Shown: one piece after another, positions 1 to 40,000 of the stretch
Position numbering within the stretch: position 1 is the first letter of the stretch
How the letters are laid out: the number at the start of each line of letters is the position of its first letter
Assembly (NCBI RefSeq): GCF_000364165.2
Contig: NZ_CP097810.1
Span: 1,574,130-1,614,129 of the forward strand
Reading direction: 5' to 3'
DNA length: 40,000 nucleotides
Source: Clostridium sp. MD294
GTDB lineage: Bacteria > Bacillota > Clostridia > Lachnospirales > Anaerotignaceae
Program-made: the position numbers and the translations under genes
Notes under the pieces: generated by a model
What the model was told of the DNA's origin: nothing
Database searches by the model: none
What the model saw: only the letters and a program-made list of their open reading frames with translations

Positions 1-509
1 AACAAGAAATTGAAAGAATGAGCTGGGAAAATTTGAATGAAATGCAGAATAGTGGATTAGTAGAAATATATAATCACACATATGACCATAAACAAGTACA
101 AAATAGAACATATGCAGATGTGTGTTATTCTGTAATAAAAGGGGAAGAAATGCTTGATGAATATTTACAGAAAAGAAGTCTTGTAAAAGTGCTGACATAT
201 CCTAATGGAAATTATAGAAAAGATATTGCATTGGCAATGCGTTCTGATATGGAATATGATTTACAGTTGACAACAGATATTTATGTTGTAAATAGAAATA
301 CAAGTATGTTAGAAGTTCCTAGAATTACAGTGGACTCTGGGTGGACAGGAGAAGAATTGCTTCAAAAAATAGAACAGGCAGCAATAAAAACATTTTATCA
401 AAAAAAGCGTTTTGTTTTTACACCTTATAGATTAAAAGTGATGGGTATTGTTGCTTTCATTATTTTGGTTATGTTATGTATTGTTGTAAAAATAAAAAAG
501 AAAAAATAA
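1..509 (+). CDS. polysaccharide deacetylase-family protein, C-terminal part (5' end upstream of window), C-terminal TM anchor
   Basis: The frame is open from base 3 to the stop at 507-509. It has an NHTYDH-type motif and PRITVD context typical of NodB-fold deacetylases. A hydrophobic tail (MGIVAFIILVMLCIVV) is followed by a K-run. Confidence 0.55.
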   Translation, partial: QEIERMSWENLNEMQNSGLVEIYNHTYDHKQVQNRTYADVCYSVIKGEEMLDEYLQKRSLVKVLTYPNGNYRKDIALAMRSDMEYDLQLTTDIYVVNRNTSMLEVPRITVDSGWTGEELLQKIEQAAIKTFYQKKRFVFTPYRLKVMGIVAFIILVMLCIVVKIKKKK

Positions 510-538
510 TATAAATTCAAGAAAGAGGGCATTTTATT

Positions 539-1282
539 ATGAGAAAGAAAATTATTGCAGGAAACTGGAAAATGAACAAAACACCAAAGCAGGCAGCAGA
601 ATTGTGTGCATTGTTGAAAGACAAAGTAAATACAGATAAAGTAGATGTAGTATTCTGTGTACCAGCAGTAGATATTGCTACAGTAGTAGAAGCAGTAAAA
701 GGTACAAATATTGCAGTTGGAGCAGAAAATATGCACTTTGAAGAAAGCGGAGCATATACAGGAGAAATTGCACCAGCAATGCTTACAGAAATGGGTGTAA
801 AATATGTTGTAATAGGACATTCCGAAAGACGTGAATATTTTGGAGAAACAGATGAAACAGTAAATAAAAAAGTAAAAAAAGCATTAGAACATAATTTAGT
901 GCCTATTATGTGCTGTGGTGAAACATTACAACAGAGAGAAATGGGTATCAATATTGAAATCGTGCGTATGCAAGTAAAAGCAGGATTGTATGGATTAAGT
1001 GCTGATGATGTAAAAAAAGTAGTGATAGCATATGAACCAATATGGGCAATTGGTACAGGAAAAACAGCAACAAGTGAACAAGCACAAGAAGTTTGCTGTG
1101 CCATTAGACAAGTTGTTGGAGAAGTATATGGAAAAGAAACAGCAGAAGAAACTCGTATACAATATGGTGGTAGTGTAAATGGAAAAAATGCAGCAGAATT
1201 GTTTGCAATGGCAGATATTGATGGTGGATTAGTAGGCGGAGCAAGTTTGAAAGAAGAATTTGCAAGTATTGTAAATTATTGA
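539..1282 (+). CDS. tpiA: triose-phosphate isomerase
   Basis: 247 aa with the hallmark motifs [17 protein letters not shown] and [11 protein letters not shown]. An RBS-like AGAGGG lies upstream. Confidence 0.95.
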
Positions 1283-1390
1283 TAACAATAAAAAAGTATA
1301 GAGATAGTATTTTTTATTTTTCTTACAGGGGAGAACCCTTGAGAGATTGCAATATAGTGTTTTTTGTAATCTGAAAATAAGGAGGCAATT

Positions 1391-2938
1391 ATGAGTAAGA
1401 AAACAACAGTGTTGATGATATTAGATGGTTTTGGTATAAATGATAAAACAGAAGGTAATGCCATTAGACAAGCAAATACACCTACAATAGATAAAATCAT
1501 TGAAAAATACCCATGTGTAAAAGGATATGCGAGTGGACTTGATGTAGGATTGCCAGAGGGACAAATGGGCAATTCCGAAGTAGGACATTTGAATATAGGA
1601 GCAGGACGTATAGTATATCAAGAATTGACAAGAATTACAAAATCAATAGAAGATGGCGATTTTTATGAAAATGAGGAATTGCTCAAAGCAGTAGAAAATT
1701 GTAAAAATAATGATAGTGCATTGCATTTGTTTGGATTGCTTTCAGATGGTGGAGTGCATAGCCATAATACACATTTGTATGCTCTGCTTCAACTAGCAAA
1801 AAGAAATGACTTAAAAAAAGTATTTGTACATTGCTTTTTAGATGGTAGAGATACACCACCATCATCAGGTATAGAGTATTTGGCACAATTAGAGGAAAAA
1901 ATGAGAGAAATTGGCGTTGGTAAAATCGCCACAGTATCAGGACGTTATTATGCTATGGATAGAGATAAACGTTGGGAAAGAGTACAAGTAGCATATGATG
2001 CCATTGTGTCAGGAAAAGGCGTGACAGCATTTAGCTCAGAGGAATGTATTAAAAAATCATATGAAAATGAAAAAACAGATGAATTTGTGCTGCCAACAGT
2101 AATTACAAATGAAGAAGGGAAAGCGATTGGCACAATAAAAGAGAAAGACTCTGTTATATTCTTTAATTTCCGCCCAGATAGAGCAAGAGAAATTACAAGA
2201 ACATTCTGTGATGAAGCATTTGATGGATTTGAGAGAGTAAATGCACCAAAAGATATTACATTTGTATGTTTTACAGAATATGATGTAACAATAGAAAATA
2301 AATCAGTAGCATTTAAACCACAAAGATTAACAAATACATTAGGAGAATATATTTCATCATTGGGATTAAAACAGCTTAGAACAGCAGAAACAGAAAAATA
2401 TGCACACGTTACATTTTTCTTTAATGGTGGTGTAGAAGAACCAAATCCAAATGAAGATAGATGGCTAGTACCTTCTCCAAAAGTAGCAACATATGATTTG
2501 CAGCCAGAAATGAGTGCAATAGGTGTAACAGATGGATTAGTAAAAGCAATCAATTCTAAAGAATATGATTTGATTATTATAAACTATGCAAATCCAGATA
2601 TGGTAGGACATACAGGAGTGCTTTCCGCAGCAATCAAAGCAATCGAAACAATAGATAGCTGTTTAGAAAGAGTATTGAAAGCATTGATTGACACAAATAG
2701 TCAAATGTTTATTTGTGCAGACCATGGCAATAGCGACCAGCTTGTGGATTATACTACAGGAGAACCATTTACAGCACATACAACAAATCCAGTACCATTT
2801 ATATTAGTAAATTATACAGATGGTATTGTATTGAGAGAAGGCGGAAAATTGGCAGATATTGCACCAACATTGCTTGAAATGATGGATATTAAAAAACCTG
2901 CTGAAATGACAGGAGAAAGTTTACTTGTAAGTAAATAA
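1391..2938 (+). CDS. gpmI: 2,3-bisphosphoglycerate-independent phosphoglycerate mutase
   Basis: 515 aa with ILDGFG, NSEVGHLNIGAGR, NYANPDMVGHTG and ADHGN motifs. AGGAGG RBS at 1379-1385. Confidence 0.95.
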   Translation: MSKKTTVLMILDGFGINDKTEGNAIRQANTPTIDKIIEKYPCVKGYASGLDVGLPEGQMGNSEVGHLNIGAGRIVYQELTRITKSIEDGDFYENEELLKAVENCKNNDSALHLFGLLSDGGVHSHNTHLYALLQLAKRNDLKKVFVHCFLDGRDTPPSSGIEYLAQLEEKMREIGVGKIATVSGRYYAMDRDKRWERVQVAYDAIVSGKGVTAFSSEECIKKSYENEKTDEFVLPTVITNEEGKAIGTIKEKDSVIFFNFRPDRAREITRTFCDEAFDGFERVNAPKDITFVCFTEYDVTIENKSVAFKPQRLTNTLGEYISSLGLKQLRTAETEKYAHVTFFFNGGVEEPNPNEDRWLVPSPKVATYDLQPEMSAIGVTDGLVKAINSKEYDLIIINYANPDMVGHTGVLSAAIKAIETIDSCLERVLKALIDTNSQMFICADHGNSDQLVDYTTGEPFTAHTTNPVPFILVNYTDGIVLREGGKLADIAPTLLEMMDIKKPAEMTGESLLVSK

Positions 2939-3047
2939 AATTTTGTGATATTTGATGAAAATATGTATTTCTGGTTGAAAATGAAATAAAAGTTTGCTAA
3001 AATATACCAAGATATACTGTAAAAGAACAAGAAAGGGCGTGTCATAT

Positions 3048-3506
3048 ATGAAACTTGCTGAAGCATTGATTGAAAGAGCAGAAATTCAAAAAAAAAATGC
3101 ACAGCTTTTCAATCGTATTACAGGCAATGCAATGGTGCAGGAGGGAGATACTCCAGCAGAAAAACCAGAAGAATTAATTGCAGAATATGATGAAAATATG
3201 AAACGTCTGTTGTTTCTTGTGCAAAAAATAAATAAAACAAATGATACCACACCATTTGAAAATGGAACTGTAGCAGATGCCATTGCACAAAGAGATAATT
3301 TAAAAACAAAAATCAGTATGTATCGCTCTGTATATGAAGCAGCAACAATACGACCTGAACGTTATAGTCAAAAAGAAGTTAAATTTGTGAGATGTATTGA
3401 TGCAAAAGCATTACAGCATACTATAAATGAACTTTCTAAACAATATAGAGAAATAGATACAAAACTACAAGGAGTTAATTGGACTGTAGATTTGATAGAG
3501 ATGTAA
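3048..3506 (+). CDS. DIP1984-family (septicolysin-like) protein
   Basis: MKLAEALIERAEIQKK N-terminus, SQKEVKF and a C-terminal NWTVDLIE pattern match my memory of this ~155-aa family. The ATG at 3048 is preferred over the track start at 2994. Confidence 0.7.
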   Translation: MKLAEALIERAEIQKKNAQLFNRITGNAMVQEGDTPAEKPEELIAEYDENMKRLLFLVQKINKTNDTTPFENGTVADAIAQRDNLKTKISMYRSVYEAATIRPERYSQKEVKFVRCIDAKALQHTINELSKQYREIDTKLQGVNWTVDLIEM

Positions 3507-3775
3507 AAAAAGGCTAAAAAGATAAATGCGTAGTACACCTAGCAGTAGGCAAACTGTATGCAGATAAGGGCATCGGACTTGTGCTAATAATATCAATGTA
3601 AAAGTCAAGTATTGTTACATGAGTACAATGTATAGAGTATTGTAAAAACCAGTACTGATTTATCTTTTAAGGGCGGGTGTGGGGAGAAAGTATAGTAAAA
3701 CGATATATGTTAACAATAGTATAATAGCTTTTAATGAAAGTAAAAAGTTATATGCTATGATTATAAAAGTAATAA

Positions 3776-5119
<1,344 letters not shown>

Positions 5120-5140
5120 TAATATAGTTTTTTATACAAG

Positions 5141-5168
5141 CCCTCCATTTTAAAAATGGGGGGTTTTG
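5141..5168 (+). terminator. rho-independent terminator after eno
   Basis: Stem ccctccattt/aaatgggggg (one G-U pair) followed by ttttgtt. Confidence 0.7.
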
Positions 5169-5254
5169 TTGTATCAAAAAATAATATTGATAGATGTTGG
5201 TAAAAGTGATAAAGTTGTAGTATAGTAATATGAAAAAGAAAGGAAGGGAACGAT

Positions 5255-6130
5255 ATGTTACATATAAATGCAATATTATATATGATGTCAGTGTTAATGG
5301 CAGGAGGAGAAATGACACCTGTAATAAATGTGGCAGAACCTCCTATCATAATAATAGAAAATGAAAAAACAGAAGCAGAGTATGACCCTGTAGAAGTACC
5401 ACCTCAGCCACAACAAAATAATGCTGCTGTAGGATACCATGATAGAAAATCATGGTGGTTTAAAAGAAATACAGAAAATATGCCTCCATCAGCACAACAA
5501 GATATAGCAATAGATAAATATGACGCGTATTATTTAGGTGATACACAAAGAAAAACAATTTATTTGACATTTGATGAAGGTTATGAAAATGGATATAGTG
5601 AGAAAATATTAGATGTGTTAAAAGAGTATGATGTAAAAGCAGCGTTTTTTGTAACAAAGTCGTATATAAGAGATAATACAGAATTGATAAAAAGAATGGT
5701 AGCAGAAGGCCATGTTGTAGGAAACCATAGCGTAACACACCCAGATATGACAAAATTGACAGACGAACAAATTGCATCAGAAATACAAGAGTGTGCTGCA
5801 TATTTTAAAGAAATAACAGGACAAGATATGCCACATTTTTTTAGACCACCAGAGGGAGTATATAGTATACATTCTTTGGAACAAACACAGTCACAAGGAT
5901 ATAAAACAATATTCTGGAGTTTTGCATATGGGGATTGGGACGTCAATAATCAGCCTGGAAAACAAGCAGCTTATGATATGGTAATGAATAATTATCATAA
6001 TGGAAGTATTATGCTTTTGCACGCTGTTTCACAGTCAAATACAGAAGCGTTGCCAGATATTATAAAAAGTTTGAGAGAAAAAGGATATACATTTATGAGT
6101 TTGGAGGATTTGCCAGAAAAAGAAGTATAA
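5255..6130 (+). CDS. pdaA: PdaA-like polysaccharide deacetylase (delta-lactam biosynthetic de-N-acetylase type)
   Basis: WWFKRN, KYDAYYLGDT, IYLTFDEGYENGY, GNHSVTHPD, FRPPEG and LLHAVS motifs are collinear with B. subtilis PdaA as I recall it. An N-terminal hydrophobic segment is present. The exact start is uncertain. Confidence 0.8.
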   Translation: MLHINAILYMMSVLMAGGEMTPVINVAEPPIIIIENEKTEAEYDPVEVPPQPQQNNAAVGYHDRKSWWFKRNTENMPPSAQQDIAIDKYDAYYLGDTQRKTIYLTFDEGYENGYSEKILDVLKEYDVKAAFFVTKSYIRDNTELIKRMVAEGHVVGNHSVTHPDMTKLTDEQIASEIQECAAYFKEITGQDMPHFFRPPEGVYSIHSLEQTQSQGYKTIFWSFAYGDWDVNNQPGKQAAYDMVMNNYHNGSIMLLHAVSQSNTEALPDIIKSLREKGYTFMSLEDLPEKEV

Positions 6131-6148
6131 AAAATAGTATATAGTGAG

Positions 6149-6736
6149 GTGACTGTTTTGAGTATTGATGTTGATATTGTAAAAACATTTGAAGAATTGG
6201 AAGAAGAAATACAAAAATTTAATAAATTAAAACAACAACAGCAAGAAATAGATTATGAACAAATTCCCACAGCAGTTGACGGTGGTGCGTTGGGAGATTT
6301 TAATGAATATATTACAACACATTATGATAAAAATAGACCTATAGGAGTAGAAGCGTTTTATCAAATAATGTCGTGGCAATGGTCGGCATTTTATGAAGGA
6401 ATAGAACTTTATTATGAAAATTTTTATGAAGAAAGTGATTATAAAACAATTATGCGTGTTGCACAATATTTAAAAGAAAATGGATATACTGAATTTAGTG
6501 AGTATTATGCTGCTCCAGCAGTAGAATATGAAGAAATTCCAGTAGAGGAATGGGAAGAATATTCAAATGGAGTAAAATATCGTCCAATGAACTATTATCC
6601 GGAAGAAATGTATCCGATATTGAAAAAAACAGAAAAATGGGCAGAAGAAAATATAGAAATGACTTGGAATTTTTATGTAGATGTTTTAATGAAAAATAAA
6701 TCAATATTGTTGGCATCACAGAAAGAAAATCAATAA
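6149..6736 (+). CDS. hypothetical acidic protein, paralog A of a tandem pair
   Basis: Long ORF with a non-ATG start (GTG 6149 or TTG 6158 after GAGGTG). Shares ELEE.IQK, DF.EY, KNRPI..EAF.QI..WQ, YLKENGY and WNFYVDVL.KNK blocks with the next ORF. Confidence 0.6.
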   Translation: MTVLSIDVDIVKTFEELEEEIQKFNKLKQQQQEIDYEQIPTAVDGGALGDFNEYITTHYDKNRPIGVEAFYQIMSWQWSAFYEGIELYYENFYEESDYKTIMRVAQYLKENGYTEFSEYYAAPAVEYEEIPVEEWEEYSNGVKYRPMNYYPEEMYPILKKTEKWAEENIEMTWNFYVDVLMKNKSILLASQKENQ

Positions 6737-6767
6737 TAAATACTATGTATTGTAATTTGGGAAGAAG

Positions 6768-7316
6768 GTGTTTTATTTGACTGTAGTAGAAATGTATCAA
6801 GAATTGGAGGAAGCGATACAAAAATTAAAAGAAGAAATAAGAGAAAAAGGAAAAGTAAAAGAATGGCCTTCATCATATAGTATAGTGTTGGGTAGTGAAA
6901 CATTGCCAGATTTTCACGAATATATGGTAAAATATTATAATAAAAATAGGCCAATATGGGCAGAAGCATTTCAACAGATTTATATTTGGCAGTTTGTAGC
7001 ACTTTATAAAAGCGAACAAGGACTGATTGACTATTATGATATGTTTAAAGAAAATAATAATTGTAACATAATTGTAGCTGTTTCAAAATATTTAAAAGAA
7101 AATGGGTATTGTAATATTTATAAATATTATGTTGCTCCTATAGTAACATATCATCAACAAAAATCAAAATATTTTGAATATCCGCATAGTATATTGCAAA
7201 AAACAAGAGATTGGATAGTAACAGAAGAAGGTCAAAAAGTGGTATGGAATTTTTATGTAGATGTGTTAAAAAAGAATAAATTAGAATTACTGGAAAGTGA
7301 AAAAGAAAAATTGTAA
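6768..7316 (+). CDS. hypothetical protein, paralog B of a tandem pair
   Basis: Same conserved blocks as 6149-6736. The start is ambiguous (GTG 6768, TTG 6777 or ATG 6792). Confidence 0.6.
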   Translation: MFYLTVVEMYQELEEAIQKLKEEIREKGKVKEWPSSYSIVLGSETLPDFHEYMVKYYNKNRPIWAEAFQQIYIWQFVALYKSEQGLIDYYDMFKENNNCNIIVAVSKYLKENGYCNIYKYYVAPIVTYHQQKSKYFEYPHSILQKTRDWIVTEEGQKVVWNFYVDVLKKNKLELLESEKEKL

Positions 7317-7580
7317 TGTAGAGAGAAGGGAAAAATCCCTTCTTTTTTTGTGTTTTGATATCGTTAAGTAATATGTAATAGAATGAATAAAACAAAAGAA
7401 AAAGCCAAAAAAATAACAGCAAATTGTGTTATGTCTAAAAAAGAGGGGTAATAAAATGACGAAAAAAGGGAGATTTTTGTATAAAAAAAAGTAAAAAAGG
7501 GGACAGGCTTTGACAAATTTCTTGTACAAGTCGTGATATATTGTGTATATCCTAAAATGAAATGAGGAGGTAACAAAAAA

Positions 7581-8819
7581 ATGCAGTATCTTTTTCATGA
7601 TGACAATAATTTATATAGTGCTGCTGGGGAACAAGATGATGTCACATTGCCGTCTAATATAAAACAGATAGGTTCTATAGAGGGGGATATTAAAATATAT
7701 GTAGAGGACTATGTACATACCTATTTGTATCAGTATGCAAGAAGTGGAGGAAATAAAGAAAAGCTTGCAGCATTGGCAGGGAAACGTGCTGTAATAGAAG
7801 GAAAAGAAGTTATAATTATTAGTGGAGCAATACAAGCAAAAGATACAAAACAACAAAAAGGGGCAGAAAGTTTTACAGAAGATACATGGAGATATATCAA
7901 TGGACAAATGGAAGTATATTTTAAAGGTTTGTCGCTTGTAGGTTGGGTGCATACACAGCCAGGATTTGGAACGTTTTTGATGGCAAAAGATGAAACATTT
8001 CATAGACAATATTTTAAAGAACCGTGGCAGGTATTGTTTGTTATAGACTCATTGGACAAACTGGATACCTTTTTTATACATAATACAGAAAAAACAGGAC
8101 TAAGACCTGCAAAGGGATATTTCATATATTATGAAAAAAACCAAGAAATGCAGGAGTATATGCTGGACAATAGTCTGGTGCGTCCACGGTTAGAAAAACA
8201 AAAAGAAAATGAAAAAGAGGAAGGAGAGGAAAAAAAGAAACGCCCTACACCAGAGCAAAGAATGGACGCCGCAAAAGATATTAGGCGTGTGCTGAAAAAG
8301 AGGGCAAAAGAAGCAGAAGAAGAGAACCGCAGCAGATTGACCATGTTGGCTGGTGTCAGTAGTATATTGTGCATCGCTTGTCTTTTTATGGGGGTTAGTT
8401 TGTTGAATAACATCAGTAGAGTCAGAAAGCTGGAAACGGAGATAGTCACAGTGCAAAATTCCTATTATGCTATGGCGGAACAGCTAGAGGAAGCACAAAC
8501 ACAGATGGTGTTTGCAGCACAAAAGGCAGAACAACAACAGCAGGAGCGACTGAAAAAAGAGGCAGAAGAAAGAGCTGCACAACAAAAGCGAGAACAAGAA
8601 CAAAAGGCCGCTGAAGAAGAAGCAAAAAGAAAAGCGGAAGAAGAACAACAGAATAGTATACTCGCACAATATGTTGTAGAAGCGGGGGACAGCCTCGGAT
8701 ATATCAGCAGTAAATTTTATGGTACAAGTGCAGGCATAAAAGACATTATGGCAGCGAATGGTATAAATGATAGAAATAAAATTATCTGCGGGCAAACACT
8801 GATAATACCAAAAAGGTAA
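7581..8819 (+). CDS. membrane protein with an N-terminal MPN/JAB-like domain (degenerate metal site), a central TM helix, an E/K/Q coiled-coil and a C-terminal LysM
   Basis: GWVHTQPG replaces the canonical JAMM HxHP motif. TM segment LTMLAGVSSILCIACLFMGVSLL. EAEERAAQQKREQEQKAAEEEAKRKAEEE stretch. LysM-like YVVEAGDSLGYISSKFYG...GQTLIIP. GAGGAGG RBS. Confidence 0.7.
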   Translation: MQYLFHDDNNLYSAAGEQDDVTLPSNIKQIGSIEGDIKIYVEDYVHTYLYQYARSGGNKEKLAALAGKRAVIEGKEVIIISGAIQAKDTKQQKGAESFTEDTWRYINGQMEVYFKGLSLVGWVHTQPGFGTFLMAKDETFHRQYFKEPWQVLFVIDSLDKLDTFFIHNTEKTGLRPAKGYFIYYEKNQEMQEYMLDNSLVRPRLEKQKENEKEEGEEKKKRPTPEQRMDAAKDIRRVLKKRAKEAEEENRSRLTMLAGVSSILCIACLFMGVSLLNNISRVRKLETEIVTVQNSYYAMAEQLEEAQTQMVFAAQKAEQQQQERLKKEAEERAAQQKREQEQKAAEEEAKRKAEEEQQNSILAQYVVEAGDSLGYISSKFYGTSAGIKDIMAANGINDRNKIICGQTLIIPKR

Positions 8820-8826
8820 AAAAGGT

Positions 8827-8865
8827 GGAGATAGGAGAAAGTGTACTTCTATCTCCTTCTGTTTT
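8827..8865 (+). terminator. rho-independent terminator after the MPN/LysM gene
   Basis: 11-bp stem ggagataggag/cttctatctcc followed by ttctgtttt. Confidence 0.7.
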
Positions 8866-8890
8866 GAAAAAGTATAAAAATATAGTAAAA

Positions 8891-8914
8891 AGACTTACAG
8901 AATGTAAGTCTTTT
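8891..8914 (+). repeat. 24-nt hairpin direct repeat, copy 1 (agacttacagaatgtaagtctttt)
   Basis: Identical 24-mer recurs at 9115-9138. It is itself a hairpin (agacttac/gtaagtct) plus a T-run. Confidence 0.9.
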
Positions 8915-9114
8915 CAGCGTGTTGATAAAGTCGACACGCTAAGTCGAAAACAGGTTTTTGACTTGTTTAAATAGAAGTGTAAACAGCTTGTTCCATGGGC
9001 TTAAAAGCCTTAAAACTCGCTGTTTTCCTCAGACGAGCAAAGCTTGTCTTGCGGATTAGTATGGGGAGTTGCACTCCCCATACCCCTTACTTTTTACGGT
9101 AAAATGATGTTTTT
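8915..9114 (+). repeat. ~195-nt multi-hairpin element, left copy (candidate structured RNA; sense strand inferred as +)
   Basis: Reverse-complement match to 28250-28447. At least six hairpins (H1 8915-8940, H2 8941-8964, nested aacagc/gctgtt with ggctt/aagcc, H5 9031-9049, H6 9061-9081). The three G-T pairs in stems are wobble-compatible only on the + strand. Confidence 0.85.
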
Positions 9115-9138
9115 AGACTTACAGAATGTAAGTCTTTT
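9115..9138 (+). repeat. 24-nt hairpin direct repeat, copy 2
   Basis: Exact copy of 8891-8914, immediately flanking the left multi-hairpin element. Confidence 0.9.
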
Positions 9139-9154
9139 AGTAATGTTGAAATTT

Positions 9155-9799
9155 TTAAATGGGTACGAATTTTACATGTAATACTTTTCCAATAATGCGA
9201 ACACGATTTTGCTCTTCACCGGAGAAAATATAAGAAGAATAAGAAGGATTTTCAGGTTGTAGTACAAGAATATTTTCTTTTTTTAGTATACGCTTTAAAG
9301 TAGCGGTTTCGTCATCAATAGTAACAACAGCAATATCACCATTATTAACGTCAGATTGTTTGCGAACAAGAACAAGGTCGCCGTCATGTATGCGAGCGTT
9401 TATCATACTGTTGCCTTTTACACGAACATAAATGTATTCATAAGAGGGATTTAATTCAGAAGCATCAATTGCTTCGTAACCTTCTATGTAATTATCTGAA
9501 AAAGAGGGATTACCAGCATGAACAGAACCAACAATAGGCAATTTGATAATAGAATTGTTTGATTGATTTATATTGTGGGTGCTGTGAAGATAACCACAAG
9601 ATACTAATAAATCTTCATAATTTACAATAGAACTAGCAATACTTTGAAGCAAACGAGCAGAGGGAGGTCTGTCTAATTTTAAATTAAGATATTTAGAAAG
9701 ATAAGTACGGTTAAAACCAGTAATTTCTGCAAATTCCGTTGAAGTTTTGCCGTTCATTAACTTGATAAGTTGTTCTTTAAAAAGATGTTTTTGAAACAT
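9155..9799 (-). CDS. CI/LexA-like repressor (XRE-type HTH plus S24 autopeptidase domain)
   Basis: N-terminal HTH (TSTEFAEITGFNRTYLSKYLN), Ala-Gly cleavage site in VHAGNP, GNSM serine and ATLKR lysine of S24 peptidases. AAGGAG RBS. Divergent from the phage late operon. Confidence 0.85.
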   Translation of the reverse strand: MFQKHLFKEQLIKLMNGKTSTEFAEITGFNRTYLSKYLNLKLDRPPSARLLQSIASSIVNYEDLLVSCGYLHSTHNINQSNNSIIKLPIVGSVHAGNPSFSDNYIEGYEAIDASELNPSYEYIYVRVKGNSMINARIHDGDLVLVRKQSDVNNGDIAVVTIDDETATLKRILKKENILVLQPENPSYSSYIFSGEEQNRVRIIGKVLHVKFVPI

Positions 9800-9833
9800 G
9801 ATGAAGGGGAACTCCTTTCTGATATATTGATAA

Positions 9834-9849
9834 TCATATTATAATATGA
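9834..9849. promoter_or_regulatory. perfect 16-bp palindrome TCATATTATAATATGA (candidate operator)
   Basis: Self-complementary sequence located between the divergent repressor and late genes. It overlaps the minus-strand -10. Related half-sites (TAATATGA / TCATAT) recur at 9908-9930. Confidence 0.5.
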
Positions 9850-9866
9850 TAATGAAAAAAAGGCAA
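9838..9866 (-). promoter_or_regulatory. candidate repressor promoter (TTGCCT-17-TATAAT on the minus strand)
   Basis: Reverse complement of 9861-9866 is TTGCCT and of 9838-9843 is TATAAT, with a 17-nt spacer. About 40 nt upstream of the repressor ATG. Confidence 0.5.
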
Positions 9867-9886
9867 TTTATAGATGATGTTTTTTG

Positions 9887-9915
9887 TTGACAAAGAACAT
9901 ATGTGCTGATAATAT
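9887..9915 (+). promoter_or_regulatory. candidate rightward promoter (TTGACA-17-TAATAT) overlapped by inverted repeat GATAATA-N6-TATTATC (9908-9927)
   Basis: Consensus -35 hexamer, 17-nt spacer, and a -10 matching consensus at 5 of 6 positions. It points into the activator/terminase operon. Confidence 0.6.
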
Positions 9916-10005
9916 GAAAGTATTATCATATGTGAAATAAGGAGAGGGTTTATTCAAAGGAGTGTAGTATGATGTATTTGTGAAAAAAATTAACGATACA
10001 AAGAA

Positions 10006-10488
10006 ATGGGGAATGTTTTCATTATGAAAGAGAAGAAATTTCAAAATATAGAAAAAAAGGAAAGGGTTCAGATGAAAAAGAAGCTGTTCAGATGGGGGAG
10101 AACACTTGATTTTTGTCAAAGAAAACAAAGAGAGATTGATAAACTTCAAAAAATGGCAAAACAGTTTTTTATATTGGGAAAAAACGCACCATTTTTAGGA
10201 GAAGAAGTAGTCACTTTGGAAGAAGCAAAACAGATTTATGAAAGAGAAATCATAAAAATTGTGGAGTATATAGAGAAGGAGATGGAAGAATATTCAAAAA
10301 TGGGGAGATATATAGAACAGTTGGAATATGAGGAACAAATATTTTTAAAATTGAGATATGAAAAAGAGTATCAGTATAACTATATATCATTACAGCTTCA
10401 TAAAAGTAGAGCAAAATGCTTTAGGGACCATGATGTAATATTAGATAAGTTGATAGTGATATGCAAAGAACAAAAATTAGCCGCATAA
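10006..10488 (+). CDS. putative late-gene activator (Xpf/ArpU/RinA-like, sigma region-4-like C-terminus)
   Basis: Sits directly upstream of the small terminase gene, as xpf does in PBSX. The C-terminal EQIFLKLRYEKE..YISLQLHKSRAKCFR stretch resembles a region-4 HTH. The start could be ATG 10024. Confidence 0.4.
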   Translation: MGNVFIMKEKKFQNIEKKERVQMKKKLFRWGRTLDFCQRKQREIDKLQKMAKQFFILGKNAPFLGEEVVTLEEAKQIYEREIIKIVEYIEKEMEEYSKMGRYIEQLEYEEQIFLKLRYEKEYQYNYISLQLHKSRAKCFRDHDVILDKLIVICKEQKLAA

Positions 10489-10591
10489 ATAAAATAAAAA
10501 TGCTAGTGAAAATATAGAAAAAGTTGTAATAAAAAAATGAGACTTTTTGAGATTTTACAAAATATATTCTGTAGAGGAAAGGAGGAAAAGT

Positions 10592-10975
10592 ATGAAAAAA
10601 GGCTTGAGTAAAAATGAAATTGTGTTTTGCCGCCTGAAGGCAGAAGGGAAAACAGACTTGCAGGCGGCAGAAGGAGCAGGCTATGTAGAAGAATATGGTA
10701 AAAACTTGTTAAAAAAGGAATATATACAAAAAGAAATAAAAAGATTGTTAGAAGAAAAAAGGAAAGAAGAAATTGCTAATGATACAGATATATTGCAGTT
10801 TTTAACAAGTGTGATGAAAGGAGATGCCTATAAAGAAAAAAGTGATGCTGCTATAAAAGATAGAATGAAAGCAGCGGAGTTGTTGGGGAAAAGACAAAAT
10901 GTGTTTGAACAAATAGAGAATAAAAATGATGTAGTAATTATAGTAGATGATATAGTAAATAAAGGGAAGTGCTGA
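10592..10975 (+). CDS. terminase small subunit
   Basis: AGGAGG RBS then ATG at 10592. The N-terminal HTH-like LSKNEIVFCRLKAEGKTDLQAAEGAGY and KDRMKAAELLGK are typical of Terminase_2/XtmA-like proteins. Immediately precedes the large subunit. Confidence 0.7.
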   Translation: MKKGLSKNEIVFCRLKAEGKTDLQAAEGAGYVEEYGKNLLKKEYIQKEIKRLLEEKRKEEIANDTDILQFLTSVMKGDAYKEKSDAAIKDRMKAAELLGKRQNVFEQIENKNDVVIIVDDIVNKGKC

Positions 10976-10979
10976 AGGA

Positions 10980-12227
10980 ATGAAAGAAAATAAAATTCAG
11001 CTTTCAAAATTAATTGCGAAATCGTTTTATGAAGTACATAAAGATATTTGGTGTGAAAATAATACACATTATTGGTTAAAAGGAGGACGAGGCAGTACAA
11101 AATCATCATTTGTTTCATTAGAAATTGTGTTAGGTATCATGAAAGATAAACAAGCGAATGGTGTAGTACTTAGAAAAGTAGGGGTTCATATAAAAGATAG
11201 TGTGTTTGAGCAAATATGGTGGGCAATATCTGTTTTGGAAGTAGAACAACAATGGGAAGGGAAACAGTCATCACCGCTAGAAATAACATATATACCTACA
11301 GGACAAAAAATATTATTTAGGGGAGCAGATAATCCCAAAAAAATAAAATCCATAAAATGCCGAAAAGGATATGTAAAATATATATGGTATGAAGAAACAG
11401 ATGAATTTTCAGGAATGGCAGAGATAAGAAATATAAATCAGTCATTGATGAGAGGCGGTAAAAAATTTGTAGTATTTTATACCTATAACCCTCCAAAAAG
11501 TAAAATGAATTGGGTAAATAAAGAAGTTGAAAGAAAAAGAGAAGATAAATATATACATCATAGCACTTATGAAGAAGTACCCCAACAGTGGCTGGGAGAG
11601 CAATTTTTTATAGAAGCGGAGCATTTAAAACAGGTACAACCCGAAGTGTATCAACATGAATATATGGGAGAAGTGGTAGATACAGAAGGGACAGTGTTTC
11701 AAAATATAGTATTGAGAGAAATTACACAAGAGGAGATAGCTGCATTTGATAATGTGTCTAGAGGATTGGATTGGGGATATGCAATAGACCCACTGCATTA
11801 TACAGTAAATCACTATGATAAAACAAGGAAAAAACTTTATATATATTTTGAGATACAACAAAGGGGATTAAGTAATAGAAAAACATATGAAATGATAAAA
11901 CAAGAAAATAAACAAAATGGGGTAATTGTAGCAGATAGTGCAGAACCAAAATCTATAGCAGAAATGCAGTCGTATGGTTTGAGAATGATAGGAGCAAAAA
12001 AGGGACCTGATAGCGTAAACTATGGTATAAAATGGCTGCAAAGTCTGGAACAGATAGTAATAGATGAAAAAAGATGTCCTAATACAGCAAGAGAATTTTT
12101 TGAATATGAATTAGAGAGGGATATTGATAATAAATGGCTGTCAAAATTTCCAGATAAAAATAACCATGCAATAGATGCAGTGCGATATGCAAGGGAATAT
12201 GATATGCGAAATGTAAAAGTAACATAA
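10980..12227 (+). CDS. terminase large subunit (PBSX/XtmB family)
   Basis: 415 aa with a Walker A-like GGRGSTKS, WYEETDE (Walker B) and a C-terminal nuclease HAIDAVRYA motif. Confidence 0.9.
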   Translation: MKENKIQLSKLIAKSFYEVHKDIWCENNTHYWLKGGRGSTKSSFVSLEIVLGIMKDKQANGVVLRKVGVHIKDSVFEQIWWAISVLEVEQQWEGKQSSPLEITYIPTGQKILFRGADNPKKIKSIKCRKGYVKYIWYEETDEFSGMAEIRNINQSLMRGGKKFVVFYTYNPPKSKMNWVNKEVERKREDKYIHHSTYEEVPQQWLGEQFFIEAEHLKQVQPEVYQHEYMGEVVDTEGTVFQNIVLREITQEEIAAFDNVSRGLDWGYAIDPLHYTVNHYDKTRKKLYIYFEIQQRGLSNRKTYEMIKQENKQNGVIVADSAEPKSIAEMQSYGLRMIGAKKGPDSVNYGIKWLQSLEQIVIDEKRCPNTAREFFEYELERDIDNKWLSKFPDKNNHAIDAVRYAREYDMRNVKVT

Positions 12228-12244
12228 AAGGAAGGAGGGAAAAA

Positions 12245-13822
12245 ATGTATATCACAGAATTGGAATTGATGAAAGCGAAATTACAGTCAGAGAAAAAATG
12301 GAGCGAAAGTGAACTACTAAAAATGCTCATAGCAGAAGATGAAAATAGTAAAAAGAAAAAGGAAATGATAGAAGGAGAAAAATATTATTGCTGTGAGCAT
12401 AATGTGTTACAAAAGAACTTTTCAGTAAGACATTTTTCAGAAACATATAAAAATACACAAGGAGAAGAACAAGAAAGAATAAAATTACTTTCTAATCCAA
12501 ATAGAAGTAATCATCATGTAGTATGTCCTTTTCATCATATTTTGGTAGAACAGAAAGTTTCTTATTTGGTAGCAAAAGAGCCAAGCATATTAGTAAGGGG
12601 AAAAGAAATAACAGAATATGAAAGATATATGACAACAGTAGCAAATGAAGTATTTAATGGGGTGTTGTATGAGTGGCTTGTTGGGGCATCAAATAAAGGA
12701 ATAGAGTATGTTCATGTTTATTATGATAAAGAGGGCGTATTGCAGTATTGTGTTGTACCAGCGGAAGAATTGATTGTATTTTATAATTCTGTAAATAAAA
12801 AAGAAATAGAGCAAGTAATAAGATATTATCAATTTGTAGTAGTAGAAAATGGTAAAGAAAAAATAGTAAAAAAGGTAGAATGGTGGACAAAACAAGATGT
12901 CACATATTATATAGAAAAAGGAGATGGAAGCTATAAAAAAGAAGAACAACAAAAAATAGGACATTGGACAGTAGTAAAAGGAAAACAAGAACAGACAGAG
13001 AAAGAGCAACATGGTTGGGGGAGAGTACCATTTATAGCACTTCGAAATAATAGTAAAGAAATGTCTGATTTAAAAATGATAAAAGGCTTGGTAGATGCTT
13101 ATGATTTGATATGTAGTGAAGGAACAAATAGCTTGTTGGATTTGGTAGAACTGTATTGGGTAATAGCAGGATATGGAGGAGAAACAGCAAATGCCATAAC
13201 AAAAAAATTGCAAGTCAATAGAGCAGTACAAATTTCAGATGCTTCTGGAAAAGTAGAAACGAAACAGGTACATTTGCCTATAGAGGGTAGAATAGAATGG
13301 CTGAAATTGTTGAGAAAAGATATATTTCATTTTGGTATGGGAGTAGATACAGATAGTGAAAGATTGGGGAATGCACCAAGTGGAGTATCATTAAAATTTC
13401 AGTATGCTATGTTTAATTTAAAAATCAATGGCATAATACCTGAAATTAAAAAAGCATTGAAAGAGTTTTTTTGGTTTTTAATAGAAGATAATAATAGAAA
13501 AAATGGTACAGAATATGATGTAAATCAATTAGATTTTAGATTAAATCTAAATAGCATAACAGATGATATAGAAACAGTAAATATGATAACAGCATCAAAA
13601 GGTATTGTAAGCGAAAAAACACTTTTGGCACAGCACCCATTTGTACAAGATGTAAATAGTGAAATGGAAGCAATAAAACAAGAAAAAGAAAGGAATGAGA
13701 AATATCATGCAGATGGAGAAAATAGACAAACAAGAGCAATACAAAACAAAAGAACAAGAATACCAGCAGAAAATAGCACAGTTGAAAAAAGAAAAGGAAG
13801 AATTGAAACAGCAATACAATGA
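12245..13822 (+). CDS. portal protein (SPP1 gp6-like)
   Basis: 525 aa, positioned after the terminase, with an overall portal-like pattern. The charged C-terminal tail overlaps the next ORF by more than 100 nt. Confidence 0.8.
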   Translation: MYITELELMKAKLQSEKKWSESELLKMLIAEDENSKKKKEMIEGEKYYCCEHNVLQKNFSVRHFSETYKNTQGEEQERIKLLSNPNRSNHHVVCPFHHILVEQKVSYLVAKEPSILVRGKEITEYERYMTTVANEVFNGVLYEWLVGASNKGIEYVHVYYDKEGVLQYCVVPAEELIVFYNSVNKKEIEQVIRYYQFVVVENGKEKIVKKVEWWTKQDVTYYIEKGDGSYKKEEQQKIGHWTVVKGKQEQTEKEQHGWGRVPFIALRNNSKEMSDLKMIKGLVDAYDLICSEGTNSLLDLVELYWVIAGYGGETANAITKKLQVNRAVQISDASGKVETKQVHLPIEGRIEWLKLLRKDIFHFGMGVDTDSERLGNAPSGVSLKFQYAMFNLKINGIIPEIKKALKEFFWFLIEDNNRKNGTEYDVNQLDFRLNLNSITDDIETVNMITASKGIVSEKTLLAQHPFVQDVNSEMEAIKQEKERNEKYHADGENRQTRAIQNKRTRIPAENSTVEKRKGRIETAIQ

Positions 13823-14099
13823 AAAATTAAAACAGTATGTAGTACAGTCTGCATTAAAACAAGCAGGAGGAAGAAATACAAAAGCATTATTAGCATTGGT
13901 GGAATTGCAAGATATTGTTTTAAATGAAGATGGAACAGTAGAAGGATTGGATATAAAAAAATTAAAAAGAGAAGTCCCTTATTTATTTGAGGAAGAAAAC
14001 AAAAAAATAGAGGGAACGGGATATTATAGTACAAATAAAAAAGTAGATAAAAAAAGTGAAGCAGCAAAACAGTTTCAAACAGCATTGATGAGAAGATAA
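13707..14099 (+). CDS. scaffolding protein (GP20-like)
   Basis: Coiled-coil K/E/Q-rich ~130-aa protein between portal and capsid. The start is ambiguous (ATG 13695, 13707 or 13713). Confidence 0.55.
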   Translation: MQMEKIDKQEQYKTKEQEYQQKIAQLKKEKEELKQQYNEKLKQYVVQSALKQAGGRNTKALLALVELQDIVLNEDGTVEGLDIKKLKREVPYLFEEENKKIEGTGYYSTNKKVDKKSEAAKQFQTALMRR

Positions 14100-14115
14100 A
14101 AGGAGGAAAAATAGT

Positions 14116-15039
14116 ATGAGTATCAATACAATAGAATATGCAAAAATATTTATGGAAGCGTTAGATGAACAGCTAATAGCAGGAGCAACAAGTGGCTGGA
14201 TGGAAGAAAATAGTGGACAGATACAGTATACTGGAGGAAATGAGGTAAAAATACCAAAAATAGAATTGAATGGTCTGGGTACATATGATAGAGATAATGG
14301 ATTTGTGCAAGGTGCAGTAACATTGACATATGAAACAAAACAAATGACACAAGATAGAGGAAGAACATTTCAACTTGATGCGATAGATGTAGATGAAACA
14401 AATTTTGCATTGGTAGCAGGGAATGTAATGGGAGAATTTCAGAGAACAAAAGTAATACCAGAAATTGACGCATATCGCTATAGTAAAATAGCAGAATTGG
14501 CAACAGAAAGTAAAAAAGTGTCTTATTATCATGCTGAGAAAGATAGTATTGTACAAAAACTTTTAGAAGAAATCACAATAATAAAAGATATTGTAGGAGA
14601 TGAAAATGAAGTAATTGTAACAATGTCAACAAAAATAGCCAATTTGTTAGATATAGCAAGTAACCATATGTTGGAAAGTGGTGTTTTTGAACAGGGAAAA
14701 GTGGAATTGAAAGTTAAAAATATAGATGGAAGTCCTATTATAAGAGTGCCTTCTGCAAGATTAAAAACAAGCTATCAATTTTTTGATGGAGTAACAACAG
14801 GAGAAACAGAAGGTGGATTTGAAGCAAAAACAGATGCAAAAGATATAAATTGGATTATAGCAGTACGTCATGCGTTAATAGGAGTGTCTAAAACAGATGT
14901 AACAAGAATATTCGACCCATTAACAAATCAAAAAGCAAATGCTTGGAAAATTGACTATAGAAAATACCATGATTTGTGGATACCAGATAATGCAATAGAA
15001 GGAATATGGGTAAATATTGATGGACAAGCAACAGCATGA
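14116..15039 (+). CDS. major capsid protein (XkdG-like)
   Basis: 307 aa with a GGAGG RBS, positioned after the scaffold. The N-terminus MSINTIEYAKIF..LDEQL resembles PBSX-type capsid proteins. Confidence 0.8.
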   Translation: MSINTIEYAKIFMEALDEQLIAGATSGWMEENSGQIQYTGGNEVKIPKIELNGLGTYDRDNGFVQGAVTLTYETKQMTQDRGRTFQLDAIDVDETNFALVAGNVMGEFQRTKVIPEIDAYRYSKIAELATESKKVSYYHAEKDSIVQKLLEEITIIKDIVGDENEVIVTMSTKIANLLDIASNHMLESGVFEQGKVELKVKNIDGSPIIRVPSARLKTSYQFFDGVTTGETEGGFEAKTDAKDINWIIAVRHALIGVSKTDVTRIFDPLTNQKANAWKIDYRKYHDLWIPDNAIEGIWVNIDGQATA

Positions 15040-15055
15040 GCAGGTGATAAATAAA

Positions 15056-15487
15056 ATGAAACAAAATGATGAAAAAGAGCAATATTTTGTGACAGTAGAA
15101 GAAGTATATCAAAAAATAAAAGAGCTTAGAAAAAGTAAAGAAGAAATAAAAGAAAATGAAATAGAACAACAAACAGAGCAAGAAATAGAACAAATAGATG
15201 ATATATTGCTTTTTGCAAGTGAAAGAAGTATTGAAATGGTAAAGGGCTATTGTAATATAGAAAAAGTACCAAAAGAATTAAAGAATGTTTGTGTAGAAAT
15301 AACAATGTTGCTTTATGATAATGAGAATTATAGAGAAGAAGAAAAAAATGCTCGCTTGAAAAGTATAACAGAAGGTAATGTTTCGGTAAGCTACCAAAGT
15401 GAAAAAAGTAGTTGGAGAGAGCAAAAAAATGTTTTGTTGAGAACATTTTCAGAGGAATTAGATAAATTTAGAAATATGAAATGGTAG
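15056..15487 (+). CDS. head-tail connector (gp6-like / QLRG family)
   Basis: ATG 15056 after AGGTGA. The C-terminal LKSITEGNVSVSY motif is typical of Phage_connect_1 proteins. Confidence 0.6.
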   Translation: MKQNDEKEQYFVTVEEVYQKIKELRKSKEEIKENEIEQQTEQEIEQIDDILLFASERSIEMVKGYCNIEKVPKELKNVCVEITMLLYDNENYREEEKNARLKSITEGNVSVSYQSEKSSWREQKNVLLRTFSEELDKFRNMKW

Positions 15488-15524
15488 TAGTGAAATAGTA
15501 AGGGGAGGGAAAAGAGGTGAAAAT

Positions 15525-15884
15525 ATTATAAAAAGAACAAAAAGAGAAGTAGAGAAATTTTTTAATGAAAAATGTACTGTAACAGTATGGGAAAAACAAA
15601 AACAAAATTGGGGAGAAATATTGTTTGTAGAAAAAGAAGAAAAAAAACAAATAAAATGTAGATTGTGTAGAAGCCCTAAAATAGTAGTAAAAAATGGTGT
15701 TTTACCTGCAAAAATACTATATGATGCAGTATTGTTGTTTTGTAAAGAAGATGTGATAAAGGCAGGAAGTAATATAGAAATAGAGAAGGAGGGAGGGGAA
15801 AATATTGTATTTAAAAGTGTAGGAGAAATGGTAAGTTATAGTACACACAATGAAATTGCATTAAAAAGAGAAGATATAGCATAA
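15525..15884 (+). CDS. head-closure / head-tail adaptor-like protein (non-canonical start inferred)
   Basis: The frame is open from 15480. There is no ATG, GTG or TTG before 15621, but coding-like sequence (IIKRTKREVEKFFNEKCTVTVWEK...) begins at ATT 15525, 5 nt after GAGGTG. Confidence 0.4.
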   Translation: MIKRTKREVEKFFNEKCTVTVWEKQKQNWGEILFVEKEEKKQIKCRLCRSPKIVVKNGVLPAKILYDAVLLFCKEDVIKAGSNIEIEKEGGENIVFKSVGEMVSYSTHNEIALKREDIA

Positions 15885-15901
15885 AAAAGGGGGGAAAGTG
15901 A

Positions 15902-16342
15902 GTGGAGAAAGGGATATTACAAATTATAAAAGAAATTGTAATAAAAACAATAGCAGAACAATTTGAACAAAGTGAAGTATATGGGGAAGAAGTACCTCAA
16001 AATGGAAGTAAAAATTGTTTTGGAGTAAGTGTAAAAAGTGTAGAACAGAAACCACTTTTAAAGGGTAGACGAGAACAATGGATAACAATGAATGTAGAGT
16101 ATAGAAATGATGTAGAAAAAAGAGAAAAAGCAGAAAGTATAGAAAAAGTAGAAATACTTTATGATGTGTTGTCATTGATAGGGGAAGGGAAAAATAAATT
16201 TTTTGCAGTAAAAATGCAGCATAATATGACAGAAAAAGGATTTCAATTTGAAGTAACTTACTATGTGCAAATTATGCCTGTTGTAACACAAAGAAAAATG
16301 GAAAGATTAGAATATAATGGAAGTCAAGTAGTAGGATATTAA
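15902..16342 (+). CDS. tail completion / head-tail joining protein (XkdI/J position)
   Basis: 146 aa with a GTG start after GGGGGGAAAG. Its position between connector and sheath genes is the only support for the function. Confidence 0.45.
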   Translation: MEKGILQIIKEIVIKTIAEQFEQSEVYGEEVPQNGSKNCFGVSVKSVEQKPLLKGRREQWITMNVEYRNDVEKREKAESIEKVEILYDVLSLIGEGKNKFFAVKMQHNMTEKGFQFEVTYYVQIMPVVTQRKMERLEYNGSQVVGY

Positions 16343-16361
16343 AAAATAAGGAGGAAAAGGA

Positions 16362-16535
16362 GTGCAAGAAGAAAGAAATGTGTATGAAAAAGAACAGTTT
16401 TTGAAAAGTAAAAATAAAAAGTGGAATAAAGATGTTGTACAAGCAGTATTAAAAGAAGGGAAACAGTATAGTAAAAAAGAAGCCGAGAGATTAGTCAAAA
16501 TGTATTTAGAGGGAAAAAGAGAAAGGAGAAGATGA
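16362..16535 (+). CDS. small hypothetical phage protein (57 aa, below the track cutoff)
   Basis: GTG at 16362 lies 6 nt after AAGGAGGAAAAGGA. It fills the gap before the sheath gene, and its stop at 16533-16535 is 6 nt before the sheath ATG. Confidence 0.4.
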   Translation: MQEERNVYEKEQFLKSKNKKWNKDVVQAVLKEGKQYSKKEAERLVKMYLEGKRERRR

Positions 16536-16541
16536 AAGCGT

Positions 16542-17849
16542 ATGGCATTAGGAGGAGGTACTTATTTAGTACAAAATAAAATATTACCTGGAGCATATAT
16601 CAATTTTGTATCACAACCGAGAGCGATGGGAACATTGGGGGAAAGAGGTACTGTGTGCATGGCACTAGAATTAGATTGGGGAAAAAGTGGCATGATGACA
16701 GTAGAGGCAGAAGAATTTCAAACAGAAGCACAAGATATATTTGGGTATGATTATACCCATGAAAAAATGCAACCACTGAGAGAATTGTTTTTGTATGCAA
16801 AAAAGGCATTGATTTATCGTTGTAATAGTGGAGAAAAGGCAAGTGTAAAAGTAGGAGAATGTACTGTACAGGCAAAATGTGGCGGAACAAGAGGAAATGA
16901 TATAAAAATTGTAATTGCAAAAAATGTAGATGATGAAACAGCATTTGATGTAAGGACATATTTAGATTTGGTATTGCAAGATACACAAACAGTAAAAACA
17001 ATAGAAGAATTGAATGAAAATACTTATGTAGTATTTCAGGGAACAGGGGCATTGCAGGCAAATGCAGGAGTCAATTTAACAGGTGGAACAAATAAAGAAG
17101 TAACAGGAAATGATTATGCTGATTTTTTGGAAGAAGCAGAAAAAGAGAATTTCAATGTGTTGGCTTATGCAGGAGAAGATGAAGTAACAAAAGGATTGTT
17201 TACAGCTTTTACAAAAAGATTAAGAAATGAAGAAGGCGTAAAATTTGTAACAGTGTTGTTTCAGTATACAAAAGCAGATTTTGAAGGCGTTATTTCTGTA
17301 ACAAATGAAACAGAAGAACAGAAAACAGGTCTGGTGTATTGGACAGCAGGAGCAGAAGCAGGGGCAGAAGTAAATGAAAGTATAACAAATAAAAAATATA
17401 ATGGGGAATATAGCGTTAAAGCAAAATATAAAAAATCAAAATTTATAGAAGGATTGCAAAATGGGGAATTTTTGTATTATGAAGATGGCGATGATATTAG
17501 AGTACTGAGAGATATTAATACATTTACGTCATTTGAAAGTAATAAAAATAGTGATTTTTCAAGTAATAGAGTAATACGAGTGTTAGATGCTATAGCGAAT
17601 GATGTAGCAAGAATATTTAGTCAGTATTATTTGGGAAAACAAAGTAATAATGATAATGGAAGAAATCTGTTAAAAGCGGAATTGATACAGTATCATGAAC
17701 AATTAGAAGGAATAGAAGCAATAGAGGGTTTTGAACCAGAAGATATTACAATTATGCAGGGAATAGAAAAACAAGATGTTGTAGTGTATGAGAAAGTAAA
17801 ACCAATAGATGCTATGGAAAAATTGTATATGAAAGTAGAAGTTATTTAA
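16542..17849 (+). CDS. contractile tail sheath protein (XkdK-like)
   Basis: 435 aa with the characteristic N-terminus GGGTYLVQNKILPGAYINFVS. Followed by the tube gene. Confidence 0.9.
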   Translation: MALGGGTYLVQNKILPGAYINFVSQPRAMGTLGERGTVCMALELDWGKSGMMTVEAEEFQTEAQDIFGYDYTHEKMQPLRELFLYAKKALIYRCNSGEKASVKVGECTVQAKCGGTRGNDIKIVIAKNVDDETAFDVRTYLDLVLQDTQTVKTIEELNENTYVVFQGTGALQANAGVNLTGGTNKEVTGNDYADFLEEAEKENFNVLAYAGEDEVTKGLFTAFTKRLRNEEGVKFVTVLFQYTKADFEGVISVTNETEEQKTGLVYWTAGAEAGAEVNESITNKKYNGEYSVKAKYKKSKFIEGLQNGEFLYYEDGDDIRVLRDINTFTSFESNKNSDFSSNRVIRVLDAIANDVARIFSQYYLGKQSNNDNGRNLLKAELIQYHEQLEGIEAIEGFEPEDITIMQGIEKQDVVVYEKVKPIDAMEKLYMKVEVI

Positions 17850-17869
17850 TTAGGTGAGGGGGTAATAAA

Positions 17870-18325
17870 ATGGCGTATTTGAGAGCAAAAGATACAATAA
17901 ATGGAGCATTGGGTACTTGCTTTGCGTTAATCAATGGAAATCGATATGAAATTATGCAGGCGAAAAATGTAGAGGCAAAAGTAGAGAAAACAAAATCAGA
18001 AATACCAATATTGGGGCTGACATCAAAACAGCATAAAGCTGGAGGCTGGAAAGGTACTGGAACAATGGAGGTGTATTATGTTTCAAGTTTGTTTAGAAAG
18101 GTAATGTTAGAGTATATGAAAAATGGGGTGGATACTTATTTTGAATTGCTTGTAACAAATGAAGACCCTACAAGTGAAACAGGGAAACAAACAGTACTTT
18201 TAAAAGGAGTTAATATTGATAGTATGTTTATTACAAAATTAGATGTAGATAAAGAAGCATTAGATGAAGTATTGACATTTACATTTAATGATGCAGATTT
18301 GCTAGAAGCGTTTGAAGAATTGTAA
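17870..18325 (+). CDS. tail tube protein (XkdM-like)
   Basis: 151 aa, immediately after the sheath gene. The AKDTINGALGTCFALINGNRYE pattern is typical of XkdM-type tubes. Confidence 0.8.
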   Translation: MAYLRAKDTINGALGTCFALINGNRYEIMQAKNVEAKVEKTKSEIPILGLTSKQHKAGGWKGTGTMEVYYVSSLFRKVMLEYMKNGVDTYFELLVTNEDPTSETGKQTVLLKGVNIDSMFITKLDVDKEALDEVLTFTFNDADLLEAFEEL

Positions 18326-18402
18326 AAAAAAGAAAATAAAACAGTCCTCCATCTTATTAGATGGGGGACGTATATTATATAAATAAAAAGGAGTGTAAGG
18401 GA

Positions 18403-18747
18403 ATGCAGGCATATTATAAACAAAATAGAAAAGAAATAAAAAATAAAAAAATAGTAATTTCTGAGAGATTGGTAGATAAACAAGGAAATGTAGTTGTGTG
18501 GGAAATAAGACCATTAAGCCAAAAAGAAAATGAAAATATATTAAAAAAATGTAGAGCAATGAAAGAAGAAGGAAAACAAAATTTGTATGAGGTAATGGTA
18601 TTGGTAGAAAGTGTTGTGTTTCCAGATTTAAGTAATGTAGAACTGCAAAATAAATACCATGTGATAGGAAAAGAAGCATTACTTTTAGAAATGTTGACAG
18701 CAGGAGAATATGAAAAGCTGAAAAATGTGGTGGAAGAAGTGCAGTAA
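18403..18747 (+). CDS. XkdN-like tail assembly chaperone, paralog 1 (no frameshift extension, no tape measure downstream)
   Basis: ATG 18403 after AAGGAG. Shares the W.I..L..KE block and the C-terminal EMLT.GEY..L block with 20409-20777. Confidence 0.7.
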   Translation: MQAYYKQNRKEIKNKKIVISERLVDKQGNVVVWEIRPLSQKENENILKKCRAMKEEGKQNLYEVMVLVESVVFPDLSNVELQNKYHVIGKEALLLEMLTAGEYEKLKNVVEEVQ

Positions 18748-18763
18748 AAGGGGAGGAAAAAAT

Positions 18764-19426
18764 ATGTATCGATTTTATATGAAACAAAATGGAGAACAAA
18801 TATTGCTGCCAGTAGCACCATCAGAATTGATAACAAATGTAGAAGGAGAAAGTGAGAGAGTAGAGTTAGTAGATATAGGAGAGGGAAGTATATTAAAAGA
18901 TATAGGATTGAGAAGAATTTCTTTTACAGTGTTGCTGCCAGCAGTACAGTATAGTTTTGTACAAACAGAAGGTGTATTTCAGCCACCTATATTTTTTTTA
19001 AATCAGTTTAGACAGTATAAAATGAGTAAAAAACCAGTAAGTTTGATTGTGTTTCGAAAGTTAGCAGATGGTACAGAATTGTTTAGTGGAAATATAGATG
19101 TTTCTTTTGAAAGATATACAGTACTGGAAAGGGGAGGAGAACAAGGTGATTTTTGGGTAGAAATCAATTTGAAAGAATATAGGAAAATCACATCTGCAAC
19201 ATATAAAATAGAGCAAAAAGAGGGACAAACAGTATTAGAAGAATATGGAGTAAAAAGAGAAGGAAAAGAAATTCCAAATACTTATACAGTAAAAAAGGGA
19301 GATAGTTTGTGGAAAATTGCACAAACAATGCTAAATGATGGTAGTCGCTATAAAGAAATTGCAGAAAAAAATAATATTGTAAATCCCAATAAAATACAGA
19401 TAGGACAAATACTGCGTTTGGGGTGA
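18764..19426 (+). CDS. LysM-domain tail/baseplate protein (XkdP-like)
   Basis: ATG 18764 after GGGGAGG. C-terminal LysM (YTVKKGDSLWKIAQTML..IQIGQILRL). Confidence 0.8.
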   Translation: MYRFYMKQNGEQILLPVAPSELITNVEGESERVELVDIGEGSILKDIGLRRISFTVLLPAVQYSFVQTEGVFQPPIFFLNQFRQYKMSKKPVSLIVFRKLADGTELFSGNIDVSFERYTVLERGGEQGDFWVEINLKEYRKITSATYKIEQKEGQTVLEEYGVKREGKEIPNTYTVKKGDSLWKIAQTMLNDGSRYKEIAEKNNIVNPNKIQIGQILRLG

Positions 19427-20406
19427 TAAAAATGAAAATTAAAATGCTTGTAAAAAATAATAATAAAATGTATGATGCAACAAATTTGTTAGAAGGAGAG
19501 GTTGTTGTAGAGAAAAGTATTATAGGGACTTGTGGAAAAATGACTTGTTCTATTATAAGAGATGGCGTAACACAGTTTGTAGAAGGAAATCAAATACAAT
19601 TTTATGCAGAAGATAAATTATTTTTTTCAGGGTGGATAATGAAAAAAAGTAGAACTTCTAAACAAATTATAGAAGTAACGGCATATGACCAGTTTTTTTA
19701 TTTGGTACAAAATAAAGATACCTATGTGTATTATAACAAAAAAGCATCAGAACTCATACAAATGATAGCGAATGATTATGGCTTAGAAATGGGAGAAATT
19801 TGTAATACAATGTGGCAAATTCCGCAAAGAATAGAAGAAGGTCAAACACTTTGGGATATGATTAATACAGCACTAAATTTAACAAAAAAGGAGATAGGGA
19901 AAGAATATTTTTTTTATGATGAAGGGGGAAAATTAACACTAACAGAAAAAAGTGATATGGTAACAAATGAAGTGTTGCAGTGTGATGGAAGTATAGAAGA
20001 TTATATTTATATAACAGATATATCAGAAGATACTTATAATGGTGTACAGCTGTTTCAGGCGGGAAGATTGGAAACAGAAAAATTGTCTTATAGAGAAGAA
20101 AAAGAAGAAGAAATTAAAAAATGGGGCAGAATATTGTACTATCAAAGAGTAGACCATAGATTAACACAGTATGATTTAAGAGCAATAGGAAATACAATTT
20201 TGTCACAAAAATGCCGTGTAAAAAAGACATTGCTATTAAAACAATTTTCAGAAAAATTAATATTAATACCAGGCCAGTCTATTTATATAGAATTACCAGA
20301 ATTGGCTGAAATTAGTTTAAAAGGTATGTTTGTAATAGAAAAAGGAATTTATCATTTTTTTAATGGAGGATATAAAGCAGATTTGAATATAAGAATGGAG
20401 GAGTAA
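19423..20406 (+). CDS. XkdQ/YqbQ-like baseplate hub protein (gpD/late control D-like)
   Basis: 327 aa with a GTGA stop-start overlap with the LysM gene (alternative ATG at 19432). Size and position match xkdQ. Confidence 0.7.
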   Translation: MIKMKIKMLVKNNNKMYDATNLLEGEVVVEKSIIGTCGKMTCSIIRDGVTQFVEGNQIQFYAEDKLFFSGWIMKKSRTSKQIIEVTAYDQFFYLVQNKDTYVYYNKKASELIQMIANDYGLEMGEICNTMWQIPQRIEEGQTLWDMINTALNLTKKEIGKEYFFYDEGGKLTLTEKSDMVTNEVLQCDGSIEDYIYITDISEDTYNGVQLFQAGRLETEKLSYREEKEEEIKKWGRILYYQRVDHRLTQYDLRAIGNTILSQKCRVKKTLLLKQFSEKLILIPGQSIYIELPELAEISLKGMFVIEKGIYHFFNGGYKADLNIRMEE

Positions 20407-20408
20407 TT

Positions 20409-20777
20409 ATGATAGAAGAAAAATATTTGCTAGAAGAAAAAGAAATTGAAGTATCTAAAAGATTTATAGGAGAAAATGGAAAACCTCTGAAATGGAGAAT
20501 AAAAGCATTAAAAGAAAAAGAACATCAAAAAATAAAACAAACAAAAACAACAGAAGCAATAGAGCAATATTGGGGAAAATTGTGTGCTAGTTGTGTTGTA
20601 ATACCAAATTTGAATGATAGAGAACTTTTAAAAAGTTATGGCTGTGATAAAGCAGATGAAGTATTGAAAGAAATGCTTACAATGGGAGAATATATGATAC
20701 TTTTGAAAGCAGTAAGAGAACAAAATTGCTTTGAACAAAGAGAACAAAAAATAAAAAATGATATAAAAAAGCAATAA
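20409..20777 (+). CDS. XkdN-like tail assembly chaperone, paralog 2 (zero-frame product)
   Basis: 122 aa, paralogous to 18403-18747. It ends 3 codons after an A_AAA_AAG slippery heptamer. Confidence 0.7.
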   Translation: MIEEKYLLEEKEIEVSKRFIGENGKPLKWRIKALKEKEHQKIKQTKTTEAIEQYWGKLCASCVVIPNLNDRELLKSYGCDKADEVLKEMLTMGEYMILLKAVREQNCFEQREQKIKNDIKKQ

Positions 20778-20890
20778 AGGAGGGTAGAGCAGAAACAGAT
20801 TATGCTGCTTATGCTCTCCGACATTATCATATATTGCCAAGTCAATATTTTCGTATGGATTTCGAACAGAAAATGTTTATAAAAAGTGTA
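20765..20890 (+). other. predicted -1 programmed ribosomal frameshift site (A_AAA_AAG, 20765-20771) with a 39-codon -1 extension to the stop at 20888-20890
   Basis: The heptamer is in the correct phase with the 20409 frame. The -1 frame is open from 20762 and encodes AIKEGRAETDYAAYALRHYHILPSQYFRMDFEQKMFIKV. The arrangement mirrors the gpG/gpGT chaperone pair upstream of tape-measure genes. Confidence 0.6.
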
Positions 20891-20913
20891 ATAGATTTGG
20901 AACTGGAGGAGAG

Positions 20914-22206
20914 GTGATGATAATGTTTTCTTTTTATAAAAAACAGTTTTTAAAAAATGAAAAAGGAAATGATTTTTTTTGGCGTTGGTATGAACAGGAA
21001 GAAATGCAAAAGAAAAGTATATTGTGGCGACAACAATATCTGTATGAAAATAAACAACAGTCGCTGTATAAAATGGTTGGAGAGAAAGAAAATAGTATAA
21101 AAAATAATAAAGAGAAAAAAAGTGTTGAAAAAGAAATAAAAAAGAAACAAAAACAGGAAAATAGTATATTTAAAAAACAAGAAATATTTGAAAAACAAAA
21201 AACAAAAAGTATGTTTGATGAAATACAGTATCAAAAAGAATATGAAGAATATAAACAAACAGAAGAACAAAAAAGACAACAACAACAGAAAAAAAGTGAT
21301 ATAGAAAAACAATACCAAATTGAAAAAGAAAAACAAATAAAATATCAGATACAAAATAAATATGAAATAGAAAAACAGTACCAAATAGAACAACAAAAAC
21401 AATATCAAAAACAAAAACAGCAACGATACCAACAACAAAAACAAAATATACAACAAAAACAGCAAGAATATGAACAACAAATTCAAAAACAACAACAAAA
21501 AAGAAAACAAACACAACAGCAAAATGAAAATAAAAGAGAACAAAAAAGACAAGAATTACAACAATATAAAATAGATAAAAAAAATCAAAAACAAAGTGAA
21601 AGTGTATGGGAAATAGAAAAACAAAATAGAGAATATAACAAAGAGATAGAAAAACAGAAATACTTTGATATAAAAGAAATATTTGATAAAAAAGGAAGCG
21701 AAAATAAAAAAGAGAAACAGAATAAAGTAGTGTTAAAAGAAATAAAAAAAGGTGATATTTGGGGATATGGAAATAGCATTTTAAAAAAAGAAAAAAAAGA
21801 AAGTGTTTTTAATTTAGGAAAACAAATATTACAACAAAAAGAATATAGTGTAAAAAATAATATAGAAAAAATAAAACAAAAGAATTTAGAACAAAAACAA
21901 AATAAAAAACAATGGCAAAAAGAAGTGTGGCCTGGTTCAGAACAAAAAAGAGATATAAAAAGTGTGTGGGAAAAAGAAAATAAAAATATAGAACAAATAG
22001 AACAATATAATAAAAAAATAAATACAGAAATAATACAAAATGTTGTAAAAAATAGTTTAAAACAAAAAGAAGAGCAAAAACAGCAAAAACAACAAGTGCA
22101 GCAAAAGCAACAAAATGTTGATATAAATACATTGTTTTTACATATGACAGAAAAGCTGTTAGAACAAAGAGAGAGAAGTTTGAGAGCAAGTCAAATGAAA
22201 ATATGA
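20914..22206 (+). CDS. K/Q/E-rich low-complexity protein in the tape-measure position (putative atypical tape measure)
   Basis: A 430-codon open frame in AT-rich DNA, with a GGAGGAGAGG RBS (ATG at 20917). It lies directly after the chaperone/frameshift pair and before the XkdR-like gene. I recognise no sequence motif. Confidence 0.45.
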   Translation: MMIMFSFYKKQFLKNEKGNDFFWRWYEQEEMQKKSILWRQQYLYENKQQSLYKMVGEKENSIKNNKEKKSVEKEIKKKQKQENSIFKKQEIFEKQKTKSMFDEIQYQKEYEEYKQTEEQKRQQQQKKSDIEKQYQIEKEKQIKYQIQNKYEIEKQYQIEQQKQYQKQKQQRYQQQKQNIQQKQQEYEQQIQKQQQKRKQTQQQNENKREQKRQELQQYKIDKKNQKQSESVWEIEKQNREYNKEIEKQKYFDIKEIFDKKGSENKKEKQNKVVLKEIKKGDIWGYGNSILKKEKKESVFNLGKQILQQKEYSVKNNIEKIKQKNLEQKQNKKQWQKEVWPGSEQKRDIKSVWEKENKNIEQIEQYNKKINTEIIQNVVKNSLKQKEEQKQQKQQVQQKQQNVDINTLFLHMTEKLLEQRERSLRASQMKI

Positions 22207-22221
22207 AATGGGGAAAAAAGT

Positions 22222-22578
22222 ATGTTAGAAGCAGTAAAATTGTTGGCATATGATGTATTGCAGCAAGAAAATATAGCAGATATTTGTTATGGTACTGTAA
22301 CAGCAACAGAACCACTAAAAATAATATTGGAGCAAAAATTAGAATTAACAGAAAATTTTTTGATATTGTCACAAAATGTAATGAAACATTATGAAAGCTT
22401 TTATATGAGGAAAAAAGATAGTAATGAACAGTGGGAACACTATGAAATCATAATTGAAAAGGAACTAAAAAAGGGAGAAAGAGTCATATTGATGAAAATG
22501 ACAGGAGGACAAAGATATGTCGTATTGGATAGAGTAGGAGAGGAGATGACAGAAAATGAAACTGACACCACAGTCTGA
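22222..22578 (+). CDS. XkdR-like baseplate protein (DUF2577-like)
   Basis: 118 aa. The GTVTATEPLKIILEQKLELTENFLIL pattern is typical of DUF2577. Confidence 0.7.
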   Translation: MLEAVKLLAYDVLQQENIADICYGTVTATEPLKIILEQKLELTENFLILSQNVMKHYESFYMRKKDSNEQWEHYEIIIEKELKKGERVILMKMTGGQRYVVLDRVGEEMTENETDTTV

Positions 22579-22963
22579 AATAGAAGTAAATAGTAATGTG
22601 GTTATACAAAAAATACCTACATTAACTTATAGAGTGCAAAAAGAAAAAGAAATTGTTTCTGGTACAGTAGATGAATTGGAAGCAATGAAACAGGCAGTGT
22701 TTAAAATATTGTTTACAGAAAGATACCAGTATGAAATTTATAATTGGGAGTATGGTATGGAATTGAAAGATTTGTTTGGTAGAGCAAAAAGTTATGTGAT
22801 ACCAGAAATGAAAAAGAGAATTGAGGAGGCATTGCTGGCGGATGATAGAATAAAAGCAGTAACAGATTTTCAATTTGGAGGGAAAAAAGGAGAATTGGAA
22901 GTAAAATTTAAAGTACATACTATATTTGGAACACTAGAAATAGAAAGGACGGTTGATATTTAA
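22556..22963 (+). CDS. XkdS-like baseplate protein (DUF2634 / gpW-like)
   Basis: 135 aa that overlaps the previous gene. The TYRV...GTVDELEAMKQAVFKILFTERYQYEIY pattern is typical of DUF2634. Confidence 0.7.
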   Translation: MKLTPQSEIEVNSNVVIQKIPTLTYRVQKEKEIVSGTVDELEAMKQAVFKILFTERYQYEIYNWEYGMELKDLFGRAKSYVIPEMKKRIEEALLADDRIKAVTDFQFGGKKGELEVKFKVHTIFGTLEIERTVDI

Positions 22964-24033
22964 TGTATGAGAGTTATGAGGAATTGATGGAGAGAAAGCT
23001 AGAACAAGTAAATCAAAAAAGAGATAGAAGACAGGGAAGTATTATATTTGATGCGATTGCACCAAATGCAGCAGAAACAGCTATATTTTATGCAGATTTA
23101 AAAATGCTGGAAAATCGTACTTATGGAGATAGTGCAACAGAACAAGATTTAACAAGAAGATGTATGGAAAGAGGAGTTTTTAGAAAAGAAGGTACAAAAG
23201 CCACTTTTTTAGGAAAATTTATAGATAGAAATGAAAGAGCTTGTAATGTACCTATTGGTATGAGATTTAATTTGGAAGAATTAAATTATATTGTAATAGA
23301 AAAGACAGCAGTAGAAGGAGAGTATATATTAGAGTGCGAAACAGTAGGAGAAACAGGTAATCAGTATTTAGGGGATTTAATACCCATTACATATTTAGAG
23401 GGACTGGCAAAAGGAGAATTGATAGAACTGCTTACAGAAGGAGAAGATGAAGAAACAGATGAAAGTCTGAGAAAAAGATACTATAGTAGTTTTAATACAG
23501 ATACATTTGGGGGAAATATAGAAGACTATAAAGTAAAAGTAATGGCATTAAAAGGAGTAGGAGGAGTAAAAGTAACACCAGTTTGGAATGGAGGAGGAAC
23601 AGTAAAACTGACAATAGTAGACGGAAATTTCAATGCACCAATAGAAGGAGAAATTGCAAAAATACAACAAGTAATAGACCCTCAAAAAAGGGGATTGGGC
23701 TATGGTATTGCACCAATAGGACATAAAGTAACAGTAGAACCAGCAAAAGAAGTACAATGCTATATAGAAATGACATTGTTATTAAAAGATGGAACAAATA
23801 AAACAAAAGTAACAGAAGAAATTACAAATTCTATAGAAGATTATTTTTCAAATTTGAGAAAACAATGGGCAGATATGGAATATTTAACAGTACGTATTAG
23901 TTATTTGGAAGCGAGGGCATTGGACGCAGAAGGAGTTATTGATGTGCAATATACTAAAATAAATGACCGTGCACAAAATTATATATTAGAATATAATGAA
24001 ATTCCGTTTTTGGGAAGTGTGGTGACAGAATGA
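22963..24033 (+). CDS. baseplate J-like protein (XkdT-like)
   Basis: 356 aa with a TAATG overlap with the previous gene. Size and position match gpJ/gp47-family proteins. Confidence 0.85.
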   Translation: MYESYEELMERKLEQVNQKRDRRQGSIIFDAIAPNAAETAIFYADLKMLENRTYGDSATEQDLTRRCMERGVFRKEGTKATFLGKFIDRNERACNVPIGMRFNLEELNYIVIEKTAVEGEYILECETVGETGNQYLGDLIPITYLEGLAKGELIELLTEGEDEETDESLRKRYYSSFNTDTFGGNIEDYKVKVMALKGVGGVKVTPVWNGGGTVKLTIVDGNFNAPIEGEIAKIQQVIDPQKRGLGYGIAPIGHKVTVEPAKEVQCYIEMTLLLKDGTNKTKVTEEITNSIEDYFSNLRKQWADMEYLTVRISYLEARALDAEGVIDVQYTKINDRAQNYILEYNEIPFLGSVVTE

Positions 24034-24599
24034 AACAAATTTATGAAAAATATTTGCCACCATTTGTAAAAGACACAAGAGAATTTCAAATGCTTTCAGA
24101 AATAGAAGGAAATATATTGACAGAAGAAAAACAGGCAAAACAATATTTAGAAGATGACCAATGGATTGTAACAGCAACAGAAAGAGGATTAAAAAGAAGA
24201 GCAAAATTATTAAATATTGTAAGAGAGCAAAATGAAAGTTTAGAAGATTTTAGACAAAGAATACTTTTTTTGTGGAACCATCATAAACCTTATACTTATT
24301 TTCATTTGTTAGATTGGTTGGAAGGAATATGTAATAAAGATAATGTAACAAATGTAGTAGTAGATATGCAGCATGATTTGTATTATTTACATATAGAAAT
24401 TAGATTGATTAAAAAACAATTGCAAGAGGAAATAAAAAAGACAGTAAGAAAAATGATACCTGCCAATATCGTGTTGGAGGTAACATTGCGATATAATTTG
24501 TATGGAGAAATAAAACCGTATACTTATGGAGATTTAAAACGAAAACAGTTCCGATATATTGATATAAGAGAAGAAGATATTAGATATTGGGAAATGTAA
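24030..24599 (+). CDS. XkdU-like tail protein (DUF2313/YmfQ-like)
   Basis: 189 aa with an ATGA overlap. The YLPPFVKDTREFQML..E start is typical of DUF2313. It is the last gene of the structural operon. Confidence 0.75.
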   Translation: MKQIYEKYLPPFVKDTREFQMLSEIEGNILTEEKQAKQYLEDDQWIVTATERGLKRRAKLLNIVREQNESLEDFRQRILFLWNHHKPYTYFHLLDWLEGICNKDNVTNVVVDMQHDLYYLHIEIRLIKKQLQEEIKKTVRKMIPANIVLEVTLRYNLYGEIKPYTYGDLKRKQFRYIDIREEDIRYWEM

Positions 24600-24632
24600 A
24601 TAATAAAATATGTTTCAAAATTTAATGTGTCA

Positions 24633-24661
24633 GCGTGTCGATAAAATCGACACGTTTTTTT
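24633..24661 (+). terminator. rho-independent terminator; its hairpin is a third copy of hairpin H1 of the multi-hairpin element
   Basis: cgtgtcga-taaaa-tcgacacg plus T7. 24631-24654 matches 8915-8938 at 22 of 24 positions in direct orientation. Confidence 0.85.
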
Positions 24662-24761
24662 ATGAAAAAAATAGATTTTTTTGTATATTTACCAATTTTA
24701 TATCAGTAATAAAATGAAAAATAGGGGAAAAATGATAAATGAAGTTTATTGTATATTGTGA

Positions 24762-25451
<690 letters not shown>

Positions 25452-25528
25452 AGAAAATGGGACAAAGTATATCATGTTAACAAAAGGACACTTCTATTAC
25501 TTCTAAAATGGTTATATAAAATATATTT

Positions 25529-25563
25529 GTGTTCAAAAGGGCTATAGTATTCCTTTTGAACAC
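25529..25563. terminator. bidirectional terminator hairpin between the recombinase and Nudix genes
   Basis: Perfect 12-bp stem gtgttcaaaagg/ccttttgaacac with A/T-rich flanks on both sides, between convergent genes. Confidence 0.7.
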
Positions 25564-25589
25564 AATATAAAAAACACATTATAATTGCT

Positions 25590-26219
25590 TTATGAAAAAA
25601 GCGATGTAATAGCATGATGTGTAATTTGTGCAGTAATGCCCCAAATAGTATATTGCTGATATTGATAAAATAATTCCGGTATTTTGGGGGTAGCAAAAGT
25701 ATAATTTTTTCCTCCATGAATACGCTCGTAAGGAAAATCTTCTTTTGTAAAAGGAGAAAAATATAAATAATGTATTTCAGGTTCTGTTTGTTTAAAAAAA
25801 GAAATTGGTACAGTGAATATTTCGTCTACTTCTTCTTTGCTGAAATGAATATCTTTTATATTGATACCTGAAACAAATCCTACAAATGGCATGATTATAG
25901 TACCAAATGTTGTCAATACAAAATCCATACAACCAAGTACTGCAATGTTATCAGGAGAAATGCCTAGTTCTTCCTGTGTTTCACGCAATGCAGTTTGAAG
26001 GGGCGTTTCATTATTTTCTCCTCTGCCTCCAGGAAAACTAATATCACCAGGCTGGTGAAGTAGTTTTTCTGAACGTTTGGTAAAAAGTAAATGAATTTCA
26101 TCATCAATACAAAAAAGTAAAAGCATAACGGCAGAAGGAAGATATTTCATAATAGGTTTTGGTGTATTATTTTGTAATTTGTTTTTGATATTTTTTATAT
26201 AAGTGTTTGTATATTTCAA
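25590..26219 (-). CDS. Nudix hydrolase, CoA pyrophosphatase-like
   Basis: Nudix box GGRGENNETPLQTALRETQEELGI, preceded by the LLFTKRSEKLLHQPGDISFPGG motif characteristic of CoA-pyrophosphatase-type Nudix enzymes. Confidence 0.8.
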   Translation of the reverse strand: MKYTNTYIKNIKNKLQNNTPKPIMKYLPSAVMLLLFCIDDEIHLLFTKRSEKLLHQPGDISFPGGRGENNETPLQTALRETQEELGISPDNIAVLGCMDFVLTTFGTIIMPFVGFVSGINIKDIHFSKEEVDEIFTVPISFFKQTEPEIHYLYFSPFTKEDFPYERIHGGKNYTFATPKIPELFYQYQQYTIWGITAQITHHAITSLFS

Positions 26220-26245
26220 AAAATCACTCCTTTCATGATTTCTAG

Positions 26246-27316
26246 TTAATTTTTACGAAGTTTGACATATTTTGGAGCACTACGACGACGATTTTCTCCC
26301 ATTGCCGCATAATGTTTTTGAGTAGTGTTTATGTCAGAATGTCCTAAGGCATCTGCTACTAAATAAATATCTCCAGTTTCTTGATAAAGAGAAGTAGCAT
26401 ATGTGCTGCGTAATTTGTGAGGAGATATTTTTTTAGAAGGCGATGCAATACGAGAGTATTTTTTAACAATATTTTCAACAGCACGTACTGTAATACGAGT
26501 CCCTCTGTTTGAGAGAAAAAGAGCTTGTTCTTGTTCTGCTTTATTTTTTTGTTTTTCTCTTTGAGCAATGTAATCTAATAAAGCGTGTTGTACTTCTTCA
26601 TTAAAATAAAGTATTGACTCATTGCCACCTTTACGAATAACTTTTACACTGTTGTTTCTAAAATCAATATCATTTAAGTCAATACCTACACATTCTGAAA
26701 CACGCATACCTGTACCTAAAAAAAGTGAAATAAGTGCCAAATCTCTTTTTTGGCTGTGGGCTATGTGAGCCTTTTGTGTATGTGACATAGCATCTGTATT
26801 ACAATTTTCTACTAAATCTAAAAGATTGGCTACTTCATCAGGTTCTAAGTAAATAATCTGTTTTTTGTGTATTTTGGGAGCATCTACAATAGCGGCAGGA
26901 TTAGAAGATACTTTTTGTTTTTTATAAAAAAATTGATACATTGTTCTAACAGCAGCTAATTTGCGTGTTTTTCCCTCTGCATCGTTTTGAATTTCAATCA
27001 TTTTTTCTGGACAAAGAGGGTCAGGCTTTTGATAGTACGTTAAATATTCTAAAAAACCTTCAATATCGTCTGCATTAATTTCATTTAAACAATTTAATGT
27101 CATATCTTCTAATGAAGTTCCTTTTAATTTTTGATGATATTGCGAAATATATGTAAAAAATATTTTTAAATCATAAGCATATACCACACGTGTTTTAATA
27201 GATGCTGTATTAGCCATTGCTCTGAAAAATTCTCCTAAAAAATAAGGACACTCCTCTAATATAGCACGTAAACGTATGGTATCATTTCTTTTTTGCTGTT
27301 CGTGATAAGTACTCAC
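26246..27316 (-). CDS. tyrosine site-specific recombinase (XerC/XerD-like)
   Basis: 356 aa with catalytic residues in GMRVSEC, HKLRSTYAT and LGHSDINTTQKHY. The N-terminal SAM-like core-binding domain has a YAYDLKIFF pattern. Confidence 0.8.
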   Translation of the reverse strand: MSTYHEQQKRNDTIRLRAILEECPYFLGEFFRAMANTASIKTRVVYAYDLKIFFTYISQYHQKLKGTSLEDMTLNCLNEINADDIEGFLEYLTYYQKPDPLCPEKMIEIQNDAEGKTRKLAAVRTMYQFFYKKQKVSSNPAAIVDAPKIHKKQIIYLEPDEVANLLDLVENCNTDAMSHTQKAHIAHSQKRDLALISLFLGTGMRVSECVGIDLNDIDFRNNSVKVIRKGGNESILYFNEEVQHALLDYIAQREKQKNKAEQEQALFLSNRGTRITVRAVENIVKKYSRIASPSKKISPHKLRSTYATSLYQETGDIYLVADALGHSDINTTQKHYAAMGENRRRSAPKYVKLRKN

Positions 27317-27387
27317 AGAATAACTTCCTTTCTATTTCTAATTTATATATGAATAAAATTTCTATAACATAACAATTTAAACTTTAT

Positions 27388-28107
27388 TTATTTTAATTTC
27401 CAACCTTTTATATCAGAACGTTGTATTGCACCAAATACTTTTTGCTGCAAATTTTTATAATCTTTTGAAAGAGATTGAAGTAGTTGTTTTGTTTCTTGTC
27501 TTTTGGTATTACCATCAGCAATACAAGGATTTTTTACAATAGAAATACCACTTTTTTGTATAAATCCTTTTATTTCTGGTTCTGGTACATACATAAGAGG
27601 ACGAATGGAATAAATTTGTTTTCTGTCTAAAAAACTTACAGGAGAAAAACAGTTGATACGACCTTCATAAAACAATGACATAAAAAATGTTTCTACAACA
27701 TCATCTTTGTTATGACCTAAAGCAACTTTATTGCAATTTAGTTGTTCAGCCATATCATTTAAAGCTCCTTTTCTCATTTTAGCACAAAGTGAACAAGGGT
27801 TTTTTTCTTTTCTTTCTTCAAATATAATTTGTGCTATGTCTGTATTTACGACAGTGTAATTTACACCAATTTCATGGCAAAAATGTTTTATATCATCATA
27901 ATTAGCATTAGGCAATCCTAAAGAAACAGTAATTGCTTCTAATTCGAAATGTTTAGGATAAAAACGTTGTAAATTTTTTAATGCTAATAAAAGACAGATA
28001 CTGTCTTTTCCTCCTGAGATGCCTACTGCAATTTTGTCACCATGTTCAATCATATTGTAATCTTCTACTGCACGACGAACATAACTTAATAGTTTTTGTA
28101 ATTTCAT
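27388..28107 (-). CDS. ttcA: PP-loop ATPase, TtcA-family tRNA thiolation enzyme
   Basis: SGGKDS PP-loop and PCSLCAKMRKG cysteine motif in a 239-aa protein. GGAGGCAA RBS on the minus strand. Confidence 0.7.
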   Translation of the reverse strand: MKLQKLLSYVRRAVEDYNMIEHGDKIAVGISGGKDSICLLLALKNLQRFYPKHFELEAITVSLGLPNANYDDIKHFCHEIGVNYTVVNTDIAQIIFEERKEKNPCSLCAKMRKGALNDMAEQLNCNKVALGHNKDDVVETFFMSLFYEGRINCFSPVSFLDRKQIYSIRPLMYVPEPEIKGFIQKSGISIVKNPCIADGNTKRQETKQLLQSLSKDYKNLQQKVFGAIQRSDIKGWKLK

Positions 28108-28249
28108 AAATTGCCTCCAATATAATACTATAATAGAATATAAAATCTGTAAAATTTTTTATAAAAAGTTTTCAAATATATATCATATCTGTAAACAAAA
28201 TATTTCTGTATAACATGATAATAAATAATATTATTTCAATCTGTCAAAA

Positions 28250-28447
28250 AACCTCATTTTGCTGTAAAAAGCAAGGGGTATAGGGGAGTACAACTCCCCA
28301 TTCTAATCCGCAAGGCGAGCTTTGCTCGCCTGAGGAAAACAGCGAGTTTCAAGGCTTTTAAGCCTATGAAATAAGCTGTTTATACTTCTATTTAAACAAG
28401 TCGAAAATCTGTTTTCGACTTAGCGTGTCGACTTTATCGACACGCTG
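28250..28447 (-). repeat. ~195-nt multi-hairpin element, right copy (inverted relative to 8915-9114)
   Basis: Its reverse complement aligns end to end with the left copy, with roughly 18 differences by my hand alignment. The hairpins are preserved. Confidence 0.85.
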
Positions 28448-28567
28448 TAATAATAAACAATATTATTTTATTATACTAAAAAAATGAGAAAATAAAAAGT
28501 AATTACTATGCTTTTTTCATAAGAAAGGATATAATGAAATTATATAAATTTAGAAAGGGGTGTTTTT

Positions 28568-29755
28568 ATGAAAAAAGTGATACTTTCTATATTGTTGCTA
28601 TATTGCATAAGCATAGGGCTTTTAGGCTGTAAACAGCAGCAAGAAATAGTACCACCACAACAACAGAAAACAAATGAGGCATTGACAGAACAAGATATAA
28701 AAGACATAAAGGAGGATTTTTTAAATCAAAAAATTGCAGATATGACACTAGAACAAAAAGTTGGACAACTTTTTTTCTGTGCATTTAGAAGAGATGATAA
28801 AAATATACCTATTACAGTATGGAATGAGGACATAGAAAAAACAATACAACAGTATCATATAGGGGGCGTGGTGTTATTTGGAGAGAATATTGATACAGAA
28901 CAGCAGACAAAACAGTTAATTGCAGAATATAGAAATCATAGCAATATACCACTTTTAATAGGAGTAGATGAAGAAGGTGGCAGAGTAAGCCGTTTACATT
29001 CCAGTGGAAATTTAAAAGTAAAAGATATTCCTCCTGCAAAAATAATAGGAGATAGTAATGATACAAATACAGCATATGAGGCTGGGAAAACAATAGGAAG
29101 TGAATTAAAAGAATTAGGATTTGATGTAGATTTTGCACCAGTTGCAGATGTGAATACAAATGAAAAAAATACAGTAATAGGAGATAGAGCTTATTCTAGT
29201 GATGCACAAATAGTAGCAGAAATGGCAACCGCTTTTATAAAAGGATTACATGAAAATGGCATTAGTGCCTGTGTAAAACATTTTCCAGGACATGGCGATA
29301 CTATAGAAGATAGCCATAATGGTATCGCTGTAGCATATCATACATTGGAGGAAATGGAAAAAATAGAATGGCTTCCTTTCCAAAAGGCTATACAACAAAA
29401 TGTAGATTTTGTTATGGCAGGACATATTACAACACCAAATGCTACAACAGATGGCTTACCTGCTTCTCTGTCTTATGAAATGCTGACAGAGCAGTTAAGA
29501 AATAAATTACAATTTAAAGGAATTATAATTACAGATGCTTTAGATATGGGGGCAGTTACAGAATATAATCAACAGGATACTTCACTTAAGGCAATAGAAG
29601 CAGGGGCAGATATGGTATTGATGCCTTTTGAACTGGAAAAATCTTATTATACTGTTTATAACGCAGTAAAAAAGGGAACTTTGTCAGAGCAGGAACTAAA
29701 TGAAAAAGTAAAAAGAATACTATCATTAAAGTATGATAAGGGATATTTTCAATAA
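28568..29755 (+). CDS. nagZ: beta-N-acetylhexosaminidase (GH3, NagZ-like) lipoprotein
   Basis: Lipobox LLGC. GVDEEGGRVSR, KHFPGHGDT and ITDALDMGA motifs of GH3 NagZ. Confidence 0.85.
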   Translation: MKKVILSILLLYCISIGLLGCKQQQEIVPPQQQKTNEALTEQDIKDIKEDFLNQKIADMTLEQKVGQLFFCAFRRDDKNIPITVWNEDIEKTIQQYHIGGVVLFGENIDTEQQTKQLIAEYRNHSNIPLLIGVDEEGGRVSRLHSSGNLKVKDIPPAKIIGDSNDTNTAYEAGKTIGSELKELGFDVDFAPVADVNTNEKNTVIGDRAYSSDAQIVAEMATAFIKGLHENGISACVKHFPGHGDTIEDSHNGIAVAYHTLEEMEKIEWLPFQKAIQQNVDFVMAGHITTPNATTDGLPASLSYEMLTEQLRNKLQFKGIIITDALDMGAVTEYNQQDTSLKAIEAGADMVLMPFELEKSYYTVYNAVKKGTLSEQELNEKVKRILSLKYDKGYFQ

Positions 29756-29881
29756 ATTTGCAGCATAACGCTATTGAAAGTATACAAAGAAATTATTATA
29801 ATAATATTTAAAATCTTTTTACTTAAATAATGTGTATTTTGAAAAAAGTCCTTTTTGTATAGAATTGGAGAGGTGAATTTT

Positions 29882-32104
29882 GTGAGGATAGAAGAAGAAT
29901 TATACAAAGAGTTAATTAATAAAATGAATACTTATCACCCAACAAAAGAGTTTGATATTATTGAAAAGGCATATCATTTGGCGGTAGAAGCACATAAAGA
30001 CCAAAAAAGAAAATCTGGCGAACCTTATATTATACACCCTTTAAAAGTGGCTTATATATTAGCAGAGTTGGAACTAGACAAAGAAACTATTACAGCAGGT
30101 ATACTGCATGATACTATAGAAGATACTCCTTATACTTATGAGGATATTGTAGAACTTTTTAGTGAAGAAGTAGCAATTCTTGTAGATGGCGTTACCAAAT
30201 TGGGAAAATTGTCTTATTCTACAAAAGAAGAAATGCAGGCAGAAAATTATAGAAAAATGTTTATGGCTATGGCAAAAGATATTAGAGTGATATTGATTAA
30301 ATTGGCTGACCGTCTGCACAATATGAGAACACTTAATTATATGACAGAAGCCAAACAAAGAGAAAAAGCACAAGAAACACTTGATATTTATGCACCTTTG
30401 GCACATAGATTAGGTATTTCTAAAATTAGAACAGAAATGGAAGACCTTTGTTTTCAATATCTAAATCCAGATGCTTATTATGATTTGAAAGAAAAAATAG
30501 AAAGGAAACAAATAGAAAGAGAAGATTTTGTAAAGTCTATTGTAAATGATTTAAAACAAAAAATGGAGCAGTCTGGTATAAATGGAAAGGTAGTAGGAAG
30601 AAGTAAACATTTTTTTAGCATTTATAAAAAAATGGTAAATCAAAATAAAACATTAGACCAAATTTATGATTTGTTTGCAGTAAGGGCTATTGTAGATACA
30701 GTAAGAGATTGCTATGGTGTTTTAGGTGTTGTGCATACTATGTATACACCTATGCCAGGCAGATTTAAAGATTATATTGCTATGCCAAAGCCTAATATGT
30801 ATCAGTCTTTGCATAATACACTTATAGGCCCAGAAGGAGAACCTTTTGAGGTGCAAATTAGAACATGGGATATGCATCGTACTAGTGAATATGGTATTGC
30901 AGCACACTGGAAATATAAAGAAGGCGGAAAAAATGGCACAAATAAAAAAGGCGACAGCGAACAAGCAAAATTGACATGGCTAAGACAAATATTGGAATGG
31001 CAAAAAGATATGTCTGATAATAAAGAATATTTGGATACCATTAAATTAGATTTGAATATATTTAATGACCAAGTATATGCTTTTACACCACAGGGAAAAG
31101 TGGTTAGTTTACCAAAAGGTTCTACTACAATAGACTTTGCTTATATGATACACAGTGCTATAGGCAATAAAATGGTGGGAGCAAGAGTAAATAATAAAAT
31201 GGTTTCTATTGAGTATAAAATACAAAATGGTGATAGAATTGAAATATTAACTTCTCAAAATTCAAAAGGCCCTAGTAGAGATTGGCTCAATACCGTAAAA
31301 AGTTCTCAAGCAAGAACAAAAATCAATCAATGGTTCAAAAAAGAATTTAAAGAGGAAAATATATTAAAAGGCAGAGAACTCATTGATAAAGACATGAAAA
31401 AGAAAAATTATGTACCTTCTGAACTTTTAAAAACAGAATGGATACAAATTGTATTAAATAAATTTGGTTTTAGAGATTGGGACGCACTTTGTGCTGCAGT
31501 AGGACATGGTGGCGTAAAAGAAGGTCAAGTAACAAATAGACTAGCAGAAGAATATTTGAGAGAAAAGAAAAAACAAGAAGATGAAAATACATTACTAGAT
31601 ACTTTCAATAGTAATATTGTACAAAAATTAGAAAGATATAAAAGTAAAAGTGGTGTTGTAGTAAAAGGAATAGGAGATGTTGCAGTAAGATTTTCAAAAT
31701 GTTGTAATCCTGTGCCTGGTGATGAAATTGTAGGATTTGTTACAAGAGGGCGAGGTGTTACAATACACAGAACAGACTGCATCAATGTAATGAATTTGAC
31801 AGAAGAAGATAGAAATAGATTAATAGAAGCAGAATGGGACGTAGAAGGCAAAGGTATGGCAAATGTATCTTATTTAGCTGGTATACGTATTGTAGGTACA
31901 GATAGAGTTGGCTTAATGATGGAAGTTTCAAAAGTATTTACAGATGAAGATGTTTCTGTGAAATCGCTTACTATTAAAACAACAAAAAATACAGCAATAT
32001 TTGATGTAGCAATAGAAGTAAAAGGAAAAGAACAACTAGAAAAAATTATAAAAAGGCTTATGAAATTAAATGATATATTAGAAATAGAACGTGTAGCGAA
32101 TTGA
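29882..32104 (+). CDS. relA: bifunctional (p)ppGpp synthetase/hydrolase RelA/SpoT homolog
   Basis: HD-domain motifs (SGEPYIIHP, HDTIEDT), synthetase domain (YIAMPKPNMYQSLHT-like), TGS and C-terminal ACT. GTG 29882 sits 6 nt after GGAGAGGTG and is preferred over TTG 29855. Confidence 0.93.
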   Translation: MRIEEELYKELINKMNTYHPTKEFDIIEKAYHLAVEAHKDQKRKSGEPYIIHPLKVAYILAELELDKETITAGILHDTIEDTPYTYEDIVELFSEEVAILVDGVTKLGKLSYSTKEEMQAENYRKMFMAMAKDIRVILIKLADRLHNMRTLNYMTEAKQREKAQETLDIYAPLAHRLGISKIRTEMEDLCFQYLNPDAYYDLKEKIERKQIEREDFVKSIVNDLKQKMEQSGINGKVVGRSKHFFSIYKKMVNQNKTLDQIYDLFAVRAIVDTVRDCYGVLGVVHTMYTPMPGRFKDYIAMPKPNMYQSLHNTLIGPEGEPFEVQIRTWDMHRTSEYGIAAHWKYKEGGKNGTNKKGDSEQAKLTWLRQILEWQKDMSDNKEYLDTIKLDLNIFNDQVYAFTPQGKVVSLPKGSTTIDFAYMIHSAIGNKMVGARVNNKMVSIEYKIQNGDRIEILTSQNSKGPSRDWLNTVKSSQARTKINQWFKKEFKEENILKGRELIDKDMKKKNYVPSELLKTEWIQIVLNKFGFRDWDALCAAVGHGGVKEGQVTNRLAEEYLREKKKQEDENTLLDTFNSNIVQKLERYKSKSGVVVKGIGDVAVRFSKCCNPVPGDEIVGFVTRGRGVTIHRTDCINVMNLTEEDRNRLIEAEWDVEGKGMANVSYLAGIRIVGTDRVGLMMEVSKVFTDEDVSVKSLTIKTTKNTAIFDVAIEVKGKEQLEKIIKRLMKLNDILEIERVAN

Positions 32105-32116
32105 TAGGAGGATATT

Positions 32117-32569
32117 ATGAGAGCAGTATTACAAAGAGTACAAAGAGCAAGTGTGACAGTAGAGGGAAAAGTAATAGGAGAAATTGGAAAGGGAATTATG
32201 GTACTTTTTGGTATGTTAGATAGTGATGATGACAAAGTAATAGAATATATGCTTGATAAAGTGATAAATATGAGAATATTTGAAGATGAAGCAGGAAAAA
32301 TGAACCTTTCACTATTAGATATAGAAGGTGAACTTATGATTGTACCTAATTTTACATTATATGGAGATGCCAGAAAAGGCAGACGTCCAGGCTATTCCAG
32401 TGGTGCAGCACCTGCTGTAGCAAGTGGCATATTTGACAAATTGGTAGCACACGCAAAAACATTGCCTATTAAAAAAGTAGCAACAGGACAATTTCAGGCA
32501 GATATGAAAGTAGAAATTGTAAATGATGGCCCTGTTACAATACTGCTTGATAGTGAAAAGAATTTTTAA
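32117..32569 (+). CDS. dtd: D-aminoacyl-tRNA deacylase
   Basis: 150 aa with MRAVLQRV... and NDGPVTILLDS motifs. Confidence 0.93.
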   Translation: MRAVLQRVQRASVTVEGKVIGEIGKGIMVLFGMLDSDDDKVIEYMLDKVINMRIFEDEAGKMNLSLLDIEGELMIVPNFTLYGDARKGRRPGYSSGAAPAVASGIFDKLVAHAKTLPIKKVATGQFQADMKVEIVNDGPVTILLDSEKNF

Positions 32570-32586
32570 TTTGAGGAAAGAATGAT

Positions 32587-34032
32587 ATGATATATTTTAT
32601 AATAGAAAATCATACATTGAAACACGATGTACAAACAATCATACAAGTGTTTTATCCTAATTTGCATTATTATATGGTAGAGCAACCACAACAAAATGGT
32701 ATTACAATAAAAAGTATATTAGAGCAGAAAAAAGCAGTTGCTATATATTATGAAAATGGTATACAAAAAGAAATTTCTTTTGTAGAATATGATAATAGTA
32801 ATTTATCTGAAAAAGAGAAAAAAAGAGTAATAAAATGCTCTATTTATAAACTATTAAAACAAATAACAAATATACGCCCTCAATGGGGATTTATTACAGG
32901 AGTACGTCCTGCAAAAACAATAAATGAACTTTTAGACAAAGGATATACAGAGGAGCAATGTCTGCGTTATTTTACACAAGGGTATGATGTAACAGAGCAA
33001 AAAGCAAAACTTTCATTAGAAGTAGCAAAGGCAGAAAGGGATATATTAAGTAAAAATAAACAAAATGATGTAAGTTTATATGTTGGAATACCTTTTTGCC
33101 CTACAAGATGCCTTTATTGTTCTTTTACTTCTTATCCTCTTACACAATATCAAAATAAAGTAGAATTGTATTTGAAAGCACTATATAAAGAGTTGCATTT
33201 TTTAGGAGAATATACTAAGTCATTTGATTTAAAAACAGTATATGTAGGAGGAGGAACACCTACATCACTTACAGCAGAACAAATGAAGCAGCTTTTTGAA
33301 ACTATGACAAATAATTTTGACATAAAAAAAGGGGCATTGGAGTTTTGTGTAGAAGCAGGCAGACCTGACACCATTACAAAAGAAAAATTGTGTGTTATGA
33401 AAGAATATGGTGTCAATAGAATTTCTATCAATCCTCAAACAATGAACCAAAAAACATTGGATTTGATAGGAAGAAAACACAGTGTAGAACAAATAAAACA
33501 AATTTATGCTACTGCAAGAGAAATAGGCTTTGATGTTATCAATATGGATATGATATTAGGCTTACCTCAGGAAAGTGTAAAAGATGTAGAATACAGTATG
33601 AAAGAAATGGAAAAACTTCTCCCAGATAATTTGACAGTACATACATTAGCAGTAAAAAGAGCCTCTCGTTTAAAAGAAAATTTTAATTTATATACGCTTA
33701 CAGATGCAGAACAATTGCAGAAAATGATTGCAATAGCGGCAGAATATGCTCAAAAAATGGATATGAAACCCTATTATATGTATCGTCAAAAAAATATGGT
33801 AGGTAATTTTGAAAATGTAGGATATTGTGCCAAGTCAAAAGAATGTATATACAATATACAAATTATGGAAGAAAAGCACAATGTATTTGCAGCAGGAGCA
33901 GGAGCAAGTACCAAAACAGTAGATATTGCTCAAAATAGAGTAGAAAGAATATTCAATGTAAAAAGTGTAGATGATTATATTGCACGTATAGATGAAATGA
34001 TAGACAGAAAGAAAAAAGGTTTTCAAATTTAG
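32587..34032 (+). CDS. hemZ: radical-SAM coproporphyrinogen dehydrogenase-like protein (HemZ/HemN family)
   Basis: CPTRCLYCSF radical-SAM cluster motif in a 481-aa protein. The relA-dtd-hemZ-hisS neighbourhood is typical of Clostridia. Confidence 0.7.
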   Translation: MIYFIIENHTLKHDVQTIIQVFYPNLHYYMVEQPQQNGITIKSILEQKKAVAIYYENGIQKEISFVEYDNSNLSEKEKKRVIKCSIYKLLKQITNIRPQWGFITGVRPAKTINELLDKGYTEEQCLRYFTQGYDVTEQKAKLSLEVAKAERDILSKNKQNDVSLYVGIPFCPTRCLYCSFTSYPLTQYQNKVELYLKALYKELHFLGEYTKSFDLKTVYVGGGTPTSLTAEQMKQLFETMTNNFDIKKGALEFCVEAGRPDTITKEKLCVMKEYGVNRISINPQTMNQKTLDLIGRKHSVEQIKQIYATAREIGFDVINMDMILGLPQESVKDVEYSMKEMEKLLPDNLTVHTLAVKRASRLKENFNLYTLTDAEQLQKMIAIAAEYAQKMDMKPYYMYRQKNMVGNFENVGYCAKSKECIYNIQIMEEKHNVFAAGAGASTKTVDIAQNRVERIFNVKSVDDYIARIDEMIDRKKKGFQI

Positions 34033-34044
34033 GAGGGGATTGCG

Positions 34045-35292
34045 TTGGCGGTTCAGCTAGTAAAAGGAACAAAAGATTTATATGGAAGTGAAGTATTACA
34101 ATGGCAACAATTAGAATATAAAATGCGTCAACTTTGTGCAGTATTTGGTATTGGAGAAATGAGAACACCTGTATTTGAATTTACAGAGTTGTTTGCTAGA
34201 GGAGTAGGAGAAACAACGGATATTGTACAAAAAGAAATGTACACATTTACAGATGACGGAAATAGAAGCTTGACATTAAGACCAGAAGGCACAGCAGGAA
34301 CAGTAAGAGCATATATTGAACATGGTATGCACAACCAAGCACAACCTACAAAATTATATTATATTTCTCCTACATTCCGCTGTGAAAATACGCAGGCAGG
34401 CAGACAAAGACAATTTCATCAGTTTGGTGTAGAAATGTTTGGCTCTTATAGTGCGGCACAAGATGCAGAGGCAATATCTGTTGCAACAACATTGTTAGAA
34501 CAGTTAGGTGTTAAAAATGTAGAATTACGTTTGAACAGTTTAGGCTGTGTAGAATGTAGAAACCGCTATAATCAAAAATTAAAAGAATTTATTGCTTCTC
34601 ATTTAGACAAGCTTTGTGATACTTGTAAACAAAGATATTTAAAAAATCCTTTAAGAGTGTTAGATTGTAAAGAAAAAGGCTGTCAAGAAGTCATTGCAAA
34701 TGCTCCTTCTGTATTAGATTGTTTAGATGAGGAATGTACAAAGCATTTTGAAAAAGTACAAACAATATTGAAAGAAATGAATATTGCCTTTACAATAGAC
34801 CCTAAAATTGTAAGGGGATTGGATTATTATACTAGAACAGTGTTTGAATTTGTGTCAGATGGTTTGACAGTATGTGGAGGAGGCCGCTATGACCAGTTAG
34901 TAGAACAGTGTGGAGGAAAACCAACAGGAGCAGTAGGTTTTGGCATGGGAATAGAACGCCTTGTAATGATACTAGAAAAACAGTATGGACAGTCAGAACA
35001 AAAAAATGATGTTATGCTATATATTGGTGCTATGGGAGAAAAAGGAATGTTAAAATCTCAAGCATTGACATTGCAGATGAGAAAAGCTGGTATTCATGCA
35101 GAATGTGATACTGTAGAAAGAAGCGTAAAAGCACAAATGAAATATGCTAATAAAATCAATGCAATGTATACTGTTGTAATAGGAGATACAGAAATAGAAA
35201 AAAATAGTGTAGAACTCAAACAAATGCAACAAGGTACAGTAGAAAATATTGCATTAAGTGACTTATTAGAAGTAATGCAACAAAAAATATAA
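34045..35292 (+). CDS. hisS: histidine--tRNA ligase
   Basis: 415 aa with a TTG start. KGTKD, LRPEGTAG, FRCENTQAGRQRQFHQ and GGGRYD motifs. Confidence 0.95.
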   Translation: MAVQLVKGTKDLYGSEVLQWQQLEYKMRQLCAVFGIGEMRTPVFEFTELFARGVGETTDIVQKEMYTFTDDGNRSLTLRPEGTAGTVRAYIEHGMHNQAQPTKLYYISPTFRCENTQAGRQRQFHQFGVEMFGSYSAAQDAEAISVATTLLEQLGVKNVELRLNSLGCVECRNRYNQKLKEFIASHLDKLCDTCKQRYLKNPLRVLDCKEKGCQEVIANAPSVLDCLDEECTKHFEKVQTILKEMNIAFTIDPKIVRGLDYYTRTVFEFVSDGLTVCGGGRYDQLVEQCGGKPTGAVGFGMGIERLVMILEKQYGQSEQKNDVMLYIGAMGEKGMLKSQALTLQMRKAGIHAECDTVERSVKAQMKYANKINAMYTVVIGDTEIEKNSVELKQMQQGTVENIALSDLLEVMQQKI

Positions 35293-35317
35293 CGAAATAA
35301 TTGAAAAATAAAAAAAG

Positions 35318-35348
35318 CACCTATATTACTTTAAATAGGTGTTTTTTT
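35318..35348 (+). terminator. rho-independent terminator after hisS
   Basis: Stem cacctat/ataggtg followed by T7. Confidence 0.75.
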
Positions 35349-35412
35349 ATGCAAAATATAAAAATATTTGACTACTATAAAAGTATACTGTCTAATATAA
35401 TAGTAAAAAATA

Positions 35413-35441
35413 TTGACAGAATATGTCTAAAATTGTATAAT
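35413..35441 (+). promoter_or_regulatory. consensus sigma-A-type promoter TTGACA-17-TATAAT
   Basis: Exact consensus hexamers with a 17-nt spacer and TG just upstream of the -10. About 65 nt upstream of the 35508 start. Confidence 0.7.
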
Positions 35442-35507
35442 GAAAAAAGTGTGTATTATTAAGGATTTTTTTGTATTAGAGAGGTTTAGTAGGGGGAAAT
35501 TAGTGTT

Positions 35508-37460
35508 ATGAAAGCAAAAATGGCGTTTGCTTTGTTATTGACTATAAGTATTACTACAACATTATTGCCAATGACAGCAATGGCAGAACAGACACAAACA
35601 GATGTAGTTGAACAACAAGGGGAACAAATAGCACAACAACAAGAGCAAACAGAACAACAACAGGAACAAACAGGGCAACAACAAAAGCAAACAGAACAAC
35701 AACAGGAACAAACAGAACAACAACAAGAGCAAACAGAACAGACACAACAAAAAGAGGAACAAAAAAGAACAGTTACTGTAACATTTGATGAAAATGGTGC
35801 AGAAGGAACAGCACCAGAAAGCATTATTATTTCAAATGAAAAAGGATATTTATTAGAGCAAAATAATATGACAAAACAAGACTGCTTTTTTTTAGGCTGG
35901 GGAATAGAAAAAGAAAGTACAGATGTTTTGTTTTTGAGTGAGGAAGAAATTACAGTGCAAAAATTGCCAGAAGATGTTACAGAAAGTATAACATTATATG
36001 CAATTTGGCAGCAGGCACAACAGTGCCAAATATTGTATGATTTAGGCAATTCAGAAATTGTTAGAGAATATACTTATACGGGAAAAACACCTCAAAATAT
36101 ACCAACTGAAAATAAACAAGCAAAACAAATTATTGCTTGGAAAAATGCAGAAAATGAAATAGTAGAAATTGCTTCACAAATAGTATCTGGCAATGTAGCA
36201 TATACTGCTGTTTATGATATGTCAACAATGCCACAGCAGCCATCACAAAATATAGAAGGTGCTATAGCATTAGAAACAGAAAAACATATAAAATATATGG
36301 ACGGAAGCAATGGAAATTTTTATCCAGAAAAGGTATTAACAAGAGCAGAAGCGTGCCAAATATTATATATATTATTAAAACAAAAACAGTCCCCTCAAAA
36401 AACATTTTCAGATATAGATACACAACAGTGGTATGCAGATGCAGTAGGTACACTTGCCACAATGGGATTAGTAGAAGGATATGGCGAAAATTTTGAGCCA
36501 AATAGAGAAATGACAAGAGCAGAGTTTTTAGCGATATTGTCAAAAATATATCCTTCTGATGGTACAATATTGACATTTACTGATGTAACAAGTGAGCATT
36601 GGGCAATAGATGCTATATCAAATGCAGCAAAAAGAGGTTGGATTAGTACAACAGAAAATGTGTTACCAGACAATGCTATAAAAAGGCAAGAAGCTGTTGT
36701 GATATTAAATAGAGTGCTTGGTAGAACAGGAGATAAAAATACCATAGAAAATACAGACACCAGAATAAGAGAATTTTTTGATGTTTCCCCATCACATTGG
36801 GCATATTATGATATTTTAGAAGCTACTGTTGTACATGACTATCAAAAGACAGATAGTGGAGAAAATTGGACAGATTTTCAAAAAGAAAGTTTAAATATTC
36901 CTTGTGGACTTTATAGTCAAAACGGTACACTATATTATATAGAAGAAAATGGAGATTTAGCAAGAAATAAAACAATAGGTAATTTTACATTTAATGAAAA
37001 TGGTGTATATACTACAAATCATGCAGAATTAGATAAAAAACTTTCTGAAATTGTAATGTTACATACAAGTGAAGACATGGCACAAGAACAAAAACTTCGT
37101 GTATTGTATGATTATGTAAGAGATGATTACAAATATATAAAAAGACCTTTTGTACAAAAAGGGCAATTGGATTGGGAAGCAGAATATGCAGAAGCTATGA
37201 TTGATATGCACAAAGGTAACTGCTACAGTTTTGCAGCATTATATTATTATTTAGCCAAACAAATAGGCTATGATGCACACGCTGTTATTGGAACAATAGG
37301 ACACAACCATTCTCCTCATGGCTGGGTAGAAATTGAAATGAATGGTACAACATATTTATTTGATACAGAGATGGATATGGCATATAGATTGCGTGGACAA
37401 CAGTATGATTTATATAAAAAGACATACAATGATGCACCTTTTGTATATGTAAAATGGTAA
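35508..37460 (+). CDS. secreted surface protein: signal peptide, (QQQEQTE)n repeats, Listeria/Bacteroides-type repeat, three SLH domains, C-terminal transglutaminase-like cysteine protease fold
   Basis: Signal peptide ends in TAMA. VTVTFDENGAEG...GW repeat. Three SLH-like units (LTRAEACQIL, MTRAEFLAIL, IKRQEAVVIL). C-terminal GNCYSFAALYYY...HGWVEI...DTE triad pattern. Confidence 0.8.
   Translation: MKAKMAFALLLTISITTTLLPMTAMAEQTQTDVVEQQGEQIAQQQEQTEQQQEQTGQQQKQTEQQQEQTEQQQEQTEQTQQKEEQKRTVTVTFDENGAEGTAPESIIISNEKGYLLEQNNMTKQDCFFLGWGIEKESTDVLFLSEEEITVQKLPEDVTESITLYAIWQQAQQCQILYDLGNSEIVREYTYTGKTPQNIPTENKQAKQIIAWKNAENEIVEIASQIVSGNVAYTAVYDMSTMPQQPSQNIEGAIALETEKHIKYMDGSNGNFYPEKVLTRAEACQILYILLKQKQSPQKTFSDIDTQQWYADAVGTLATMGLVEGYGENFEPNREMTRAEFLAILSKIYPSDGTILTFTDVTSEHWAIDAISNAAKRGWISTTENVLPDNAIKRQEAVVILNRVLGRTGDKNTIENTDTRIREFFDVSPSHWAYYDILEATVVHDYQKTDSGENWTDFQKESLNIPCGLYSQNGTLYYIEENGDLARNKTIGNFTFNENGVYTTNHAELDKKLSEIVMLHTSEDMAQEQKLRVLYDYVRDDYKYIKRPFVQKGQLDWEAEYAEAMIDMHKGNCYSFAALYYYLAKQIGYDAHAVIGTIGHNHSPHGWVEIEMNGTTYLFDTEMDMAYRLRGQQYDLYKKTYNDAPFVYVKW
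35634..35738 (+). repeat. 5 x 21-bp imperfect in-frame tandem repeat (caacaacaRgaRcaaacagRR)
   Basis: Units at 35634, 35655, 35676, 35697 and 35718. They encode QQQEQTE-type heptads within the surface protein. Confidence 0.9.
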
Positions 37461-37475
37461 AAAGGGTGGTATATT

Positions 37476-38888
37476 ATGGTTTTTAGTTCTGCCATATTTT
37501 TATATTGGTTTTTCCCTATTACATTTTTACTTTATTTTATAATACCGAATAAAAATTGCAGAAATATCATATTGACAGTAGCAAGTATTGTATTTTATGC
37601 TTTTGGACAACTGCAATATTTGCCATTGCTTTTATTTTCTGTTTTTTGTAATTATATTTTTGGTATATTGCTTTCAAAACAGTATGTCAGTGTTTCAAAA
37701 AGAAAAAATATTGTTACATTTGCTGTTATTGTGAATATTGGTATGCTTTGCATATTTAAGTATACAGATTTTTTCATTGAAAGTTTGAATACAATACTGC
37801 ATACCCATATTCCCACAACAGGTATACCTTTGCCTATAGGAATATCATTTTTCACATTTCAAGGGATTTCTTATGTGATAGATGTATATAGAAATCGTAC
37901 AGAGGGAACAAACAATTTTTTAAAAGTACTTTTGTATATTTCATTTTTTCCTCAGCTTATAGCAGGGCCTATTATAAAATATCATGATATTTCAAATGAA
38001 ATAGACAATAGAGTTTGTACATTAAAAAATACAGCAGAAGGACTAAGGCGTTTTACAATAGGTTTAGCAAAAAAATTGTTGCTTTCTAATACAGTGGGAT
38101 TAGTAGCAGACAGTGTTTTTCAGTTAAATACAGCACAAATTGATATGCCTTTAGCATGGCTAGGTGCAATTTGTTATGTATTTCAAATTTATTTTGATTT
38201 TAGTGGTTATAGTGATATGGCGATAGGCTTGGGTAAAGTATTTGGTTTTCATTTTAAAGAGAATTTCAATTATCCCTATACTGCCGATAGTATTAAAGAA
38301 TTTTGGAGGAGATGGCATATTTCTTTGTCCTCTTGGTTTAGAGATTATTTGTACATTCCTTTAGGAGGAAATCAGCTAGGAAGGTTTAGAACAGGTATTA
38401 ATAAATTGATAGTGTTTTTTGCAACAGGATTTTGGCATGGTGCAAATGTAACATTTATATTGTGGGGACTTTTTCATGGACTTTTTTCTGTGCTGGAGCA
38501 ATCAAATAGTATACCCATTCACAAAATGAAAGGAAAAGTAATAGGACATATTTATACTATGCTGATTGTAACAATAGGTTTTGTACTTTTTAGAAGTGAA
38601 AACTTATATCAAGCAGCTAGTATGATAACAAAAATGTTTATAATATCTTCTGTTACATTAGAAAGTACATTGCTTTTTAAACAACTGCTTTCTCATTATA
38701 CAGTATTTATATTGTTGATTTGTGTAGTAGCTTGTTTAGGCATTGTACCCAAATTGTATCAAAAAGGCATTGTAACAAAAAATGTTGTAGAATGTGGAAG
38801 TTATGTATTTGCTATGATACTTTTAGTGTGGAGTGTAATAGATTTGTCTGCATCTACATTTAATCCTTTTATTTATTTTCAATTTTAG
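37476..38888 (+). CDS. MBOAT-family membrane O-acyltransferase (AlgI/DltB/PatA-like)
   Basis: 470 aa, polytopic, with the FWRRWHISLSSWFRDYLYIPLGGN signature containing the conserved His. Confidence 0.9.
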   Translation: MVFSSAIFLYWFFPITFLLYFIIPNKNCRNIILTVASIVFYAFGQLQYLPLLLFSVFCNYIFGILLSKQYVSVSKRKNIVTFAVIVNIGMLCIFKYTDFFIESLNTILHTHIPTTGIPLPIGISFFTFQGISYVIDVYRNRTEGTNNFLKVLLYISFFPQLIAGPIIKYHDISNEIDNRVCTLKNTAEGLRRFTIGLAKKLLLSNTVGLVADSVFQLNTAQIDMPLAWLGAICYVFQIYFDFSGYSDMAIGLGKVFGFHFKENFNYPYTADSIKEFWRRWHISLSSWFRDYLYIPLGGNQLGRFRTGINKLIVFFATGFWHGANVTFILWGLFHGLFSVLEQSNSIPIHKMKGKVIGHIYTMLIVTIGFVLFRSENLYQAASMITKMFIISSVTLESTLLFKQLLSHYTVFILLICVVACLGIVPKLYQKGIVTKNVVECGSYVFAMILLVWSVIDLSASTFNPFIYFQF

Positions 38889-38899
38889 GTGTTGTAATT

Positions 38900-40000
38900 A
38901 TGAATAAAAATGGTTTATATAGTTTTTTTATAATATTTTTTATGACAATTTGTATATTTCTTTCAGTAGGAATGTTTTTTACAGAACAACCAAAAACGAG
39001 AGCAAATGAAATATTAACTCCTAAGCCCTTGCTAAAATTGCCAGAAGGTGGCATCAATAAAAATTATTTGCAAAATGTAACAGACTATGTAAGCGACCAT
39101 AGTGCTTTTAGAGCAGAGTTGATTACAGTGCATAATAGTATATTGTCAAAAGTATTTCATACTTCTGCATCAAAAGATGTTATATTAGGTAAAGAGGGTT
39201 GGCTGTATTATAAAGATACAGAGGACAATTATTTCAGAAAAAATGTTTTGTCTGATGCAGAAATAGAAATTATTGCAAACAATATCAATATGATGCAGCA
39301 ATATGTGGAAGCACAAGGAGCAAAGTTTTTATTTTTTATTGCACCAAATAAAAATAGTTTGTATGGGCAATATATGCCAGAATTAGGAGAAAAGTTTTCA
39401 GAACAAAGTAATGCTCAAAAATTGATGTTGGCATTACAAAAACAAAATATAAATTACATTGATTTTTTTGCTGTATTTGGTGAAAAAGAGGAAATATTGT
39501 ATCATAAATTAGACTCTCATTGGAATAACAAAGGTGCAGCATTGGCTAGAGATACTATATTAGAAGCATTAGAAATAGAACATGATGTAAAATGGTATTA
39601 TGAGCCGTATAGCATTGTAAAAAATCATAAAGGCGATTTATATGAAATGCTGTATCCTATGGGAAAAGAATTGGACAATAATGTTGTGTTTGAAAGGGAA
39701 TTTGTATTTGAAGCAGAAAATGAAATTCATTCCCCAGATGACATACAAATTGATACCATAAATGAAACAAAACAACATTCTTTGTTAATGTTTCGGGACT
39801 CTTTTGGCAATGCACTCTATCCTTTTATGGCAGATAGTTTTGGGCATAGCCGTTTTTCCAGAAAAGTGCCATACAATTTAACTGTAATGCAGCAAGTTAA
39901 TGCAGATGTAGTAATTGTAGAAATTGTGGAAAGAAATATTTCAAATTTGGCAAAATATGCCCCTATTTTTCCATCACCTGTATCACAACAATATATCACA
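38900..40000 (+). CDS. DHHW/AlgX-AlgJ-like SGNH-type acyltransferase partner (3' end beyond window)
   Basis: ATG at 38900, and I translated an uninterrupted frame to the window end. N-terminal TM anchor, LDSHWNNKGA motif and FRDSFG motif. It is absent from the ORF track because no stop lies in the window. Confidence 0.8.
   Translation, partial: MNKNGLYSFFIIFFMTICIFLSVGMFFTEQPKTRANEILTPKPLLKLPEGGINKNYLQNVTDYVSDHSAFRAELITVHNSILSKVFHTSASKDVILGKEGWLYYKDTEDNYFRKNVLSDAEIEIIANNINMMQQYVEAQGAKFLFFIAPNKNSLYGQYMPELGEKFSEQSNAQKLMLALQKQNINYIDFFAVFGEKEEILYHKLDSHWNNKGAALARDTILEALEIEHDVKWYYEPYSIVKNHKGDLYEMLYPMGKELDNNVVFEREFVFEAENEIHSPDDIQIDTINETKQHSLLMFRDSFGNALYPFMADSFGHSRFSRKVPYNLTVMQQVNADVVIVEIVERNISNLAKYAPIFPSPVSQQYIT

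Follow-up and report, generated by a model that had tools for sequence, protein, structure and literature searches.

Two inverted structured repeats in Clostridium sp. MD294 are independent insertions, probably of a small transposon that duplicates whole hairpins

Folding MITEs of bacteria include Correia/CREE (Neisseria), RUP, BOX (Streptococcus pneumoniae), ERIC and bcr1 (Bacillus cereus). These repeats are often found in 3' UTRs, are co-transcribed and may carry outward promoter elements, and the element described here is like them in being small, non-coding, multicopy, intergenic and highly structured, with inverted-repeat ends. However, they duplicate 2-5 bp of target (TA, TTTAT), whereas the present element duplicates a whole palindrome of 12-34 bp, and its central core is more conserved than its ends, which is unusual among folding MITEs. 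We know of no sequence similarity between the element and CREE, RUP, BOX, ERIC or bcr1, and its resemblance to pneumococcal BOX (boxA-boxB-boxC) is that of a modular hairpin repeat only. In CRISPR spacer integration and in casposons, staggered integration by Cas1 on either side of a palindromic repeat duplicates that repeat (14-15 bp in casposons); this is an analogy only, the element having no Cas1 or CRISPR context and many unrelated hairpin targets. Elements of the IS200/IS605 type leave their target unduplicated and go in on the 3' side of a fixed tetra- or pentanucleotide, while duplications in the IS1182 family range from 0 to 60 bp (ISfinder).

Within the IS1182 family, the staphylococcal IS1272 and TnSha1 recognise a DNA secondary structure, often a confirmed terminator, without primary-sequence specificity, and they delete or replace the stem-loop with no target duplication (PMC4923244, PMC5678879). 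Some family members target palindromes, according to the statement of Siguier et al. (2015) quoted in PMC4923244. Like IS1272, the element has hairpin targets, mostly terminators (9/10 of its duplications are complete hairpins), but where IS1272 deletes the hairpin the element duplicates the whole stem-loop, corresponding to pathway b, the hairpin duplication that Wan et al. (2017) included as a hypothetical option in modelling IS1272 (PMC5678879). Long target duplications that vary between copies (8-514 bp) are made by IS1549/IS1634 and have no accepted mechanism; coincidence with palindromes is not reported for them, in contrast to the element, where the hairpin sets the length (PMC2266710). 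Duplication of a whole hairpin by a transposon was not found documented in the literature searched, where it is drawn only as a possibility. The kind of element is a known one, the MITE, and what is new is insertion at the feet of a hairpin, duplication of the whole hairpin and a conserved structured core.

The two copies lie in inverted orientation in a 40,000-nt stretch of the Clostridium sp. MD294 genome (the window; Table 1). In our assessment they are very probably independent insertions of a hairpin-duplicating, non-autonomous DNA transposon (MITE) of ~210 nt that is moved in trans. An earlier note on this DNA, made from the sequence alone, had reported that the two segments align end to end with ~18 differences, and the alignment of 8915-9114 (+) with 28247-28447 (-) bears this out, with about 91% identity (91.0-91.3%) over 201 columns. 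The note had also seen one series of hairpins in both copies, and folding gives matching helices: H1, H2, a nested P3 around a small hairpin, H5, H6 and a weak 3' stem, with MFE z-scores against dinucleotide shuffles of -6.5 for the left copy and -8.9 for the right. The extents need adjustment, since the right copy is 10 nt longer than had been described and ends in TTTTTTGACAGATTG, and the left copy lacks its last 10-13 nt. A deletion of 13 nt between microhomologous TGAC and AGAC may account for this loss. Neither copy was thought to carry a conserved ORF, and we agree; overlapping ORFs are short and frame-shifted between the copies. A reading frame of ~30 codons runs through the core. Because the right copy has a frameshift in it, and because its amino-acid changes are the stem-compensating ones, a small protein was rejected as its product.

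Table 1. Coordinates in the window of the element copies, their ends, their target-site duplications and related features.
Feature	Position	Strand	Description
Copy 1 left target-site duplication	8891-8914	+	AGACTTACAGAATGTAAGTCTTTT, terminator hairpin + T4; 24/24 identical to 9115-9138
Element copy 1	8915-9114	+	200 nt; alignments, fold, covariance model 232 bits
Copy 1 left end			CAGCGTGTTGATAAA, intact
Copy 1 right terminal TGACAGATTG			Missing, 10-13 nt
Copy 1 right target-site duplication	9115-9138	+	
Solitary H1-like hairpin	24631-24654	+	CAGCGTGTCGATAAAATCGACACG, then T7 (to 24660); terminator of Gp48-like gene
Copy 2 downstream target-site duplication	28216-28236	-	AAATAATATTATTTATTATCA
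Promoter-like hybrid site	28218-28247	-	TTGACA (element right end), 18 nt, TATTAT (flank)
Element copy 2	28237-28447	-	211 nt, full length; covariance model 247.7 bits
Copy 2 right inverted repeat	28237-28251	-	TTTTTTGACAGATTG
Copy 2 left inverted repeat	28433-28447	-	CAGCGTGTCGATAAA
Copy 2 upstream target-site duplication (element orientation)	28448-28468	-	AAATAATATTGTTTATTATTA, AT-rich palindrome; matches 28216-28236 at 19/21

Close relatives carry empty sites at both loci. Between ttcA and the GH3 gene, the relative L026 (TtcA 95% identical) has a spacer of 217 nt with one AAATAATGTAATTTATTATCA, whereas the spacer of the window is 460 nt long and holds the element between two copies of the 21-mer. 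Between the LysM and S24 genes, the spacer of L032 (S24 repressor 95% identical) measures 109 nt and contains a single hairpin, AAAAGACTTACGATATGTAAGTCTTTTTT; that of the window measures 335 nt, and in it the element lies between two identical 24-mers. Copy 1 is absent from its locus in L032, L033 and L037. Since close relatives have empty sites with a single hairpin at both loci, the two copies are proven to be independent insertions, with target duplications of 24 and 21 nt. More distant relatives (82-89%) also lack the element at both loci, the covariance model finding none there, and the insertions in the MD294 lineage are therefore the derived state.

The copies bracket a phage-like cluster that extends from 9155 to 27316 between the LysM and ttcA genes, and encodes an S24/HTH repressor, small and large terminase subunits, an SPP1-type portal, baseplate J, a Mu Gp48-like protein, a resolvase, a NUDIX protein and a tyrosine integrase. 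It was therefore considered whether the pair might be the terminal repeats or attachment sites of a 19-kb phage-like region, as its position around the genes from repressor to integrase, with terminase, portal and baseplate genes, could suggest. However, the copies are inverted and not direct, each has an unrelated target duplication of its own, and the element is also found at many unrelated loci. As relatives hold the same cluster in the same place without either copy, the copies are unrelated to the ends of the cluster, and that they face each other is a coincidence. These empty sites rule out att sites or terminal repeats of a prophage, a reading to which we give next to no probability. 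The cluster itself is found in the same place in relatives down to ~82-89% protein identity. It has the look of a prophage or tail-like particle locus that has been resident for long and is possibly domesticated, and not of a recent integration.

The element is dispersed. Thirteen further copies were found in genomes of mouse-gut Clostridia and one divergent relative in a metagenome. A scan of species representatives (one genome per species) for the exact left-end 20-mer returned 10 loci, all from uncultured mouse-gut Clostridia and 7/10 from a single MAG (MGBC150949), and all 10 hold full-length copies with sharp boundaries. The MAG holds at least 7 copies. The hosts of the element are Clostridium sp. 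MD294 and uncultured mouse-gut Clostridia related to it, and the copies found by the homologue search are dispersed, each with a target duplication. A metagenome scan with an invariant core 20-mer added a partial copy (L011) and the divergent member (L014), plus four chance matches inside GC-rich or coding sequence of no relation to it. From ten copies a covariance model was built, and this finds 15 copies in the window and the loci together, with 120-265 bits; within the window it matches, beyond the two copies, only a solitary H1-like hairpin at 24632-24656. No match was found by BLAST of the 200-mer against phage and plasmid collections or by exact-pattern scans of viral contigs, and extension of the source contig by ~11 kb rightward and ~7 kb leftward revealed no further copy. 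The size of the element is 198-211 nt across the family (typically ~210 nt), with no coding capacity beyond short ORFs, and the right copy of the window is closer to the copy in L006, from another species (95.4%), than to the left copy (91.3%). In several samples, short-read contigs of the window's species break off 2-30 nt past the left boundary of the element, or at the right somewhere in its final ~90 nt. A multicopy repeat should behave in this way, and the element breaks short-read assemblies of these gut Clostridia.

In L007 (5155-5943), two inverted copies 370 nt apart bracket a small gene for a Cys/Gly/Asn-rich peptide (~70 aa). The right end of the more divergent copy, L007b, is atypical and similar to the left flank of that copy. 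The copy at L001 3975-4237 (-) has a 54-nt insertion inside the H6 hairpin that is ~91% homologous to a hairpin module of another repeat family at the same locus, and this similarity suggests modular hairpin shuffling. At L002 1822-1866 a right-end fragment (...AAAGTTTATTGACAGACTG) stands alone, immediately ahead of a terminator hairpin and just past the stop of a gene, and the hairpin is not duplicated upstream. Either a copy has decayed here or the motif is used in a different way.

Direct repeats of local sequence flank 10/10 independent insertions (24, 21, 34, 21, 23, 12, 29, 27, 26 and 25 nt). In 9/10, the duplicated unit is a complete hairpin or palindrome from foot to foot, and most of these palindromes have the A and T runs typical of intrinsic terminators. 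The exception is L009, in which the 12 nt duplicated are the 5' half of a hairpin and part of its loop. The layout is a hairpin with 1-4 T, the element, and the hairpin again with its full T tract, and the flanks are not conserved between insertions. The duplications begin with A in 10/10 insertions and end with T in 9/10, and therefore the duplicated segment starts with A on both strands. Such symmetric duplications fit two-ended, DDE-type integration into a cruciform. By this mechanism, a putative transposase acting in trans, for which a DDE-type enzyme is a candidate, would attack the feet of an extruded cruciform symmetrically and at both ends, 5' of the A at each foot of the palindrome, and fill-in repair would then duplicate the entire stem-loop and leave a complete hairpin on each side. 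The sites used are palindromes, mostly the hairpins of intrinsic terminators.

Target duplications that are long and variable in length, and truncated copies, would also be accounted for by a SINE-like retroelement, the RNA of which is inserted by target-primed reverse transcription at a nick beside the hairpin. Copy 1 and L007b, which lack a right end and yet abut the repeat, and the T-rich 3' region of the element are in line with such an origin. However, each duplication is a single palindrome with an A start on both strands, a symmetry to be expected of a DNA transposase acting at two ends, and the element does have terminal inverted repeats. Neither the window nor the loci contain a reverse transcriptase; the 13 nt lost from copy 1 are explicable by the microhomology noted above; and right-end truncations together with the solitary right-end fragment in L002 make up no consistent pattern of 5' truncation. 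Because the duplications are symmetric and the ends inverted, a retroelement origin is unlikely, and we regard it as quite improbable.

An IS200/IS605-type palindrome-associated element, or an orphan omega RNA scaffold with TnpA/TnpB encoded elsewhere, would share with the element an architecture of ~200 non-coding nt in several hairpins, and the sequence adjacent to the 3' end repeats the 5' one, which is formally like a guide against the empty site. There is also a very weak Rfam alignment to IS605-orfB-I, but its 12.5 bits are far below the gathering score of 94.2; no tnpA or tnpB was found nearby, and the flanks are not conserved. The duplications of 12-34 nt exclude IS200/IS605-type elements, and the whole reading is left with a very slight chance only. 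For the MITE, the transposon family thus documented, with empty sites as proof, is one in which the target duplication is a whole hairpin; landing in terminators that are regenerated on both sides would give it a low-damage niche.

The ends of the element are imperfect 15-nt terminal inverted repeats, 5'-CAGNGTGTYRAWAAA ... TTTWTTGACAGNYTG-3', and between them a row of hairpins surrounds the 85-nt core. The left end CAGCGTGTCGATAAA agrees with the reverse complement of TTTTTTGACAGAYTG at 10-11/15 positions, the reverse complements of the right end being CAGTCTGTCAAAAAA or CAATCTGTCAAAAAA in the main family. The ends are kept in the divergent member L014, in which CAGAGTGTTAAAAAA and CAGGCTGTCAAAAAA match at 12/15. 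A transposase-bearing element with these ends was not found by fuzzy end search across the loci (~280 kb), nor was an IS1182-type transposase or a matching inverted repeat identified. An all-against-all comparison of the loci revealed no long repeats and no parent IS, and in the scan of species representatives every match to the left-end 20-mer is a MITE copy and none an autonomous IS.

Two other families of small non-coding elements are present in L001, at 3199-3462 (+; 264 nt) and 349-549 (-; 201 nt). They end in TTTTTTGACAAGCTG and TTTATTGACAGATTG and have the right end TTTWTTGACARNYTG in common with the element, and they are flanked by duplicated hairpins, but their left ends are unrelated, with no convincing match to the element. 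As only the right end is shared, the transposition machinery may be asymmetric, with one end more important to it than the other. Modules of the 349-549 family are seen again at L001 1073-1173, L009 2945-3051 and L006 4887-4928, with extra hairpins inserted.

The element is thus small, non-coding and multicopy, with inverted repeats, target duplication and presence/absence polymorphism, and these comparisons demonstrate its dispersal, target duplications, empty sites and insertion polarity, together with conserved ends, core and pairing. Against the MITE reading stand the absence of an autonomous partner from the loci, the imperfect inverted repeats, the right end alone being common to the two other families in L001, the deletion of the hairpin by IS1272 as the documented hairpin-targeting IS, the half hairpin duplicated in L009, and a conservation of the core and of orthologous copies (210/210 identical) that exceeds the neutral decay expected of a MITE. 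The earlier proposal of a novel structured RNA or BOX-like repeat holds in its second half, the dispersal, duplications, empty sites and contig breaks strongly supporting a mobile repeat, but not as far as an RNA with a sense strand is concerned. We class the element as a mobile repeat, not as a new RNA gene, and with this a false lead is removed; nor is the window pair tied to the phage-like region that it brackets.

Pairing in the element is well conserved. In the family alignment 97.8% of 597 cells form standard pairs, dropping to 34-48% in slid controls, and 7 pairs have changed on both sides compared with 1.5 in shuffles (0/500 shuffles reach the observed number). Differences were thus rightly said to preserve pairing, and the compensatory A-T/G-C swaps reported between the two window copies are seen at columns 129/143 and 189/200 of alignment A3. 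Also present are the three G-T pairs of the left copy (columns 9/19, 32/45 and 131/141), from which an RNA with a defined sense strand had been deduced. All three are in the truncated copy that is richest in private substitutions (15 relative to the family consensus), and family-wide G-T pairs (~6 events) and A-C mismatches (~4 events), which are G-U on the other strand, are similarly frequent, so the strand argument is not supported across the family. The complementary strands of the left and right copies give MFE z-scores of -5.9 and -11.7; as they fold about equally well, folding energy does not choose a strand either. A test of covariation upholds the conserved pairing and not the sense strand: DNA hairpins produce the same covariation equally, and RNA pairing is not separable from DNA pairing by this means.

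Conservation is uneven along the element. The central 85 nt (A3 columns 71-156) are 82-90% identical between L014 and the main family, compared with 31-50% elsewhere, and in L014 the H6 and inner P3 hairpins keep their fold with other sequences. Between GTDB species, orthologous copies agree at 210/210 positions, beside adjacent flanks, and even target duplications, that are ~6% different; L002 and L004, for instance, differ at ~10 of 173 nt upstream of the element and at ~5 of 45 nt downstream of it. From these alignments, orthologue identity points to either sequence constraint on the element or repeated conversion or re-insertion. Because pairing is kept, the core is conserved and orthologues are identical, an additional function at the RNA or DNA level is possible, the core and orthologue data being neutral between the two levels.

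These observations could also be taken to mean that the element serves in the first place as a structured RNA with a function, such as an sRNA borne in a 3' UTR or a cis-regulator, with mobility secondary or ancestral. Read-through of the upstream gene would produce its transcript, which would stop at the duplicated terminator. The extent of pairing and its two-sided changes, the altered hairpins of L014, the conserved core, the identical orthologues and the position of 8/10 insertions 35-96 nt downstream of a co-oriented gene would all agree with such an RNA. On the other hand, the wobble pairs have no strand asymmetry, both strands fold equally well and the same covariation is expected from DNA hairpins. 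No internal promoter is evident inside the element. Co-orientation is found in 4 of the unambiguous tandem-gene contexts and anti-orientation in 1, which is not significant, and orientation relative to terminators likewise has no significant bias. The element is moreover dispensable at the window loci, since close relatives there lack it. Both the primacy of an RNA function and its transcription by read-through therefore appear rather doubtful.

Comparison with known RNA families gave nothing that would strengthen the functional-RNA interpretation. As had been supposed earlier, no known family is matched: in the whole window no Rfam family reaches its gathering threshold, and the tRNA/tmRNA scan found none. 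At permissive E-values, three regions yielded sub-threshold matches only, none of which recurs. The best of these matches is to the Clostridiales-2 RNA (RF02937), aligned on the minus strand with the H6 hairpin and an adjacent AAGGGG motif (26.7 bits). It falls short of the gathering score, 58.6, extends over no more than ~70 nt and is not seen again in L014.

The MITE reading can be taken a step further. The element may be the natural footprint of an undescribed structure-specific transposition system directed at extruded cruciforms or terminator hairpins, which would join the element to their feet and double the entire stem-loop, with a working terminator left on either side. The 85-nt core would then be no passive filler but a functional RNA or a protein-binding module, either needed by the element or co-opted by the host; we put this forward tentatively, as a possibility on the weaker side. 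Conservation of the core beyond neutral decay makes the element a reasonable candidate for a search for a transcript and for a transposase.

Placed in 3' UTRs, the element could rewire the expression of neighbouring genes through -35-like hexamers at its ends. At the right end of copy 2, the hybrid site of Table 1 faces ttcA (28107-27388) and has 11/12 matches in a consensus scan, and is a consensus match only. At the left end of the same copy, a promoter-like match at 28437-28466 (+; TCGACA, 18 nt, TATTAT, 10/12) is directed towards the GH3 gene. Both matches are outward, and therefore each end of the element carries an outward -35-like hexamer.

The terminator of the Gp48-like gene at 24631 shares almost all of the element's first 24 nt, the terminal CAGCG among them. 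At the same place a 91% relative, L046, has CGTGTTGATTTTATCAACACG and lacks the upstream 26 nt; on account of this compensated version of the terminator, a decayed element copy was rejected. Judged by the two sequences, the terminator may be related to the left end of the element without being a copy of it, and either source, conversion or coincidence could account for the likeness.

Other repeats were seen in the window apart from the element. Adjacent ORFs at 6149-6736 and 6768-7316 (195 and 182 aa), for the counterparts of which no Pfam hit is recorded, are tandem paralogues with ~70% DNA identity over several stretches. Long Gln/Glu/Lys-rich low-complexity repeats occur at 21100-21600, in a 430-aa ORF of the phage-like cluster, and repeats of the same composition are found at 35590-35760, at the N-terminus of an SLH/transglutaminase-core protein.

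Follow-up and report, generated by a model that had tools for sequence, protein, structure and literature searches.

A 15.4-kb block of phage head and contractile-tail genes was found in the mouse-gut bacterium Clostridium sp. MD294, at positions 9155-24599 of the window (the whole 40,000-nt stretch of DNA that was analysed). Sequence comparisons strongly support the view that this cluster has passed down with the host chromosome and that selection has preserved it whole in several bacterial genera. Most likely it encodes a particle that now belongs to the host, of the PBSX or gene-transfer-agent (GTA) type, and is not a decaying prophage. None of the 22 ORFs is broken. They encode an S24 autocleavable repressor, a sigma-region-4-like activator, TerS, PBSX-family TerL, an SPP1-type portal, scaffold, capsid and connectors, followed by a tail part with sheath, tube and XkdP/Q/R/S/T/U baseplate proteins. 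The gene classes named in the original prediction were all recovered in place by Pfam, PHROG or NCBIfam profile matches, and the stop-start overlaps at 19423-19426, 22961-22965 and 24030-24033 were consistent with the ORF coordinates. The features were:

9155-9799, minus strand: XRE-HTH and Peptidase_S24 autocleavable repressor (CI/LexA-like), divergent from the operon (Pfam Peptidase_S24 6.7e-29; weak HTH_3)
9800-10023, no strand: divergent promoter and putative operator region with palindromes (sigma-70-like TTGACA-17-TAATAT at 9887-9915)
10024-10488, plus strand: late activator with sigma-region-4-like C-terminal HTH, Xpf/RinA/ArpU class (phrog_36 transcriptional regulator 4.5e-9)
10592-10975, plus strand: small terminase (Pfam Terminase_2 3.4e-12)
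10980-12227, plus strand: large terminase, PBSX family (Pfam Terminase_3 and Terminase_3C; NCBIfam TIGR01547 123.5 bits, cutoff 105)
12245-13822, plus strand: SPP1-type portal (Pfam SPP1_portal 2.5e-91; TIGR01538 above cutoff)
13695-14099, plus strand: scaffold protein (Pfam Phage_scaffold 1.5e-16, profile positions 56-164 of 170)
14116-15039, plus strand: major capsid protein (phrog_422 major head protein 9.4e-104)
15056-15487, plus strand: head-tail adaptor 1 (phrog_132 2.5e-13; start as called in locus L016)
15525-15884, plus strand: head-tail adaptor 2, probable non-canonical ATT start (phrog_615 1.4e-11)
15902-16342, plus strand: tail terminator (Pfam Phage_tail_terminator_8 3.6e-16)
16362-16535, plus strand: conserved 57-aa protein upstream of the sheath gene (phrog_966 2.7e-13)
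16542-17849, plus strand: contractile tail sheath (four sheath Pfam domains; PDB 3HXL 8.5e-111; diffocin sheath 1e-12)
17870-18325, plus strand: tail tube, XkdM-like (Pfam DUF2001 1.9e-49)
18361-18747, plus strand: TAC1, XkdN-like chaperone, with XkdP directly after it (Pfam Phage_TAC_5 4.9e-25)
18764-19426, plus strand: XkdP-like LysM baseplate protein (Pfam LysM 9.4e-14; phrog_380 4.3e-57)
19423-20406, plus strand: XkdQ/YqbQ-like baseplate hub (Pfam YQBQ 2e-79, residues 29-323 of 327)
20409-20777, plus strand: TAC2, canonical XkdN-like chaperone, G form (Pfam Phage_TAC_5 2e-22)
20764-20914, plus strand: slippery site A_AAA_AAG (20764-20770) and -1 frame extension giving the TAC2 'GT' form (read in the sequence)
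20914-22206, plus strand: very short K/Q/E-rich tape-measure candidate, 430 aa (position directly past the G/GT chaperone)
22222-22578, plus strand: XkdR-like (DUF2577) spike/plug protein (Pfam DUF2577 1.5e-23)
22556-22963, plus strand: XkdS-like sheath initiator, gp25-like (Pfam Sheath_initiator 1.4e-29)
22963-24033, plus strand: XkdT-like Baseplate J wedge protein (Pfam Baseplate_J 2.5e-55)
24030-24599, plus strand: XkdU-like (Mu gp48-like) wedge protein, final operon gene (Pfam Phage_Mu_Gp48 1e-13)
24632-24663, plus strand: intrinsic terminator at the operon end (11-pair stem, then TTTTTTT)

The same architecture was present in more than 20 species of the order Lachnospirales, by which the MD294 group, Anaerotignum, Chakrabartyella and Epulopiscium-like bacteria are meant here. 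The order TAC1-XkdP-XkdQ-TAC2-variable gene-XkdR to XkdU, with XkdU last, was kept in 15 GTDB species representatives (XkdT identity 52-95%) and in further assemblies. No fibre gene followed XkdU in any of the more than 20 species, and secG-rnr(-smpB) lay directly past it in Anaerotignum, Chakrabartyella and Ca. Epulonipiscium. The upstream LysM protein and the S24 repressor were 50-60% identical between MD294 and Anaerotignum; for the repressor, identity to Anaerotignum-type loci was 54-60%. The orthologues grouped apart from the true prophages of the same bacteria, which carry PolA, primase, helicase and Mu-F genes: identity was 65% inside the group versus 46% to prophages for the major capsid protein, and 67% versus 49% for the sheath. 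The original prediction had raised the possibility that relatives carry a full-length prophage at this site; instead, they hold the same minimal set.

All structural, packaging and regulatory genes had dN/dS values of 0.02-0.22, and the whole cluster (22 genes) spanned 0.02-0.31. The tail tube was the most constrained gene (0.02-0.03); values were 0.06-0.07 for the repressor, 0.066 for the major capsid protein and about 0.2 for TAC1. Cluster dS was 0.3-0.6, equal to that of the flanking RelA, dtd, HemZ and NagZ-like genes, and pairwise distances of cluster and host genes correlated with equal magnitudes (r=0.96, exact Mantel p=0.0006), the host genes being physically linked to the cluster. Synteny and purifying selection, suggested earlier as a comparative check, were thus both seen across relatives. 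Maintained function rather than decay, as had been proposed, is strongly supported by the shared architecture and position in more than 20 species, dN/dS far below 1 for 22 genes and co-divergence with flanking host genes.

The gene inventory itself required revision: its listed classes were right, but a short tape measure, a chaperone frameshift and a rearranged gene order had been overlooked. The statement that nothing else is present did not hold, as an unlisted 430-aa ORF at 20914-22206 occupies 8% of the cluster. The reported lack of frameshifted or truncated genes was correct for the ORFs themselves but missed a programmed -1 frameshift on TAC2 (20764-20914). Of the two XkdN-like chaperones, only TAC2 carries such an extension, which was the single match in the window when searched for; the extension HMM gave no match downstream of TAC1. 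All relatives conserve the extension peptide, which is homologous to an unannotated ORF past XkdN in seven real phages and prophages (E 5e-18 to 2e-7), and the slippery run lies at the same position in relatives and real phages. The 430-aa ORF is very probably a very short tape measure, an identity that is positional. It matched no Pfam or PHROG family, and hhalign comparison with known tape measures was not significant; an HMM of three phage tape-measure C-termini placed the candidate's orthologues at ranks 1-3 of 3522 ORFs, at E 0.6-1.3. The candidate is 195-433 aa long in relatives, and its reading frame is unbroken in every locus; motifs at both termini are conserved, the middle varies in length, and dN/dS is 0.25-0.31. 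The tail order is therefore TAC1-XkdP-XkdQ-TAC2/GT-short tape measure-XkdR, with no tape measure between TAC1 and XkdP, which differs from PBSX. The tail module appears rearranged because the candidate follows TAC2, the sole chaperone with a phage-type -1 extension.

Against NCBIfam lexA, the repressor scored 109.4 bits (cutoff 110.95), through its C-terminal domain only; the VHAG motif with the Ala-Gly cleavage site, the GNSM serine and the TLKR lysine are all kept in its translation. In the divergent region, a palindrome of 30 bp spans 9827-9856 and arms related to it lie at 9909-9932; these palindromes may form the operator. The activator was modelled by AlphaFold with a pLDDT of 86; its best Foldseek PDB matches were sigma region 4 domains, none at E<=0.001, and its orthologues gave weak Sigma70_r4_2 and DUF1492 matches. 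The small terminase start was set from the RBS and the gene call in L016. The scaffold is shorter than its prophage homologues (178-186 aa). ATT 15525 is the probable start of adaptor 2: a call from TTG 15621 leaves a phrog_615 match to profile positions 37-115 only, whereas 33 in-frame upstream codons are conserved at the protein level, with ATG at that place in loci L002 and L006. The seeming 134-nt gap at 15487-15621 is coding. An equivalent of the 57-aa gene also occurs in related prophages and phages. The relatives' alignment of the XkdP-like protein begins at about residue 10-14. The XkdQ-like hub has no fused hydrolase domain, whereas the homologue in a C. difficile phage, 629 aa long, is fused to a C40 peptidase. 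The XkdU-like protein matched only positions 31-208 of the 534-position phrog_521 profile.

The operon ends directly past the XkdU-like gene in a terminator with an 11-bp stem and T-run (24632-24656), as originally described. Two recombinase genes are found just past the cluster but do not accompany it in other genera: an invertase-type serine recombinase (24801-25451), adjacent to XkdU in the MD294 group, and a XerS-like tyrosine recombinase (26246-27316). The predicted lack of replication, integrase, fibre and lysis modules was confirmed, as no replication, integrase, fibre, holin or endolysin domain was detected by domain and profile searches in any ORF of 9155-24599. Replication, integration, fibre and lysis functions were likewise absent from the roughly 56 kb of MD294 contig that surround the cluster. 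Neither the cluster nor these 56 kb contain a receptor-binding protein, tail lysin, holin or endolysin that would account for adsorption and release.

Taken from sequence, a domesticated, chromosomally fixed PBSX-type element long kept by the host lineage is the reading towards which the evidence leans, by a modest degree. Its product would most likely be a small particle of the GTA/PBSX kind that carries DNA and is produced by a fraction of the population to the benefit of kin. DNA damage would trigger self-cleavage of the S24 repressor, as its intact cleavage and catalytic motifs suggest. The divergent promoter would then yield the sigma-region-4-like activator, which would switch on the single late operon. 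By family membership, TerS, PBSX-family TerL and the SPP1-type portal are predicted to fill capsids by a headful mechanism. The contractile tail would be built on the XkdP-U baseplate, its length set by the unusually short, positionally assigned tape measure, which the frameshifting chaperone TAC2 (frameshift signal and homology were both found) would deliver. Release, and perhaps adsorption, would call for genes located elsewhere, since the operon ends at XkdU in all genera examined.

It is possible, if unlikely, that the contractile tail is instead selected as a bacteriocin against related strains, in a PBSX-style killing particle with filled heads that deliver no DNA, a behaviour reported for PBSX itself. 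Tail genes are the most constrained (besides the tube, XkdS has a dN/dS of 0.03 and XkdT 0.05), and locus L033 lacks TerL and has a truncated portal, yet retains a whole tail module with an Amidase_2 gene past XkdU. The tape-measure candidate also lacks the hydrophobic segments present in the phiCT9441A tape measure, which may mean that DNA is not delivered, and PBSX has been described as tailocin-like (PMC12946183). However, the capsid, portal and terminase of the MD294 group are constrained like the tail (dN/dS 0.07-0.15), and there is neither a lysis cassette nor a receptor-binding fibre. A fast-evolving specificity determinant, usual in bacteriocin systems, is likewise missing: XkdT and XkdU keep 79-89% identity between species with about 90% identity in RelA.

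A functionless prophage remnant, merely persisting because it is young in each lineage or hitch-hikes beside essential genes, is distinctly improbable. Several lineages do show deletions, insertions and frame breaks: besides L033, L032 and L008 lack TerS and TerL, L035 lacks the repressor and XkdU, and L010 has several frame breaks. Functions for autonomous release and adsorption are absent, and automated pipelines called the element a prophage (IMG/VR contigs L026-L031). Nevertheless, although dS reaches about 1, no ORF of the 22 is broken in MD294 or in most of the more than 20 loci, dN/dS is 0.02-0.3 throughout, and the architecture, the frameshift signal and even the non-canonical start codon context are conserved across genera. 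Neutral ORFs would not have remained open at such divergence.

Among the three readings first offered, two were favoured, the domesticated PBSX/GTA-like particle and the particle with fibre and lysis functions encoded elsewhere, and the helper-borrowing satellite was disfavoured. That a mobile satellite or defective phage moves between hosts and relies on a PBSX-like prophage in the same cell for fibres, lysis and perhaps replication is very hard to credit, although related complete prophages occur in the same bacterial families (TerL 68% identical, and closer than the Anaerotignum orthologue, hinting at phage recombination) and a serine recombinase adjoins XkdU in the MD294 group, since the cluster contains no integrase, excisionase, replication or att features, its chromosomal position is fixed and vertically inherited, co-diverging with host genes, the recombinase block is missing from L003 and all other genera, the flanking 168-nt repeats are a MITE-like insertion missing in a sister strain, and known capsid-forming satellites lack tails, not fibres.

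The MD294 element shares with Bacillus subtilis PBSX the PBSX-family TerL, the SPP1-type portal, XkdK/M/N/P/Q/R/S/T/U-type contractile tail proteins, a repressor and sigma-like activator driving one late operon, and a chromosomal location without replication or integration genes. PBSX is about twice as long, its 1332-aa tape measure XkdO lies between XkdN and XkdP, and it is equipped with fibres (from XkdV on), XepA, holins and a lysin, XlyA. Unlike the MD294 repressor, PBSX Xre does not belong to the S24 proteases. In the MD294 cluster, by comparison, the tape-measure candidate has 430 aa and is relocated past XkdQ, the chaperone is duplicated and there are no fibre or lysis genes. Annotated PBSX-like phages share only about 30% sequence identity with it. 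The PBSX-like clostridial and streptococcal myophages phiCT9441A, CDMH1 and MismyG have the same protein families across the head-tail module, and the TAC frameshift peptide and slippery site in common with MD294. Their order, TAC-TMP (667-780 aa)-XkdP-XkdQ-XkdR, is rearranged in MD294, which also lacks their fibres, holin and endolysin past XkdU and their lysogeny and replication modules. R-type tailocins of Firmicutes (diffocin, monocin) have homologous sheath, tube and baseplate, the sheath matching diffocin sheath CD1363; they have receptor-binding proteins and lysis genes but no capsid, portal or terminase, the reverse of the MD294 cluster.

RcGTA of Alphaproteobacteria likewise consists of head and tail genes in about 15 kb, with no genes for replication or integration. 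It too is inherited vertically and held under purifying selection, and its fibre and lysis functions are encoded apart from the main cluster. It is siphovirus-like and controlled by the host regulators CtrA and GafA. Its proteins are unrelated to those of MD294, whose tail is contractile and whose element keeps a phage-type SOS repressor rather than the obvious host control of classical GTAs, which counts against the domesticated reading. FpGTA of Faecalibacterium, called only the second GTA-like system in Gram-positives, is likewise a GTA-like element of a Gram-positive gut commensal and near-ubiquitous in its genus, but is podovirus-like, with another architecture and in another bacterial family (PMC12946183). 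A July 2026 preprint describes a putative GTA in the mouse-gut Anaerotignaceae 'Coprocola', with genome-wide VLP read coverage, a 14-kb core cluster (TerS, TerL, structural genes) and a separate 3.6-kb holin/endolysin cluster (10.64898/2026.07.08.737213). Matched by description, it shares habitat, bacterial family group, the lack of integration and replication genes and the location of lysis genes elsewhere, and its core cluster probably belongs to the same family as that of MD294. To the VLP coverage given in that description, the present data add a gene-by-gene anatomy and a comparative and selection analysis.

The gene classes that the original prediction had named for the cluster were each confirmed by profile searches. 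The confirmed set comprised an S24 repressor, a regulator, the small and large terminases (TerS and TerL, the latter of the PBSX family), an SPP1-type portal, a scaffold, the capsid protein (MCP), two adaptors and a tail terminator, together with a 57-aa protein, sheath, tube, two XkdN-type chaperones (TAC1 and TAC2) and homologues of the PBSX baseplate proteins XkdP, XkdQ, XkdR, XkdS, XkdT and XkdU. TerL matched TIGR01547 at 123.5 bits (cutoff 105.05) and the portal matched TIGR01538 at 172.5 (cutoff 165.85). The tail and baseplate genes gave Pfam matches to sheath domains, DUF2001, Phage_TAC_5, LysM, YQBQ, DUF2577, Sheath_initiator, Baseplate_J and Phage_Mu_Gp48. All 22 ORFs of the cluster could be placed in regulation, packaging, head or tail functions. 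The translational couplings cited earlier agreed with the ORF coordinates, and a strong terminator was indeed located directly after XkdU. A 430-aa K/Q/E-rich ORF had been overlooked. The features discussed below are as follows (positions in the window).

9155-9799, minus strand: S24 repressor (profile match; motifs read in translation)
10980-12227: TerL
13695-14099: scaffold protein
15519-15621: second head-tail adaptor, region of the apparent non-canonical start
20914-22206: K/Q/E-rich ORF, tape-measure candidate by position
24801-28107: block of four genes between XkdU and the NagZ-like gene

The claim that no gene is truncated was borne out. An apparent 134-nt gap at 15487-15621 was considered as a truncation and rejected, as the stretch is coding and conserved. 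The second adaptor appears to have a non-canonical start there, ATT at 15525 behind a GAGGTG ribosome-binding site. The N-terminal 33 codons of this adaptor were conserved, with an ATG start in two species; in the others the start is probably ATT, ATA or ATC.

For its control, the cluster has kept a phage-type S24 repressor together with an activator that is sigma-4-like. An Ala-Gly site and a Ser/Lys dyad, as in S24 repressors that cleave themselves, are both present in the repressor. Its identification as host LexA was rejected, since the NCBIfam lexA model scored just below its cutoff through the S24 C-terminal domain only and the N-terminus is an XRE-type HTH. The description of the activator as Xpf/ArpU-like was reasonable, with modest support. 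Its AlphaFold model was confident (pLDDT 86) and the C-terminal 60 residues superposed on sigma region 4 domains at 1-3 Å, with no significant Foldseek E-value, and its orthologues gave weak Sigma70_r4_2 and DUF1492 matches. A guessed operator consensus showed no enrichment.

Holin, endolysin and fibre genes were absent from approximately 56 kb of the MD294 contig, including 10 kb beyond each window end. PBSX has fibre genes and a holin/endolysin cassette at the operon end; here the operon stops after XkdU, and the Anaerotignum-type loci likewise have no fibre or holin/endolysin genes after XkdU. The cluster contained no replication, integration or excision genes, and the adjoining recombinases were not conserved with it.

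In four of four reference PBSX-like phages (phiCT9441A, CDMH1, Makh22 and MismyG), the gene order is sheath, tube, XkdN, tape measure, XkdP/Q/R/S/T/U, fibres, holin and lysin, and the tape measure is 667-780 aa long. This canonical PBSX order, in which a long tape measure separates the XkdN chaperone from XkdP, was not seen in the cluster, where TAC1 is followed directly by XkdP. A frameshift fusion of TAC1 with XkdP was rejected, as the overlap is not kept in the Anaerotignum-type loci. The 430-aa ORF lies between TAC2 and XkdR, and had no family match in Pfam or PHROG. TAC2 contains a slippery heptamer, A_AAA_AAG, two codons before its stop codon, and the -1 frame is open for 47 codons, reaching the start of the K/Q-rich gene. 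The A-run occupied the same position in all loci compared, and the -1 peptide was conserved in every relative compared. This peptide is homologous to an unannotated ORF after XkdN in seven real phages or prophages (E 5e-18 to 2e-7), and its model gave a single match in the window. The arrangement at TAC2 is that of a classical G/GT chaperone, and because this arrangement precedes the tape measure, the K/Q-rich gene was taken, by position, as the tape-measure candidate.

Comparison of the candidate with known tape measures by hhalign, by C-terminal HMMs in both directions, and against Pfam and PHROGs gave no significant match (phrog_1068, E=0.22). With an HMM of three phage tape-measure C-termini, orthologues of the candidate ranked 1-3 of 3522 ORFs at E ~1, the model aligning to the C-terminal ends of three of them. 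Since direct homology was not significant, the assignment depends on the position after the G/GT chaperone. The orthologues are intact ORFs of 195-433 aa with a length-variable middle, a conserved N-terminal FFWxWY-like motif and a conserved C-terminal D-I/V-D/N-x-L..TEKLLEQRERS-like motif. The hydrophobic segments of the phiCT9441A tape measure have no counterpart in the candidate.

An XkdT scan with one genome per GTDB species identified 15 species at 52-95% identity. These were eight mouse-gut or other-gut Clostridia near MD294 (uncultured or cultured), Ca. Epulonipiscium, several Anaerotignum and related MAGs, and Chakrabartyella piscis. The rearranged order and the end at XkdU were found in all 15. 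Whole clusters were compared through MCP-centred look-ups; orthologue retrieval with TerL brought back true prophages, and MCP was the better marker. Across the 15 representatives and further assemblies, the flanks of the cluster were common within each group, being syntenic in the MD294 group. Anaerotignum, Chakrabartyella and Epulonipiscium have secG and rnr after XkdU, in most cases together with smpB; in Epulonipiscium, purE intervenes. The order in A. lactatifermentans is LysM protein, S24 repressor, activator, TerS, TerL and so on to XkdU and secG, with the LysM protein 50% and the repressor 60% identical to those of the window. The locus was fixed. An assembly artefact, a recent strain-specific deletion and a full prophage at the same site in relatives were excluded. 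The original finding is real and more solid than could be known from the sequence alone.

The minimal-cluster proteins form a group apart from those of true prophages in the same bacterial families. MCP was 65% identical among minimal clusters versus 46% to the prophages, and the sheath 67% versus 49%. TerL showed the opposite pattern to capsid, portal and sheath, at 68% identity to the prophage TerL of Anaerotignum and Ca. Metalachnospira (L022-L024) versus 58-61% to that of the Anaerotignum minimal cluster (L034/L035), which suggests recombination with phages (mosaicism) or unequal rates. The true prophages encode a DNA polymerase, a primase, a helicase and a Mu-F head protein, and have additional connector genes. 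Relative to L022-L025, the nearest complete prophages, the scaffold protein of the minimal cluster is ~50 residues shorter, and neither a Mu-F-like head protein nor an HK97-gp10-like connector is present; these differences might relate to a smaller capsid. In L023, Kiwa defence genes (KwaB and KwaA, 7985-9466) lie between the early genes and TerS.

Selection was estimated as dN/dS against the two closest species (dS 0.3-0.6).

dN/dS of cluster and flanking genes
Structural genes: 0.02-0.22
Tape-measure candidate: 0.25-0.31
Flanking host genes: 0.05-0.15 (same dS as the cluster)

For the repressor, activator, TerS and TerL, dN/dS was 0.06-0.21 against more distant relatives. The structural genes were thus under purifying selection at a level comparable to that of the flanking housekeeping genes. 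Pairwise distances of five baseplate proteins correlated with those of the adjacent NagZ-like protein and RelA across seven species (r=0.96, exact Mantel p=0.0006). Cluster and host distances were nearly equal in magnitude, the host genes compared being physically linked to the cluster. The conserved locus and the co-divergence with these linked host genes are as found for vertically inherited gene transfer agents (GTAs).

Some lineages are eroding. In the minimal cluster L033 (6541-20581), TerL is deleted and half of the portal is lost, leaving 301 aa, with the tail module intact. Its ruvA-ruvB genes come immediately after the S24 repressor gene in the same orientation, in what looks like an operon, and XkdU is followed by a 35-aa ORF and then an Amidase_2 gene. 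The L032/L008 lineage has lost the 5' part of the cluster and has acquired insertions. Upstream of its portal, in the place of TerS/TerL, are genes for a holin, a Hol_Tox peptide, an Amidase_2 protein and a D12 methyltransferase (L032 1870-4111; L008 2874-4277). XkdQ and TAC2 are separated by ~1.4 kb of extra DNA, and small ORFs lie in the interval from the tube gene to TAC1. L035 is missing the repressor gene and has a large serine recombinase in the place of XkdU; this 526-aa gene (19876-20966) overlaps the XkdT end, which looks like the insertion of a further mobile element into the cluster's end. Several frame breaks were present in L010.

The cluster is best read as encoding a domesticated particle of the PBSX type; any fibre and lysis functions that it has would be encoded elsewhere. 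The cluster resembles PBSX-like defective prophages in its PBSX-family TerL, SPP1-type portal and XkdK/M/N/P/Q/R/S/T/U-type tail set, and differs in the tape-measure position and the missing fibre/lysis cassette. It is of a known kind, and is marked by family-wide conservation, an unusual rearranged tail module and the complete absence of adsorption and lysis genes.

The domesticated particle may serve DNA transfer, as a GTA, or killing. PBSX packages ~13-kb pieces of random host DNA and kills without injecting it. GTAs are controlled by host regulatory circuits, and package random host DNA in pieces too small for their own genes and deliver it to recipients. The cluster is like a GTA in gene content, vertical inheritance and purifying selection; for packaging and delivery, the one supporting lead is the published description, given below, of a probably related Anaerotignaceae element. 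DNA carriage is favoured by the equal constraint on head and tail genes and by the absence of any specificity protein that diversifies. A tail-centred role is favoured by L033, which has kept only the tail, and by the tape-measure candidate without hydrophobic segments. A more specific reading, put forward tentatively and at somewhat less than even confidence, is that the cluster may be an ancient contractile-tailed GTA common to gut Lachnospirales (Anaerotignaceae, some Lachnospiraceae and Epulopiscium relatives). Apart from PBSX, no myovirus-type GTA before it would have had a defined and conserved gene set. Such a GTA would be built with two chaperone copies and an ultra-short tape measure devoid of hydrophobic segments, would itself encode neither fibres nor a tail lysin nor lysis functions, and would be still SOS-wired and active in the mouse gut.

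An R-type tailocin is a poorer fit: tailocins are without capsid, portal and terminase genes, and here all three are present, intact and constrained. Phage satellites (PICIs and capsid-forming PICIs) have their own integrase, replication module and att sites and move between sites. This reading, offered in the original prediction, is unlikely, since the cluster has a fixed locus with none of these inside it and the 168-nt repeats on its two sides are a MITE-like insertion that varies between strains. An intact temperate PBSX-like myophage would have lysogeny, replication, fibre and lysis modules, as L022-L025 and phiCT9441A do; the cluster does not have this set.

Capsid-packaged host DNA is abundant in gut virus-like-particle fractions, and the gene clusters behind the packaging are mostly unidentified. 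GTA-like elements in Gram-positive gut bacteria have been recognized only recently; after PBSX, the Faecalibacterium FpGTA was called only the second such system in Gram-positives (PMC12946183, 2026). As described at figure level, a preprint of July 2026 (bioRxiv 10.64898/2026.07.08.737213) inferred GTA activity from VLP read coverage in mouse-gut Anaerotignaceae 'Coprocola', with a core cluster of 14 kb and holin/endolysin genes in a separate cluster of 3.6 kb. Likened by this description only, the 'Coprocola' element probably belongs to the same family as the window cluster. Among the matches listed for Anaerotignum or Anaerotignaceae literature on GTAs, tailocins or defective prophages, nothing concerned the cluster family. 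The window provides a dissected and comparatively validated candidate in a cultured strain. MD294 belongs to the GM15 gnotobiotic mouse consortium, so that its particles and their DNA, gene transfer or killing, and effects on fitness are open to test both in vitro and in mice with a defined flora. For contractile injection systems in general, the anatomy of the cluster poses three mechanistic questions: how a tail with a 200-430 aa tape measure lacking a hydrophobic segment assembles and fires, what the extra chaperone without a frameshift extension does, and how a particle without fibres or wall hydrolase engages a Gram-positive cell.

The window has a G+C content of 31%, and tRNA/tmRNA and Rfam scans of it gave no match. 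The capsid protein was 100% identical to that of Clostridium sp. MD294, and the repressor gene was located on contig VIRC01000011.1 of assembly GCA_010206345.1. An inverted repeat of 168 nt (8912-9079 and 28283-28450, 92% identity) flanks the cluster. It was rejected as element boundaries or an invertible segment because a 224-nt segment is absent from a sister strain with an identical repressor (L017), and for the same reason it is read as a MITE-like insertion, polymorphic between strains, that duplicated a terminator hairpin. This MITE-like repeat of ~200 nt (8891-9139) is inserted in the hairpin between the LysM and repressor genes and duplicates 24 nt, AGACTTACAGAATGTAAGTCTTTT. A second, inverted copy (28283-28460, 92%) precedes the NagZ-like gene, and the 5' end of the element resembles the terminator after XkdU (24621-24656).

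The four-gene block, seen in most MD294-group species, encodes an invertase-type serine recombinase, a CoA-pyrophosphatase-like Nudix protein, an XerS-like tyrosine recombinase and a TtcA-like PP-loop protein. Its recombinase was under purifying selection (dN/dS ~0.09). The two recombinases were rejected as the integrase of the element, as the block is absent from one other locus (L003) and from all Anaerotignum-type loci. In two further loci (L005 and L007), it is enlarged by sigma-factor-like and other small genes, read without profile search.

Downstream of the cluster lie NagZ-like, relA, dtd, hemZ and hisS genes, and upstream the glycolytic operon cggR-pgk-tpi-gpmI-eno with interspersed polysaccharide deacetylase genes. 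In the window (1-6130) and in L041, three such deacetylase genes and a DIP1984/DUF6847 gene split this operon. The cluster is 3' of eno in the window and 5' of secG-rnr in other genera; the two gene groups are close neighbours in B. subtilis. A 412-aa protein with a C-terminal LysM domain (7581-8819) is encoded convergently to the repressor gene, and Anaerotignum clusters keep it as upstream neighbour at full length (50-52% identity). Its gene may belong to the host, as a marker of the ancestral site, or else be a member of the module. Judged by eye only, it has a degenerate MPN/JAB-like N-terminal motif, GWVHTQP. Its LysM region bears a weak resemblance to YneA, the SOS inhibitor of cell division.

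Follow-up and report, generated by a model that had tools for sequence, protein, structure and literature searches.

The window, a 40,000-nucleotide stretch of DNA from Clostridium sp. MD294, carries a gene cluster headed by a LexA-like repressor gene on the minus strand (9155–9799). Genes for the small and large terminase, an SPP1-type portal protein and a capsid protein lie between this repressor gene and that of the tail terminator (15902–16342; PF20765, E 3.6e-16), which is on the plus strand, as are the genes that follow up to baseplate J. Specifically, genes for the tail sheath (16542–17849) and the tail tube (17870–18325) are recognized by PF04984, PF17482 and PF09393, and are followed by TAC1, which encodes an XkdN-like chaperone (about 18404–18747; PF08890, E 5e-25), an XkdP-like LysM tail protein gene (18764–19426; PF01476, phrog_380), an XkdQ/YqbQ-like baseplate hub protein gene (19423–20406; PF24032, E 2e-79) and TAC2, which encodes an XkdN-like tail assembly chaperone (20409–20777; PF08890, E 2e-22; phrog_389). 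Next comes the subject of this report, an open reading frame extremely rich in lysine, glutamine and glutamate (the K/Q/E ORF; 20917–22206, plus strand), which we propose to be the tape-measure equivalent of the cluster. Genes for an XkdR-like DUF2577 protein (22222–22578; PF10844, E 1.5e-23), a sheath initiator of the XkdS/gp25-like type (22556–22963; PF10934, E 1.4e-29) and an XkdT-like baseplate J protein (22963–24033; PF04865, E 2.5e-55) lie downstream of it, followed by a Mu gp48-like (XkdU-like) protein gene from 24030 and a resolvase gene from 24801.

The chaperone pair and the gene order

The products of TAC1 and TAC2 share 31% identity. In phase with TAC2, which would provide the G-like product, the sequence reads A_AAA_AAG at 20765–20771 (plus strand), a −1 slippery heptamer, and the −1 frame beyond it stays open for 48 codons (20771–20917), a T-like extension that ends at a TGA (20915–20917). 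This stop codon overlaps the ATG of the K/Q/E ORF at 20917, and the ORF is translationally coupled to the frameshifting chaperone, which strengthens the case for the operon coupling seen in the earlier note; a previous placement of the extension stop at 20888 was off by 27 nt. The heptamer, in the form A_AAA_AA(G/C/A), is present at the equivalent site in 17 of 17 element loci, including those with 39–52% GC, and the TAC2 extension is 40–82% identical across orthologous loci. We argue from the retention of both slippery site and extension in all 17 loci that the chaperone and its substrate are a pair in use. A corresponding frameshift from TAC1 into the XkdP-like gene was considered and rejected, since there is no room for it and the XkdP-like gene has its own ribosome-binding site and ATG (18764).

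In the systems of phage lambda (gpG/gpGT–gpH) and phage P2 (gpE/E+E′–gpT), a −1 slippery heptamer near the end of the chaperone gene yields a C-terminally extended product, and the tape measure is encoded by the next gene, which is translationally coupled to that of the chaperone. The cluster resembles these systems in arrangement: TAC2 has a −1 heptamer and an extension, and the K/Q/E ORF is the next gene and is coupled to it. Unlike in lambda and P2, a second chaperone paralogue without an extension, TAC1, lies beside the tube gene. As read from the sequence, the layout of TAC2, its extension and the K/Q/E ORF is the classical arrangement of G and GT followed by a tape measure.

The gene order as a whole (sheath, tube, TAC1, XkdP, XkdQ, TAC2, K/Q/E ORF, XkdR, XkdS, XkdT) departs from the canonical order of XkdN, tape-measure protein (TMP), XkdP, XkdQ and XkdR in phiCT453A, phiC2 and Abouo. 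PBSX-like TMPs include B. subtilis XkdO, gp46 of Clostridium phage phiCT453A (667 aa), phiC2 gp20 (762 aa) and gp20 of Brevibacillus phage Abouo (684 aa). As with these, the K/Q/E ORF follows an XkdN-like chaperone gene and belongs to a module with homologues of XkdP, XkdQ, XkdR, XkdS and XkdT; it lies, however, after the XkdP and XkdQ homologues, whereas the genes for PBSX-like TMPs lie before them. This position is not canonical and counts against a tape-measure reading. The suggestion that the ORF occupies the tape-measure slot thus holds in part: the gene does stand behind the frameshifting chaperone, but the slot is displaced to a place after XkdP and XkdQ and is not the one between the tube-adjacent chaperone and XkdP. 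The ORF is also the sole tape-measure candidate, since every other ORF between 9155 and 25451 has been given a different function and none is a TMP.

Coding status, architecture and distribution of the K/Q/E protein

The likeliest start of the ORF is the ATG at 20917, which gives a product of 429 aa and is spaced 7 nt from a GGAGG (20905–20909) in a Shine-Dalgarno region read from the sequence as GGAGGAGAGG (20905–20914, plus strand). Other possible starts are a GTG at 20914 (430 aa) and an ATG at 20923, the latter at the aligned position where several orthologues begin. The product contains 21% K, 20% Q, 13% E and 7% N. Its K, Q and E content of 54% confirms a composition of over half, so that "well over half", as first described by eye, slightly overstated it; the runs and aromatic islands quoted at that time are all found in the translation. 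Glycine and proline together make up 2%, and no hydrophobic segment is seen (maximum 19-residue Kyte-Doolittle mean 0.16), in agreement with the initial view that hydrophobic, Gly-rich and lytic segments are missing. With K+R at 24%, which raises the pI, the protein has a net charge of +36.

The DNA of the ORF is 58.7% A and 23% GC, and at this base composition stops are expected at 0.094 per codon (1 per 10.6 codons), giving a probability of 3e-19 for 430 codons without a stop. In 2000 shuffles of the same DNA, the longest open run averages 43 codons and reaches at most 107, and the remaining two sense frames contain 35 and 46 stops. The frame is therefore open far beyond chance, and, together with its being open in the orthologues found, this supports the earlier judgement that the ORF is a real coding gene. 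Within the genus, the gene is about 30–79% identical with dN/dS of 0.18–0.45, and the genes for sheath, tube, YqbQ and baseplate J are 80–99% identical with dN/dS of 0.02–0.16; dS is the same for the K/Q/E gene as for its neighbours. A dN/dS of 0.18–0.45 indicates that the gene is coding and under purifying selection that is relaxed but real.

The protein is, as far as sequence and structure prediction indicate, built of an amphipathic N-terminal helix with an FFWxWY motif, a hydrophilic spacer with (V/I)(W/F) islands and a conserved C-terminal module. The N-terminal aromatic helix (residues 1–40; 20917–21036, plus strand) is conserved in alignment A1, with Y7, L12, F20, F21, W22, W24, Y25 and W37 invariant. 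A genus-specific K/Q/E(Y/I) expansion (residues about 105–225; 21229–21591, plus strand) is compositionally the most extreme part of the protein, with 36% Q, 21% K and 13% E, and is followed by a spacer with conserved aromatic islands (21592–22023, plus strand), in which W231, Y249, W282, F298 and W351 are invariant in A1. The C-terminal module (residues 370–429; 22024–22203, plus strand; alignments A1 and A2), which has a basic tail at its end, reads E..IQN.V..SL ... D-I-N-T-L-F-L-H-M-T-E-K-L-L-E-Q-R-E-R-S in the window protein. Its genus-invariant block is E..IQN.V..SL ... T-L-F-L-H-x-T-E-K-L-L-E-Q-R-E-R-S-L, and the motif generalizes to D-[IV]-[DN]-x-[LI]-[FM]-x-x-[ML]-T-[EK]-K-L-x-E.

An AF2 model from an eight-sequence alignment is mostly helical, about 86% of its residues falling into six helices. 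Among these, helices at 2–17 and 19–58 form the N-terminus, and a single helix spans residues 64–259 (196 residues), with block-mean pLDDT of 82–93 over 111–220; confidence is low outside residues 111–220, including 261–347. For a 211-aa relative, the model is confident only for the N-terminal helix and for a C-terminal beta-hairpin plus helix, and the centre is predicted to be disordered. Hydrophobic periodicity shows no dominant peak at 3.5, with weak peaks at 3.65, 2.85 and 7.15. The coiled coil envisaged for a ruler in the earlier note thus has no clear support, there being no dominant heptad periodicity and the AF2 monomer being a single long helix. Such a helix recalls the ER/K single alpha-helix (SAH) domains, which serve as spacers in eukaryotic proteins: the K/Q/E protein likewise has a long charged, hydrophilic stretch that is predicted to form one helix, of about 29 nm, and may act as a spacer. 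Unlike ER/K SAH domains, however, its core is 36% Q, has few i,i+4 charge pairs and shows a regular recurrence of Y and I; an ER/K SAH reading was rejected on the Q content and the 0.05 opposite-charge i,i+4 pairs per residue over residues 105–225. Foldseek against BFVD and a search of the ESM Atlas returned generic long-helix or coiled-coil look-alikes and nothing informative.

With the K/Q/E protein as query, orthologues are found in seven of nine other genomes of the genus, and searches with XkdP and C-terminal profiles locate the locus in all nine. All nine genus loci examined retain the rearranged gene order through to the resolvase, and a nudix/xerD/ttcA flank is present wherever the fetched stretch from the genus reaches that far; together, order and flank place the cluster at one chromosomal site in the genus. 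Six or more further genera of this Lachnospiraceae family share the rearranged order, and TAC1 is absent from the g9 locus. Across the family, a profile of the C-terminal motif finds exactly one copy per genome in 48 of 113 genomes (8 of 23 genera). The frame is open in nearly all of these 48, the exceptions being two with one in-frame stop and two that are truncated.

Among 1.84 billion proteins, a 60-position C-terminal profile retrieves 79 clusters, whose full-length members are short (about 160–396 aa). The match lies at, or a few residues from, the C-terminus in 78 of them; the 79th, P0036, is a repeat protein that we judge a likely false positive. One relative has a database entry under 'Lachnospiraceae bacterium 46-61', where it is called a hypothetical protein. 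Relatives in other genera have 207–271 aa, apart from one 354-aa Y/N/S/D-rich form in g9 (locus GC 33%), and those in genera with 39–52% GC are rich in E, A, G, R and K. Length is fairly steady within each clade, at about 205–242 aa in g10 and 349–433 aa in most g1 species.

A probable C-terminal link to tape-measure proteins and the likely origin of the composition

Scans of the K/Q/E protein and nine relatives against Pfam, PHROGs and NCBIfam give no meaningful match and no TMP family, and a profile search of PDB chains with the K/Q/E protein gives no match. The missing library match counts for little, because the annotated TMP of phiCT453A is likewise without a Pfam match. Canonical TMPs in prophages of the same family are encoded upstream of XkdP and have 562–903 aa, which upholds the claim that the K/Q/E product (429–430 aa) is shorter than they are. 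They end in ...I-x-V-D-F-x-N-...-D-I-D-G-V-[VM]-x-K-F-x-x-x-L-x-E-A-...-A-E-E-V-H, and the proteins of the K/Q/E slot end in ...[IV]-x-I-x-I-G-Q-V-x-x-x-A-D-V-D-x-I-M-x-x-L-T-K-K-L-W-E (D-I-N-T-L-F-L-H-M-T-E-K-L-L-E in the window). Aligned by hhalign, the C-terminal profile and the C-termini of canonical Lachnospiraceae prophage TMPs match at the equivalent position over 26 columns (P 6.9e-4), a marginal statistic for a short motif that had already been spotted before the run.

When all of A1 is compared by hhalign with two individual phage TMPs, nothing significant emerges apart from a hint over 15 columns at the C-terminal end of that of phiC2, and tblastn of the C-terminal 83 aa of the window protein against phages gives no match. 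The last 70 aa of a relative, searched by tblastn against 50,697 phage records, give 12 weak matches; for 11 of them (E 0.9) the gene hit is that of a TMP in a PBSX-like myophage of Brevibacillus, and the match in phage Abouo stops 16 codons short of the TMP stop. Conversely, an HMM of the canonical TMP C-terminus matches ORFs of the element loci weakly (E 0.08–2), with slot proteins ranking first, second and fourth (E 0.08–0.67). The slot C-terminal profile retrieves no long TMP from the 1.84 billion proteins.

Set beside the PBSX-like TMPs, the K/Q/E product shares a weakly matching D-[IL]-[DN]-x-hydrophobic-hydrophobic-x-x-hydrophobic-T/x-E/x-K-L-x-E/D motif about 10–15 residues from the end, and no homology is detectable beyond this C-terminal motif. 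It differs from them in being half as long or less, in its extreme K/Q/E low complexity and in its basic tail, where the canonical proteins end in ...SAEGVH. Taken together, these sequence comparisons make C-terminal homology between the slot proteins and canonical TMPs probable, not proven.

The composition of the protein varies with the GC content of its locus. Over 18 loci, the GC content of the locus correlates positively with GARP residues (rho +0.96) and negatively with both FYMINK residues (rho −0.83) and protein length (rho −0.85), correlations that are descriptive only because the lineages are related. Net charge among orthologues ranges from −32 to +36, with several acidic members. 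The expansion is encoded by imperfect tandem repeats whose periods are 18, 24, 30, 42 and 66 nt; two species of the genus lack about 60 of its residues, and the block has no counterpart in the 207–271-aa relatives. Another relative, P0050, is lengthened by four 33-aa tandem units, and length change through tandem units is a known mode of TMP evolution. The spacer was probably lengthened in the genus by slippage or duplication of A-rich units of 6–22 codons, and, since it is weakly constrained, its composition follows mutational bias, here that of a genome at 30% GC whose coding strand is rich in purines. We conclude that the K/Q/E richness arose through this bias and through the expansion of repeats under weak constraint; neither a new function nor selection for a polycationic chemistry is called for.

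PolyX tracts of low complexity, about 80% A, G, S or T, are reported from 95.5% of TMPs (Moreno-Rodriguez et al. 2026, PMC13585406). With tracts of this kind so frequent, low complexity by itself is no novelty in a TMP. As in these proteins, low-complexity or repeat tracts make up much of the K/Q/E protein and are the evident source of its length variation; unlike in them, the bias is to K, Q and E (with N) and extends over most of the length.

A proposed short tape measure in a chromosomally fixed particle cluster

We consider the K/Q/E ORF, with a probability of about 0.7, to be the tape-measure equivalent of a PBSX-like (myovirus-type) particle cluster that is chromosomally fixed in a Lachnospiraceae genus. 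Its product is most likely an unusually short, fast-evolving tail TMP, and the cluster is most likely phage-derived and inherited across a group of gut Lachnospiraceae. The ruler role, the C-terminal docking and the tail lengths given here are inferred by analogy. By analogy with lambda gpG/gpGT–gpH and P2 gpE/E′–gpT, TAC2 and its frameshift product TAC2-T would hold the K/Q/E protein, whose C-terminus would dock on the hub (XkdQ/XkdP/XkdR); along the protein, the tube would polymerize first and the sheath next, and the terminator would cap the tail where the protein stops. The K/Q/E block would then be a lineage-specific helical extension of the tape measure. At 1.5 Å per residue, 429 aa predict a tail of roughly 64 nm, and the 207–271-aa relatives, if helical, would give tails of about 31–41 nm, to our knowledge shorter than any contractile tail known. 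The disordered centres predicted for relatives and the Y/N/S/D-rich g9 form fit a rigid helical ruler poorly. We also put forward, tentatively and as the more doubtful proposal, that the slot proteins are an undescribed family of mini tape measures (about 190–430 aa) in a vertically inherited PBSX-like cluster carried by about 40% of the sampled family genomes, in which only the two ends are conserved and the spacer is free in chemistry (K/Q/E helix, E/A/G/R-rich or Y/N/S/D-rich) and twofold variable in length.

That the spacer is so variable also suits a different account, in which the protein is a TMP-derived assembly primer or lumen plug: only the conserved ends would work, with the C-terminus nucleating the tube on the hub and the N-terminus contacting the chaperone or terminator, and the spacer would be neutral filler, tail length being set otherwise or loosely. 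The K/Q/E gene has a dN/dS 3- to 10-fold above that of neighbouring genes, its composition tracks GC (GARP rho +0.96) and its length grows as GC drops, spacer chemistry differs by genus (K/Q/E, E/A/G/R or Y/N/S/D), and the centre of the 211-aa relative is predicted to be disordered, all of which speaks for this account. Yet length is fairly stable per clade (about 205–242 aa in g10, 349–433 aa in most g1 species) and the aromatic islands of the spacer are invariant within the genus; moreover, we know of no ruler-independent length setting for tails of this class. We regard such a primer or plug as improbable.

The earlier note had also raised a polycationic or polar cargo, DNA-binding or pilot protein, which would sit in the tube lumen and be delivered to the target cell without a role in tail length. 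The net charge of +36 with 24% K+R, the hydrophilic character throughout and the adjacency to baseplate genes are in line with this idea, but net charge spans −32 to +36 among orthologues, composition tracks genome GC, and scans of Pfam, PHROGs and NCBIfam detect neither a DNA-binding nor an effector domain. In addition, the gene is strictly paired with a frameshifting chaperone, which is a TMP signature, and the cluster would be left with no TMP. Because charge is not conserved, we reject the polycation or DNA-binding reading, and the wider notion of a lumen cargo is very unlikely. Still harder to credit is that the ORF is spurious, or that it is a gene in decay within the remnant of a defective prophage. 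The extreme composition and raised dN/dS might suggest this, as might the absence of tail-fibre, lysis and integrase genes beside the cluster according to the earlier note; the resolvase after the XkdU-like gene is confirmed. Against this stand the open-frame probability of 3e-19, a frame open in nearly all 48 motif genomes from 8 genera, a dN/dS below 1 for the gene itself and of 0.02–0.16 for its structural neighbours, which are under strong purifying selection, and the conserved frameshift site.

The tape-measure reading describes a protein that is unusual in its combination of features: half-size or smaller, biased to K, Q and E, encoded by a displaced gene behind a duplicated chaperone, and part of a cluster that is fixed in the genus and spread family-wide. 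Profile libraries miss the family of slot proteins, so annotation pipelines would report these clusters as having no tape measure, and the slot proteins constitute an unannotated protein family. Tape measures are a textbook molecular ruler, and their sequence needs beyond length are poorly defined. Here the tail parts are highly conserved and the candidate ruler only at its ends, so that the ruler model could be tested by comparison. Should tail length follow the ruler rule, these would be the shortest contractile tails known, at about 30–65 nm, and the sister genera would form a natural series in which residue number and spacer conformation (helix versus extended chain) could be set against tail length.

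In a 2026 survey of gut DNA packaged in capsids, a GTA-like element of Faecalibacterium is presented as the second from a Gram-positive bacterium after PBSX, and none is described for Lachnospiraceae (PMC12946183). The cluster described here, in a family abundant in the gut, is a candidate domesticated particle, whether PBSX-like, tailocin-like or GTA-like.

Chemically distinct relatives of the slot protein

The protein encoded by the K/Q/E-rich ORF at the proposed tape-measure position, here called the slot protein, has relatives that differ in both length and composition. In another genus of the same Lachnospiraceae family (g9), the orthologue (L067:6449-7513, minus strand) comprises 354 aa and is rich in Y, N, S and D, with K, Q and E together making up only 12% of its residues and a net charge of -32 marking it as acidic. 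This orthologue, which retains the C-terminal motif (..NYNDIFDVLEEQLYRE..), is a second low-complexity expansion, chemically different, in another low-GC lineage. Additionally, the relative P0050 (395 aa) contains four tandem units of approximately 33 aa, each carrying two aromatic islands (..QQVFVEKGQMEKDKWIQP.FVKKEQEE..), and these units explain its added length relative to its sister proteins P0046 and P0080 (262 and 287 aa).

The two chaperones and the frameshift site

The XkdN-like tail assembly chaperones TAC1 (18404-18747) and TAC2 (20409-20777) are paralogues that share 31% identity, and the frameshift extension is present only in TAC2, not in TAC1. In the g9 locus L067, the genes run tube, XkdP, XkdQ, a single TAC and the slot protein. 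Because this arrangement is the same with only one TAC, the displaced TAC/tape-measure position is independent of TAC1.

A GGAGGG string lies 6-11 nt 3' of the TAC2 slippery heptamer (window 20777-20785) and occupies the same position in every element locus, across all genera. The string may do no more than code for the conserved (K/E)-E-G in the product of the -1 frame; alternatively, it may influence frameshifting.

Conservation and genomic site of the cluster

The PBSX-like cluster (window 9155-25451; loci L011-L017 and L057-L067) keeps one gene order throughout, beginning with the LexA-like repressor and ending with the resolvase, and its structural genes are 36-77% identical in other genera. 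In those loci of the genus that were examined, the XkdU-like gene is not followed by a tail-fibre gene.

Extra stretches were observed in two genomes. In G007 (L057:10417-12622), part of the tube gene is present a second time, and 1.8 kb without a sense-strand ORF separates the tube gene from TAC1. In G009 (L058:6965-8389), three tandem repeats of approximately 290 nt separate YqbQ from TAC2. These stretches are insertions into an operon that is otherwise conserved, possibly representing copies of the hairpin-targeting miniature element of the window's genome.

The same genome carries XkdP-like genes outside the window at 2348345-2349013 (40% identical) and 1805573-1806211 (31% identical) of contig C1. 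At least the former is surrounded by further phage tail and head genes (locus L068), which makes it likely that this region is an ordinary prophage equipped with a tape measure of its own. Across those species of the genus that were sampled, the PBSX-like cluster itself adjoins nudix, xerD and ttcA in every case where the fetched stretch extends that far, and it has the appearance of a domesticated particle cluster passed on by vertical inheritance.
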